A DNA stretch of 64,000 nt from Prorocentrum cordatum (Eukaryota): positions 1,922,001 to 1,986,000 of the forward strand of contig CAUYUJ010000001.1 in the NCBI GenBank assembly GCA_963575745.1, read 5' to 3'. The number at the start of each line of letters is the position of its first letter. Within the stretch, counting starts at the first letter, position 1. A program made the position numbers and the translations under genes. Positions 1-64,000 of this stretch are shown here, piece after piece. The notes beneath the pieces were generated by a model. That model was given only the letters and a program-made list of their open reading frames with translations, searched no databases and had not been told where the DNA came from.

Positions 1-425
1 CTTTGAGAGCAACAACGCGAAGGAAGGAGCCAGGCGAGAGCACGACTTGGAAAACTGCTTGCATCACCAGCCATGCAGCGGTCGGACTTCGCAGGTCCCA
101 CCGCCGCAAGTTGCAGGGAAGTCTCAGGCGAAAGTGCCCAGATTGTCGGGCGGTGCGACGCGGAGGAGTGCTCCCAACGAAGAAGGGCTTTGCAGGAAGA
201 GAGGGAGGAGAAAGCGGCGGAAGGAGAGAGGGAGGAGCACGAGGGTGGAAGAAGAGGAGAAGGAGGAGGTAAGATGGGAGGGAAGTCTGCAACTGGGGGG
301 GGACCAAGAACTCATTCGGCGTGATTCTTGTTCACAGCGTGGACGCCCGCAGCTCTGGACCTCTCTCATTTTCGCCCCCCCTCGAGACCAGCTTTTCACC
401 TTGAGCTGTGGTTTAACAGAGTTCA

Positions 426-615
426 GGGGCAGCGCTAGGGGGGGATAGGCACAGGGGGGGGAGGCATCGACCCCAATCGCCCGATAGCCGCAACTTGCCA
501 AGGAACGTGTGGATTCACTATCGGGGCCCTACCGCCGATCCATCGGCGATGTATCGCCGATTCCAGCTGGACGTGCCCCCCCTTATGCCAGTCCCCCCCC
601 CCTTGTCGTTGCCCC
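426..615. mobile_element. MITE family A, copy 1 (PIF/Harbinger/Tourist-like)
   Basis: Imperfect TIRs of about 35 bp (GGGGCAGCG..GGGGATAGGCA / TGCCAGTCCCC..CGTTGCCCC) flanked by TCA on both sides; second copy at 29108-29319. Confidence 0.7.
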
Positions 616-978
616 TCAGGCCCTGGGGCCCGGGGAGGGCCCCGGAGGCCGAGAACTGCCACAGACCGTCCGCTGTAGTCCTGCCACGTCGCGAGGAGGC
701 ACAGCCAAGACGCCGAAATAAGGAACGCTCTGGGCTCAGGAGGGGTTCGGGTTCTCGGGCGGTTCCTTAGACCTGCGTCGTGGAACCTGTTTGTGGCCTA
801 GGCCCGCCGTGGCCAGAAAAGGCCCTTTGTTCTTCATTATGCGCTCCTTCTGGCAGCACGATGACTGCCAGGAGGATGGTGGAGGGCCGCGGCGGGAAGA
901 TCGAGGGGAAACAGAGGCAGGGAGGAGCAACGAGAAGGACCAAGGAAGAGGTGGAGGAACGTCAAGCAGGAACGAACA

Positions 979-1241
979 GGAGGAGGAGGAGGAGGAGGAG
1001 GAGGAGGAGGAGGAGGAGGAGGAGAAGGAGGGGGAGGAAGACCGACCAGGAGAAGGAGGAGGAGGAGGGGTAGGAGGAGGAGGAGGAACAACGAGGAGGA
1101 GGAACGAAGAGGAGGAGGAGGAGAAGGAGGCGGAGGAGGCGGAGGAACGAGGAGGAGGAACGAGGAGGAAGGAGGGGTAGGAGCGAGGAGGAGAGCTGTG
1201 TGATGTGTGCGTGTACGCATGTTGATGACGATGTTGATGCT

Positions 1242-1272
<31 letters not shown>

Positions 1273-1749
1273 ATGATGATGCTGATGGTTATTATGATTA
1301 TGATGATGGTGATGGTGATGGTGATGATGATTGTGATCAAGGTTATGATGAGTATGCTGCTGTTGCTGATGCTGATGCTGCTGGTGATGATGCTGATGAC
1401 GATGATGCTGACGATGGTGATGATGATGCTGATGCCGATGCTGATGCTGATGTTGCTGATGATGATGGTGATACTGGTGATGATGATGATGATGCTGCTG
1501 ATGATGATGCTGATAATGATGATGAGGATGATGTTGATGATGGTGCCGATGAGGATGATAAGGATGATGCTGATAATGATGAGGATGATGAAGGTGAGGA
1601 TGATAAGGATGATGAGAATGGGGAGGTTGAGGAGGATGGGGAGGATGAGGAGATGAGGAGGATGATGAGGATAATGATGATGATGATTATGATGATGCTG
1701 ATTATGATGATGATGCTGATGCTGATGATGCTGATGATGCTGATGATGC

Positions 1750-1836
<87 letters not shown>

Positions 1837-1935
1837 GGAGGATGAGGAGGATTACGAGGATTACGAGGAGGAGGAGGAGGAGGAAGAGGAGGAGGAGGAG
1901 GAGGAGGAGGAGGAGGAGGAGGAGGAGGAGGAGGG
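979..1935. repeat. Compound microsatellite (GAG)n-(GAT)n-(GAG)n
   Basis: Directly visible; source of the poly-D/M/R ORFs. Confidence 0.95.
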
Positions 1936-1954
1936 GGCGCGAAGCCCTGCGCAG

Positions 1955-2026
1955 TACCCCTTCCTGGGCGTCCTCCTGCCAGCGAGCGTGGACGAGGCCC
2001 GCGTCATCGGGGCGCGGCAGGGCCAG
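1955..2026 (+). CDS. Exon a of FAF2/UBXD8/PUX-like (UAS-coiled coil-UBX) host gene: YPFLGVLLPASVDEARVIGARQGQ
   Basis: ctgcgcag| acceptor, 72 nt, ends CAG|gc. YPFL...V..R.G resembles the C-terminal part of the UAS (thioredoxin-like) domain and joins the next exon in frame. Confidence 0.75.
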
Positions 2027-2759
2027 GCGAGCGCGCGCCGCGCCCTCCACGGCCTTCGCAGCGCCTGCCCCCGGTCTCTCCTGGGCCTCCCCCCCTGCTG
2101 CTCTTGGAGGAGCAAGGGTCGGCACACGCACGCGGCAGGAGCAGAAGCGGAAGCCCTCAGAGGCCTGCGCGCATTTCTCGGATCGGCACTGGGCCGTGCC
2201 GTTGCCGTTGCGGAGGGCCGATCTGGCGGGTCGGTCTTTCCTCGCAGGCCTGGAGGTTGACACCAACACCAATTTCGGCAGTGTACCTCCACCCTCCTCC
2301 TCCTCCTCCTCGTCCTCCTCGTCCTCCTCCTCCTCCTCCTCCTCCTCCTCCTCCTCCAGCGCCCCTGGCGCGCTCCGCGCGCCACGGCGGGGGGTCCGGG
2401 GCGGATCCAAGAAATCCGCGCCGAGCTCCGACCCGCGCGGGATCGGGGCGCCGGCGTTGGTGCGCTGATGATTTGGGCTCGGTTGTCTGGGGATCCAAGG
2501 GCTCCCCCGAGGGCGCGAAGTTATTCGCGCTTCGCGCTTCGCGGTCCTCGTTCCTTCTCCCCCTCCTCCTCGTCCTCCTATTCTCCCTTTGGGAGGGCGG
2601 CGCGAGAGCGCGAAGTTATTCGCGCTTCGCGCTTCGCGGAGCGCGAAGCGCGAAGCTGGGAGCCCTTGGGATCCCCCTGCCGCGCGGGGCTGGCGAGGGT
2701 GTTGCGACTCGTGCATGCATTCGCGAATCTCCGTCTCAAGCCTATCAGCTGCTTTTGTG

Positions 2760-3690
2760 TGCCTCTGCGGTCAGCGCTTCTCTTCGCAGGCGGCGGCAGT
2801 GGCTTCCCGGCTGCTCTAAGAAGCGTGCGCGGAGTGGACGGACTTCCAGATTGTCCCCCACCTCACGCACCTCTGTTTCGTGCTGGGGCCTGGGGTTCCA
2901 GAGGGTGTCCAATGGGCTCGGCCTCTCAAGGAGTGGCGCAGTCGGACGGCCGCAATCGCTCGTTCGGCCGCCGATTCGAGCGCCTCTGCCCGCTGGTACA
3001 CAGAGAGAGCGGCCAGCACGCTCTCGCACAAGTGCCAGCTCCTTCCGCTCTCGCGTCAAGAGGTCGCGGGCGAGCCCCATGGCTCGTGACTCCCCCAGTC
3101 CGCTTGGATGGATTTGCAGGCTCTCGGAGTCCCTCCCATCCCTCCGATCCGAGCGGTGGTGCTGGCGGCGCGGATGCGTGTTGTTCGGGAGACTGTTAGC
3201 GTGTGGCCGCAGATGTGCACGCGCCTTCTCGCGGAGGCCGAGGAACGCATGGCAGCAAGTCGGTGTGTCACGCGCGAGGGGGGGAGAAGCCCATGGCCGA
3301 CGTTCTGGAACGAACCCGCCTTCGCAAGTCGCTCCAGCTGGCGGCGGAGGCCTCTCCTCTCCTGGGCTTGCAGGAGGGTCTGGCGGCCCGCAGCGGGCTG
3401 GAGCTCCTCAGAAACGAGAGAACGGCGGCGCTCTCGACTGGCTCCCCGCACCTTCGCATCAAGACCCAGAGGACCCTCCAGCGCGGTGTCACCCCTGTGT
3501 TGGATCTCTCGGAGGGCGCCCTCCTCCGAGTTATCAAGGAAAGGCTCGGCCGCTGGTTTGACCTGGAGAGGAAATGCTGCAACGCGTGGACTGGGAGGGG
3601 GTTCGGGAGACGCTCAGCGCTCCCCCCTCCTCGTGGAAGATGGCGGCCGTTCGCACCTGGACGGGCGGGTGGGCGTGCGACACCCGACCT
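2760..3690 (+). mobile_element. Degenerate non-LTR retrotransposon ORF2 C-terminal remnant
   Basis: Frameshifted peptides VLAARMRVV..W, WPTFWNEPAFA and WKMAAVRTWTGGW..TR parallel, in order, the motifs of the remnant at 4250-5510. Confidence 0.5.
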
Positions 3691-3706
3691 CGCAACCCCG
3701 ACCCCG

Positions 3707-3862
3707 GATGCATTATGGGCTGTGATGCCCAAAGACTAGTGGAGCCCTGGATTCCTGGATGCCCAAAGACTGTGTGCACCCGACTATGCACTCCTGTGCC
3801 CAATTTTGGGCTGTGATGCCCAAAGACTGTGTGCACCCGACTACGCGTGAGCCCTGGATTCC
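3707..3862. repeat. Short scrambled duplications of (GGGCTGT)GATGCCCAAAGACT(GTGTGCACCCGACTA)
   Basis: Three copies of GATGCCCAAAGACT and two of GAGCCCTGGATTCC. Confidence 0.8.
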
Positions 3863-4249
3863 TTTCCCGGGTGGCTCTGGCCAGTGGCGCTCCGGTGCCG
3901 TCGTCGATGCCCCAGCTGTTCGCCCTCTGCCCCTGCTCCCTCCAGCGGCTTCGGCTTCGGTTCGTCTCGAGCCATGGTCACCATCCTCGACCCCACCACG
4001 ATGAGTGGAGAGGTCTTCGGGGGGATGGTGGCCCTCGGATTCCGAAGCGGCGGACTTTGCCCGAGCTGCGCGTCTTGCAGCTGACCTCCCGCACAGTGCT
4101 GGGGCTCGCCGGTGATTGCGAATGGGGCTTTCTTGGGGACGCTCGGCCTCCTCGGCCGCCTCCTCCTCCTCCTCCTCCTCCTCCTCCTCCTCCTCCTCCT
4201 CCTCCTCCTCCTCCTCCTCCTCCTCCTCCTCCTCCTCTCCTCTGGACCA

Positions 4250-5510
4250 GAACCTCCCCTGAGGTGCATGCCCTTGTAGAGGCCCGACTCCAGTCTGTTG
4301 CCCCGTCGTTTTCAAGCTTTCCGATCAGGGGTCGGGCCAAATACCTGGGAATGTTGTTCGGTCCAGAGGCCACTCTTGATATGCAATGGGAGGCTCCAAG
4401 CACGAAGCTTGGATATCGAGTCCGTCTGGCCGCCTCCACTCGTGCACCTGCCGAAGCCTCCTGCAGGAACTATAGCTCATGCTCTCTCCCCGTCCTCCCT
4501 TACCTCGTGCAGTTCTTTCCCCTCCCGTCCTTTCTCCTCCGCAAAGAGCACTGGCTCCTGCATAAGCTGCCTCGGCTGCCTCCGAACACGTTTAAACGTG
4601 ATGAGCTCCTCGGTCTTCGACTGGCTTCCAGGATCGGCGCCTGCGGCGATGATGGTCCTGGCTCGTGCCTCTGTGTGGCGGTTCGGGCTCTCCACATGGA
4701 CAAAGGCCAGACAGTTCTCACAGCTTCTGAGAGAGTGGCACTGGTGGCACGGCACGAGTGTTAGGCACGTTCGTGGCGAATGGTCTCCACCGTGCTGGGT
4801 TCTGAGTCGGTCGATTGCCCAATTCGTGGCTTCTGTTCTGGATGCCTCCCCCTCCGACCTCTTCCCGCGTGCAGCCCTGCACGAGGCAAAGTTTCGAGGA
4901 GTGGAGGAGCAGCTTGCTGCTGCCTCGGAGGGGAGGAGGCCTAGAATCCAGCGTGTCCTGTCCCGATCCCTTTCCTCTTCCCTCTTCCCTGATCGCCTTC
5001 ACCTCCTCCTTTCCCGCCGCCTCCACTCTTGGATTCCATCCATGAGGTGCCCTGGCCCCCAAGAGATGGAGGTGAGATGGCTCGCCTTGATGGCTGTGCT
5101 GGCCCGATCGCCTCCGTCTTGGGTTTGGGCGCATCTGAAGACGCTAGCAGGTGGATGGGTCACGACCGCGCGCATGCCTGTCTTGGCTCGTCGAAGTTGC
5201 TGATTGGGTTGCGAGGGCTGTCTCGACTCTTTTCCTCACAACCTCTGCTGCCCTCGTCTCCTCCATCTGCTCGCCCGACGTCGCCCTCGCGTCTTTCTGC
5301 CGTCCTGCCCCATGGCTCGGTTCGGAGTCGGCCTTGATGAGGACTATTCGAATATTTTCTCTCGCGTGGACGCGCACCGCACGTGTGTCCTCGCGTTACC
5401 TTTTTACCATAAACTGAAAGCAGAGCAGGATGCGTCGCCTGGCTCTGCCCGAGACCTCGAATCTCACCTGCAGATTCTCAGAGGTGTCAGGCTCTCATCG
5501 GGAGCCTGAG
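4250..5510 (+). mobile_element. 5'-truncated LINE (non-LTR retrotransposon) remnant: RT thumb to CCHC zinc knuckle
   Basis: AKYLGMLFGP (RT KYLG motif), Y...LPVLPYLVQF, LKTLAGGWVTTARM, then SC*LGCEGCLDSFPHNLCCPRL (C-terminal CCHC); frameshift and stop present. Confidence 0.75.
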
Positions 5511-5641
5511 GATGGAGGATGGCTTCTTGAAGGCACGTGCTCTCCCCTCGCGTCTCTTTGCGCTTCAACCTTCTTGTTGCTTCTGCTCCCGCTCCGGGAT
5601 GCTCCCTACTCCTCCAGCACCTTCTGCGCTCCTCCGCCCCT

Positions 5642-6173
5642 TTCTCCTCTTCCTCCTCCTCCTCCTCCTCCTCCTCCTCCTCCTCCTCCTCCTCCTCCTC
5701 CTCCTCCCCCTCCTCCTCCTCCTCCTCCTCCTCCCCCTCCTCCTCCTCCTCCTCCTCCTCCTCCTCCTCCTCCTCCTCCTCCTCCTCCTCCTCCTCCCCC
5801 CTTCTCCTTCTCCTTCTCCTCTTCCCACTTGCACCTCCATCAACACCTCCTCCTCGTCCTCCTCCATCAACGCAACCTCCTCCTCCTCCTCCTTGTGATC
5901 ATCCTGCTGCTCCTTCTGGTCCTCCTTTTCCTCTCGTTCCATCTTAGTACGATTGCAATCATCATTGCTAATATCATTGCTAGATGTTTGTGTCATTTGT
6001 TCATCGGTGTTCGTTGCTCGATTATCATTGTTGTTAGTCGTATCAGCATTCGTACTTTGTATATGTGAATCCGTATATCGTATTTCCATTATTCGTGCTC
6101 TCATTGTTCTTATGATTGGCATCAGTCGTGTTGTTCGTGTAGTTGATACCACTAGTACCAATATTAATAATGA

Positions 6174-6205
<32 letters not shown>

Positions 6206-6249
6206 ATAGTAGTAGTAGTAGTAGTAGTAGTAGTAGCAGTACTAGAAGC

Positions 6250-6319
<70 letters not shown>

Positions 6320-6503
6320 ATAGTAGTAGTACTAGTCGCAGTAGTAGTAGCCCTAACTAGTTGTAGACGTAGTCGTAGTAGTAGTAGTAGTAGTAGCAGC
6401 AGCAGCAGTAGCAGTAGTAGTAGTAGTGGTAGTATTAGTAGTGGTGGTAGTAGTAGTCATAGTAGGAGTCGTAGTAGCAGTAGTAGTAGTCGTCGTCGTA
6501 GGC

Positions 6504-6547
<44 letters not shown>

Positions 6548-6571
6548 CGTAGTAACAATAGTATAAGTAGC

Positions 6572-6603
<32 letters not shown>

Positions 6604-6731
6604 GAGTAGCAGTCGTAGTAGTAGAAGTATCAGTAATACTAGTGATAATAGCAGCATCAGAACCAGTAGTTGTAATTGTAATAGTAGTAGTAGTAGTCGT
6701 CGTCGTAGTAGTAATAATAGTGGTAGTAGTG

Positions 6732-6788
<57 letters not shown>

Positions 6789-6874
6789 CTAGTGGTAGCA
6801 GTAGTAGTACATGTAGTAGTAGTCGGCGTCGTAGTCGTAGTCGCAGTCGCAGTCGTAGTAGTAGTAGTAGTAGC

Positions 6875-6918
<44 letters not shown>

Positions 6919-7105
6919 TAGTAGTAGTAGAAATAGCAGTAGCAGTCGTAGTAGTAATAGTAGTAGTAGCAGTAGTAGTAGTAGTAGTAATAGTAGTAGT
7001 AGTAGTAGTAGTACTAGTAGTAGTAGTAGTAGTAGCAGTAGCAGTAGCAGTAGCAGTAGCAGTAGTCGCATCAGCATTCGTGGCAGTGGTGGTAGTAGTA
7101 GTACC
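5642..7105. repeat. (CCT)n tract followed by a ~0.9 kb (AGT)n microsatellite
   Basis: Directly visible. Confidence 0.95.
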
Positions 7106-7399
7106 TGAATCAATCGTACTATCATTCGTATTCAGCTTCCGGTTACTAGTACCAGTTGTTGTTTTCCGATTGTTATTTTCTTCTGAGTTATATTCGTATG
7201 TTCCTTATGTTTCTTTTTCTTCCTCCCCCTCCTCGTCCTCCAACCTCCACCTGCTCCTCCACCTTCTCCCCCTGCTCCTCCTCGTCCTCCTCCTCCTCCA
7301 CCATCCCTGTTCCTTACGAGAACTTCTTCCCTGTCACACCCCCATGCGCGTCGGTAGGGCGCGCCAGGCTTTCGCCTGAGATTTCCCGCCCTCCGTGAT

Positions 7400-7910
7400 C
7401 CTGAACGTTTGCAGAATGTCGTTTTCGCTTCAGCGCCGCGCGCATTCAGTTTGGAAATGTACAACAGCTTCACGGATGGAGTGCGCGCTTTAGAGTTGCG
7501 CAGATTCGTCTTACAAGTTTGCAGCAGTTCACGAATGAAGGGCGTCTCTTTTTCAAAAGTTGGTTATCGATTTACCGCCGAGCTTGTTTTGCTTTGGAAG
7601 GTTGCAGCAGTTTCAAGAATTCGCATGGTCGAAGTCCCAGGATGTGTGCTCTGGCAAGGCTTAGGGTTGCCAGAACGCAGCAGCCATGTTTGGCTCGCGG
7701 TGTTGACGTCCCAGGATGGTGTCCTGCCGCGTTTTAGGATTGTTAGGACGCAGCGGCCACGTTGATTCGCGACGCCGAAGTCACAGGAGCCGTGTTTTGG
7801 TACGATTGAGGATTCTCAGACGTGTGTTTCCTGATGGGGCATGTCTGTTCACATAGAAAGACCCTGCCGTGAGGGCACTTAGAGGGAGGGTATGTTGCAA
7901 CATCGCTGAT
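7400..7910 (+). repeat. Dispersed repeat, homologous to 47520-48005
   Basis: Shared blocks CACGTTGATTCGC, GTGTTTTGG.ACG.TTGAGGATTCTCAG, ATGGGGCAT and CGCGCATTC. Confidence 0.65.
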
Positions 7911-8039
7911 GCCTTTCAAGTTTGCGCTGGTCCTCCCCTCTTCCTCCTCCTCCTCCTTCCTCCTTCTCCTCCCTCCTCTTCCCTCCTCTCTTCCTGCCCC
8001 GGACGCCTTTCCCACCCTCCCCCGGTTCCCCCCGCCAAG

Positions 8040-8084
8040 GTTGAGGTGGACGCCATCGTGGCTCTCCTGACGCAGTGCCTTGAG
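8040..8084 (+). CDS. Exon b of host gene: VEVDAIVALLTQCLE
   Basis: Pyrimidine-rich tract then gccaag|G, 45 nt, ends GAG|ga. Fits the last UAS helix. Confidence 0.75.
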
Positions 8085-8619
8085 GACCCCCATTGGGCGG
8101 CACCGGCGCCCTGGGGCCGCCCGTCCGCGTGAGGGGGGTGCGGGGAGGTTGGGCGTTCAAGGGACGGGGCGCAGCTACCCGTCCTTTTCGGACAGGCGAC
8201 GGGAAGAATGAGGAGGGCGAGGGAAACATGATTGAAGAGGAGAGGGGGAGGAGGTGGAGGAGGAGGAGAGGCAACGAGAGGATGAGTAGGAAGACGAGGG
8301 ACACGAGGAGAAGGAGGAGGAGAAAGAGGAGGAGGAAGGGGACAACGAAGAGGGAAGGGAGGAAACAGGAGGAAGAAAAAAGTGGAAGAGGAGGGGGAAA
8401 GGGAGGAGGAGGATGAAGAGGAGAAGAGGAAACAATGGACGAGGAGGGGGAGGAGGAGGAGGAGGAGGAGGAGAGAAGGAGGAGGAATAGGAGGAGGAGG
8501 AGGAGGAGGAGGAGGAGGAGGAGGAGGAGGAGGAGGAGGGGAGGTCGAAAAGGAGGAGGAGGAGGAGGAGGAGGAGGAGGAGGAGGTGCGCGCCCTCGTC
8601 GTCGCGGCCGTGGCGATTC

Positions 8620-11050
8620 AGGTGGAGCATCTGAGGGGTACGGTGTGCCTTTTTGAGAATGTCGTTGCGTGGCCACCCTCATGCGGGATGTTCTCGGCAA
8701 CGACATTGCGAGGGGCACGTGGAGTGCACGGGTTTCGTGACAATGCCGTGTTGGAAGAGCTGCTATGTCCATCCACAGCTGGCAACGCTCCTGATTATAT
8801 GCGTAGGTGATGTGCAACTGCCTGGTCCGTAAACATCCTTGAAGCAGGACTGGGAGATCTTGCTCACGCCTTCGGAAAAACCGACCGAAAGGGGTAGACA
8901 TGGATCCTCCGATTGACGCTGGCAGATGTTTCGGGTGCGAACGTAGAGTGTGCGAGCGAGACATAGATCGGCAGGGCGAAAATCCAGTTGCGTTGGATCC
9001 AGCCCCGCCAAAGCCAGTGACAGTAACAGAGTCCGTGGCCACTCTGGGCCGACTGGCTCTATATGACGACATGGGCGGTCATTGTTCTGGCGAGGTCCGG
9101 TCCGAATTTTTCGAAGTATCGGAAAACCTTCGGGAGAGGGCCAGCATAGCATCAGGCAAGGCGCCGCGTGACTTACCAACGACACAGAGGGACTCATCAA
9201 CGCTGAGTATTGCCTTGGAAACGATACCCGATGCTCCCAGAAGGTCAGACGGTGCCACTCACATCACACTGTCCTCTAGCATGAGGACTTGGAAACTTTT
9301 GATTTTCCGCGGATCTATAGCTGCGCTGTAGAAGCGCCAGTGGAGGTTCCCTTGGGCACTGCCCCAAAGTCGCATGCTCCAGGCCCAAAAAAGAAAGTCA
9401 GAGTGATCGTCTGCATTATGGAGGATCAATTTTCCTCGCGTGTTGCGTCATATGCCGAGATGACTGACCCCGACCTAAAGACGCACCTGATTGCGGATAC
9501 TCCCCTCGGGCCTAACACAGAGGAGTACGAAGGCGGACAGTATGGGCCCCGGGGGATATCCTGCCCCCCGCAGAGGATTATATAGCTGACTTTCTTGGCA
9601 TCGATGCCGATGTTGGCCCCCTTCAGGCCGCGCGGCGCACGGAGGTCCATTGAATTCGTCCGCAGAGGACAGGCGCCAGCCTGCACAGTCGGGCAGGCTT
9701 TCGCCGATAGCGGCCCAGGTTCCCATGAAGATACAGCACGGCGCCCGCATGGCTCGCTGCGACTTCTCGAAGGCGCCTGCGAGTCAGCCAGCTGCGTCAC
9801 GACATTGACTGAACAGTAGGATGCGGAAGTGTTCCAGCTGATTTGTTATGTCCCGACTATGTCCGACATTCCAATGCTGAGTCAGGTTGCGGATGCCGAC
9901 CTGGTCAGTAACATCCGACCGCGCGGAAGTAGGGGCGCAAGTAATCAGAAAGTCTGGGGGGACCACATTCCTCGGCCAATCAGACGACGTCGTCGAGACG
10001 ACAGACGCGCGTGGCCCATGGTGCCCCAGAGGCGGGAATCGTCGCGGCTGGCTTGGGGCCGATAGCGGAGCTCTTGCCCGCGTCGCCGCTGTGGGAGACC
10101 TTGTCGGGGCGAACGCTTCCGTATATTTTTCCCGGGCGCAGTCAGGCGGCGCGCGAGATGTGCCATGCGGGGGGTCGCGACTATTCCAGCGCGCGCCCCG
10201 TGCCCATTGCCAAAGCGCTTCAGCCACGGCCGAGCAGAATGCGCGTAGAAGCGTTGGACTGGTGCATGAGAGAGTACAGCCAGCGTGCAGATGTCGGAAA
10301 CCTGGAACCGATCTCATGGGTCAAAGTGTCAACGTCGTCCACTCGGTTCAGGTAGTGGCACAGAAATTGCCAACTCTGCCCCGGGGCCAGATTATTAGAC
10401 GTTTTTTACACTTCGCACACGAAGACGCCGCCGCCCTGAAACTTTGGCGGGCGGCCCAACCGCCCGCCGGGTCGTCGTCGAAGTTGCGGCCCAGAAGCAG
10501 CTCGATCAAACCGAAATGGGCCAAGAAACCAGAGCGCGATGGCAGAGGGCGGCCCGCGGACTCCGTCAATCCAGCAACCGGCTGAGGCCGGGCTGGCCAG
10601 GCGCTAGCGGCGGCCGCGCTCCAATATTTCATCGCGACCTGGACCTGGACCGCGCGTTGAATGACTGTGCTGCTCCGCGAGCCGTTGAGGGCGTTTCCGC
10701 GGACAGCCCGTGCGACTTGCTTCTAGTAAGGTTTTGCTGCGGTGAATATATTGGATTAGGACTGCCGAGGCCCGTGCCAACAGGAACCTGCGATGCATCG
10801 AGGCCGATAAAAGCAGATGAGTTCACCGCTGAACCTGGGCGCGAAAAAGGCGATGCGATTTATTCGCGGGGCGGCTGGAAGCACGTTGCACCGCGGGCCC
10901 CCATGCCGCGTGCAGGGGGCTACCCTGGGCCGTGTTTGAATGAGGCCATCCACCGTCGGCAAAAAATCTTGGCCCTGAGAACCCTCGGTGGCAGCGAACT
11001 GCGGCTCGGTCGTCGACTTGGCCTTTAGGTGAATTAGCACGCGTGGTGCT
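8620..11050 (-). mobile_element. Highly decayed DIRS/Ngaro-like (tyrosine recombinase) retroelement: RT, RNase H, YR
   Basis: Ordered minus-strand motif relics: FSRPGSAVNS (~10830), FLAHFGLIELLLGRNFDDD (~10475, RT xxDD), VVTQLADSQAPSR (~9790, RNase H end), PYCPPS..CVFRSGSVISAY (~9500, YR N-terminus), THIIR..GW (~8800, HxxR). Many stops and frameshifts. Confidence 0.5.
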
Positions 11051-12435
11051 TGAGATGAAGGGTGCTGCGCGTGTTCGCGCGGCCCTCTCAACGCCGGCAC
11101 TGGCGCGGCCCGCGAGTCAGATGTTCTTCGTGTGAGCGCGGGCTTGCAACGGCGAGCGCGCGCGGATGCGCGCGCGGGCATGCGGCCACGTGGTAGATGC
11201 GCGAAGAAGCCTTGGGCCGCGGCCACGAAATCTGGAACGCATGCATCCGCGATTTGCAAGTCGCGCCACGGCTCGGGGGGGATCGCGAGGTCGGGGGGGG
11301 GGGGGCGGGGGGCGATGACGTGGCGCGCGGGGCCAATCGCGCGCGCGCGCGCGCTGCGCGTCGCTGATTCGGCGAGGTCGCGCGCGCGCGCGGCCGCTTC
11401 GGCATCGGCAGCGCGGCCCCCCCCGCCCCGCTACGGGATCCGCGCCGCGCCCCCCATGGGCTCGCTCGCCAACCCCCGCGCCGCCCGCCCCCCCCCCCCC
11501 CCAGGGGGCGCTGAGTGATCTTGCAGAGCCCGCCATTGGTGGCGGTCCGCCGTCTGAGGACATGTCGCGCGTCGTTTACGGCCGCGGCAACGGCATCTGG
11601 GGTGCCAAGCTGGAGGGGGAATCAGCTGCCCTCCCGCGCCCTGTGGCAACGCGGGAGGAAAGGCATCATTTCGAGACCCACGGATGACCCAGGAGGGAAG
11701 ACCCCGCGGCTTTTCGGAAGAATGCGGGGGCTGGTCGAAGCCGCCGAATAGATGCTCAGCAATCCCATCCCCCGCCAAAGGTGCGACCTGGAAGCAGAGC
11801 GCGAATTGCCTACCCCGCTGTCGCCCCCAGGCATAACCCAGTCATACCGCGCGCCCCCTCGTCTAGCGGCCTGACCAGTGCAGACCGTAGTTTGGCATCG
11901 CTTGGTATCTCTTGGAAGCGCGGGCGGTCAAAAGCGAGGTGGGTTTGGTTGCCTTTATGGAGCGCCCCCTAGAGACGGAAGCGAAATAATTCTACATGTT
12001 GGTGGCAGTTCCCCTGGGGGCGCAGAATGTATTGTGCGATGCGTTGAAGCCGATGAGGCATTGGCACCTCCTGCCGACCCCCCCTGGCGCTCGACGCCCA
12101 GCTGGGTGCCCCGACGAATGAGATTCGCGCGGCGAAGACTTCATTGGCATAACATTGCAGCCCTGCCAGCATCGTCGAGATGTGCCACGGAGACAGGTGG
12201 CGCGGCATGAGGGATTCGCTTATGGAGCGTAATTCGCATGCCGACGGCTCAGCGAAGCGAAAATATGCGCTGGGCGGTCGGCGGCTGGGATGAGCGCCCG
12301 GCGACGATGGCGACGAGAGAACGGGGGGGCACGAAGCGCGGGGCTTCGCCCGCGGCGTGCCTGGAGGCCTCGGGGAGGATCCGAAGGCAACGGCCGCGAA
12401 AGTCACCGAGAAGCGCAGGGGTCTGCACCCTGGGA

Positions 12436-12498
12436 TGCGTGGACTACAACAACTTCAAGAGTGACGGCTGCAATGGCTCGCCTTGCGGATTTGCCCAC
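12436..12498 (+). pseudogene. CCCH zinc-finger relic (CVDYNNFKSDGCNGSPCGFAH), gag-like
   Basis: C-x10-C-x4-C-x3-H spacing in a disrupted coding-like region. Confidence 0.4.
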
Positions 12499-13316
12499 GT
12501 TCATCATCCCGCGCCTGGGTTTCGGCCCAGATTTCGGTTGCTTCGCGCCAGAAGCGCCCCAGATGATTCCTCCCACGGCGCATTCACGTGACCTGGCTTG
12601 CCCGGAAGTTTAGGGGCGGGCGCAAGAAAGCGCCGACCGACTGATCGCGCGTTCAACCGCTCAACCTCCAAATGTAGCAAGGAAGTCTCGCTCGCGCAAC
12701 CGAGGAGGAACGATTGCCATTCAAGCCGAGCTGGTCAAAGTGGCAGGGCAGGCTTCTTGGGGAGAAGGGGGCCCCTACTTCTCGAGCGAGCATCTAAACT
12801 GCCCGGAGTGCTTGGCGGCGGCGGCGCAGCTCAGGATTCCTTGGCCCCGCTGACTCTCTGGGGCAGAGAAATGGCGAGGGGCTGCCCGGACGAGCGGCGG
12901 GGGCCAACCCCAGTGCCTGAAGGCGGACAGCCGCTGATGATGCGCGAATGTCACAAGCAGATGGTAGATGGCGTGGAGCCTGAGATCGATGACTCAGTCG
13001 ACAGTCGCTGTCGCGCGACACGCCATTGAGATGGCACTCTAGAAAGGTCGAAGCGCACCAAGCGTCCACGCTCAAGGGCAGCATCGATTTTGAAGAGTTG
13101 CGCGCGCGAGCCAGGGGCGGCGCCCCCGCCCGGAATTTGAGCCACGCGCGCCCTCTTTGCGAGTGGAGGCCGGCTTCCCGGCTAACACAAGCGCAGAGGA
13201 CGATGTATAGATATTTACATATACACATATACATATATATATATATATGTATTGAGCCTCCGACGGACGCCCCCGAATAAGTTAAGTCGGCGTCCAGCTA
13301 ACACAAGCGCAGAGGA

Positions 13317-13353
<37 letters not shown>

Positions 13354-14967
13354 CACACGCATGCATTGAGCCTCCGATGAACACCCATTTGCGCGGCGTG
13401 CGCGCGTCGGCGAGGGGCGCCTCAATGCGGCGAACGTCGGGCCCCCGCCAGCGGCGCGAACAAAACCGCCGCCGGGCCGGTTTCGATGGGGCGGAACAGA
13501 TGCGCCTCGAAGGCGGGCCCCCCCGCGCGGTTCAGATTCGTCATCTACGAGCGAAAAGGGAGCACCGAAAAAGGAGAAGGCGGAGAAGGGCGCGCCCCTG
13601 GGGCCCGCGACGCTGCCCAGGAAGGGCCAGCCCTCCCAGGCTGGCGTCGCGCGGAGGGGGGCCCTCCGAGTCCAGCAGTTGCGGGGGCCAAGCCCGCTGC
13701 GACAGCAGAGCGGCAGCTGCCGGGGCCCGCCTGTCCGCCCCCTGGGCAGAGCCGCTCGAGAAGGGCGCCCAGGAGTCAGAAGTGCAAGCGCGGAGGTCCA
13801 GGGGTGCACTTCCTGAGCAGAGCGTCAGCGAACCTAGGTTTCCGTCTACGGCCGCGAAACGCGACGCGGAGAATTTCGAATTATCGGATTCCGCTGAGGA
13901 GCAACTAGGAAGGTGCTTCCTTGACCGTTGAGTCATGGGGGGAGGATGTCGCAATGGCCGTTGGGTCGTCAGGAGATCCGCCGCCTGGCGGACTGAGAGG
14001 GCCTGTCGACGTCGGCGGTGGAGCTGGTCGCGGCGATGCGCCTTCCGCGGGGGGCGCGCTTCCTTGCCCGCCAGATGACGCGAGTGGGTAGCCAGCTGGT
14101 ACTTCGCGAGGCCGGGGCCCCGGAAGCGATGGCGGTGGAGGGGGCGGCGACAAGGCCCCTTGGCGGGGGGCCGCCGCATGTGCACGGCGACGTGCCTGAT
14201 GTGGAACAATGCGGGATAGAGAGGCAGAGTTTCCTTTATCCGAGGGGGGGTCGGCCACTGCCATCTACTAGTGCGCGCGGGACAGGATACCTAGAGTTCG
14301 CAGCCGAGTTGCGCGAAGAAATGGCGTTCAGGAGTTGCCGGGAAAGCTGCAGGATATCAAACATTCGAAGGTTCCCCACATATGCGGGCCAGGACCGTCA
14401 TGATGGAAACCCTTTATTATCTGAGCGCCCAACCTAGGCCACGTTCTGCATGCGCGTGCACATAAGGAACAAAGTTGATATAATCACCTCCCGCCTGTGG
14501 AAGAGAGAACGTCGATGACGCGACAATGTGCGACTATGAGAGTAACATTCAAGGTTGCTTGCGACTGGACTGGCGCATTAAGGTCGCCGCCAGGCGACAG
14601 CCCGAAAGCGACCGGCAATAATTTGGCAGAGAACTCCTCTACGTCTGGCAGTTACTTCTCTTGCGGAGCAACGGCGGTGGATGCTGAAGGAGTGGAGAGG
14701 ATGATGGACTTCAGAACGTTCCCCAATGATCCCAATGCTACGGTGCAAACATCGATCACCAGCAGCTTGTGATGCTCATAAGTCAGACAGAGCTAAACTA
14801 CGACAGTTACGAGATGCGTGCGCACGCTGCCAAGGACGTCACCTCCAGTAGTCGAGATCTCCAGATTGCGACTGGTGAGGGGTAAGATTTTGATCGAACA
14901 GGCGATGCTTGGATTATACTTGAAAGTTAGCGGGCATGGACCCCAAACGGTGTGTTTCTAGAAGCTT

Positions 14968-15104
14968 ACGTGGTGCAAATTACGTGGAGCCATCTGCGTC
15001 GTACAACCCACGTGGTGCAATGTACGCGGTGCAGCCTATGTGGTGTCATCGATGTGTTGCAATCTGTGTGGTGCAGTAGATGTGGTGCAAACTATGTGGT
15101 GCAA
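14968..15104 (+). repeat. Degenerate ~14-bp minisatellite (ATGTGGTGCAATCT-like), left part
   Basis: Repeated TGTGGTGCAA; resumes at 20975-21580 and 23010-23312. Confidence 0.8.
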
Positions 15105-16546
15105 CTAATTTCTGTTCGCAGTGAGTTGTCCACCCCACTGCTCGCGCCAACATCCCACCCACCCACCCGCACATTGGTTTGCAAAATCTCTTAGGACCGT
15201 GACGGTGGGTACCACATGGCACTTAGCAACAACAGCGACGCCGACGACGACAGCGACAACGACGATGACGACGCCGCCGACAACGACGACGACGACACCG
15301 ACGGCGTGTCCGACGACTTCGACGACGCCGACAACGACGACGACGACGACGACACCGACGACGACGACGACACCGACGCCGACGACGACGACGATGACAA
15401 CGACGACGACGATGACGCCGACGTCGACGATAACGACGACGCCGACGACGACGACGTCAACGACGCCGACGACGACGACGACGCCGACGACGACGACGGC
15501 GCCGACGACGACGACACCGACGTCGACGACGACGAAGACGACAACGACGCCGACGACGACGAGGACGACGACGACGCCGCCAACGAAGACAACGAGGAAC
15601 GAGGGAGGACGACGACGGCGACAACGACGACAACGACGAGGATTTTTGGATTGCGCGGCTGATGAAGCATATGCCTGTCAGCTGAGGGCGGCGCTGCAGC
15701 TAGCAGAAACTTTGAAGAACAGACAGGCAGGCCGGCTGAACTAAAAAACGTGTATCTGCACGGGCACCAAGTCTACAAGTACAGTACAGTACGAGGGGAC
15801 CCCCGCGACAGAGCGGACGGAACGCGTCGAACCGAAGCAAGGAGTCCAGACCCTCCCAAACCACATCACACCTCTCCATACTACCCCCCATAATAGGCGA
15901 CTGGACGGCGAACGCTAAAGGCGGCGACAAATATTGACGTGCTGTGCCTCGTCCAGGGCACTCGGCTGAGGGGAAGGGGGGAGGGAGGAGGGAATACAAG
16001 TGAGAGGGAGAGAGAGGGCTGGGACACAGACCGAACTCCTCCTGCTCTCGTAGCACGGAGCTGAGCAAAGGCTGGGACACAGACCGAACTGCTTTGCTCT
16101 CGTGATGTCGTGACATATCGTACCTGAGCGGGGAAGGAAAACTTCGCACCCTCGCGTCACGGACGAACGACGACGGCGCAGGCAACCAAAAGCGATTACC
16201 TTCGCGCTAACCGAGGGAGGGAAGGGCGGCAACAACTGCTGAGGCCAGGCGTCGGCGCCTAGGCACGTCTGGGCCGTGGCGGCACGGCCCAAGTACCAGC
16301 CGGAGCATAATCCACCATCCCATCATCCCCCCGAAACCTCCCTTTCCTCAAACAATCCTCTCCTAATCAAGCGGCCGGCATCGGGTCGAACAGGGAATCG
16401 AACTACCGAGTCGTGGCTCTCGGCCACTCGGGAGAAGGAGGGGAGGGAATGATGACGAGAGGGAGGGAGAAGGCTGGGACGCAGACCGATCGCCTCCTAT
16501 TCTCGCGAGCGCAAGAAATAGGCCGCGTGGAGCACCACAACGGGAC

Positions 16547-18800
16547 TTACCACACGGAAATCTTGCCAAGATAAATGTCGTACCTGAGCGAAGGAATGAC
16601 AACTTCGCACCCTCGCGACACGGACGAATAGCGGTACACCATAGAGATGCACAGCAGCACGATTATCTGTACGCCATCTTCGGAGGCTGTGCCGGAAAGA
16701 AGAGGTCCTGGACGCACCCGCCTATGCAAATGCATCAGAAAGATGTCGTCGCTCACTCTGCTGCATGGTGGCGCATGGCGAGTGCTGGCAGACATAGCTA
16801 CCCAGACTCGTTGCACTCGAACCCATTTCCACTGCAAGCTCATCCCGAATTCCAGAACATACTTACGAAAGGGCGGCCGGCTGGATGGCAGCCCTATTAC
16901 ACGTTCAATGGCCTGCTCCTGGCCAAGGCGCTCAGCGTCGCAGCTCGGCGGCTCGGGCGCCTGCGGCGAAGCCGTTGGCGGTGCAGGAGCATGTGGTTGC
17001 AGTACGGCTGCTGGCAGCACTGGTGGCCCACTAGGGGCTGCAGTTCTTGCAGGCGCAATCCGTTGCCACAACGGCTCGCGGGCCGCTTGCCTCGGGGCGG
17101 CGAAGGCCGCTGGCTGCGGGAAGGTGGCCTGAACCTGCACGCCCAGCACCGGCGCGGGCTCGGCCTGGCTCTTAGCGAGGGCGGCCTTCGCGACGACCTC
17201 CAGGCGCTCCTGCTCGGGGCACGCTACGGCTGGGACGGCCTGCGTTCTGGGGGCAGATTCCCGAGGTGGATCCGGCCGTGGCGACGAGGAGGGGGGGGCA
17301 ACGGCGACATAGCCCGATGGGCTAGGTGGGGGGGGCCGCCTCGTGGGGGGATTCCCATCTTTTATTTCTTTTGATGGGTCTACTCCGGGGTGGAGCGCCC
17401 TGGGGGTCTGGGCACTCAAGCGCTTGGCAGCGGCGGCGCCCCGGTGCCTCCTCGGGGCGGGCGGCGGGCTGCCTGCCGCGGGGCCGCCGTCCGAGCAGGC
17501 GGCCGCGGCATCCGCCGCACTCGCAGCTGGAAGCGGGGTGGGGCCCGTAGGCTGCCTCGCCGCCTCCCCCGGGCCCCGACAGGGGACGCTGGGGGGGAGG
17601 GGCTTGCCCACCTCCGCCGTGCGGCCATCCCGCCCAGCGGCCACAGCGCCGGCCGCAGCATCACGGTCCAGCGCCACGCGCTGCCAATAACGTCGCAAGG
17701 CAGCCCCACGGTCTGGGGGGAAGAGGCGCATCGCCGCCGCCGTCAGCTTGCCCCTGGTCACGAGCAGCACCCCGGCATCGGAGACCACGGCGTAGCGGTC
17801 CATGGCATCCGGAAGGTCCACAGCAGTGTACGCCCGCGCGTCCAGCGGCATCGCGGGCAGGATGTCCAGCGCGGGGCTGCGGGCATCGTCCTCGACCGCC
17901 GAGGCCTCGGACTCGCCTTCGGCGAGACGCCTCCGGCGGCCCTCGCCCTCGTCCCCCTCCAGCGGCGGCGGCGTCGTGCGGGGCTCAGCCGGCACTGCAG
18001 CGGCCGGAGCGCCAGGTGGCGGGGGCGCTGCCAGCGGCGGTGCAACCGGTGGCGGCGCCAGCGGACCTCCACCAACGGGCGGGGCCACAGCAGCCTGGGA
18101 GACCTCAGCGTCGTCATCCGCTGGCGGCGGCGGCAGGCTGCGTTCCACAACGAACGGTGGGGCCTGTGCTGGCGGCGGCCCGACCAGTTGGGTTCCAGCT
18201 TCGCCACCCACATCTCGCTGAGAAGCGAAAGTGCCGGAGGCCACGTGCTGTAGCTCATGGTGTCGGGATCCAGCTTCACCACCCACATGTCGCGGAGCAG
18301 CGAGCGGGCCGGCTGCCACTGCTCGTCCTCCTCGCACGCAGCTCGGAGGCTGCCCCGACGGCAGCTTCGGCCACCACATGGGCGCGGCGGCGGCTGGGGG
18401 CGGCAGCGCGGCGGGCATCCAGCACCGCTCATGGGCGTCGCTGGCGGCAGCGGCACGCGCCAGCACAGGCTCGGGCTCGGCCGCCCGACGATCATCAGGA
18501 TCATCATGTCGATGGCCTGCACGTCCGCCAGCGGCTGGAACGAGACGAGCAGCCACGCGAGCGAGAACGGCCACGTCGCTCATGAGCGGCTGGCGGCCAA
18601 CGCGGGCCGCGAAGCCGAGCCTGCGCACAGCGGCGCGCAGGCCCGGTCTCGGCTGGTCGCCATGGCGCCAGCCGGAAGAGGCTCGTGGGGTGCGGCCAGC
18701 CCGCCGCTCGCCTGGGCAGGGCGCGGCGAGGCGGCCGGCGCGCATGGCAGCTGCCCTGCGGCGCGAGGTGCACTGCTCCTGTAGCAGTCCCAAACCCCTC
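16547..18800 (-). CDS. Long intronless Pro/Ala-rich ORF of unknown function (cargo); probable start MRAGRLAAP near 18746
   Basis: About 730 uninterrupted codons of non-microsatellite sequence with globular-looking patches (DILPAMPLDARAY..RRYWQRVALD; FRKYVLEFGMSLQWKW). GC richness weakens the inference. Confidence 0.4.
18187..18339 (-). pseudogene. Pentatricopeptide repeat (PPR) gene fragment, ~1.5 repeats, in an alternate frame of the cargo ORF
   Basis: ACEEDEQWQPARSLLRDMWVVKLDPDTMSYS-TWPPALSLLSEMWVAKLEPN matches the PPR pattern AC.K..QW..AL.LL.EM...L.PD..SY. Confidence 0.75.
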
Positions 18801-20974
18801 GGGCCGGGGCGGCGGCTCAACGACGAGGGAGGAGGGAGGACGGCGACGACGCGAAAGACGAAGAAGGAGGAAGGACGGCGACGCCGACGACGACAACGAC
18901 GAGGGAGGAGGGAAGACGACGACGACGACAACGACGACGACGACGACGACGGCGACGAAATAGGACGGACGACGACGAGACGCCGACGACGGACGACGAC
19001 GACGACAGGAGGAGGACGGACGACCACGGCGACAACGACGACGGAAACGACCACGACGCCAAAGAGGACGACGACGAACACGAGGAAAGACAGAGGACGA
19101 CGTAGGCGACGACGACGACGACAACGACGCGGGAGGAGGGAGGACGGCGACGACGACGACGACGACGCAAGAGCGCGCGCGCACGCTTTTGTTGAAAATC
19201 CGTGGTCCGAAACCTTAGGTTTTTGTATGTTTTTTGGACACACGATTTTGAATTCCTTCCGAAACCGATGGATTTTGAAGGTTTTCGGCATACGCCCGCG
19301 ACGACGCGCGCGTCTGCACTTCGTCCCGTTTGTTGCAGAGGATTCTCGCGACGGCACACGCGCAAGGGCGTGCTTGGTAGCATTTTGTGAAAATCTTGAA
19401 AAACTTATGGTTGTCTTGAGATTTCGCAAGAGCTCGCGCGGAAGCTTTTTTAGCAAACCAGTGTTGCGAAACCTTGTGTTTTTGTATGTTTCTTTGGAAA
19501 CTCGATTGCGAAATCTTTCCGGCACCGAAGGTTTTTGAAGGATTTCGGCATGCGCGCGCGACGACGCGCGCGTGTGCACTTCGTTTCTTTTTTTTTGCAA
19601 GGGATTCGTGAAAAAGTGCTATGTTAGAACAAAGAATGTCACGGCATAGTGTGTTTCACCAGGGAACCTCAGGGGGGGGAGCCCGGCCTGGTTGGGATGG
19701 TACGATTTCAAATTTAGGATGGACGAGTGGTTAGAATCATATATGATTTTCCGGGGGGACCCGATAAGTCCGGGGGGGGTAGAGTCTATTCTCCTTTTAG
19801 AAAGGAGAATCCACTTTGACCGTCTTGAAGCTGTCCTCTCCGCTGCTCGTGCAAACATCCCACCCTCCCACCCACAACTTGGTCGCAAGACCTCTCCAGA
19901 CAAGACCGTGACGGTAGGTACCGGATGGCAGTTGGCCACGACACCGACGCCGACGACGTCTCCAACGACTTCGACGACGACAGCGACCACGACGACGACG
20001 ACACCGACGACGACGACGACGCCGACGACGACGACGATGACAACGACGACGACGAAGCCGACGACGACGGCGCCGACGGCGACGACGACGAAGACAACGA
20101 CGACGACGACAACGACGTCGCCAACGAAGACGACGACGAGGGAGGAGGGAGGACGACGACGGCGACAACGACGACAATGACAACAACGACGAGGGAGGAG
20201 GGAGGACGGCGACGACGCGAACGACGAAGAAGGAGGAAGGACGGCGACGCCGACGACGACAACGATCCGGGAGGAAGGAAAACGCCGACGACGCATGAGC
20301 GCGCGCGCACGCTTTTGTTGACAATCCGTGTTGCGAAACCTAGGGTTTTGTAGGTTTTTTTGGACACGATTTCGAAACACTTCTGAAACCGATGGGGTTT
20401 GAAGAATTTCGGCATACGCGCGCGACGACGCGCGCGTCTGCACTTCGCCTTTTTTTTTGCAAAGGGTTCTCGCGACGGCACACGCGCAAGGGCGTTCGAC
20501 AGATTTCGACATGCGCGCGCGAAGCCTGTGTAATAGCATTTTGTGAGAATCTTGAAAAAAAGCAATGTTTTCTTAAGGTTTCGCAAGAGCTCGCGCGGAA
20601 GCTTGTTTAGCAAATCAGTGTTGCGAAACCCTGTGTTTTTGTATGTTTCTTTGGAAGCGCGATTGCGAAATTCTTCCGGCACCGAAGGTTTTGGAAGGAT
20701 TTCGGCATGCGCGCGCGACGACGCGCGCGTGTGCACTTCGTTTCTTGTTTTGCAAGGGATTCGTGACAAAGTGTTATGTTAGAACAAAGAATGTCACCGC
20801 TTAGTGTTTTTTATAAGGGAACCTCAGGGGGGCCGATACCGATTGGCCTGGGACATTGTGATTTCATAGTTCGGATGGACATGTGGTTCGAATCACACGT
20901 GATTTAAATACCCGAAAGGGGGGGCGAGAACGTGGGGGGGGGTAGAGTCTAGCCTCTTTGCATAAAGGAGAATA

Positions 20975-21580
20975 TATGTCGTGCGATCAACGTGGTGTAA
21001 TCCATGTGGTTTCAATATGCGTCCTGCAGTTATATAGTGTGCTATTTATGTTGTGCAATCGATGTGTTGAAATCTAGATGGAGCCGTCTACGTGGTGCAA
21101 TTTATGTGATGCAAGAAATGTGGCGCAATTTTTATTATGGGATCTAGTGAAACAGTGTGCATTTTGCAACCAATGTGGTGCAACCTATGTCGTGCAAGAC
21201 CCGTGGTGCAGTCGACGATGTGCAGTGTATGTATGTATGTACATATGTATGTAGGTATGTAGGTATGTAGGTATGTAGATATGTATGTTTGCATGTTTGC
21301 ATGTTTGTTTGTGTGTGGTTAAAGTTCTAGGTGTCCACCTGTATATCTTTATATACATATTTGTGGTGTGCAACTTATGCGGTACATTCTACGTGGGCCA
21401 ATATTTGTGGTGCCACCTATGTGGGGCATTCTACGTTGTGCAATTTGGGCGGTGCAGTATTTGTGCTGCAACCTGTATGGTGCAATCCAGGTTTTGCAAC
21501 GTACTTACGCTGTGCAATACATGTAGCGCAGTCTGTATTGTGCCATCCATGTGGCGCGATGTACGCGGTGCAGTCCATGG
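20975..21580 (+). repeat. Degenerate ~14-bp TGTGGTGCAA minisatellite with an embedded (GTAT)n tract
   Basis: Directly visible. Confidence 0.8.
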
Positions 21581-23892
21581 CGATGAGGCGGTGACGGGGC
21601 GGCGACGACGCGGCGACGGGGCGGCGACGGTGCCATATGATCGCCAGACCGAAGACAGGGCTTAGACGACGGGCGACCACGAGGCGGCGACGGGGCGGCG
21701 ACGGGGCGGCGACGGCGGCCACATAGCCGCCAGACCGCACGGCCCAGTTTCGTGGAACAGACGCAAGACCCCTTACGTGCAAGGACTGTTTGGGAAATAG
21801 GTTCCACCATCGCACTGTCGGAGGTGACGCGGAATGTTGGATCGCCCTTGAAATGCCAAACGTTACGGCTTCGAGTGTAAGAACAGCGATGAAGGAAACA
21901 ATGCGTTGCACTGGATGGCCCTAGGGTGGCCGACCAGATGCGTTATGCTCGACGGAGTGCTTCTGTACAAAAAGATCCCGAGACCTGATGGTTTGCATGT
22001 CAAGCTCTAAAAGCGGTGAAACGCTGCATACTGTTGCAGCCGCTGCTGATATAACCTTCGCGTTGCAGTCTCATGACAGGCCCAACGTCGCGCTCCCCCC
22101 GGGGTTCGATGCCAGTCGCTGGCGCTGGCGTTGCGGGAGCTGGGGGGTCAGCAATGCCATCCGCTGTCCGGGGGAAGGCGTCGCTGCGAACGACGCCGTC
22201 GCCCCCTTCTGGAGGGGACAGATCAGTGAAGATGGGTCGTCGCCCGCCCGTCAGAACGAGCCATACATCAAGGTGGAAATGCTGAGTGTCCCAGACCTTC
22301 CGGGTAGAATGAGGATAGGACGCAGCCGGCGTCTTGACGCAAACGGGTGCGCGCGCCTTTCTCTAGCGCGTGCGCATCATTATCCATTCTCACATCTACT
22401 GAAGGAAAGATCGCAGCTATGTCGGACGACGTTGTTTTGAGGGCCCATCCATCTATAAGATCCATGTGAATGGTTCCCATTGGTTAGGAGATCAGAGCAA
22501 AGGACATGCTACTTCGTCAGCGAATGTCGACTACCTGGCGAAAGGCAATCTGTCTTAGAGAGGGCGCGGGTTGGCTTAGCATTGCCATGTGTGTTGTGCG
22601 GGCGAGGTTGGTTTGCTATGGCGCTGCCGGCGCCTGCGAAAAAGCTCGCAACTATTCTCCTGCGTCCCCCAGGGCCCATTCACCAATTTCCTCCTGCGCC
22701 TGGATGCCGAAGTTTGGAATGGGTGCTTGGTGAAAACCGTCGCGCATTTGTGATCGCATGCAGGATTCTGCGCTGGCTTGAGCAAGCGGTCTGGGTCCCC
22801 CTCCTCCGCCTCGTCCCCATTCTCCTTTATGCTGGATGCCTTTAGAGGCCCTGCGCATTGCGTGTGCTTCGCAGTGCGGGGAGGTGACAAGCACTCTTTT
22901 GCTCGATCTTGTTCCGGATGCCAGCGGGGCGCGGAGCAAGTTGAAGCTAGGGCGATGTTAGGATTGGGGCACTGGCTATCTGTGCCTTACTTGCCCTGGG
23001 CCAGAGCTGTATGCAAAGGGGTGGCGTACATCCAATACGTTGGACAGTGTTAGACAGCGTGGACTCAAAACAGTTCGCCATTGCACGGTGGCGGTGATAA
23101 ATATGTTGTGCACGCGATGTGATGGAAACTATTTCGTGCAACCTATGTCGTGTGAGCTATGGATGTGGATACAATGCGGCGCAAGCTATGTGGTGCAAAA
23201 TGTGTCGTGTTGGCTACGCGGTGTGATCCCCGAAATGATTTCTATGACGTGCAAACTATGTGCTGTAAGCTCATCTGAGCACGCTAATGCGGTGTAGGCC
23301 ATGTGGTGCAAGCTAGGCTTAAGTCGGGCCTGTCCCTCTACAGGAGGACTATTCGAACATACTTTAAAAAATGGTCGCGGGACGATGTTTTGACAATGGT
23401 TATGAGCATGTTTGAGAATTGTTGGGGTACTTTGCATTTTTCGCCCCAAATCCGCGGGACACGCCCGACTTCAAGCCAGGCAGTGTAAGCTCAGGGCACG
23501 GGGCGCCCACGAGGCGCCCACCTCGGGAAGCCCGCCGAGCGCATCGGGGGGGGGCGCAGGCGAAGCGCCCACGAGGCGGCACGGGGGCCGCAGCGGGGCG
23601 GCAGCGTTGGGGGAGCCCCCCGAGCGCACGGGGCGCCCGCGAGGCGCTCACGAGGTGGGCTCGGCAGACCCCCAAGCGCGGGGCGCCCCTGGGAGGGCAC
23701 CCACCGAACACCCGGAACACCCAACCAACGACTGAAGATTAAAGAATGGGAGGTCAGAGCCCCTGAGTGCAAGCGCTGGGGAAAGCAGATAGACAACTTG
23801 GGAAGCCCACCAAGCGCACGGGGCGCCCGCGAGGCGCTCACGAGGCGGCGCGTGACTGCAACGTGGCGAAGACTTGGGAGACCCACGCATCC

Positions 23893-24066
23893 GAGGCGAG
23901 AATCTATACATGTCCACCGCCTGGAGGACCAATTTTCGGGGACCTCGCAGGCGGTGGACATGGATATATTCGGGCCCCCGGGGGCCAAAATATATCCATA
24001 TCCACCGCCCGCTGGGGCACCAGGGCGTCGGTTCCCAGGCGGTGGATATGGATAAATCCCCGCCTC
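23893..24066. mobile_element. Palindromic MITE family B, copy 1
   Basis: AT(A/G)TCCACCGCC / GGCGGTGGA(T/C)AT motifs in nested inverted arrangement with a central hairpin. Confidence 0.65.
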
Positions 24067-24326
24067 CCAATGCAGCTCCTTACGCCACCGAAGTGAGAAG
24101 CCCGAGCTCGATCGGTTTGGCTCGGGAAGAGGCTGTGGTTTCCGGGCCGCTCGGTAGGTTTAGGTTGGGGAGCCCTCATTCGTGAGCGAGGCTCGCGTTG
24201 GCCAGAAGAGCTCCTCCGTGCCCCATTCCTTCGCTCGCTCTGGTGGCATGATGGCTGCCACGCGTGAGCGCCTGCGTCCGCTCCGCGCGCGGGTCGCCCC
24301 GACGACCCCCCCTTCCCCGCTGCCAG

Positions 24327-24380
24327 GAGATGGAGTCGCACCGCGCGCAGATAACCGCACACCGGGAGCAGCAGATCGAG
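24327..24380 (+). CDS. Exon c of host gene: EMESHRAQITAHREQQIE
   Basis: ctgccag|G acceptor, 54 nt, ends GAG|ga. Bridges the UAS helix to the LRxxQD motif. Confidence 0.7.
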
Positions 24381-24631
24381 GACAGCCGCGCCTGGGAGAG
24401 GGTTCCAGCTGCCAGGCTCGGAGGCGTAGGTCTCCGACGCTACGCTTTTTCGTGTTGCATCTGGCCGTTCTTCCTGGTTCTCGACTTCCCGGGCCCTTCA
24501 CGGGCGCCTGGACCATCATCCATGAATCGGGGGCGAAAATTTGGCCACAGGGACGGGGTGGGGACCTCCGTGGCCGCACAAACGATTCAACCATATGCAG
24601 TTGAAAGTCCCGCGTTGTGGGTATCGCTTTC

Positions 24632-26000
24632 GGTGGAGCTCCCTTCGGGGCCACGAAATGTGTGAGGTGTGTACCGAAAGATGCGCGGTGGTGCAATGCG
24701 GGCGCTGCCCCTGGGCCGCAGATGAAACTCCGTATGGGGCCACGCAACGTTAGAGGGGTGTGCCGAAACGGGCGCGCTGGTGCCATGCGGGCGCTGGCAC
24801 TGGGGCCTTGGATGGAGCTCCCTATTGGGACACGAAACTTGTGAGGGGTGTGCCGAAGCTGGTGCGGTGATTCCATGCGGGCGTTGCCATTGGGGCAGTA
24901 GGTGGAGCTTTTTCTGGAGCCACGAAGCGTGTGGTGTGTGTGTGTGTGCCAAAACGGCTCTGGTGGTGCCATGCGTGCGCTGCCACTGGCGTCTTAGATG
25001 GAGCTTCGTATGGGGCCATGAAGCGTGTGAGGGGTGTGCAGAAACGGGCGCGGTGGTGCCATGCGGGCGCTGCCAGTGGAGCATTCGGTGGAGCTCATTC
25101 TGAGGCCACGAAGTGCGAGAAGGGTGCGCCGAACCGGGCGTGGTGGTGCCCTGCGGGCGCTGCCACCGGGGCCTCTATGTGGGGCTCCCGATGAGGCCAC
25201 GAAACGTGTGGTGTGTGTGTGTGTGGTGTGTGTGTGTGTGCGTGTCGAACGGGGTGCGGTGGTGCGATGCGGGCGCTGCCATTGGGGTCTTAGATTGAGC
25301 TCCTTCTGGGGCCACGAAGCGTGTGCTGGGTGTACCGAAACAGTTGATGTAATGCCATGCGGGCGCTGCCACTGGGGCCTTAGGTGGGGCTCCCTATGGG
25401 GGCACGAAACTTGTGAGGGGTGTGCCGAAGCTGGTGCGGTGATTCCATGCGGGCGTTGCCATTGGGGCCTTAGGTGGAGAAGCCTATAGGCCACGACATG
25501 TGTGAGGGGTGCGCCGACATGGACGCGGTGGTTGGGCGCTGCCATTGGGACCTTCTGTGGGGCTTCCCATTGGGCCACGAGGCGTGTGACGGGTGTGCCG
25601 AAACGGGTGCGGTGGTGCCATGCGGGCGTTGCCAGTGGGACCTTGTTGCGGGTCTTCTCGGTGAGCTACGAAGCGTGTGAGGGGTGTGCCGAGATGGATG
25701 GGTGGTGCCATGCGGGCGCTGCCACTGGAACTTTCGGTGGAGCCCCTTAAGAGGCCACAAATCGTGTGAGGGAAACGGGCGCGGTGGTGCCATGCGGGCG
25801 CTGCCAATGTGGCCTTAGTTGGAGCTCCCTATGGGGCCACGAAGCGTGTGAGGGGTGCACCGAAACTATTGACATTCGGAGGGCGGAGGCAGGGATGGGA
25901 GGAGGGAGGATGGAGAGGAGGAGAAGACAGGAGAGGAAAGGAGACGCGGGGTGCTGTCTCTTCAAAACAGGGGCCTAAGACCGCAGGACGGCTGAGAAAA
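24632..26000 (+). repeat. ~90-bp tandem array (~14 degenerate units) with a conserved tail (GCTGTCTCTTCAAAAC..)
   Basis: GGTGGAGCTCCCTATGGGGCCACGAAGCGTGTGAGGGGTGTGCCGAA.. recurs at 24632, 24721, 24811, 24901 and onward. Confidence 0.9.
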
Positions 26001-28070
26001 AGAGATCTCCGGATGTCAGGGGAGTTCTCCGAGGGGCTTCGTATCATGTCCCGAAAAGGCCAGAAAGCGCTCGCGGAGAAGCCTCCTCGATCGCCGCTTT
26101 CACCCTCGGAACAGGCGCGTGTGCGTGTACGTACATGGGTGGTTGAGTTCCAGATTTGTTCACGTACGCGCAGCGCCGTGTGCGATATACGCGCATAGTG
26201 TGGTTACGAAGCTTGATGTTGACAGCGCGCATACATTTAAAGACATGTACTCTCGCAGGCGTGATCGCACGCAAGTGTACGCGTGCGCGCCCATGCCGAC
26301 GCGAGCACGCGTGTGTGTGTGTGTGTGTGTGTTTGTGTTCGCATGATGCGTGTTCGCGTATGGACCAATTCATGCATGATTGGTGTTGCGCCCGTGAAGA
26401 GGCGACTCTGGATGTATGGTGGTATCTTCAGTTTTGACAGCGCCGACATCTTCACAACGAGCGCTCTCGCTTCCCCGACGTGCACCGTCCCTTTCGCACA
26501 GGCATCGGTCGTCGCAGCTCTGCACGCCCAGACGGCCCGCAGAGCGCAGGTGGGCAGCATGATCCGTTGATGTGATGTTCAGATTCCCCACAGGTGCGAG
26601 GGCTGATGCCGACACGCTCCTGTGGGCTGTGGCACCGATGACCTTCAGGCGTGGAGGCAAAGCTGCAAGCAGCCCGCCAGGTGGACGCCGTGAGGTCACG
26701 GGCGGGAGCCTGGACGCGTGACAGGGCCCCCACGAGCGACGACGCACAACTTAGCACTTTCCCCCCCCTCATGGCTCGGGTCTCCGGCGTCCGTTCGGGA
26801 CGATCCGGGCTCCCCTGGAACGCGCTCGGCGGGTCGCAGCCGCTGGAAGGCATCCCGGGGCTGGGAACCCGCCGAGAACTGACGGCAACGTCCGACAGCC
26901 TCGAACCTCGTCGCCTCGATCTGGTCGAGCGTCTCGTCTTGGCCGCCGAGGCGAAGGGCACGATCGCGGCCGCCGGCTGCAGGTGCCTCGCAGCACTTGC
27001 ACGGCCTGGCGCGAGACAGCCCAGGGCGCTCGGGAGGCGGCCCCGAGGGCAGCGTGGCACCCTGGGCGCGCGCGGCGCGCGCCAGTGGGAGGCGGCTGCG
27101 GAGAACGCCCCAGCGGGCCTTCGCGTCGAGAGCAACATTTTTGTTTTGCGTCGGGGGCTAGGCAGGGGTCGTCTGCGCTGGCGGATGAAGCTAACTGAGA
27201 GGGGGGACCGTGGTGGGTAATAAGCAAACATGCAATGGAGGGAAAATGAGACAGAGGAGGCGGCCGCAGAGGACTCCGCACCGTGTCGATGGCACCTTCT
27301 CGCCGTGTTGGAGATATGGGGGAAATAAGGCAATAAGGCACGCATCTAGCACGCTCAACCCGTAAGGAGCACCACTGTTATCTTTACACAGGTTGGACGA
27401 AGTTAGAAGTCGGTGCCTGATGCTTTTGCGAAATTGTTAAGGGTACTGCAGTCGAGTAGGCTCCTCCAGCTTCTCCTCCTCCACCGCCCATCACCCCCCA
27501 AGTGTCTGCAGGCTGGCGCGGTAGCAGGGCTTTAATTTAACGAGGATGAGCGGGCGACCTTTCTGCCCTAATCTCAGCGGGGGGAGGTGTCGGTACCGCT
27601 GCTCGTCCTGGCGATCCCTCTTCGCCATTGCTGGATTCTCCTCCCCCTCCTCCTCTTCATCCTCCTTCGGGCCAGGAGAACGGTCCATTGCGACGGGAGG
27701 AGCACCACCCCCTCAGAGGAGAAAAACGTACTGGTGCCGCTGCTCGTCCTGGAGAGCTTTCGTCGCCACAGTTGGATTTCCCTCGAGATTCCCACCCCAG
27801 GAGGTCCGTGGAACTGCGGCATCGGTAGCCGTTGGTCTCGCCGCACCACAATACCCGAGCTTCCTCCCGACAGAATTAGTTTGCCGCTCGGAGAAGAACA
27901 GAAACTCGGGGATGCACCCCGTGGGAGCTCTTCGGGCGCATCTCTGTCGAGGACGGACGCACCGCCCATCGTATATCCCCGAGCTGTGCCCAGCTTGCTT
28001 TCCCAGTCGAAAGCCCCACAACGCTCAGGATTTGGGTCGCACACCCACCCCCCACCAATCCTGTGCCGAG

Positions 28071-28121
28071 GACAGGAACCTTCGCGAGGACCAGGACCGG
28101 GAGTACCAGGAGGCCCTGGAG
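28071..28121 (+). CDS. Exon d of host gene: DRNLREDQDREYQEALE
   Basis: Matches the R.LR.EQD.EY..SL.AD motif characteristic of FAF1/FAF2/PUX proteins. gccgag|G ... GAG|gc, 51 nt. Confidence 0.8.
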
Positions 28122-28175
28122 GCGGGCGCGGTGCTCCGCCTGCCAAAGGGGGCAGCAGGAGGTTGGTGCCGTAGA

Positions 28176-28344
28176 CGGGCTCACGGCGATGTAGATTTCG
28201 GTATCGTGGGAACGCGTTGTTTACAATTCGTTGTGACTTTTTCATTCGATCCACCTTCAGATTGGAATTGTGGGAAAGTGTGGTTCGTGATTTCCTGCAA
28301 TCTGGTTCCCAACATCACCGTTCAGCAACATCGCCGTGAGCCCG
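28176..28344. mobile_element. MITE family C, copy 1
   Basis: Perfect 17-bp TIR CGGGCTCACGGCGATGT / ACATCGCCGTGAGCCCG; diverged copy at 29837-30015. Confidence 0.75.
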
Positions 28345-28765
28345 GTCTTGAAAAGGTTGGATTTGGCTGCGGGGCTGAGGTGGGGCATCTTTGGCGCTGA
28401 GAGGGGGAGAAGCACCATTGTATTCAGAATTCGTTCCCTGTCCCCTCTGGGCCGCCTTTTCGGGATGGGCATTGAGTTCCGGATTTGCCCCCTTCCCCCC
28501 CTGACTGGTCACTGGTTTTGTCAGTGCCCATTCAGGGCAGACCCCAAGTTCCTTGCTTGCTCTCTCTCTCCCCTTTGAGGATCGGGTCGGCCGGACGGGG
28601 GGGATCGGGACGTTGGGGGGCACGACATGTGGTGCATGAGTGTTTCTGTTCGGTTTCGCCGCTGGGCGCTGTTCTTGACGCCTCGGCGCTTCCAGCGCCC
28701 GGTGTCGCCGACAAGCTGCATGCAGCTGATTCGTTAACCCCTCCTTTGGTCCGCCCTGAGATCCA

Positions 28766-28935
28766 CCGCCAGAATATGTCCACATCCACCGCTTCGGAGT
28801 CGTGCCCTGGAATCTCGAGGAGCAGTGGATATGGATATCTGCCCGCCCGCGTGAGCGGGCAGATATCCATATCCGCCGCTCCCCGAGTCCTCGCAACACG
28901 ACCCAGCAGCAGTGGATATGGTCAAATTCTGGCGG
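28766..28935. mobile_element. Palindromic MITE family B, copy 2
   Basis: CCGCCAGAAT..ATTCTGGCGG termini; central GGATATCTGCCCGC..GCGGGCAGATATCC hairpin. Confidence 0.65.
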
Positions 28936-29107
28936 CGCATGAGAGGAACCAGACACTGCAGAAACATAAACTTCCAGATGCCTTCTCAGATCTCTCGGGT
29001 CGGCGCTGGGCCCCGTCTGGCGGCACCTCCGGCGCCGCCCCTGGCGCTGCCAGGGCAAGCGGCCCGAGCAGCTGCGACTTCCCCCATGGGAGAACGGGCC
29101 TTCCTCA

Positions 29108-29319
29108 GGGCAGCGATAGGGGGGATAGGCATATATGGGGACGCATCGACCTCCAATGGCCCATTGACCGCGGATAGGGGGCCCGATATCCCCAACCTGC
29201 ACAGGAAGGTGCGGATTCACTGTCGGGTGCCTGTCGCCATCCTATCGGCGATGCATCGCCGATGCCAGGTCGATGCGTCACCCCCTATGCCAGTCCCAGT
29301 CCCCCCCTATCGTTGCCCC
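29108..29319. mobile_element. MITE family A, copy 2
   Basis: Homologous to 426-615 including GGATTCACT.TCGGG and ATCGGCGATG.ATCGCCGAT; TCA on both flanks. Confidence 0.7.
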
Positions 29320-29836
29320 TCACTTCCCTCGAGCCCACAGGCGGTATCTACTGTGCTCCTCCATGTGAGCGCCGGGCCCTGGGCAGTGCCTGCTGCGCTC
29401 TTCCAGTGGGAGGTCCGGGGCCGTCAGGAAGGTCCTCATGCTGCCCAAGTGCAAATGACTGCCAGGATGGGCGAGGAGTGCTCCAGAGGCTCGAACATGA
29501 CCCAAAGACGCCGGCGAGAGCCCCGAGAGGAACCCCAGCTGACCAACAACAAAATGCCCAAGGAATTGCCCCAGGCCTTGGGGCACTTCCGGGACTCGCA
29601 ACCTGTCGATCGAGGACGTCCAAGAGGACCTCGAAGAAGCGGATGAGCGTCTAGAGAGAGGTTCCAAGATTTTTCTTTGGAGGGCTCCTCTTCTGCTCGA
29701 AAGTGCCACGCGAGAGTCCACGATGACCTGACCAGTTTTTTGAGACAGCACTCAGAGGGCCACCTGCGAATCACAAGAGGGTTCTCAGCTGGTCAACATC
29801 AAACAACATCCAGTGATAAAGGTAGTGATTCGTAAA

Positions 29837-30015
29837 CAGGCTAACGGCGATGTAGGTTTTGGTATTGTGGGAACGCGTGTCTCGCGCTTTCCTACAGTTC
29901 GCCGTGTCGTCTTCGCTCGATCCATTCGCAGATTGGAAATGTAGGAAAGTATAGTTCCTGATTTCTTACACTTTGGTTCCCAACACCACCTTTAAGCAAC
30001 ATCGCCGTTTGCCAG
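29837..30015. mobile_element. MITE family C, copy 2
   Basis: ACGGCGATGT..ACATCGCCGT termini; internal similarity to 28176-28344. Confidence 0.7.
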
Positions 30016-30730
30016 GCCTTGGGTTATTGACGTGTTGGTGCTCCTGTGATTTCCGACTTCTGGGCCACATGCAGCTCTACCATAGGCCCCAAGAGGGCCT
30101 CCCAGCTCTCTCCCTCCTCTCTCCTCCCACCTGTCTCCGTCCTAATATCGACCGTTCATCCCGCCTGCCTACATCGCCCTCCTACGTCGTCCCCCTGCAT
30201 GGCTCTTCCCTCGAGCCTCGTCCCTTCCACTTGTTTAATCGCCTCTGGCGTCTCCCTCTTCCCTCCTCGTTCTGCCGTCTTCGTTGCCTTGCCGCGCGGA
30301 CCTCCGAACGTGTATGGCAATTCCGATTCTTGGTCTAGCGTTCGTGCACTCATGTATGTGGACGTCTACACATGCATATACATATACACACATGAAGGGG
30401 AGGTGGGAGCAGGGGTCGAGGGATGGGAAAAGGGGTGAGGGGATGGGATCGACGGGGGAAGGGTGTCGAACGGAAGCGCGTGTGGGTGCGAATTGAGCCA
30501 GGCCCTTTGTTCCAGGTGACTCTCCACAGAACGTGCCTCGTTCTGCGCACTCTCCCTGGATGCCCTAATCCTAGTACGTCCTCCTCGCTGTTGTGTTACG
30601 TGTCCCCTTCGGCTTTGGTGTTCGCCCTTGCCCTCGCCGTGGCCTGGGTCCTCCTCGTCGCCGTCCCCGCGTCCCTGGGCCGCCGCTCTTTCCCCGCCGA
30701 TGGGTGGTACCGCCCGCCGCCTGCCGCCAG

Positions 30731-30772
30731 GTGGACAGGAAGCGCCAGGAAGAGCAGCGAAGGCAGGACGAG
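30731..30772 (+). CDS. Exon e of host gene: VDRKRQEEQRRQDE (3' end could be 30766)
   Basis: cgccag|G acceptor; continues ALE|VDRKR as expected after the QD.EY motif; charged coiled coil. Confidence 0.65.
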
Positions 30773-31105
30773 GAACCGCCCGCCTCGCCCTGGGGACGGG
30801 GATGAGGGAGCAGCGCATGCTTCAAGGGGGAGGGGGAGGAGGAGGGAGGGAGGGGGGAGGGAGGGAGGAGGGAGGGGGAGGAGGGAGGGGAGGGAGTGAG
30901 GGAGGGGGAGGAGGAGGGGAGGGGGAGGAAAGGAGGAGGAGGAGGAGGAGGAGGAGGAGGAGGAGGAGCAGAAGGAAGAGGAGGAGGAGGAGGAGGAAGA
31001 GGAGGGGGAGGAGGGAGGGAAAAGCAGAGCAAAACATTGGCACTGCCCCGCCCCCTCTCCTCCCTGGCCGGCGCGGCGGCCCCCCTGCGCGACGCCGAGC
31101 CCGAG

Positions 31106-31150
31106 GAGCGGCGCGAGCAGGAGCGGCGGGAGGCGGAGCAGCGCCAGAAG
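31106..31150 (+). CDS. Exon f of host gene: ERREQERREAEQRQK
   Basis: cccgag|G ... AAG|ga, 45 nt, coiled-coil composition. Confidence 0.6.
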
Positions 31151-31196
31151 GAGACGGCCTGCCGGGGGTGGGGCCGGCGGCGCGGGCGGAGCGGGC

Positions 31197-31361
31197 GGGG
31201 CGACGAGATCTATGCATATCCACTGCTCCCGGCCAGGCCCATCCTGGACCCAGGAGCGGTGTATATGCCTCCCTGGCCAAGCCAGGAGGGCGTATACACA
31301 GCTCTTGGGCCCAGGATTGGCCTGGCCAGGAGCAGTGGATATGTACAGATATCGTCGCCCC
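31197..31361. mobile_element. Palindromic MITE family B, copy 3
   Basis: Nearly end-to-end hairpin: GGGGCGACGA..CATATCCACTGCTCC / GGAGCAGTGGATATG..TCGTCGCCCC. Confidence 0.7.
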
Positions 31362-31687
31362 AGCGGGGGAGGCGAGGCTCGAGGCTGCGGGTGTTCGGGC
31401 GGCTTCGAGTGTCCTCGGCGGTGTTCCAGCCTCGGGGAGCGGTCTCGCGGCCGCGCCGTGTTGCGAGCGTCAAGTCGGGCCCGTCCCTCTACAGGGGGGA
31501 AATTCCAAAAATGGTCAAAAAATAGTCAGGGGAGGATTTTTTGACTATTGTTTGCCATTTTGGATTTTTTTTGTTTTGCTATTTTTCCTTTTTCGTCCAA
31601 GGGGACGTGCCCGACATAACGCGAGCGTTCTGGGGGGGAGCCTGTGTCGTCCCGAACGGCCGCCGGAGACCCGAGCTGCAGTGGGGG

Positions 31688-31855
31688 CCCATGCCAAGAA
31701 GCACCCTGCTTGCCTCAAGGGCGCCCTGGGTTTCTTGGGGTCCGATGGTTTTGCGACGCGCGGCGTGGCGTTCCCACACCAAAGATGAATGGACGTCCTG
31801 GGGTCTCCGGGTTGGGTTTCTTGTGGAAGGCTTCTTGTGGACTGGCCTCCGCTGT
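31688..31855 (+). repeat. Dispersed repeat; inverted homologue at 47335-47507
   Basis: CCCATGCCAAGAA.CACCCTGCT.GCCTC ... TGTGGACTGGCCTC shared. Confidence 0.75.
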
Positions 31856-32787
31856 GTGACCCGAGAGACCAGATCTCCGACGATCTGATTTGTCCGGTCC
31901 CGGCGTTTTTCCTTGATGTTGGCCTCTTCGGCGTCAGCCCTGGGGCCATCAAAAACGGATCCGGGCCGAAAGGCTGGCCCGAAGCGGTCGGGACCCCTTT
32001 GTGGCCGCGGATTGAAGGAATCAGAGCGGCGGATTTCAGGGAAGAGAGCCGCGTGACGGGCAAGGTACGGATGGGGAGCGTGGGCAGGAGGAGGGGGAGG
32101 AGGGCCATCATTTTCCCCGTGCGTCCCCCCTTTTCACGTCAGGCTGCGTGCTAGCTCAGCTTGGCCTGGGGGGCCGTGCGAGGCGGCGCCGCGGCTGCGG
32201 CGCGCGAACCTCTTTGCGGCACGGACGGTGGGGAAGCTCCGAAGCGCTTCGCGAGTCAAGCTGGAAGAGGGGCGCGTATGCCCAGCAGAGGCCTCGTGCA
32301 GACATCCCACCGCCGAGCATCCACATGGTGAGTGTTTGTTGCCCTTCGGCCCATCGCGCCAGTGCCCGGGCCGTGGGGCAAGCTGTTTTTGGGAGGCCTC
32401 GCGTGGCCACCTCGGAAGCCTCTCGGGGGCTGTTCGGAGCATGCTGGTGCTTCCAGGGGGCAATTACACTGGGGCCTGAGAGAGTTTCCCATAGTCCGAT
32501 CTGGGTGGATGGGGGGTATCATTTCATTATTTTCAAGTTCAGGCGTCTTTTTGGTGCTAGCTGTGGGCTGCAAGCTGTAGGTTTCAAGCAATGCGGCACA
32601 GTTTATGCACTTCGAAGCCCAGAAATGCCAGCCATCACGGAGCTCGAGGCGGCCATTTAGTTTGTGTACATGAATTGAGCAAGGCGATGTTGCTCGTTCC
32701 TCCGCCTTTTCTCCCTCCTCCTCCCTCCTCGCGACTCCTCCTCTCTTTCCTCCTCCTCCTCCTCCTCCTTCTGCATTCTGCTTCCCT

Positions 32788-33635
32788 GGGGGGTTCAGCG
32801 GAGCGCTGTCTTACGTGGGCCCAGATGAGATTTCGCTTCCCCTGGAGCTGCCGACAGCGCAATTGTCGCCGCGTTCGTGATCTCTTGGGAGGTCCAGCGG
32901 GGTCACGTCTTGCGCGGACCCAGCCGAAACCTCGCCTTAGGCGATTTATGGCCGGCTCCTTCTTCACCCCCTAATGATTTTCTCGACCTTCGGCCAAGGG
33001 CGTCCAGGCCAGTGGCAGCCTGTCGCCAACAAGTGCACCCGAGACCTCGCCTGGCACTGTTGCTGCCAACTGTGCAACCGGCGCAACTTTCGTAAGGTCT
33101 TGGGAGGTCCAGGGGAGGGCGGTTCTACCCGGACCCAGGCGGGGTGTCGCCTTCATGAGCGCTGCTCATTGCACAACTTCCACCACTTCCGTGGGGCCTT
33201 GTGAAGTCCAATAAGGTGCAATTTCAGGCGCACCCAGATCAGATCTCGCCGTTACTCGGTGTTGCCAACTGCGCGAATGTCGCCACATTCGTGGGCTCCT
33301 GTGAGGTCCAGCGGAGTGTGGCCTTACGCGTGCCCAAATGATACCTAGTAAGCGCTTCCGGATCCGAGACTGTCGCTAATTGCGTGAGTTCCTGGGAGGT
33401 CCAGCGCAGTGCGATCTCACGCGGGCCCAAAACCAGGCCTCGCTCTCTTTGGGCACTACCAGTCGCGCAGCTTTCGCGCCACGTTCGCGAGTTCCTGGGA
33501 GGTCCTGCGGAGTGACGTCTCAGGCGGGCCCAAACGAGACTTCGCCTCCCTGGGTGCTGCCAACTTCGCACCGTTCGCCATTTGTGTGACCTCTTGGGGG
33601 GTCTAAGCGAATTGCAACGCACGCGCGGCCCCACC
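32788..33635 (+). repeat. Degenerate ~100-bp tandem array (~9 units)
   Basis: GGGAGGTCCAGCG..GGGCCCA..TCGCC..GCCAACT recurs near 32888, 33103, 33303, 33396, 33498 and 33598. Confidence 0.75.
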
Positions 33636-34679
33636 CAATGGTTTTGCCGTGGTTCTGGGGTGGGTGGGTTGTTTCTTTTAGTGTTTGTTGTTCTGGCGTT
33701 CCGATGCGGATGCTCAGCGCTTGCGAAACGTTTGCTCTCGTCTAGCCACATCTTGATTGTCTACTCTCCAAAGGGCTCAGATGAGGACGGCAGCATCGGG
33801 GCGATTCAAACGGCAGGCGGCATGTGGCCGTCAGGACAGAAAAACGATTGCAATACGGCGAACAAGATCGCCTGCTAGTGCGCTCAGGCTCAAATTGCCC
33901 GGGAAGGCCCCACCGATGTCAATCTGAGCATTGATCCGGGGACAGCATCGTGCATCATTGCGCGCAACTATATGCTGCTGGTGCGGCCAGTAGTGTGACA
34001 AGGGTTTAGGAATTTACCCTTGCCTGTGACCAAGCACCATTTCTGTACCAGTAGCTGTATCTGGATCTCCTGCGTCTTAGAAGGATCGGAAACAAAGGAG
34101 GCCCCCTTCTCTGGTGTACACGTGGAGCCAAGGCAGCCCAACATCGAGACTCTTAGGCGCCACTGTTACGGGGGATGTTGTCCAGCTGCTCCGCAGGTCC
34201 AGGAGTTACGTTTGAATGTGCAGACGAAGTCGCGTTGCCGCATTGCGGTTTACCTATTTAGTGGCAGTGCAAGGGGTGTTCGATTAAGCCAGGCCCATTG
34301 CTCATGTGCTCCTGAAGCAAAACCCCTTTGGCGGGTGAGTTCGTTCGATCCAGGTCGCCCTTTCGAGCGCAGCCTGGCCCCCACAGAACATCTGTGTGTA
34401 TGGATGGCATGTGTTGGTGTCGATGTATGTTTGATGTGTCTTGGTGTTGCGTTATGCCGGGACTCGATGTCGGCCACTAGGACTCTCAGAGGATTGCGTT
34501 GGCCAAGCAAAAGGAATGACTTGCTTCATTGAGTGACAGGACCAACTCAAGTTGTTTTTGCGAATGCGTCTGGGTCACAGCCTTCCATACTTACAGCTTG
34601 CAAGCCAGACCAGGTTCACAACAAGATTTTCTGATGTCTGCAAGGGAATCGGATTTCCTCCATCGGCGCCCTGAGTGTT

Positions 34680-35610
34680 CCCAGCCTTCTTGTGTTGGGC
34701 CCTCGTTTTGAAGAGACAGCGCCCCGTGTCCTCTCCTCTCCTCCTCCCATCCCCCCCTTCTCCCCCCTCCCATCCCTGCCGCTGGCCTCCGCATGTCCAT
34801 GTCGGCACACCCCTCCCACGGTGCGTGGCCCCATAGGTAGCTCCACCCACGGCTCCAGTGCCACCGTTCGCGTGCGTCCCGCACTTCCCATTAGGACACA
34901 CCCCTCACACGGGTCGTGGCCCGTTACGGGGAGCTCCACCCAAGGCCCCAGTGCCACCGTTCGCATGCGCCTCCGCCGCCCAGTGCGGAGCACCCCTCAC
35001 ACGGTTCATGGCCTCATAGAGAGCTCCATTCAAGGCTCCAGTGCCACCGTTCTCCATGCGCCTCCGCCGCCCATTGAGGCACACCCCTCACACGGTTCGT
35101 GGCCCCATAGGGAGCCTCACCCAAGGCCCCAGTGCCACTGTTCGCGTGCGTTCCCCTCATCCGCTACGGCACACCCCTCACACGTTTCGTGGTACCATTG
35201 GGAAGAAGGGAGCTCCACCCAAGGCCTCAGTGCCACCGTTCGCATGCGCCTCCGACGCCCAGTCTGGAACACCTCTCACACGCTTCGTTGCCCCATGGGG
35301 AGCCCCACCCAAGACCCCAGTGCTACGGTTCGCCTGCGTCTCCCCCACCCATTGCGGCACACCCCCCTACACAGTTCGCGGCTCCATAGGGAGCTCCACC
35401 CAAGGCCCCAGCGCTGCCCGTTGAGGCAGACCCCTCACACGCTTCGTGACCCCATGAGGAACCCCACCCAAGGCCCCAGTGCTACGGTTCGCATGCGTCT
35501 CCCCCGCCCATTACGGCACACCCATCACACGGTCCGTGGCCTCATAGCGAGCCTCACCGTTCGCATGCGTATCGCCTACCCATCACGGCCCACCCCTCAT
35601 ACGGTTGGTG
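34680..35610 (-). repeat. Second copy of the 90-bp array element, inverted, including its tail
   Basis: GTTTTGAAGAGACAGC followed by units GGCACACCCCTCACAC..GTGGCCCCATAGGGAGCTCCACC; a further fragment lies at 36665-36925. Confidence 0.85.
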
Positions 35611-37238
35611 GTCCGTCGTCAGGGTGCATTGCAGGAATAACCGATGGTAGCTTAGAATTCTGGTGACGTAGAAGAGGAACAGCAAGGACATCGCGGCAGG
35701 CATGATCATAAAGATCAGATGCGAAACCAGTCGTGAAACCAGGATGCCTGCAAATCTTGCAGCTTGCAATACATACACCTCGGGATCGCTTAGAGAGTGG
35801 AGAGGCGACCTATAACTGAGAAGGCACCCCGTCCCTGCACATGGATACGGGCAGTAAGTCTCGTCGCCGGCTTGATTGAGATCGCGTGCCAGCACCGAGT
35901 GTAGAAACCACGATCTTCCCGGCGTCCGGCTACGAAGGCGTAGGGTTGCCGTGGAACGAGAGAGAGAGAGAGAGACAGTCACAAGTTCAGAGAACAATGC
36001 CTCTTCATCCACCCAGCACCGCAGCTTGGACGCCTGCAGGTCGCCCCCCGTTTACGGTTGAGGCCACAGCGCCGTACCTCAGTTGCCACGTCGATCGTAC
36101 ACCGCCAGTGGCTTTCGGCACGTGCTGTCAGACACGATGTTGGTTTTGCTCGGCGACGCTGCCCGCCGCTCCCATGAAGAGCTCCTGCGAGTCCATGAGT
36201 GGATACATCAGAAGGCCAGGAACTCTAGCTGGACCAGGAATTGCGGGCATTGGCGTTGTGCAGTTTGTCGAGAAGTCGGACCAGGGCAACCCCCTCGACG
36301 AGGCCTTGTTGTAGTCGCTGTACTCGCGGAATCGTTGGGTGCCGGGCCAGCTGGGCCTCGCCAGGCAAGGCCGTCGTAGGACATTTGGTGACCCCGGCTT
36401 TGCAACGTACTGCACATCCTCGTGCGCCTCGGCGGTGCTCTCGGCGACGCTGCACCGACCGTTGGCTGCGTCCCAAGCTCCACTGAGCACATATGTGCCT
36501 CGGTAGCGGCTCTGTTGAATCGATGTGACCAGGCGCATGGCATGTGGGACCGCATTCAGTTCATGTAGTCGCTATACTTGCCGGTCCTGGGGATGCTGTC
36601 CCCGCCCTCGAACGTGGAGCCGATGGCGCCGTCCCGTCATCGTCGGTCCCCCCACAGGGGACGGTAGATGGCCCCATACGGAGCTCCACCGAAGGTCCGA
36701 GCGGCACAATTCGCATGCCTCCCCCGCCCATTTCGGCACACCCCACGCACGTTTCGTGGCCCCCTGGGGAGCTCCAACGAAGGTCCCAGTGATGTTTCGT
36801 GACCCCCTAATTAGGGCCCCTAGGGAGCTCCACCGAGGGTTCCAGCGCCACAGTCCGCAGGCGGTTCTTTACATTTCGGCACACCCCTCACACGCTTCGT
36901 GGCCCCATGTTGAACTCCACCGAAGACGATACGCACAATTGCTGTATTCACAGATGCACGCGGTTGGGCCCTTCGCCATGATCGTTTTCTCCCACTGGTA
37001 TCCATCGGCGATGCCCCTCCTCGCGGCGGTGGTGCTTGAGCTCCTTTGTTGTCTTTGCATGTGAATTGTGAATGTTACCGTCTCGCGCGTCGATATTCTT
37101 GATTGCATGGATTTTGCCAGACCTATCGCTTCCATGTGTCTGCGCGCACGTCATGACCACGTCCTGCTGGGCAGGAGAGGTGTATTGCAACCAAGTTTAA
37201 TTGAAGCTCGGAGTCTGTCCGAATTGCCTCCCGCGCAG

Positions 37239-37277
37239 GAGGAGGAAGAGCTCCAGGCGCTAGAGAAGCGGAAAGAG
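37239..37277 (+). CDS. Exon g of host gene: EEEELQALEKRKE
   Basis: cccgcgcag|G ... GAG|ga, 39 nt, coiled-coil composition. Confidence 0.55.
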
Positions 37278-37970
37278 GAGCCCCGGCAAGCGCGGGGAGG
37301 TGCCAGTCGTCAGAGGGGCGGCAGCAACGTCCCGTTCACGGAATCCATTCGACTCCCCCCCCCCATTGAAATTTGGCGTAGAGCTCGCGGCAGTGTCTCG
37401 AGGATGCGCACGTACAGCAGGCACATCAAATGAGACATCGGCCTGCCAGCAGGTGCCCCAAGGACGTTTCTGATCTTCCGATGGCCCCAGGGGCCCACAG
37501 AAGCTATGGGAATCCCCAGGTCCTTCAAACATGAACGAAGAATGTGCACCAAGATTTCTTAGAGCAAGATTTCTTCGCGTATGTGTATACCGTGTTCTGG
37601 AGGAGCCGGTGCGAACGCGGAGGTCTCGCAGGGATGGAGCAGAACGCGAATGGGGGCCTTTTCCCAGATAGGTGGGTACACCTTGAACCTGGCATCGCTC
37701 GGACGTGTGCATTTTCTCTCGGCGAGAACCATCGAGGAGCATCCTTGATCATGTGGCGAAAAAACCACGCACGAAACCGAAAAAAACACAGGGAATGGAC
37801 GTCCGAGCGATGGCGAGTGAAACAGGCGAGCCTGGGCGAGAGCTGGGCAGACACGTGGCCGCAGGTGCGTTCGCCGCCCCGCCCTGCGTTGCTGCGGCCA
37901 GGCGTGCTGGCCTTCTGCACCCGTGTCCAGCGCGTGACCTCCGCATGCTTCTGCGTGTGGACCTGGTTTA

Positions 37971-38122
37971 CCAGCCTGGAACATATCCCTATCCCTATGC
38001 TGGACACCTCCTCATCACGATGCCAATCTTAGGGATTCCCTTATTTTTTGAGGGCGAATCCCTAATATTGTCATCGCCTTTGGGCGTGCCAATCTTAGGG
38101 ATAGGGATACGTTCGAGGCTGG
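37971..38122. mobile_element. MITE family D (TA-flanked, Tc1/mariner/Stowaway-like)
   Basis: TA|CCAGCCTGGAACATATCCCTATCCCTA ... TAGGGATAGGGATACGTTCGAGGCTGG|TA. Confidence 0.65.
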
Positions 38123-39178
38123 TAACTGTTGGCATAGGTGTCCGGTCTCCCAGCGCCATGTCGGGCGGGGCAAGGACCAGGGCAGATCGCTCCAGAGCGT
38201 TCCGGCACGCTCTCGTGGCGCTCCCGTGCGACCTCTGCGGCCCGACCCATCGAAGGAGGCGGGGAGGCTTCTTGGAAGGCAGGGGCCTTCTCAGATGGCC
38301 TCGGGGGCCTCGAAAGGCTCGGAAGTGTTGCTCCGAACGCCACACCGAGGCCCCAGTAGGACCCGAGTGACAAGTGAAGGCTTCTGCTCCCAACCCCGTC
38401 CGCATCAGCGGGCGCGCGGCCCAAACGCCACCCCCAATAAATGTATAGACACGGGCTTCCGCCTGCAGGGGGGGGGGACCCTGGGACTATCCACTCCTTG
38501 GGAATTTCATTCAGGAGAGAAGATGAAGCCTTGTGTTCGGCGATTCTGCATGGACGTCCTCAAATTATGCATGGTCTGGCTCCCAGTTGTTTGGCTCGTT
38601 TGGCCCTTGGCTTGGCATGGTTTGGGCCCAGTTTCTCCTGTGACGTCCACGGAATTTGCGTGGTTTGGCTCGGTTTGGCTTGATTCGGGCACGCTTTCGT
38701 TTGAGACGTGCTTGACATTTGGCACGTTTCGCCTTGGTTTGGGCCCCGTTTCGCTTGAGACGTCCTCGCAAGCTGTTTGGTTACAAGGCTTGCGGAGCGA
38801 AACGTCAGCGAATGTTTGCACGGTTGGGTACCATACGTTATGGTCGCCATGCGGTCTTAGCACGCAGTGGGATGTGTTACGTGTTCGTCGACATTAAAAG
38901 GTTATTTAACACACGAGGAGGTGGGCGTGTGCAAACCGAAGTAATGGCACAATGTCATGAACCCCTATGGTGGTCCACATGTAAAACGGCAGTGCTACAA
39001 CATGGCGGGCGGAATGGCTGTGGACATTGCCAACACGCTGTGGATCGGCATGGCCGCGTGTGGTGGCGTCAGTAGACGAACCGCTCCCAGGCTGCAGGAA
39101 GGTTTCTCAGAAGCACCAGGCGGGCGCCTGCGAAGCCCCCCCCTGCCTTCTCAGAAACCACGCCGCCTTCTCAGGATT

Positions 39179-39270
39179 CCACCCCACTCGCGCCACCCCC
39201 GTCGGTCGGCATCACCCCAGCGTAGTGTCTGGGGTGATGCCGACCGACGGGGGTGGCGCGAGTGGGGTGG
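39179..39270. repeat. Perfect hairpin, 42-bp arms, 8-nt loop
   Basis: CCACCCCACTCGCGCCACCCCCGTCGGTCGGCATCACCCCAG-cgtagtgt-exact reverse complement. Confidence 0.95.
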
Positions 39271-39738
39271 GCTCAAAATCTTGTAGTCTGAGCTCCGTGG
39301 CGGGCGCTTTCTGGGCAGACCGCTCGGGAGCGACGTAGTACAAGATTTGTGTAGTACGTGCTCGCGTCGGACGTGCACCTCCAACACCAGCACGTGGGGC
39401 GCTCTCGGAGGTCCGCGCGCACTTCTTGGACCGGCGCTGGAGCCCCTGGCGGCGCCGGATCGCGCCAGGGGGGGGAGGTCCAGCGCCGATCCACGAAATC
39501 AGCGCGGACCTCTGAAAGTCCATTTTCCGGCAACCCGCCGCCAGCGCCCTCGTGCGCCCTCGTGCGGTCTCGGGGCCGCGGGCGTCGCGGGGCGGGCGGC
39601 GCGCGAGGGGCCATCCGAGATGCGCGGTCCGTGAGGAGAGATCTAGGGAGGAGGAGGGGGAGGAGGAGGAGGAGGAGGAGGAGGAGGAGGAGGAGGAGGA
39701 GGAGGAGGAGGAAGACGAAAAGGAGGAGGATGGGGAGG

Positions 39739-39774
<36 letters not shown>

Positions 39775-40218
39775 AGGAGAGAGAAAGCGATGGAGGATGA
39801 GGAAGAGAAGGAGGAGGAGGAGGAGCAGGAGCAGGAGCAGGAGCAGGAGGAGGGGAGTATGCGGAGGAAGGTGACGAGGTTTGGGTCAGAGGAGGGAGGT
39901 GCCGTAATCATGATATGTCGCAGGAGTTCCAGGATTCCCCTGGTGCCCTCATGGTCTACACGGGCTGCAGAGACGCGCTCAGTTAGATATTCCCTGGAAC
40001 TCCTGGAGCGCATCCTGAGCCAATCTCACCATGGTCGGAGTGAGGGGGCTGAACCGAACGGTCATTCACTGTCCCTGGGTGGGTGCGTGGCTGAAGTTGA
40101 ATTTCGCTATGTGGATTATTGTTGTTGTTGTTGTTGTTGCTGTTGTTGTTGTTGTTGCTGTTGTTGTTGTTGGTGTTGTTGTTGTTGTTGGTTGTTGTTG
40201 TTGTTGAACATTATTTAT

Positions 40219-40965
40219 TCTAAAGAATAATTATTGTTGGGCCCCCTGGTGCGCGCCCCCCCTGCGCCGCCTAGGCCGCAGCTACATTTTCATCATTTTC
40301 GTGAGGAAGCCTCAGAAAAGAGGGTGTGTACAGGATCCGGTTGTTTTGTTGTAATCCGCTTTCCCTTGCAAAAAACAATAGAAAATGACATTTCTTGTTC
40401 TAATATAATCAAATTTCAAGAATCCCTTGCAAGAAATAAGGTAAAGTGGACATTCGCGCGCGCAAGACGAAATCCTTCCAAAAGCTTAGTGTTCGCAGCG
40501 ATTTTAACATAAAAACATCAAAAAAACAATGGTTTTTCAACAAAAAAATGTCAAAATCTCATCCCGCGCGCTCTTGCGGATTCGTAGGAAACCCAACACT
40601 TTTTTAAACATTTCTGTCAAACGGGCTTTTGCGAGCAACTTTTTCGAACTTCTGCGACAACGGTTGCGCACCTGCCAGGGCCATCATCCCTGTCAAATAA
40701 TACCATGCGGGACACATTCGTTTTTTCTTCGCGCGCGCACGCCGTCGTCGTCGGCCGCGGGGCCCTGAATAGTAGCCACGGTCGTCCGCATGCCACGAAG
40801 TGAAGTGTCCGAACGTCATAGGGCGGGAAGCTGGGTGTGGGTGGTGGCGAAGAGTCGTTTGGAAATTTGGTAGAGCTTGAACCGGCCCCCCCACAAAGTG
40901 GGGGTATTGCCCGCCTCCTATGAAAACCCTGGCACTGGTGAGAACGGAGTGTCCCCACGTGCTAG
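40219..40965 (+). mobile_element. Non-autonomous Helitron-like element family 2, copy 1
   Basis: Starts TC(TAAAGAATAA) and ends with an imperfect hairpin then CTAG|T; sits in (GTT)n; near-identical copy at 43319-44149. Confidence 0.6.
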
Positions 40966-41089
40966 TAATTGTTGTTGTTGTTGTTGTTGTTGTTGACGAA
41001 ACCACTAGCTGGCGGACCGGCCCCCCCCCCCCCCCCCGCGCAACGCAGCGCAACGCAACGCAACGCTCTCCCCGCGCGCCCCCCCGCGG

Positions 41090-41925
41090 GGCGTACAGGG
41101 ACCCGTACAGGGTTCTATAGGGCTCCCACAGGACCCCTACAGGGTTCCATAGGATTCCTATAGGACCCCTACACGGTTCCATAGGATTCCTATAGGACCC
41201 GTACAGGGTTCCATTGGACTTTTGTAGGAGCCGCACAGGGTTGGATCGGACCCCCATAGGACCCCTACAGGGTTCCATCGGATTCCCATAGGACCCGTGT
41301 AGGGTTCCATTGGACTCCTATAGGACCCCTACAGGGTTCCATGGGACTCCCATAGGACCCCTACAGGGTTTCATAGGACTCCCATACGACCCAGACAGGG
41401 TTCCTGAAGACTCCCATGGAACCCCGACAGGGTTCCATAGGACTCCCATAGGACCCCTACAGGGCTTCATAGGACTCCCATAGGACCCCTACAGGGATCC
41501 ATCGGGTTCCCATAGGACCCGGACAGGGTTCCATCGGGTTCCCATAGGACCCGGACAGGGTTCCATGGGACCCCCATAGGACCCGTACAGGGTTCCATCG
41601 GACTCCCATACGACCCCTACAGGGTTCCATCGGATTCTCATAGGACCCGTACAGGGTTCCATCGGACTCCCATAGGACCCCTACAGGGATCCATCGGGTG
41701 CCCATAGGACCCGTACAGGGTTCCATCGGACTCCTATAGGACCCCTACAGGGTTCCATGGGAGGCCCATAGGACCCCTACAGGGTTTCATAGGACTCCCA
41801 TACGACCCAGACAGGGTTCCTTAAAACTCCCATGGGACCCCTACAGGGTTCCATAGGACTCCCATCGGACGCCTACAGGGTTTCATAGGACTCCCATAGG
41901 ACCCCTACAGGGTTTCATCGGACTC
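41090..41925 (+). repeat. 32-bp tandem array A (~26 units, CATAGGACCCCTACAGGGTTCCATCGGACTCC)
   Basis: Directly visible. Confidence 0.95.
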
Positions 41926-41927
41926 AT

Positions 41928-43065
41928 CGGACTGTATGGGATCCCATACGGATCCTATACGGACTGTATGCGGATCCCATACGGATCCTTATGGGACGTA
42001 TGGGATCCCATACAGTCCGTATAGGATCCGTATGGGATCCCATACAGTCCGTAGAGGATCCGTAGGGGATCCCATACAGTCTGTATAGGATCCGTATGGG
42101 ACCCCATACAGTCCGTATAGGATCCGTATGGGACCCCATACAGTCTGTATAGGATCCGTAGGGGATCCCATACAGTCTGTATAGGATCCGTAGGGGATCC
42201 CATACAGTCTGTATAGGATCCGTATGGGATCCTATACAGTCTGTATAGGATCCGTATGGGATCCTATACAGTCTGGATAGGATCCGTAGGGGATCCCATA
42301 CAATCCTTATAGGATCCGTAAGGGATCCCATACAGTCCTTATAGGATCCGTATGAGACCCCGTACAGTCCGCATAGCATCCGTATGGGGATCCCATACAG
42401 TCCGTATCGGATCGGTAGGGGATCCCATGCAGTCCGTATAGGATCCGTATGCGATCCCATACAGTCCGTATAGGATCCGTATGGGATCCCATGCAGTCCG
42501 TATAGGATCCGTATGCGATCCCATACAGTCCGTATAGGATCCGTATGGGATCCCATACAGTCCGTATAGGATCCGTATGGGATCCCATACAGTCCGTATA
42601 GGATCCGTATGGGATCCCATACAGTCCGTATAGGATCCGTATGGGATCCCATACAGTCCGTATAGGATCCGTATGGGATCCCATACAGTCCGTATAGGAT
42701 CCGTATGGGATCCCATACAGTCCGTATAGGATCCGTATGGGATCCCATACAGTCCGTATAGGATCCGTATGGGATCCCATACAGTCCGTATAGGATCCGT
42801 ATGGGATCCCATACAGGCCGTATAGGATCCGTATGGGATCCCATACAGGCCGTATAGGATCCGTATGGGATCCCATACAGTCCGTATAGGATCCGTATGG
42901 GATCCCATACAGTCCGTATAGGATCCGTTGGGATCCATACAGTCCGTATCCTAGGGGATCCCATACAGTCTGTATAGGATCCGTATGGGATCCCATACAG
43001 TCCGTATAGGATCCGTATGGGATCCTATACAGTCCGTATAGGATCCGTAGGGGATCCCATACAGT
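41928..43065 (+). repeat. 32-bp tandem array B (~35 units, GTATGGGATCCCATACAGTCCGTATAGGATCC); first two units inverted
   Basis: Directly visible; each unit holds the perfect 16-bp palindrome GTATGGGATCCCATAC. Confidence 0.95.
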
Positions 43066-43318
43066 GGGAGCTCCCGTAGGGTCACACACCCCCCACCTGC
43101 CCGCGCAACGGAACACAACGCAACAGAGGCTGCTCATACAGCCGTGTTGCGTTGCGTTGCGTTGCGTTGCGGGGGGGGGGGGGGGGGGGGGTCCTGGTAC
43201 ACCAGTGGGTTGTTTCGCTACATGGAGCAAAACAGCGAACTGGTGGACCGGCTCCGGGTACACCAGCAGGTTGTTTTGCCTTGTTGTTGTTGGTTGTTGT
43301 TGTTGTTGCATTATTACT

Positions 43319-44149
43319 TCTAAAGAATAATTATTGTTGGGGCCCCTGGTGCACGGCCCCCTCGCCGCGCCTAGGCCGCAGCCATGTTTTCATCATTTTC
43401 GTGAGGAAGTCTCCGGCAAAACGGGTTGGTCCGGATCCGGTTGTTTTGTTTCCCCCCGCTTTCCCTTGCAAAAAACAATATAAAATGACATTTCTTGTTC
43501 TAACATAACCACATTTCAAGAATCCATTGCAACAAATAAGGTAAAGTGGACACTCGCGCGCGCAAGACGAAATCCTTCCAAAACCTTAGTGTTCGTAGCG
43601 ATTTTAACATAAAAACATCAAAAAACCAATGGTTTCTCAAAAAAAAAAAGTGTCAACATTTCATCCCGCGCGCTCTTGCGGATTTGTAGGAAACCCAACA
43701 CTTTTTAAACATTTCTGTCAAACGGGCTTTTGCGAGCATCTTTTTCACGTGCTTCGAACTTCTCCAACAACGGTTGCGCACCTGCCAGGGCCATCATCCC
43801 TGTCAAATAATACCATGCGGGACACATTCGTTTTTTCTTCGCGCGCGCACACCGAAATCTTCAAAAACCATTGGAACAGGGGGAAAAGTCGTATACTACG
43901 TTAGCGTCCAGAAAATGTTACCACAACAAGTCACTGTACCCATGCGCCAGTGTAGTAGCCACGGTCGTCCGCAGGCCACGAAGTGAAGTGTCCGAACGTC
44001 ATAGGGCGGGAAGCTGGGTGTGGGTGGTGGCGAAGAGTCGTTTGGAAATGTGGTAGAGCTTGAACCGGCCCCCCCACAAAGTGGGGGTATTGGCGGGCGT
44101 CGTACGAAAACCCTGGCACTGGTGAGAACGGAGTGTCCCCACGTGCTAG
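43319..44149 (+). mobile_element. Helitron-like family 2, copy 2
   Basis: Homologous to 40219-40965 with an extra block at ~43850-43950; same TC..CTAG|T ends. Confidence 0.6.
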
Positions 44150-44310
44150 TAATTGTTGTTGTTGTTGTTGGTGGTGGTGATTGTTGGTTGTTGGTTGTTG
44201 GTTGTTGGTTGTTGGTTGTTGGTTGTTGTTTGTTGTTTGTTGTTTGTTGTGTGTTGTTTGTTGTTTGTTGTTTGTTGTTTGTTGTTTGTTGTGTGTTGTT
44301 GTTGTCGTCG

Positions 44311-45125
44311 TCCCGCCCGCGACCCACCCCGACCCCCACCCGCGACCCCACCCGCTACCCACCGCGACCCACCCGCGACCCACCCGCGACCCACCCCGCG
44401 ACCCACCCGCGACCCACCCCGAGACCCCCTTGCGATCCACCCGCGACCCACCGGCGACCCACCCGCGACCCACCCGCGACCCACCCGCGACCCACCCGCG
44501 ACCCACCCGCGACCCACCCGCGACCCACCCGCGACCCACCGCGACCCACCCGCGACCCACCCACGACCCACCCCGCGACCAACCCAAAATTTTCGGCGCC
44601 TGCGGCGGATTCTGTTGCATGCTTTCCAGGTGGAGAACCTGCGACCCACCCGCGACCCAAACCGCGTTCAGTGTACAAATCCAAATTTTCGGCGCCTGCA
44701 GCGGGCTGTTTTTGAATTCCTTCCAGGTGGAGGTGGAGAGCCCGCGACCCACCCGCGACCCAAACTACGTTCATTGCGCAAGCCAAAACTTCGGCGCATG
44801 CGGCGGGTTTCTTTTGCATCGGCGACCCACCCGCGTCCCACCGGCGACCCACCCCGAGACCCACCCGCTACCTACCCCGCGACACACCCGCGACCCACCC
44901 GCGACCCACCCGCGACCCACCGCGACCCACCCGCGACCCACCCGCGACCCACCCCGCGACCCACCCAAAATTTTCGGCGCCTTTTGTATTCGATCCAGGT
45001 GCAGAACCTGCGACCCACCCGCGACCCAAACCGCGTTCAGTGTACAAATCAACATGTTCGGCGCCTGCGGCGGGCTGTTTTTGAATTCCTTCCACGTGGA
45101 GGTGGAGAGCCCGCGACCCACCCAG
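44311..45125 (+). repeat. 11-bp (CCCGCGACCCA)n arrays interleaved with a duplicated ~170-bp module
   Basis: Module AAAATTTTCGGCGCC..CAAACCGCGTTCAGTGTACAAATC..GGAGGTGGAGAGCC at ~44585 and ~44965. Confidence 0.9.
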
Positions 45126-48053
45126 CATCGACGCCCGCGTCGCCCGCGCCCGCCCCCTCACTCTTATCCGCAATGGCGGCGTGCTACGTCTTAGTCTCGT
45201 CTTATTGGAGGAGGAGGAGGAGGAGGAGGAGGAGGAGGAGGAGTCCTTCGATCAGACGGGTGGAGGGAGCGGGAGGAGGAGGAGGAGGCGGGCAGTGCGG
45301 ACACTGCTGGGGCTACGCGGGCTCGCCAGGGGCCACGGTGAAGTTTTGTCGAGGCCGCGCGAGGGGCGAAGTCGCCATGGATTCGCGCGGCGCTTGGGCA
45401 AAACCTCTTGGTCATTCGGGCTCCCAGGAGGGGACTGCGCTACACATCCTCGGGGGGGCCTTTCCCGTCGAATGAGCGGCGGTGTCTTCTTGCATTCGGC
45501 ACGAATTGGACGCGGCGCGATGGGAAAGACCACATCCCCCGAAAAGACAGCCCAAGGTACGGGGACAGGCGGGGCGGGCGAAATCTGGTCGAAGACACCG
45601 CTTCACGCGGGTTGCCAATGCGGCCCGCCAGACGCACATGGGGAGGCCGTATGGGCGGGTGCCTCGCTGGGAGGTGGGTGGGGCGAGGGGGAAGGGGAGC
45701 ATCTCCCTTCACGTCCTCATTCCCTGCTCTCCTCCCCGACGCGTCTTCACCTCCTCTCCTCCTTCTACTCGCCCTCCTCCGTTCCCTTCTGGCGATTTCC
45801 GTGCCCTGCGCCTGCCGGTGCACGACATGGAGATGCTGATGGCCTGCCCCTCACGCTTCTGGACGCTTGCCATGATGCGCTCGACGACGCGCGGATTGTT
45901 CGTCTGCCAGTCCACCATGGCCGCGGCGGACAGGAGGAGGAGGAGGAGGAGGAGGAGAAGGAGGAGGAGGAGGAGGAGGAGGAGGAGGAGGAGGAGGGCG
46001 TGCGGCCCACGCGGTGGCCCCGCAGCAGCTGCGGCTGCGCCTGGACGCCCGCGGACGCATCGGGCTCGCCACGGCAGGAGGTGGACCGCACCCTCGCGCC
46101 GGCTGCGCGCGCGCTGGGCCTCCCTGAGAGCTGCGCCGGAGGAGGAGGAGGAGGAGGAGGAGGAGGAGGAGGAGGAGGAGGAGGAGGAGGAGGGGGAGGA
46201 GGAGGAGGAGGAGGAGGGGGAGGAGGAGGAGGAGGAGGAGGAGGAGGAGGAGGAGGAGGAGGAGGAGGAGGGGAGGCCCCGAGCTGGCAGCTGCACGCGC
46301 GGCAATATCCGAGGAGCAGCTCCAGCGGCTGCTGCTGGCGGGAGGGGGCGACAGTGGGGGGCGGTAGGGGCCTGGGCCGTTTCGCGGCGAAGGCGCCGTC
46401 CCCCCTCCCTCGCGCACGCGATGCTCGTCTTCAGCATCTTGCGTGGCGACCTCTGAGGCCCTCTTGACCGTCGTTTCTTCCTCAGTCCTCCTCGCGCGGC
46501 TCGACGACCACATTCGATATGCGCGTCCTCCTTTCCCTTCTCCTCAACCACCTCCTCATCCTTGTTCTCCTTCCCCCTCTTCTTCGCCATCCTCGTCGGC
46601 CTGACCGGAGGACGTGAGTGAAGGGAGTAGGGGATGCTCTGAGCCCCGACTGCTTACAGGACGAACCAAACCTAGGAGCCGCGACGATGAGTTCGCCTTG
46701 ATAGCCATTACCAGCCAGCATGATATCTACTACCTAGGATGTTTGGATACTGTAATCGTGTTCCTCTCAGTATCCTCCTGCGCCGCGAGTGCGGACCCTC
46801 AAGCGAATCAGACTCCCATGGCTTTCACGCGGATTGCACCAGGGCGAGAACGAACAGTGGTAGGGCCTTTCAGTTACAGAGCGCTCAGGAGGGAAGACAC
46901 CCCAATGGAAGTGCAGGCTCGCCGATGTTGCGACGTCGCCCATTGGCCCTGGCCCCAAGACGTCAGCAAACTGAGGGGCCATCCCGCCTAGGGAGGCGGG
47001 GGGAGACCGAACTCATCACCTAATCTGTGCGTTGGGCCCCCCCCCCCTCCTCGTCCTCCGTCCACTCTCCCTGTGTGTACAGCTCATCCCCCGTCGCACC
47101 CCCCAGGGCGTGCCGGTGGGGCGGGCGGGCCAGGCGTCTCGCTGCAGGTGTTCGCTCGCCGTGCACGAGAGCCTTAGGCGTGCGAGAGGTGCAGGCAGCT
47201 TCGCGGGTGGAGGGCGGGCCTGGTTTCAACAGGTGGCTCCCGCTTCCGCGCCGCGCTCCCTTCGTATTGAAAAGGCGTGCAGCACCGTGACGGAACGGGG
47301 GCGGGCGGTGCTCAGACTGTACCTATCGTCGCCTGCGGTGGAGAGGCCAGTCCACAGGAGAGCCCTCCACGAGAGCCCCAACCCTGAGGCCCCAGGGCGT
47401 CCATTGGTTCTTGGCGCGGGAGCGTCGCGCTTTCCATCGCAGAGCCGTATCGGAACCCCGGAGACACTGGGCACCCTGGAGGCGAGCAGGGTGTTTCTTG
47501 GCATGGGTTTCTATTGTAAGCGTCGCGCGCATTCGTCTTAAACGTGTGCAACCGTGTCACGGGCGGAGGACGGGCGGCTTCCAAATTGGGTTTTCTTTTT
47601 ATCTCTACGAAAATCCGTGTAAAAGCTTGGACCAGGTTCAGGGATGATGAGCGAATCTGTTTCATAATGAAGTTCTCGCTTTCGCACCGCGCACATTCGT
47701 CTTGGAAAGTTCGTGACGGGCCCAACGATTCGCACCGTCAAAGTCCAAGAAAAGTGTCCTGCAAAGACGTAGCCTGTCAGGGCGCAATCGCCACGTCGAT
47801 TCGGAGCGTTGACAACCCAGGAATGGTGTTCTGGCACGATGTAGGGCCGTCAGGGCGCAACGGTCACGTTGATTCGCACCGCTGACGTTCCAGGAATTGT
47901 GTTTTGGAACGGTTGAGGATTCTCAGGCGGTTGTCTTCCAATGGGGCATTTCCCGCAATGAAAAGTGAACCGGGAAATATAGGGGAGGCTTTATTGCATC
48001 GTTGATACGTCTTCGGTTAGCAGTGGTCCGCTTTCTACCCCTCCTCCGCGCAG

Positions 48054-48107
48054 GAGCTGGCGGCCAAGAGGCAGAAACACGCTGCGGCGCTGGACGCCCT
48101 GGGCGAG
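48054..48107 (+). CDS. Exon h of host gene: ELAAKRQKHAAALDALGE (could extend to 48116, ..GEAPE)
   Basis: ctccgcgcag|G ... GAG|gc. Resembles the end of the coiled coil just before the UBX domain (..L.EEP). Confidence 0.6.
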
Positions 48108-49570
48108 GCGCCCGAGGCGCCCCGCCCAGCCCCTGGCCCTTTCCTCCACGCTTGCTGGTCCAGCGTGCGCGACAGTGTCCCATCGCCGGACCCAGACATG
48201 CTCGCGCCGTGGAACAAAAAAAAAAACGCGTCGGGAGGTTTTTGGTCGTTTTCGGCCTCCTGGAGCCCTCGCCTGTCACAAGTCGATCCGCGAGGAAGAA
48301 TGCCCTGAATCGGTATCGAAACAATCCATGCATCGCGTGTTCGGGGAGTGGCCTTTCGGTGCGGGCCTGCCGGGGGCCCCCGACCGCTGCGACGCGACGC
48401 GACGCGGTAGCAGCAGCTTGCGCGCTTGGGTTTGGCACCTCCCTAAGTCCGCGCACCGAAGGTCACCCTTGCCTGCTCCAGGTTTCTTGATAAGCGTCGG
48501 GGGGGGCGCCATCTCCACCGACAGCCCCACATCGATCCCCGTCGCGGCGCGACGACGAGGCGAGGTTGACCCCCGTCGGGGGGGTACCCCCCACGCTTAT
48601 GAAGAAACCCAGAGTAGGGCCGCTGCAGCGCGTAGCCGATTCTGGCTGCGCAGGGAGGGGGAGGGAGAGGGGTGGGTGGTGACAAGCACGCTGTCGGAAC
48701 CTGCCGGGACGCTCTGGAGCAGCCGTGGCCTCCGACACGTTCTCCAGGATCGCCGGATCTCAAAGTTCCCCGGCGGATGCCGATCCCACTGTGTCCCGAT
48801 CTTGGCGTCGTCGGAGTGGAGGTGGGGGGACGAGAGAGGAGGAGGAAAGGGGGAGGGGCAGGACGAAATTGAGGGGAGCTGAGAAGGGAGGACTTGATGT
48901 GATGGTCCTGGGGCGCCTCAACCCCGCTAGTGGGCCCAGGCTCCTGGCATCACCACCCTGTAAACCGCGGTGGTCGCAAGCGTCCATCCATCATGGCTGA
49001 CACTCAAGGTCGAAGAAGTTAAGAGCAGGAAGTGACAAGGTTATTTACCGCTACTCGCCCCTCGTCGCCAAGGCTGGGTTCGCTTCGAAATCTCTGTCAG
49101 AACGCGCCCTTGAAGAGATTCGTGGGGTAGTGATGTCGGTACGTCCTTGTTGCATGAGAAATGGAGGAGTTTCGAGGACGGAGGTGAAGAAGGAAGAGGT
49201 GGAGGAATGAGGGGGGGTGGGAGAGATGAGTCGAGGGAGGGGGTTTTGAAAAAGGCGGAGGACGGCGGGAGAGGCCACGAAGAGGAGGAGGAGGAGGAGG
49301 AGGAGGAGGAGGAGGAGGAGGAGGAGGAAGAGGATGGATTCTCAGCGGGGGCCGATTCGAACGCATGGTAGGCACCGCGCTCGACCGCGCGCAACGGCTG
49401 CACTTCGACGAGCTACAAAGCACACAGCTTGCTCTAGAGCATTCACGGCAACAGGACGAGCAGCGACGACGAGCCGCACAGGATTGGAAACCCCCACGAA
49501 TTCACTTCGTGCGCCACCTGCCGCGCCCGCTGCGCCCCGCGTCGCAGTCTTCAACGGCGACGACCAGGGA

Positions 49571-49709
49571 TGTCAAATTTGCGTCGAGGCCTTCCCGCAC
49601 GACGATCGAGTGGCACGCCTACAGCGCCGCCGCATCTTGCACCAGGCGTGCCACCGACAGCTCATGCAGAACACCGGCGCCTAATTACCTGGCGCGCTGC
49701 CAGGCGCGC
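49571..49709 (+). pseudogene. Decayed RING-H2 finger
   Basis: CQICVEAFPHDDRVARLQ(R)R(R)ILHQAC...CQA(R): RING-H2 spacing with three ligand codons now CGC, plus a frameshift. Confidence 0.65.
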
Positions 49710-50105
49710 CAGGGGCCAGCCGACGCCATCGCCGACTTCCGCTTCATTGGTGCAGATCGTGCTACAGAGGGTCCAGCGATCGCGTTGTCGGCCCGCGCGG
49801 CAGACCCCGGCGCGTCGGGCCCGACGCCAGCGGTGCCGGCCCGCCCGGTACCGGACGACAGAATGACGGAGGATACGCCGCCCCAACAGGACACGACGCG
49901 GCCCCCCCAACCCGCGCCAACACCCGGGACACCACGGCAGCACCATATGCAGGCCCAGGATTGTGCATCCAGTTTCATGTCCGCCGCCGGCACAGCCGGG
50001 AATTTGACTGCAAGTACTTCGCATGCATGTGACGGTGCCCTATGACCTGATGGGGGCCAATCATACTACCTGGCCGACCGACAAACATAAATGACAAACA
50101 TTCAG

Positions 50106-50255
50106 AACATAAATTATTAGAACAACTTTTATTCCAACGCCGAAAAACATAAATTATTAGAAAAACTTTTATTCCAACGCCGAAAAACATAAATTATTTA
50201 GAAAAACTTTTATTCCAACGCCGAAAAACATAAATTGTTAGAAGAATTGTTATCC
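50106..50255 (+). repeat. AT-rich 40-bp tandem repeat (~3.7 units)
   Basis: AACATAAATTATTAGAAAAACTTTTATTCCAACGCCGAAA repeated. Confidence 0.95.
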
Positions 50256-50392
50256 CGAACTTAAATTATAATAATACAATTATATTACCCACAATAAAAA
50301 AAAAACAACTACCCCAACACGTTCACACGCCATTGGCCTCGAGAGAGTCGGAGGACTCGTTCGCGCTTATTCACACGCCTGTTGGCCCCGAG

Positions 50393-50507
50393 CGGGTTCG
50401 GACGATTCGATTTCGGGGGATAAGGGGTCGACGATTCGATTTCGGGTTCGGACGATTCGATTTCGGGTTCGGACGATTCGATTTCGGGTTCGAACGATTC
50501 GAGTTCG
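50393..50507 (+). repeat. 21-bp tandem repeat GGGTTCGGACGATTCGATTTC (~5 units)
   Basis: Directly visible. Confidence 0.9.
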
Positions 50508-50914
50508 GTCTGCCTCAGCCTTTTTCGGCTGAGGCGGGATGCAGGGCCTCCCACCCTGCACGGACTCCGAGGAGGAGCCGCCCCCGCCAGCGGGGGTGCT
50601 GGCCGGCCTTCCGCCCGCGGGCGGGGATGAGCCCCTGGCGCGGCCTGCCCCAGCAGGCATTATTCTTCGCTTCCTACCCTAACTTTCCTCGTTTCCTTCC
50701 CTCACTTTCCTCCCTTCCCTATCCTCCCCTCATCTCCCCCTCGTCCGAGGCACCATCCGCGCCTCGGACGTCCTCGGGCCCGTGGTCGCGGCGATGAGGG
50801 CGGTCCGGGCGCGCGTCGACTCCGTGGCGCGCAGGATGCCTCCTCAACCCCTCGTCCCCATCCAGCCTCATCCTGCGTTAACCTTTTTGCCCCTCCCCGT
50901 CCGCCGCCCCCTCG

Positions 50915-50958
<44 letters not shown>

Positions 50959-51178
50959 CCGAGGAGATTGTCGCGCGCGCTGGGCCGCGCCGAGACGCTC
51001 CTCGACGTCCACCAGGAGGGCGCCACGGTGTTCCAGGGGATGTGGGACTCCGACAGGCCGCGGCGCGAGCAGGAGGAGGAGGAGGAGGAGGAGGAGGAGG
51101 AGGAGGAGGAGGAGGGGGAGGTAGAGGAGGAGGGGGAGGGCGGATGAAGGAGGGGGGGAGAGGAAGGGTAAGGATGAT

Positions 51179-51212
<34 letters not shown>

Positions 51213-52514
51213 TTTCGTCGTCGTTTTCGTCGTCGTTTTCGTCGTCGTCGTCGTCGTCGTCGTCGTCGGCGTCGTCGTCGTCGTCGTCGTCGTCGTCTTC
51301 GTCGTCGTCGTCGTCGTCGTCGTCGTCGGCTTCGAGGCTGCGCCCGGGGGAGCTGGCGCACGGCGACGGCGGGGGCAGCGCGAAGAGCTTCCATCCGTCC
51401 ACGTGGACGCTGCGCGGGGTGATCTCGCGCGCGTTCGCCGCCGTGGGCAAGGTGCCAAGTCTAATAAGGACGCTCCAGGGGGTGAACCTATCCCCTACCC
51501 GCCCCTCCCTACCCTGTCCCGCTCCCCCCATCCCCTACCCCACCTTTCCATCTTCCGTTCCTCACCTTACCCGACCTTCCGTCCTGCCGGACCCTCCGTG
51601 CCCCCCCCCCCCCATCCAGTCAGAATTGAGGGGATGGGGAGGGCACCGTCGCCTCCCCCCGCCATCCCTCTCCGAGAGGACGGCGATACGAGCACCTCGG
51701 GCATGTCTCGGGGGTGGAGATGACGACGGTGACGATGAATATGATGACGCCGACGAGGATGACGACGATGATGATGACGATGAGGATGACGAGGACTGTG
51801 ATGATGATTATGATGATAATGCTGCGGATGAGGATCGCGATGATTTCGGTGACGACGACGATGATGATGATGATGATGATCGTCATGATGATGATCATCA
51901 TGATGATGATGACGATAACGATGCTCATGATTATAGTGACGCTTACGTTAATGACGATGACGATGATGACGGCGGTGACGATGAATACTTATGATTGTGG
52001 CTATGATGATGATGACGATGATGATGATGATGACGATGATGGTGATGATGATGATGATGATGAGGTTGATGATGATGATGAGGATGATTATGACGCTGGC
52101 GATGATGATGGCGCTGTGAAGATGATCATGGTCATGAGGATGAGGGTGACGATGAGTATGGGATGTGAGATGTGACGCGAGCGCACCAGCTTGCCTCCCG
52201 ATCCTCCTTCTTCTCCTCATCCTTCTCCTCCTTATCCTCCTCCTCCTCCTCCTCCTCCTCCTCCTCATCCTCCTCCTCCTCCTCCTCCTCCCCCTCCTCC
52301 TCCTCCTCCTCTTCCTCCTCCTCCTCCTCCTCCTCCTCCTCCTCCTCCTCTCCTCCTCCTCCTCCTCCTCCTCCTCTCCTCCTCCTCCTCCTCCTCCTCC
52401 TCCTCCTCCTCCTCCTCCCCCTCCTCCTCCGCCTCCTCCTCCTCCTCCTCCTCCTCCTCCTCCTCTTCCCCCTCCTCCTCCTCCTCCCTCCTCCTCCGCG
52501 CGCGCAGCCCCCGA

Positions 52515-52965
52515 GCGACCGAGGAACCCGAGCGTCGAGTACTACCGCGTTACCCCAGCGATAACTTCGTCGAAACCGTGGGCGATCCGCCCCCTTGGAT
52601 CGGGCTGTGGTTGCCCGACGTGGGCGACCTCCCTGAGGGGCCGCCCCCGCCCTGGCCCATCTCGCGGGGTCAAGACTACCCCCCTTTTTGGGCCCCAGAA
52701 TGGATAGAGCTACCGCTCCCTGGACTTGCGCCTTGGACGTGGTACTACCCCGCACGGCCGAATCAGACCAGGCCGGAGCGTTGGTTCGTAACGGTGCACG
52801 GGGGGCAATGGTTGCCGGGCACCTTCATGAGCGACGAAGCGGACCCGGACGCCGTAGCGATGGTCTGGATGGTTGCCGGGCACCTTCATGAGCGACGAAG
52901 CGGACCCGGACGCCGTAGCGATGGTCTGGACGGCGGGGCCTTCGGAGCCCGTCCCATACAGGTGC
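52515..52965 (+). pseudogene. Trp/Pro-rich domain family, copy 1; frameshifted by a 61-bp tandem duplication (52808-52929)
   Basis: GLWLPDVGDLPEGPPPPWP..PPFWAPEWIELPLPG..WYYP..PERWFVTVH aligns by eye with the ORF at 58033. Confidence 0.6.
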
Positions 52966-53572
52966 CCTCTTGTTTTGGTCTTATGGTGTTGTGTCTTTCC
53001 AGCCCACCCTCCTGGTGTTGTGTCTTTCCAGACACAACACCATGGTCCATGGCGTTGTGTCTTTCCAGCCCACCATCCTTAGGTACACGTGGTGCGACTA
53101 TTTTGTGGAGGAGGGCATCCTTGCGCCTCCAACATGGTGATGCTGCGCGGCGGCCCGCCGACGATCACGAGCTAAAGCAGGCCTCCTCCTCCTCCTCCTC
53201 CTCCTCCTCCTCCTCCTCCCCCTCCTCCTCTACCTCCTCCTCCTCCTCCTCCTCCTCCGCCTCCTCCTCCGCCTCGTCGTCCTCGCCCTCCTCCTCCTCC
53301 TCCTCTTCCCCATCCTCCGCCCCGCGCGCGGCCCTCCCCCGGCGGCGCCGAGAGGGCGGGAGGTGGGAGGGGGATTGGAGGAGGAAGGGGGGCCGAGCAG
53401 GGAGGAGGAGGGAGAAGAGAGGAGGAGGAGAAGGAGGAGGAGGAGCAATGGAGCACTTCGAGGGCGGCCCTCGGGCCTTTTTTCGAGCCGCGCCGGTCCG
53501 TCCTGGCTAGTTTTTCGAGCTGCGCCCAGCCGTGGCGACAAGAACCTCCAGGAGCGCCCAGAAACTTCCGAA

Positions 53573-53605
<33 letters not shown>

Positions 53606-53663
53606 TCGACGTCGACGTCGACGTCGACGTCGCCGACGTCGACGTTGACGTCGTCGTGACCAC

Positions 53664-53950
53664 TCACCTGAACGCGCGCCAACGCCAATCCCAGTAGTAC
53701 CAGCGAGTATCGCCCTCGCCGGGGATGATCATTGAGGGCGGCTGGCCCGTGCGCTGATTGGGTTCGAGGCGTGCAGGTCGCGCGTCTTGGGGCAGCTCGA
53801 GGGCCGCGGGCATCCATGGCTCCCCAGGCAGTTCTGGAAAGGGCCAGTCGTCAGGCAAGGGCTCCTCATGATATGCGATTGCTTCAATCCTGCTGTGTGT
53901 ACGCTCCGTGGCCTCCACGAACAATGACGCTACTTTGAGGGTCTTCGCCC
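53664..53950 (-). CDS. Trp/Pro-rich domain family, divergent copy 2 (start uncertain)
   Basis: HEEPLPDDWPFPELPGEPWMPAALELP..RWYYWDWRW shares E..P..WP..P.W.P...ELP..WY. Confidence 0.45.
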
Positions 53951-53981
53951 GCGGGCCGGTCAGCGCGCAAAACGCGCAAAA

Positions 53982-54028
53982 CGCTTGTAGAGAACAGACC
54001 AAGACTCTTGGTCTGTTCTCTACAAGCG
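53982..54028. repeat. Perfect 47-bp palindrome (23-bp arms, 1-nt spacer)
   Basis: CGCTTGTAGAGAACAGACCAAGA-c-TCTTGGTCTGTTCTCTACAAGCG. Confidence 0.95.
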
Positions 54029-54689
54029 GGATTCGGATACTGGCTTGTGGTGGCGGGAAAACTGGTGAAGGCAGTCACCGTCGTGGTCGCCGTCGTCGTT
54101 GTCGTCGTGATCGTCGTGGTCGCCGTCGTCGTCGTGTTCACCGTCGGTCGCCGTCGTCGTCGTCATCCTCGTCGCAGTCGCCGTCCTCACTCATGGTCAC
54201 CCCCATCCTCTCATGCTTCCTAATCCCTGGCATGCCACCCCCGCCCTCCTACCTCCTCCCGTTCCTGCCGGAGGCGACCCGCGACGTGGACTGGATGCTC
54301 TGCGGCGACAGGTGGCCTCTGGAAGAGTTGAGGCTAAAGGGGGCACTGAAAGGCGAGGCGGATGGGGGGGCGGAGGAGGAGGAGGAGAGGGAGGGGGAGG
54401 GGATCAAGCATGAAGGCGGAAGGGGGATGGGGAAGGAGTGAGACAAAGAGGAAGAGCCACGCGGGCGAGGGCCACCCCAGGGTGGTCGAGGGAGCTGGCG
54501 TTTGTCCCACTCCCCCGCCAGCCGCGTCCAGATCCTCCAAGCCCTCGCCGTCCCCGTCCTCCTCCTCCTCCTCCTCCTCCTCCATCCTCGCTTTCCTTCT
54601 CCCCAATGTGGGGGAGACGGCCTCCTCCTGCTCGCCCTCCTCCTGCTCGCCCTCCGCTTCCTCCTCGCCCTCCTCGGCCCAGGTCCCAG

Positions 54690-55154
54690 AAGCTGGCGAA
54701 GGTAGAGAGGGCGCGCCACGGCGTGCTGGAGTTCCTCGGCGTGCAGAGCGATCTGCACTGGAGAGGAGGCGGCGAGGTGATGCACGAGGTGACATCAGTG
54801 ATGCCAGCGTTCGTCCAGCGTTGGACGGCGTCTAACTTGTACGAGGGAGTCACGGTGCAAGTGCGGCCGGGCGGGTCTTGGAAGATGATCAAGTCGGTTG
54901 CGAGCGGCATGCATTTCTTGTGCATGCCATTCTATGCCGACCTCTGCCCGGCGAACAATCGTCTCAAGGCTTACGTGGCTGCCGAAGTACAGAAGTGGAA
55001 CGTGGGCAGGGTGATTGGCAAGGTGCTCTTCCACGCGATGGTCGCTAACTGCATCAGCAAGGCAACCGAGCTCATCCCAAAACTGCGCAGTGTCGTGAAG
55101 AGCTCGGCGCAGGTGGCGACGGGAGTGGAAGGGGAGGAGACGGCCAGGAGGTAG
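54690..55154 (+). CDS. Intronless hypothetical protein (~150 aa globular-looking segment; start uncertain)
   Basis: Complex amino-acid composition and GC3-rich codons, between microsatellites. Confidence 0.5.
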   Translation, partial: KLAKVERARHGVLEFLGVQSDLHWRGGGEVMHEVTSVMPAFVQRWTASNLYEGVTVQVRPGGSWKMIKSVASGMHFLCMPFYADLCPANNRLKAYVAAEVQKWNVGRVIGKVLFHAMVANCISKATELIPKLRSVVKSSAQVATGVEGEETARR

Positions 55155-55374
55155 GAGGAAAGCGAGGAGCTTTAGAGAGGGGTGGTGGCAGCAAGAGGAG
55201 AAGGAGGCAGAGAAGGTGGAGGAAACAGTTACTGGAGCGCATGGGATGGCCCCCCGCTATCACTCCCTCCCTCTTTCTCGCCTCTCCCCCTCATCCCTTC
55301 CCTCTTTGGCTCGCCCTCCCCACCACCCGCCACCCCCCTCTCCCTCTCCTCGCCCGCCGCCGCACTTGCCTTAG

Positions 55375-56421
55375 GTGACAGTTCACGAGCTCACCAAGGA
55401 GGAGATAGAGTGGCACGCGCTCCGGGCCCATCCGGCACACGGCATCCGCGCAGACCTCATCTGCAGGGCCACCTTCCACAGACCGACGCGGACGAGGGGA
55501 CGAGCTGGCGATGATTGCGAGCACGTTGCCCGGGGACTGGATCGCGCAAACGTTTGCGCTCACAACTTGCTCCATCAACGGCGGTGGTCAGCCTCAGGAG
55601 CAGGAAGACGCAGAGGAGGCAGACCTCTGTGTGAACGATGCCGAAATCACCGTCCGAGCGAGCGTATATTGTGCTTGTGGCACTGCAGAAGACTTATCGG
55701 ACCAGGATGTACTCCCGAGAGGTGTTCATTGGTTGAGTTTCCAAGAGTGGCTCGTCAGAGAGTGGGTGTCTGTGTAGACTGCATAGCAACATCGTCTCGG
55801 TTCTGGACAAGTGACGCTCTCAGAGTTTCTGAAATGACACCGGAGTGGCCGAGTAACCTCACCATGAACTGGGCCATGAGCTGGACTACGAGCATCGAGG
55901 TGCCTAGGTGCTCTATCAGGCACAAGGCGTCGGAGTGCGCGGCAGGGCCGCGCTTGCTACGGTCAAGAACACCGATGGCAAGAGTAGCGCAGCTCTTGGT
56001 AAAGATCACGATCAAGCTGTGTTTCCGAGTTCACGGATATCGAGATGCGACGTTGCGGAGCGCTGCAGCTGCTGAAGACAGGCCCATGGAGATCTACGAG
56101 GATAGCCAGACCGCGACCAGTTTCCTGTGCGTCGTGCACGCATGGTTCTTCGCGCAGCTCAAGAAGATGCACGTCGACCGCGGCCTAGAGTACCAGTTCG
56201 TGCCGGGCATCAAGGCGCTCATTAAGACAGGGGCGCCAACACGCGCATACAAAGACTTCGGGAGGAAGATGCAGAAAGCTGGGGGCCAGCGCGCGCACAC
56301 CAACCAGAAGTCGAACTGGGCTACAGGATTCGGGCCCCAAGCTTTCAGGACTCGGGTCCCAAGCTTTCGGCGATTCGATCGATTTGCTCTCCCCCATCTA
56401 CCCGGGGCGGCACTCAGGTAG
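55375..56421 (+). CDS. Intronless hypothetical protein with a Cys cluster (CERC..C..HC..C..C..CVDC)
   Basis: 348-codon non-repetitive ORF containing eight clustered Cys, bounded by CxxC pairs. Confidence 0.5.
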   Translation: MTVHELTKEEIEWHALRAHPAHGIRADLICRATFHRPTRTRGRAGDDCEHVARGLDRANVCAHNLLHQRRWSASGAGRRRGGRPLCERCRNHRPSERILCLWHCRRLIGPGCTPERCSLVEFPRVARQRVGVCVDCIATSSRFWTSDALRVSEMTPEWPSNLTMNWAMSWTTSIEVPRCSIRHKASECAAGPRLLRSRTPMARVAQLLVKITIKLCFRVHGYRDATLRSAAAAEDRPMEIYEDSQTATSFLCVVHAWFFAQLKKMHVDRGLEYQFVPGIKALIKTGAPTRAYKDFGRKMQKAGGQRAHTNQKSNWATGFGPQAFRTRVPSFRRFDRFALPHLPGAALR

Positions 56422-58032
56422 TTCGGATGGGCCAGGAGTCGATAGGCCAGGGGCCGGGGGCCGTGGCTCTGGGGCCCCAGAGGAGGGGACGTCGGGAGGG
56501 GGAGTCAGCAGGAGTCGGGCGGTGGAGGGGGAGATTAGGAGGGGGTGCAGGAGCAGTCAGCTCAGGGGCGTACCATGTATCCCAATTCCTATCCCGGCCC
56601 ATCACATTAATATCCCTGTCTGAGATCATACAGTAGTATACATACATAGAGTCTGACCGCGTCATGCGATTAACAAAGTTTCGAGATCTCCCCTTCGCTG
56701 GCGGGCTCCAGGAGAAGTAGGGCGAGGCAGGATGAAGGGGGGGGGATACGGGGCATGGGAGGGGATGGGGGAGAATGTCCTCCGAGGGCGGGGAGGGATC
56801 GAAGGAGTTGGACAGGGCGGTGCGACAAGGGCAAGGGCGGCAAGAGCAAGCGCGGGAGGCGGTGCAATGGCAAGGGCAAGCGGGGGTCCGCGAGGGGCAA
56901 CGGCGTTCGTAACGACAAGGGCGAGACGTTCACGACGACGTTAAAGAAGCGAGCCGCTGAGCTTCAAAAGACAAGAGTCAGTGGGCCGGGCCCCGAGAAG
57001 AGGGAGAACAGCAGCAAGGACAAGGAAGATGAGAGGTCGGCGGTTAAGGCCTGCCCTCAAGAGAAGGCCGCGGCCACTATGGCCGGGGCGGGCCTCAGGC
57101 CCAAGGTGGCACCGACGGCAAGGGCAGCGTCGGCGTCGGCATCGTTGTTTGGCATCGGCGCCAGCGACATCAGCTGCGCCGGCATCCAGGTCGGGCGCGG
57201 CATCCGCGGCGCCAGGGACACCGTCAACCAGGATCGGAAGAAGCTAAGACGGAGGAGAGGAAGAGGAGGAGGAGGAGGAGGAGGAGGAGGAGGGGGAGGA
57301 GGGGGAGGAGCGGGAGAAGGAGGACGAGGGAGAACGGGTGCGGTAGGAGGGCCAGCAGCATCATCAGTCGGTAGAGGGCGAGTAGGTCGATCATGAGAGG
57401 GGGGCAGGACAGGGCGTTCATGGGCGCGGGGGAAATGGGGAGGTCAGCGAGGGGGAGGTGAAGGCGGGAGCGGGGGAGGGGGGCGAGGACGATGCGGATG
57501 AGCAAGTAGACGAGAGCAGGCGTGGGCCAGTCACGCCGCTGTCGCCTCCTTTCGCGGGCTCGTCTTCGTTAATCGATCGACAGGAGAGGGGGCGCAGAGC
57601 AGGGGGCACGGTCTGGGAGTTGTTGGCTGAGCCTTCCCCCCCTCGCCCCCAGCCTCCGATCCCCCGAATGATCCGACGGAGAGGACGCCTGATCCGCCGG
57701 GTGCGCCGCCGCCGTGGATCGCGCCCCGCGAGGTCCAGGCGCAATACGATGACACAGAGATACAGAGAGAGTGAGAGAGAGAGAGAGAGGAGAGAGGTGA
57801 TGACGGTAGTGACAATGATGACGGAGACTGAGAAGGGGGGAGAAGACACCAGGCCGATGATCGCGGCGGCGATGATGACAAGGATCTGGATGAATAGGGG
57901 GAGGAGAAGGAAGAGGCGCAGGCGGAGGAGGGGGAGGAGGAGGAGGATGTAGAGTGACGCCATAGCACAGATGCTCCCCCCTCCTCTCCCCTCCCCACTC
58001 CGCTTCCTCCCGAGCGCTTTTGCGGCTCAGAG

Positions 58033-58690
58033 ATGTCGATTTCGTCCGACGACGAGGAACAGAGGCCGGAGCTATACCACCTTGCAGCTCCACACCTCGG
58101 ACTGGGCCTCCCCAATAGAAACACCCTCATTGAAGGGCCTGCGGCACCGTGGCCCTTGCCGTACCCTCAGGAAGCCCCCCTGCCGCGATGGGCCCCCGAT
58201 TATATCGAGATGCCGTTGCCGGCCCAACAAGCACGCTGTTGGTTCTTTCCCTGGCAATCTGTTCGGCCCCACATCCCGGAGTGCTGGGTCCTCGCATTTC
58301 ACGATGATTATCGGCGCGAGGACGCGAAAATGCTAGCGCTGCTCTGGCCAGACTTCGCGGCAGAGGATGGGCGCCCTTACAAGTACCCGTGGGCGCGAAA
58401 CGGGGTTTCAGGCTATTTTTCCACCTCGTGGACCTCTAGGGGCGAGCCCAATCGGTGCCGAATATTATATTCGGCACGAGGTGATATTATATTGTATTGT
58501 GCCTATATTCGGTGCCGAATATTATATTATGCCTAATATTATATCGGTGCCGAATATTATATTGTGCCTAGATTCGGAATATAGGTACAACTGGTACGAG
58601 GTGATGATCCACGCGGGGGTCTTGGCGCCGGGGTTCAGGGCGAGGGAGCGCGGCATCCCTCGTGTGTGGCCGTTCACGGGTTCCAGCAAT
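58033..58690 (+). pseudogene. Trp/Pro-rich domain family, copy 3; +1 frameshift near 58402 and a MITE insertion
   Basis: MSISSDDEE..GLGLPNRNTLIEGPAAPWP..PRWAPDYIEMPLPA..WFFP..PECWVLAFH; continues as FQAIFPPRGPL|DSEYRYNWY after removing the insert. Confidence 0.6.
58440..58568. mobile_element. AT-rich 129-bp MITE-like insertion with TAG target duplication
   Basis: TAG|GGGC...TGCC|TAG; three internal copies of CGGTGCCGAATATTATATT, the first forming a hairpin. Confidence 0.6.
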
Positions 58691-59481
58691 GACCGCGACG
58701 TCAGCGACAACTCGAACGCCTCTATGTCAGCGAGATCAGTAGCGACAACTCGAACGCCTACGACTGATGTCAGCGACAACGACGTCAGCGACGTCAGCGA
58801 CAACGCGAATGCCTACGACTGACGTCAGCGACAACGCGGGTTCCAGCAGGCCGAATAAACAATCTCCCCTACTCTCCCCCTACCACTCCACTCCCTTTCC
58901 CATCCTCCATTCCATCCTCATCCTCCGACTCCTCCTGCTCCTCCTCGTCCTTTCCCTCGCCCCCCACCCATCCACCTCCTCCTGTTGTCCTCTGTCTCCC
59001 CCTTCTCCCCCCTATCCTCCTCGTCGGCCCGTTGCTACAGCGACGGCAGCTTCCGCGGCGAGGCCGTAGACGGCATGGCGATCTACGAAGCAATTTGCAC
59101 CGCATGCGGCGCAGGTGATGCAGAGGAGGGCGGAGAGGGGGAACGGGCAGGGCGGGCGCGGGGAGACGCATAACTGGAGCAAGAGGGCGAGGACGGGAAG
59201 GGGGCAGGAGGGGGATGAAGGGGAAGAGGAGGAGGAGGAGGAGGAGGAGGAGCAGGAGGAGGAGGAGGAGGAGGAGGAGGAGGAGGAGGAGAGAGTGGAT
59301 GAGGGGAGCAGTAGGAGGAGGACGAGGCGGAATGGGGCCGAAAGAGGATGAGGAGGAGGAGGAGGAAGGAGGAGGAGGAGGAGGGAGAGGAAGAGGAGAA
59401 GCCCCCGAGGTGAGGGAAGGTCCGCAGGGTTTCGGACGCGCCAGAGCTCGTGGCCAGAGTTCGTGGCATGAAAGGGCGTCA

Positions 59482-60465
<984 letters not shown>

Positions 60466-60631
60466 AGACAAGGACAGACAACGACGACATACGACGATTC
60501 GGGCCAGAGGCCCCCAAGAGGCCCCCAGGAGCCACCAAGGAGGCCCGAGCCCCACCTCCTCCTCCTCCTCCTCCGTAGCTTTTGTGGCCCCATTTGAGGT
60601 GCGTCGCTTCTCTGGAGAGCGTGCCGGTGCG

Positions 60632-61849
60632 ATGTCGGCGCACGACTGGGAGGCTCCAGACACCTGCCCAGAGATTATCGAGCTCCGCGGCGGAGAGCGG
60701 AGAGATGCTCCACGGCACAAGTTCTACGAGACGAAGACTAAGGGAAAGTACTGGCAGTGCGAGCTGTGTGGAAACCAGGTGACGGCAGGTCACCTTGCCA
60801 GCTCGGGTCATCAAGCTCGCATTGGAAACGGAGTTCCACCAGACCGTTCCTACATGGTGTATTGGGAGAAGTGGGTAAAGATCAAGATCGTCAAGGTCAT
60901 TACCCACGAGTTCTACGGGGGCCCACCGTCGCAAGAAGACGATGATGGTCCTGCCGCCGCTGGCGCTGCCAGACCGCAGCTGGCGCTCCCAGCGCCGCAG
61001 TCACAGGCGACGCGGACGCCAGCAGCTGCGGCGGCGGCGGCGGCGCCAGCAGCTGCGGCGGCGTCCGACAGGCAGATGGCAGCTCTGATCGAGAAGCAGA
61101 ACCAGCTCGCTGTCTCTTTGGGCGAGCTGGTCGAGAAGCGCGACAGGCAGATGGAAGCTCTGATCGAGAAGCAGAACGACATGGTTGCGAGGGTGGCCGA
61201 GCTGGTCGAGAAGCACAGGGACGCTTTCACCAGCCTGGTGAACACTCATACCCAGGTGGCCACGACTCAGGCCGAGCTGATCGGGAAGGTGGACGCTCTG
61301 ATCGACAAGCTGGACGCTCACACCCCAACGAGGATGAACAGACTGATCGAGACGGAGACCGAGCTGTCGGTGAAGCTGGACGCTCTGATCGGCAAGCTGA
61401 ACGGGTCGGGCGCGGACCCACGGCTCGCAGCATCGGCGGCTTCGCATGGCGACGGCACGGCGGCGGCGGTTTCGCATGGCGGCGGCATGGCGGCGGATAG
61501 CGGCGGCATGGGCGGCGCCGGCGGCATGACTCAGGATTATTTCGGCAGCGTCGGCCTGCCGGTCGGCGTCGATGGCGGCACGCATGGCTGCGACAGCAGC
61601 GGCGGCCTGGACCACGGCGCTCCGTTGGGCGCCGACAGCGGCGCGCAAGGCGGCGGCGGGGGCGGGGCTTGGGGGCAGTGGCAAGCCGACGGCGGCACGC
61701 AAGGTGGCGGCTGGGGCGAGGCTTGGCAGAGGGGCGGCAACGGCGGCGACGACGGCACGGAAGACGGGTCGCAAGGCAACGGCAGGGGCGGCCCCTGGGC
61801 GTTTGCGGACGACCGCGGAGATCAGCGCGGCCGGGGTAGAGGCTGGTGA
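60632..61849 (+). CDS. Intronless 405-aa protein: C2H2-like (matrin/U1-type-like) finger, coiled coil, Gly-rich tail
   Basis: ATG at 60632; WQCELCGNQVTAGHLASSGHQARI (C-x2-C-x7-H-x5-H); repeated DRQMxALIEKQN and KxDALIxKL; strong GC3 bias. Confidence 0.7.
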   Translation: MSAHDWEAPDTCPEIIELRGGERRDAPRHKFYETKTKGKYWQCELCGNQVTAGHLASSGHQARIGNGVPPDRSYMVYWEKWVKIKIVKVITHEFYGGPPSQEDDDGPAAAGAARPQLALPAPQSQATRTPAAAAAAAAPAAAAASDRQMAALIEKQNQLAVSLGELVEKRDRQMEALIEKQNDMVARVAELVEKHRDAFTSLVNTHTQVATTQAELIGKVDALIDKLDAHTPTRMNRLIETETELSVKLDALIGKLNGSGADPRLAASAASHGDGTAAAVSHGGGMAADSGGMGGAGGMTQDYFGSVGLPVGVDGGTHGCDSSGGLDHGAPLGADSGAQGGGGGGAWGQWQADGGTQGGGWGEAWQRGGNGGDDGTEDGSQGNGRGGPWAFADDRGDQRGRGRGW

Positions 61850-62256
61850 CAGTGGCGTGGTAACCATGCATGCCGCCGCATACGCATGAGCAAGCTGCTC
61901 TCTTTGAGCGCCTTTTGGTCGCGCTCCAGTGCGCTCGCAGTTCTCCACCACCCTTCTCCATCCATCTCTGACCTCTCCCACCCCCAGCCCTCCTCCTCCT
62001 CGCATCCAGTCCTCCTAAACCCCAGTCCTCACAATCCCCCCCACACTCCTGAGAGCACTCCTCGAGGCAGCCCCGCTCAATAAGAGCAGAGGAACACGCG
62101 CGTGCGGCGGCGCGCGAGGCACTGGTAGCAAAACTCTGTCTGTACGGTATCCTCTTCTTCGTCGTCGTCGTTGTCGCCGCCGCCGACGTCGTCTCGTCGC
62201 CGTCGTCGTCGTCGTCGTCGCCGCCGCCGCCGTCGTCGTTGCAGTCGCGGTCGCAA

Positions 62257-62287
<31 letters not shown>

Positions 62288-62323
62288 GGCCGTCGTCGTT
62301 GCCGTCGCCGTCGTCGTAGTGGT

Positions 62324-62385
<62 letters not shown>

Positions 62386-62785
62386 GGGGGCCCCCTCAGA
62401 GGACTAAGATGGCCCAAAGACGGCATCAAGAGGGCCCCAAGAAGGCTACAAGAAGGACATATTTTTATTTGCTTGTACTTCCTTGAGGCCATCGTCTGCC
62501 AAAGCCCCTGAAGCCCCAAGACGCGAAGGAGGACGAGGATGGGGAGGCGGAGGAGGGGGGGGGAGAAGGGGGAGGGCGTGATCGCCGAGCGATGCACCTG
62601 ATGTTCGACGCTTCGCGCATTCCCTTGAGCCCCTCCTCAAACGATGCCCAACGCAGCAATGAAATGATGGGGATAGGAACGAGAAGGAAGGAGGCAGGGG
62701 ACGAGGACGACGACGACAACGACGACGCCACTGCCCGTCTGTCCCCATTTTGTGCCGAGCGTGGCCCGCCGCTGCTCTGCCAATC

Positions 62786-64000
62786 ATGCCCTCGCCCAGG
62801 CGCTCGCGCCCACCTCCTGGCGACATGGCCATGCCCAAGGCGCGGCCGCCGTTCAAGAAGCCCCGGCTCCAGATCCGGGCGACGCCCAAGCAGCGGCCGT
62901 CGTCCAAGATGCTGCCGCCCGAGCTCTGGCTCCAGTTTCAGCAGACGCCCGAGCTCCAGGGACCCGCGCCTGTGACGCCCCCCAGGCGTTCGCGTCGGGA
63001 GGACGGCGCGTGGCGGCGTCGCCGCATCGGCGGGCCGAAGCAGCCAGCATGTCCGCCGCCTACGCACCTCCTCAAGTCCCCCACGGAGGCGAAGTGCGAC
63101 GGCGACGTCAGTGGCCAGGCGTCGGCATCGGCGGCGCGGACGGCGAGGCGCTCGGCAGTGCCAGTGCGCTTGTGGCACGGCGGGGCGGCGCAGTGGCAGT
63201 GCGCCTGTGGCGCCGACGGCGTCGTCAGGCGGGTGTTACACGAGATCATCATGACCAGCGGGGGGCTCGAGGCAAACTACACCGACGGCCCAATATACTG
63301 CTTCGAGTGCTGGCACCTGCTCCAGGAGGCCAGGCCCGACGTGGAGGGCATCATCATCGGCCCGCCCGATGCAAAGGTCCCAGAGGCCGACGTCGTCGAG
63401 GGCCCGGAAGATGGCCATCAGCTCGTCGAAGAGGAGGCCGACGAAGAGGTCTCAGAGGACGACATCGTGAAAGATGAGGACCCACAGGACGACCATCAGC
63501 TCGTCAAAGAGGAGGCCGAGGAAGAGGAGTACGCGATGGAGGCGGATGCCGCGGCGTGGGAGCTCATGAAGGACGACATCGTGAAAGATGAGGACCCACA
63601 GGACGACCATCAGCTCGTCAAAGAGGAGGCCGAGGAAGAGGAGTACGCGATGGAGGCGGATGCCGCGGCGTGGGAGCTCATGAAGGACGACATCGTGAAA
63701 GATGAGGACCCACAGGACGACCATCAGCTCGTCAAAGAGGAGGCCGAGGAAGAGGAGTACGCGATGGAGGCGGATGCCGCGGCGTGGGAGCTCGACAGCG
63801 CGGAGTCGGAGAACCCGCAGGAGGGGCCTCAGGAGGAGCCGCTTGCGGGCAATCCGCACTGCAAGCAGCGTAGGGGGTGCATCGGATGCGCATCCTCACC
63901 AATGGTGAGGCACGTCTTCAAGTGGGACGGGTGGCACTGGATCCCAGGCGACGTCTACTGCACCCCGTGCTGGCAGTCCTTCTGCAGGGATCATCGGTTC
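62786..64000 (+). CDS. Intronless ORF, open to the window end: two H..G.xYCxxCW domains flanking three 38-aa acidic repeats
   Basis: Translated by hand from ATG 62786 with no stop: ..RVLHE..DGPIYCFECWHLL.. and ..MVRHV..GDVYCTPCWQSF; absent from the ORF track because it lacks a stop. Confidence 0.7.
   Translation, partial: MPSPRRSRPPPGDMAMPKARPPFKKPRLQIRATPKQRPSSKMLPPELWLQFQQTPELQGPAPVTPPRRSRREDGAWRRRRIGGPKQPACPPPTHLLKSPTEAKCDGDVSGQASASAARTARRSAVPVRLWHGGAAQWQCACGADGVVRRVLHEIIMTSGGLEANYTDGPIYCFECWHLLQEARPDVEGIIIGPPDAKVPEADVVEGPEDGHQLVEEEADEEVSEDDIVKDEDPQDDHQLVKEEAEEEEYAMEADAAAWELMKDDIVKDEDPQDDHQLVKEEAEEEEYAMEADAAAWELMKDDIVKDEDPQDDHQLVKEEAEEEEYAMEADAAAWELDSAESENPQEGPQEEPLAGNPHCKQRRGCIGCASSPMVRHVFKWDGWHWIPGDVYCTPCWQSFCRDHRF
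63458..63794 (+). repeat. In-frame 114-bp tandem repeat x3
   Basis: Units start at 63458, 63572 and 63686 and encode DDIVKDEDPQDDHQLVKEEAEEEEYAMEADAAAWELMK. Confidence 0.95.

What the first reader, a model, noticed from the sequence alone, without database searches (positions are those of the whole stretch)
1955..48107. Hidden host gene: 402 coding nt spread over 46 kb as eight phase-0 micro-exons with no GT donor
Seen: eight short segments splice in frame to YPFLGVLLPASVDEARVIGARQGQ|VEVDAIVALLTQCLE|EMESHRAQITAHREQQIE|DRNLREDQDREYQEALE|VDRKRQEEQRRQDE|ERREQERREAEQRQK|EEEELQALEKRKE|ELAAKRQKHAAALDALGE. Every exon ends in AG; donors are GC, GA, GA, GC, GA, GA, GA, GC; introns are 0.3-16 kb. Known: this motif order is that of FAF2/UBXD8/PUX p97 adaptors, and GC/GA donors are a dinoflagellate trait. 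Inferred: almost everything else in the window is intronic.
Basis: partly seen in the sequence, partly recalled or inferred. Interest (0 to 1): 0.7.

Follow-up and report, generated by a model that had tools for sequence, protein, structure and literature searches.

The report
Dinoflagellate FAF2 gene in micro-exons
The eight short segments are real exons of a p97-adaptor gene (FAF2/UBXD8 type) from a dinoflagellate, very likely Prorocentrum, split by long introns with GC/GA starts, which is the normal gene style of these algae.

Summary
All eight peptides lie colinear on the + strand at the stated coordinates; each follows AG, ends in AG and is followed by GC or GA. A 474-aa protein from a 1,537-nt public contig (P0001) holds the whole 134-aa concatenation as one contiguous stretch. 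P0001 aa 249-386 match the window exactly, so the segments are joined as predicted. P0001 carries UBA-like, UAS and UBX Pfam domains above cut-off, and 87 relatives are mostly dinoflagellate transcriptome proteins.

Corrections:
- Exon 8 most likely ends at 48116, not 48107, giving 411 coding nt.
- The gene exceeds the window. P0001 aa 1-247 and the UBX domain (aa 387-474) are absent from it.
- The non-exon DNA holds other coding-like elements.

No junction placement gives GT-AG. Published Prorocentrum cordatum statistics match: 59.7% G+C, mean intron 4,709 bp, donors GT 24.7 / GC 51.4 / GA 23.8%. Exon 4 encodes the conserved helix motif through which human FAF2 contacts UFD1 and ubiquitin.

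Verdict: a correct reading of an ordinary dinoflagellate gene, with low novelty.

The parts
1..1954 (+). 3' part of the intron upstream of the first exon seen here. It holds (AGG)n, (ATG)n and (GAG)n arrays at 978-1934, running to about 20 nt before the acceptor.
   Evidence: P0001 aa 1-247 have no exact or significant match in the window.
1955..2026 (+). Exon (72 nt), P0001 aa 249-272, YPFLGV...ARQGQ. It encodes the last two beta-strands of the thioredoxin-like UAS domain. Donor AG|GC.
   Evidence: Strands 251-257 and 263-270 in the model.
2027..8039 (+). Intron, 6013 nt, GC...AG.
8040..8084 (+). Exon (45 nt), aa 273-287; start of the long central helix. Donor AG|GA.
8085..24326 (+). Intron, 16242 nt, GA...AG. 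It contains the minus-strand 1,023-codon open frame at 16550-19618.
24327..24380 (+). Exon (54 nt), aa 288-305. Donor AG|GA.
24381..28070 (+). Intron, 3690 nt, GA...AG, flanked by a 9-nt direct repeat CGAG|GACAG. It contains a ~90-nt satellite at 24634-25866.
28071..28121 (+). Exon (51 nt), aa 306-322, DRNLREDQDREYQEALE. It encodes the conserved FAF2 'activation motif' (L309, R310, Q313, D314, Y317, L321). Donor AG|GC.
   Evidence: Conservation. Motif residues from PMC13578712.
28122..30730 (+). Intron, 2609 nt, GC...AG.
30731..30772 (+). Exon (42 nt), aa 323-336; holds invariant D324. Donor AG|GA.
30773..31105 (+). Intron, 333 nt, GA...AG; largely an (AGG)n array.
31106..31150 (+). Exon (45 nt), aa 337-351. 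Donor AG|GA.
31151..37238 (+). Intron, 6088 nt, GA...AG. It contains the ~90-nt satellite in reverse orientation at 34803-35411.
37239..37277 (+). Exon (39 nt), aa 352-364. Donor AG|GA.
37278..48053 (+). Intron, 10776 nt, GA...AG. It contains 32-nt satellite arrays at 41099-43065, flanked by 300-nt direct repeats.
48054..48116 (+). Donor AG|GC.
   Evidence: exact match through ...GEAPEA, i.e. to 48119. The AG|GC rule places the donor at 48116; this last step is an inference.
48117..64000 (+). Presumed next intron (at least 15.9 kb, incomplete). No UBX-coding exon is detectable. It holds same-strand coding-like frames at 60599-61807 and 62663-64000.

Best explanation
The window carries the middle third of a nuclear dinoflagellate gene. 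The source is most likely Prorocentrum cordatum or a close relative. The gene encodes a FAF2/UBXD8-type adaptor of the p97/Cdc48 ATPase with this layout: UBA-like domain, hydrophobic hairpin, thioredoxin-like UAS domain, long central helix, UBX domain.

Eight phase-0 micro-exons (39-72 nt, 411 nt in total) are separated by seven introns of 0.3-16 kb. The spliceosome of this lineage removes the introns at AG|GC or AG|GA donors and AG|G acceptors. Exon 1 encodes the last two strands of the UAS domain. Exons 2-8 cut one continuous helix of about 105 residues into pieces of 13-21 residues.

Exon 4, with the first codons of exon 5, encodes the conserved motif (L-R-x2-Q-D-x2-Y-x3-L-x2-D) through which human FAF2 contacts UFD1 and ubiquitin and speeds substrate unfolding by p97-UFD1-NPL4.

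Shown here: the exon coordinates, the joins, the domain content, the absence of any GT donor, and the conservation of the motif.
Inferred: the protein's function as a membrane-anchored p97 adaptor, the exact 3' end of exon 8, the organism, and that the missing 5' and 3' exons lie outside the window.
For: Coordinates and splice context:
- Eight colinear segments with AG acceptors and AG|GC or AG|GA donors.
- P0001 (474 aa on a 1,537-nt contig, too short to hold any of these introns) matches the window exactly over aa 249-386, in eight pieces in order.
- P0002 (477 aa, contigs of about 1,526 nt, 88% identical overall) shows the same uninterrupted sequence.

Family:
- Pfam on P0001: FAF1/UAS 52.5 bits (cut-off 27), UBX 49 (21), UBA_4 39.4 (21.8).
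- Best solved-structure match is human FAF1, E 3e-18, over aa 156-436.
- 87 relatives at E <= 1e-5, mostly dinoflagellate transcriptome proteins. Source labels include Alexandrium monilatum and Noctiluca scintillans (UniRef), two JGI rows 'FAS-associated factor 2', and plant FAF2 at 27% identity.

Coding signal and structure:
- Exon GC1/2/3 is 0.825/0.343/0.891, against 0.64/0.61/0.64 in 189 long background frames.
- AlphaFold2 model, mean pLDDT 83.8: strands 251-257 and 263-270, helix 275-379.
- 7 of the 15 residues fixed in the human FAF2 activation motif are identical at offset +20, against at most 2 at ten other offsets. L309, R310, Q313, D314 and D324 are invariant in 61 of 61 aligned sequences.

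Splicing and lineage:
- No junction slide gives GT-AG in any of the 7 introns.
- The window's G+C is 0.606 and its mean intron 6,536 nt. P. cordatum: 59.7%, 4,709 bp, donors GT 24.7 / GC 51.4 / GA 23.8%, AGG acceptor 79.7% (PMC10666404 Table 2).
- Two other frames in the window are 87-92% identical to NCBI proteins labelled Prorocentrum cordatum.
Against: - No RNA reads were laid on the locus, so the joins rest on intronless contig-derived proteins whose nucleotide sequence I could not fetch (one search returned only a 29% relative). A processed retrocopy would give the same protein, though it too would descend from a spliced mRNA.
- The UBX exons (aa 387-474) and aa 1-247 are absent from the window, and same-strand coding-like frames lie in the 16 kb after exon 8. 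This copy could therefore be 3'-truncated, or the assembly could be broken there.
- Neither homology list (73-2000 aa, 260-830 aa) returned a protein labelled Prorocentrum cordatum for this gene. The organism label therefore rests on paralogous elements and on composition.
- The spliced-leader motif gave 0 matches. That is uninformative here because the 5' end of the gene is outside the window.
- The UBX loop reads FPS in the dinoflagellate proteins where the plant FAF2 sequences read FPR, so p97 binding is assumed, not shown.
Confidence: 0.9

Rival explanations
1. The locus is a partial (3'- and/or 5'-truncated) recent duplicate of the FAF2-like gene, not the expressed full-length copy. P0001 would then be transcribed from an identical paralogue elsewhere in this multi-gigabase, duplication-rich genome.
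For: No exon for P0001 aa 387-474 lies in the 15.9 kb after exon 8, and none for aa 1-247 in the 1.95 kb before exon 1. Same-strand coding-like frames of another family lie at 60.6-64 kb. The P. cordatum paper describes extensive gene duplication (passages).
Against: 138 of 138 residues are identical to P0001, and all eight AG acceptors and all AG|G(C/A) donors are intact. An intron of 16.2 kb exists inside this same gene, so a next intron longer than 15.9 kb is not unusual.
Confidence: 0.08
2. The segments are chance open frames, or a prediction artefact, in G+C-rich repeat-laden DNA; there is no gene.
For: Long open frames are common in this window: 189 stop-to-stop frames of 150 codons or more on the two strands. 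Exon 1 alone gave 0 Pfam families.
Against: There is an exact colinear 138-aa match to a protein on a 1.5-kb contig, and the positions conserved across 61 homologues fall inside these exons. GC3 is 0.89 against a background of 0.64. All eight acceptors and donors are uniform.
Confidence: 0.01
3. The seven introns are young insertions of introner-type mobile elements at AGG sites, which would explain the micro-exon pattern and the direct repeats at each junction.
For: Every junction has a direct repeat of 3-9 nt (3, 4, 9, 3, 6, 5, 6). True donor/acceptor pairs share 36 nt in total against a mean of 29.0 (sd 2.4) for mismatched pairs, and 0.3% of 1,854 derangements reach 36. The spliced 411 nt hold 26 AGG sites. 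P. cordatum introns are reported as enriched in introner elements.
Against: 0 of 7 introns has an inverted repeat of 8 nt or more within 30 nt of its ends (best 7 and 6 nt; control fractions 0.04 and 0.14), so the published introner definition is not met. The repeat excess is carried mainly by intron 3. The AG|G consensus at both sites gives 3 nt for free. No intron ends resemble each other beyond that.
Confidence: 0.1

Closest known systems
Human FAF2/UBXD8 (and plant FAF2/PUX10-type, yeast Ubx2-type) membrane-anchored p97/Cdc48 adaptors
   Same: Same domain order: UBA-like, hydrophobic segment, UAS, long central helix, UBX (human layout from PMC13578712). Similar size: 474 aa against 445 aa. 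7 of 15 activation-motif residues are identical in register. Plant proteins labelled FAF2 are found at 27-28% identity over 64-96% of the length.
   Different: The glycine/alanine-rich linker after the UBA domain is of low confidence (aa 64-111, pLDDT below 50). The UBX loop reads FPS, not FPR. Membrane anchoring and p97/UFD1 binding are untested. The PUX10 and Ubx2 comparisons are recalled, not tested here.
Human FAF1
   Same: Best solved-structure match: 9yw2_H, E 3e-18, over UAS-helix-UBX; also 2ec4 (UAS) and 3qq8 (UBX).
   Different: FAF1 has two UBL domains where this protein has a hydrophobic segment (layout from PMC13578712). P0001 shows no UBL domain in Pfam.
Dinoflagellate nuclear introns with GC/GA donors and AGG acceptors (Symbiodiniaceae, Polarella, Prorocentrum cordatum)
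   Same: Donors are G followed by C or A. Acceptors are AG, followed by G in 7 of 8. Introns are long and the DNA is G+C-rich, as in PMC10666404 Table 2, PMC11453091 and PMC5177918.
   Different: 0 of 8 donors are GT (expected 24.7%; P = 0.10) and 5 of 8 are GA (expected 23.8%; P = 0.022). Exons average 51 nt against the published mean of 240 nt. Intron density is about 17 per kb of coding sequence against about 3.5. These are local peculiarities, not a different mechanism.
Introner elements (Amoebophrya, Polarella, P. cordatum)
   Same: Short direct repeats at the intron ends.
   Different: No terminal inverted repeats of 8-20 nt in 0 of 7 introns.

Membership tests
FAF2/UBXD8-type UBA-UAS-UBX p97 adaptors | N-terminal UBA-like domain | tested here: met
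   PF14555 39.4 bits (cut-off 21.8) at P0001 aa 15-58. This part is encoded outside the window.
FAF2/UBXD8-type UBA-UAS-UBX p97 adaptors | Hydrophobic hairpin between UBA and UAS (this distinguishes FAF2 from FAF1, which has UBL domains there) | tested here: inconclusive
   The highest 19-residue hydropathy window starts at aa 126 (1.69), within FPIVGWFVREIRRLGVSIFGVITTFIFGPGG. The model shows helix 114-139 at pLDDT about 60. No UBL domain was found. Membrane insertion cannot be tested here. This part is encoded outside the window.
FAF2/UBXD8-type UBA-UAS-UBX p97 adaptors | Thioredoxin-like UAS domain | tested here: met
   PF21021 52.5 bits (cut-off 27); PDB 2ec4 (FAF1 UAS) E 5.5e-7. Its last two strands (aa 251-270) are encoded by window exon 1.
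FAF2/UBXD8-type UBA-UAS-UBX p97 adaptors | Long central helix carrying the UFD1/ubiquitin-contacting activation motif | tested here: met
   Helix 275-379 at pLDDT 85-98. 7 of 15 motif residues are identical at one offset only, and 5 of them are invariant in 61 of 61 sequences. Encoded by window exons 2-8.
FAF2/UBXD8-type UBA-UAS-UBX p97 adaptors | C-terminal UBX domain | tested here: met
   PF00789 49 bits (cut-off 21) at P0001 aa 384-467. It is not present in the window.
FAF2/UBXD8-type UBA-UAS-UBX p97 adaptors | UBX loop motif FPR that contacts the p97 N domain (motif recalled, not from a call) | tested here: inconclusive
   The 7 dinoflagellate sequences of A1 read SFPS or SFPT where the 2 plant FAF2 sequences read NFPR. 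F443 and P444 are invariant; the Arg is not.
FAF2/UBXD8-type UBA-UAS-UBX p97 adaptors | Physical binding to p97/Cdc48 and UFD1 | not testable with these tools
   No complex prediction was run, and no dinoflagellate Cdc48 or UFD1 sequence was in hand.
Dinoflagellate-type spliceosomal introns | Donor G followed by T, C or A; acceptor AG, usually followed by G | tested here: met
   7 of 7 complete introns are GC/GA...AG. 7 of 8 exons start with G. No slide gives GT-AG.
Dinoflagellate-type spliceosomal introns | The flanking exons are joined in mature RNA | tested here: met
   Indirect evidence: exact contiguity in P0001 on a 1,537-nt contig and in P0002. No reads were mapped.
Introner elements | Inverted repeats of 8-20 nt plus direct repeats of 3-5 nt within 30 nt of the intron ends (definition in PMC10666404) | tested here: not met
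   The best inverted repeats are 3, 4, 4, 7, 4, 4 and 6 nt. None is 8 nt or more.

The most novel reading that the evidence does not exclude
The one helix-coding stretch of this gene has taken up introns at about five times the genome's mean density. The introns sit at AGG sites and carry junction direct repeats longer than the splice consensus explains (up to 9 nt). The next exon lies more than 15.9 kb away, beyond a same-strand member of an unrelated multicopy gene family nested in the intron. Together this would mark a hotspot of recent duplicative intron gain by a mechanism that leaves no terminal inverted repeats.
Probability: 0.12. Interest if true: 0.45.

Novelty: already known. Interest (0 to 1): 0.2.

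Why it matters
The case shows that a tool-free reading of raw dinoflagellate DNA can recover a correct gene model from 39-72 nt exons spread over 46 kb. It also gives a clean, fully checked example of GC/GA-AG splicing.

Biologically the result is ordinary. FAF2-like p97 adaptors are widespread in eukaryotes, this protein is already in public transcriptome-derived collections, and the intron style is the documented norm for the lineage.

Two points have some practical value. No protein labelled Prorocentrum cordatum for this gene appeared in two homology lists, so micro-exon genes of this type may be missed or fragmented by annotation. And the UFD1/ubiquitin-contacting motif of human FAF2 is conserved in dinoflagellates and plants, which supports an ancient origin for that activation mechanism.

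Tried and rejected
- Whole-genome search: no genome is held for this window.
- Pfam on exon 1 alone (24 aa): 0 families. Seven exons are too short for the tool.
- RNA evidence: no RNA holder was listed for window:28000-37999, so no reads could be laid. This is no evidence either way.
- Nucleotide contig of P0001: the metagenome scan returned only L001, a 29%-identity relative, so the junctions could not be checked at nucleotide level.
- Earlier scan notes: nothing to show.
- UBX and N-terminal exons in the window: tblastn at permissive settings gave only noise (best 18.9 bits) or low-complexity glycine-run hits.
- Pfam on the 150 longest stop-to-stop frames of each strand (minimum 109 and 118 aa): no convincing family. 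The single hit above a curated cut-off (Nha1_C, 26.1 against 23.7, at 52135-52824 minus strand) lies on trinucleotide arrays and is taken as low complexity.
- Spliced-leader relic: 0 matches with up to 3 mismatches.
- Introner signature: not met.
- ESM Atlas on P0005: no usable hit.
- Pfam on relatives of P0006 and on P0004: nothing above cut-off.
- Literature search for dinoflagellate together with FAF2, UBXD8 or UBX domain: none of the 8 papers listed (of 205 holding at least 2 terms) contains 'dinoflagellate'. I make no claim of absence from print beyond that listing.
- Uniform phase 0 as a special feature: rejected. 22 of the 26 AGG sites in the spliced stretch are at codon boundaries, so phase 0 follows from Glu/Gln/Lys codons followed by G.

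Full report
**Observation.** The window is 64,000 nt with no N and 60.6% G+C. A script located all eight peptides of the finding on the + strand, in order, at 1955-2026, 8040-8084, 24327-24380, 28071-28121, 30731-30772, 31106-31150, 37239-37277 and 48054-48107. Each is preceded by AG and ends in AG. The following dinucleotides are GC, GA, GA, GC, GA, GA, GA, GC. Seven of the eight segments start with G, and most acceptors follow a C-rich tract.

**Are the segments joined?** Exon 1 alone is too short for the searches: Pfam gave 0 families, and two calls failed on length. An unchanged 41-aa window stretch containing exon 1 was searched against longer proteins and returned two hits. P0001 is 474 aa, from a JGI source, on a 1,537-nt contig. 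P0002 is 477 aa, from Logan, on contigs of about 1,526 nt.

Exact-word mapping shows P0001 aa 249-386 in eight colinear pieces of the window. A contig of 1.5 kb cannot hold 46 kb of introns, so it represents a spliced RNA or a copy made from one. P0002 and dozens of transcriptome-derived homologues read through the same junctions. Direct read evidence could not be obtained: no RNA run was listed, and the nucleotide contig of P0001 was not in the collection scanned.

**Corrections to the gene model.** After 48107 the frame continues APEA, exactly as P0001 does. GAG|GCGCCC occurs at both 48107 and 48116, so the donor consistent with the transcript and with the AG|GC rule is at 48116. Exon 8 is then 63 nt and the coding total 411 nt. 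This step is an inference, because the next exon is not in the window.

P0001 aa 1-247 and aa 387-474 have no match in the window beyond noise. The gene therefore extends past both ends, or this copy is truncated.

**Splice sites.** Every exon ends in AG, every intron ends in AG, and most downstream exons start with G, so each junction can slide by 3-9 nt. None of the possible placements gives GT-AG for any of the 7 introns, and only GC/GA...AG fits all of them.

Passages of PMC10666404 (Table 2) give these values for Prorocentrum cordatum:
- genome G+C 59.7%;
- mean intron 4,709 bp;
- donors GT 24.7%, GC 51.4%, GA 23.8%;
- AGG acceptors 79.7%.

Passages of the review PMC11453091 and of PMC5177918 state the same trait for Symbiodiniaceae. 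Against those frequencies, 0 GT of 8 has P = 0.10 and at least 5 GA of 8 has P = 0.022, so neither is remarkable. The uniform phase 0 also follows from composition: 22 of the 26 AGG sites in the spliced 411 nt are at codon boundaries.

**What the gene is.** P0001 and P0002 carry UBA_4, FAF1/UAS and UBX domains above Pfam's cut-offs. The best solved-structure match is human FAF1 over UAS-helix-UBX, E 3e-18. Among 87 relatives, source labels name Alexandrium monilatum and Noctiluca scintillans, 'FAS-associated factor 2' twice, and plant FAF2 at 27% identity. A hydrophobic segment sits between the UBA and UAS domains, where FAF1 has UBL domains. This is the FAF2/UBXD8 layout.

An AlphaFold2 model built on a 61-sequence alignment has mean pLDDT 83.8. 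It places exon 1 on the last two strands of the UAS domain, and exons 2-8 on a single helix spanning aa 275-379.

Passages of PMC13578712 describe the equivalent human region (residues 275-347) as the part that bridges the p97 N domain to UFD1. They list 15 fixed activation-motif residues. At offset +20, 7 of the 15 are identical in P0001, against at most 2 at ten other offsets. L309, R310, Q313, D314 and D324 are invariant in 61 of 61 sequences. Eleven of the 15 motif positions fall in exon 4 (28071-28121) and four in exon 5. The function as a p97 adaptor is inferred from this homology and was not tested.

**Organism.** The source is inferred to be Prorocentrum cordatum or a close relative. 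The grounds are composition and intron statistics, and two other frames of the window that are 87-92% identical to NCBI proteins carrying that label. Those proteins are paralogues, not models of this locus. No protein with that label for the FAF2-like gene itself appeared.

**The rest of the window.** The introns are full of trinucleotide arrays and satellites (78 TRF rows). The 150 longest open frames of each strand gave no convincing Pfam family.

Three frames nevertheless look like coding sequence or former coding sequence:
- 16550-19618 on the minus strand, inside intron 2 (1,023 codons). 97 aa are 92% identical to P0004.
- 60599-61807 on the + strand. It is 87% identical to P0105, with relatives at 29-38% identity.
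- 62663-64000 on the + strand. GC3 is 0.81, and it holds three perfect 114-nt repeats.

**Intron origin.** The published introner definition is not met: 0 of 7 introns have terminal inverted repeats of 8 nt or more. True donor/acceptor pairs share more direct repeat than mismatched pairs, 36 nt against 29.0 +/- 2.4, and 0.3% of 1,854 derangements reach 36. The excess comes mainly from intron 3 (9 nt), so I treat it as a weak hint of duplicative gain at AGG sites.

**Verdict.** The feature is a normal dinoflagellate gene of a well-known eukaryotic family, so novelty is low.

Noticed in passing
window 16550-19618 (-): A 1,023-codon open frame on the opposite strand inside intron 2, far longer than chance allows at about 65% G+C. 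97 aa (18431-18721) are 92% identical to P0004, an NCBI 'unnamed protein product [Prorocentrum cordatum]', with weaker colinear pieces further on. It has no Pfam family. It is probably a nested or decayed member of a multicopy family.
   Followed up: partly
window 60599-61807 (+): A same-strand open frame downstream of exon 8. It is 87% identical to P0105, a partial P. cordatum protein from another contig, and 29-38% identical to proteins on ENA contigs of 1.4-8.5 kb. It has a Cys-x2-Cys...His-x5-His-like stretch followed by repeated helical units (75-nt tandem repeat at 61066-61214). No Pfam family was found for it or for its relatives.
   Followed up: partly
window 62663-64000 (+): An open frame that runs off the window end, with coding-like composition (GC1/2/3 = 0.71/0.48/0.81) and three 100%-identical 114-nt (38-aa) tandem repeats at 63456-63793. 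The Atlas search gave no usable hit.
   Followed up: partly
window 40209-43608: Two adjacent 32-nt satellite arrays (41099-41925, about 26 copies; 41934-43065, about 36 copies), bracketed by 300-nt direct repeats at 40209-40508 and 43309-43608 (88% identical). They lie in the lowest-G+C part of the window (0.518) inside intron 7. This is possibly a composite repeat element.
   Followed up: no
window 24634-25866 and 34803-35411: The same ~90-nt satellite occurs in intron 3 and, as its reverse complement, in intron 6. I read the orientation by eye from the TRF consensus units.
   Followed up: no
window 978-1934 and 6174-7066: About 950 nt of (AGG)n, (ATG)n and (GAG)n arrays end roughly 20 nt before the acceptor of exon 1, so that acceptor has no pyrimidine tract. 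A (TAG)n array of about 297 copies lies in intron 1.
   Followed up: no
junctions of the seven introns (e.g. 24377-24385 and 28067-28075): The direct repeats at true donor/acceptor pairs total 36 nt, against a mean of 29.0 for mismatched pairs. Intron 3 is flanked by the 9-nt repeat CGAGGACAG. In 5 of 5 GA-donor introns the first two intron bases equal the first two bases of the next exon.
   Followed up: partly
whole gene: No protein labelled Prorocentrum cordatum for this FAF2-like gene appeared among the hits, although other P. cordatum proteins are in the collection. The micro-exon gene may be unannotated or fragmented in the deposited annotation.
   Followed up: partly
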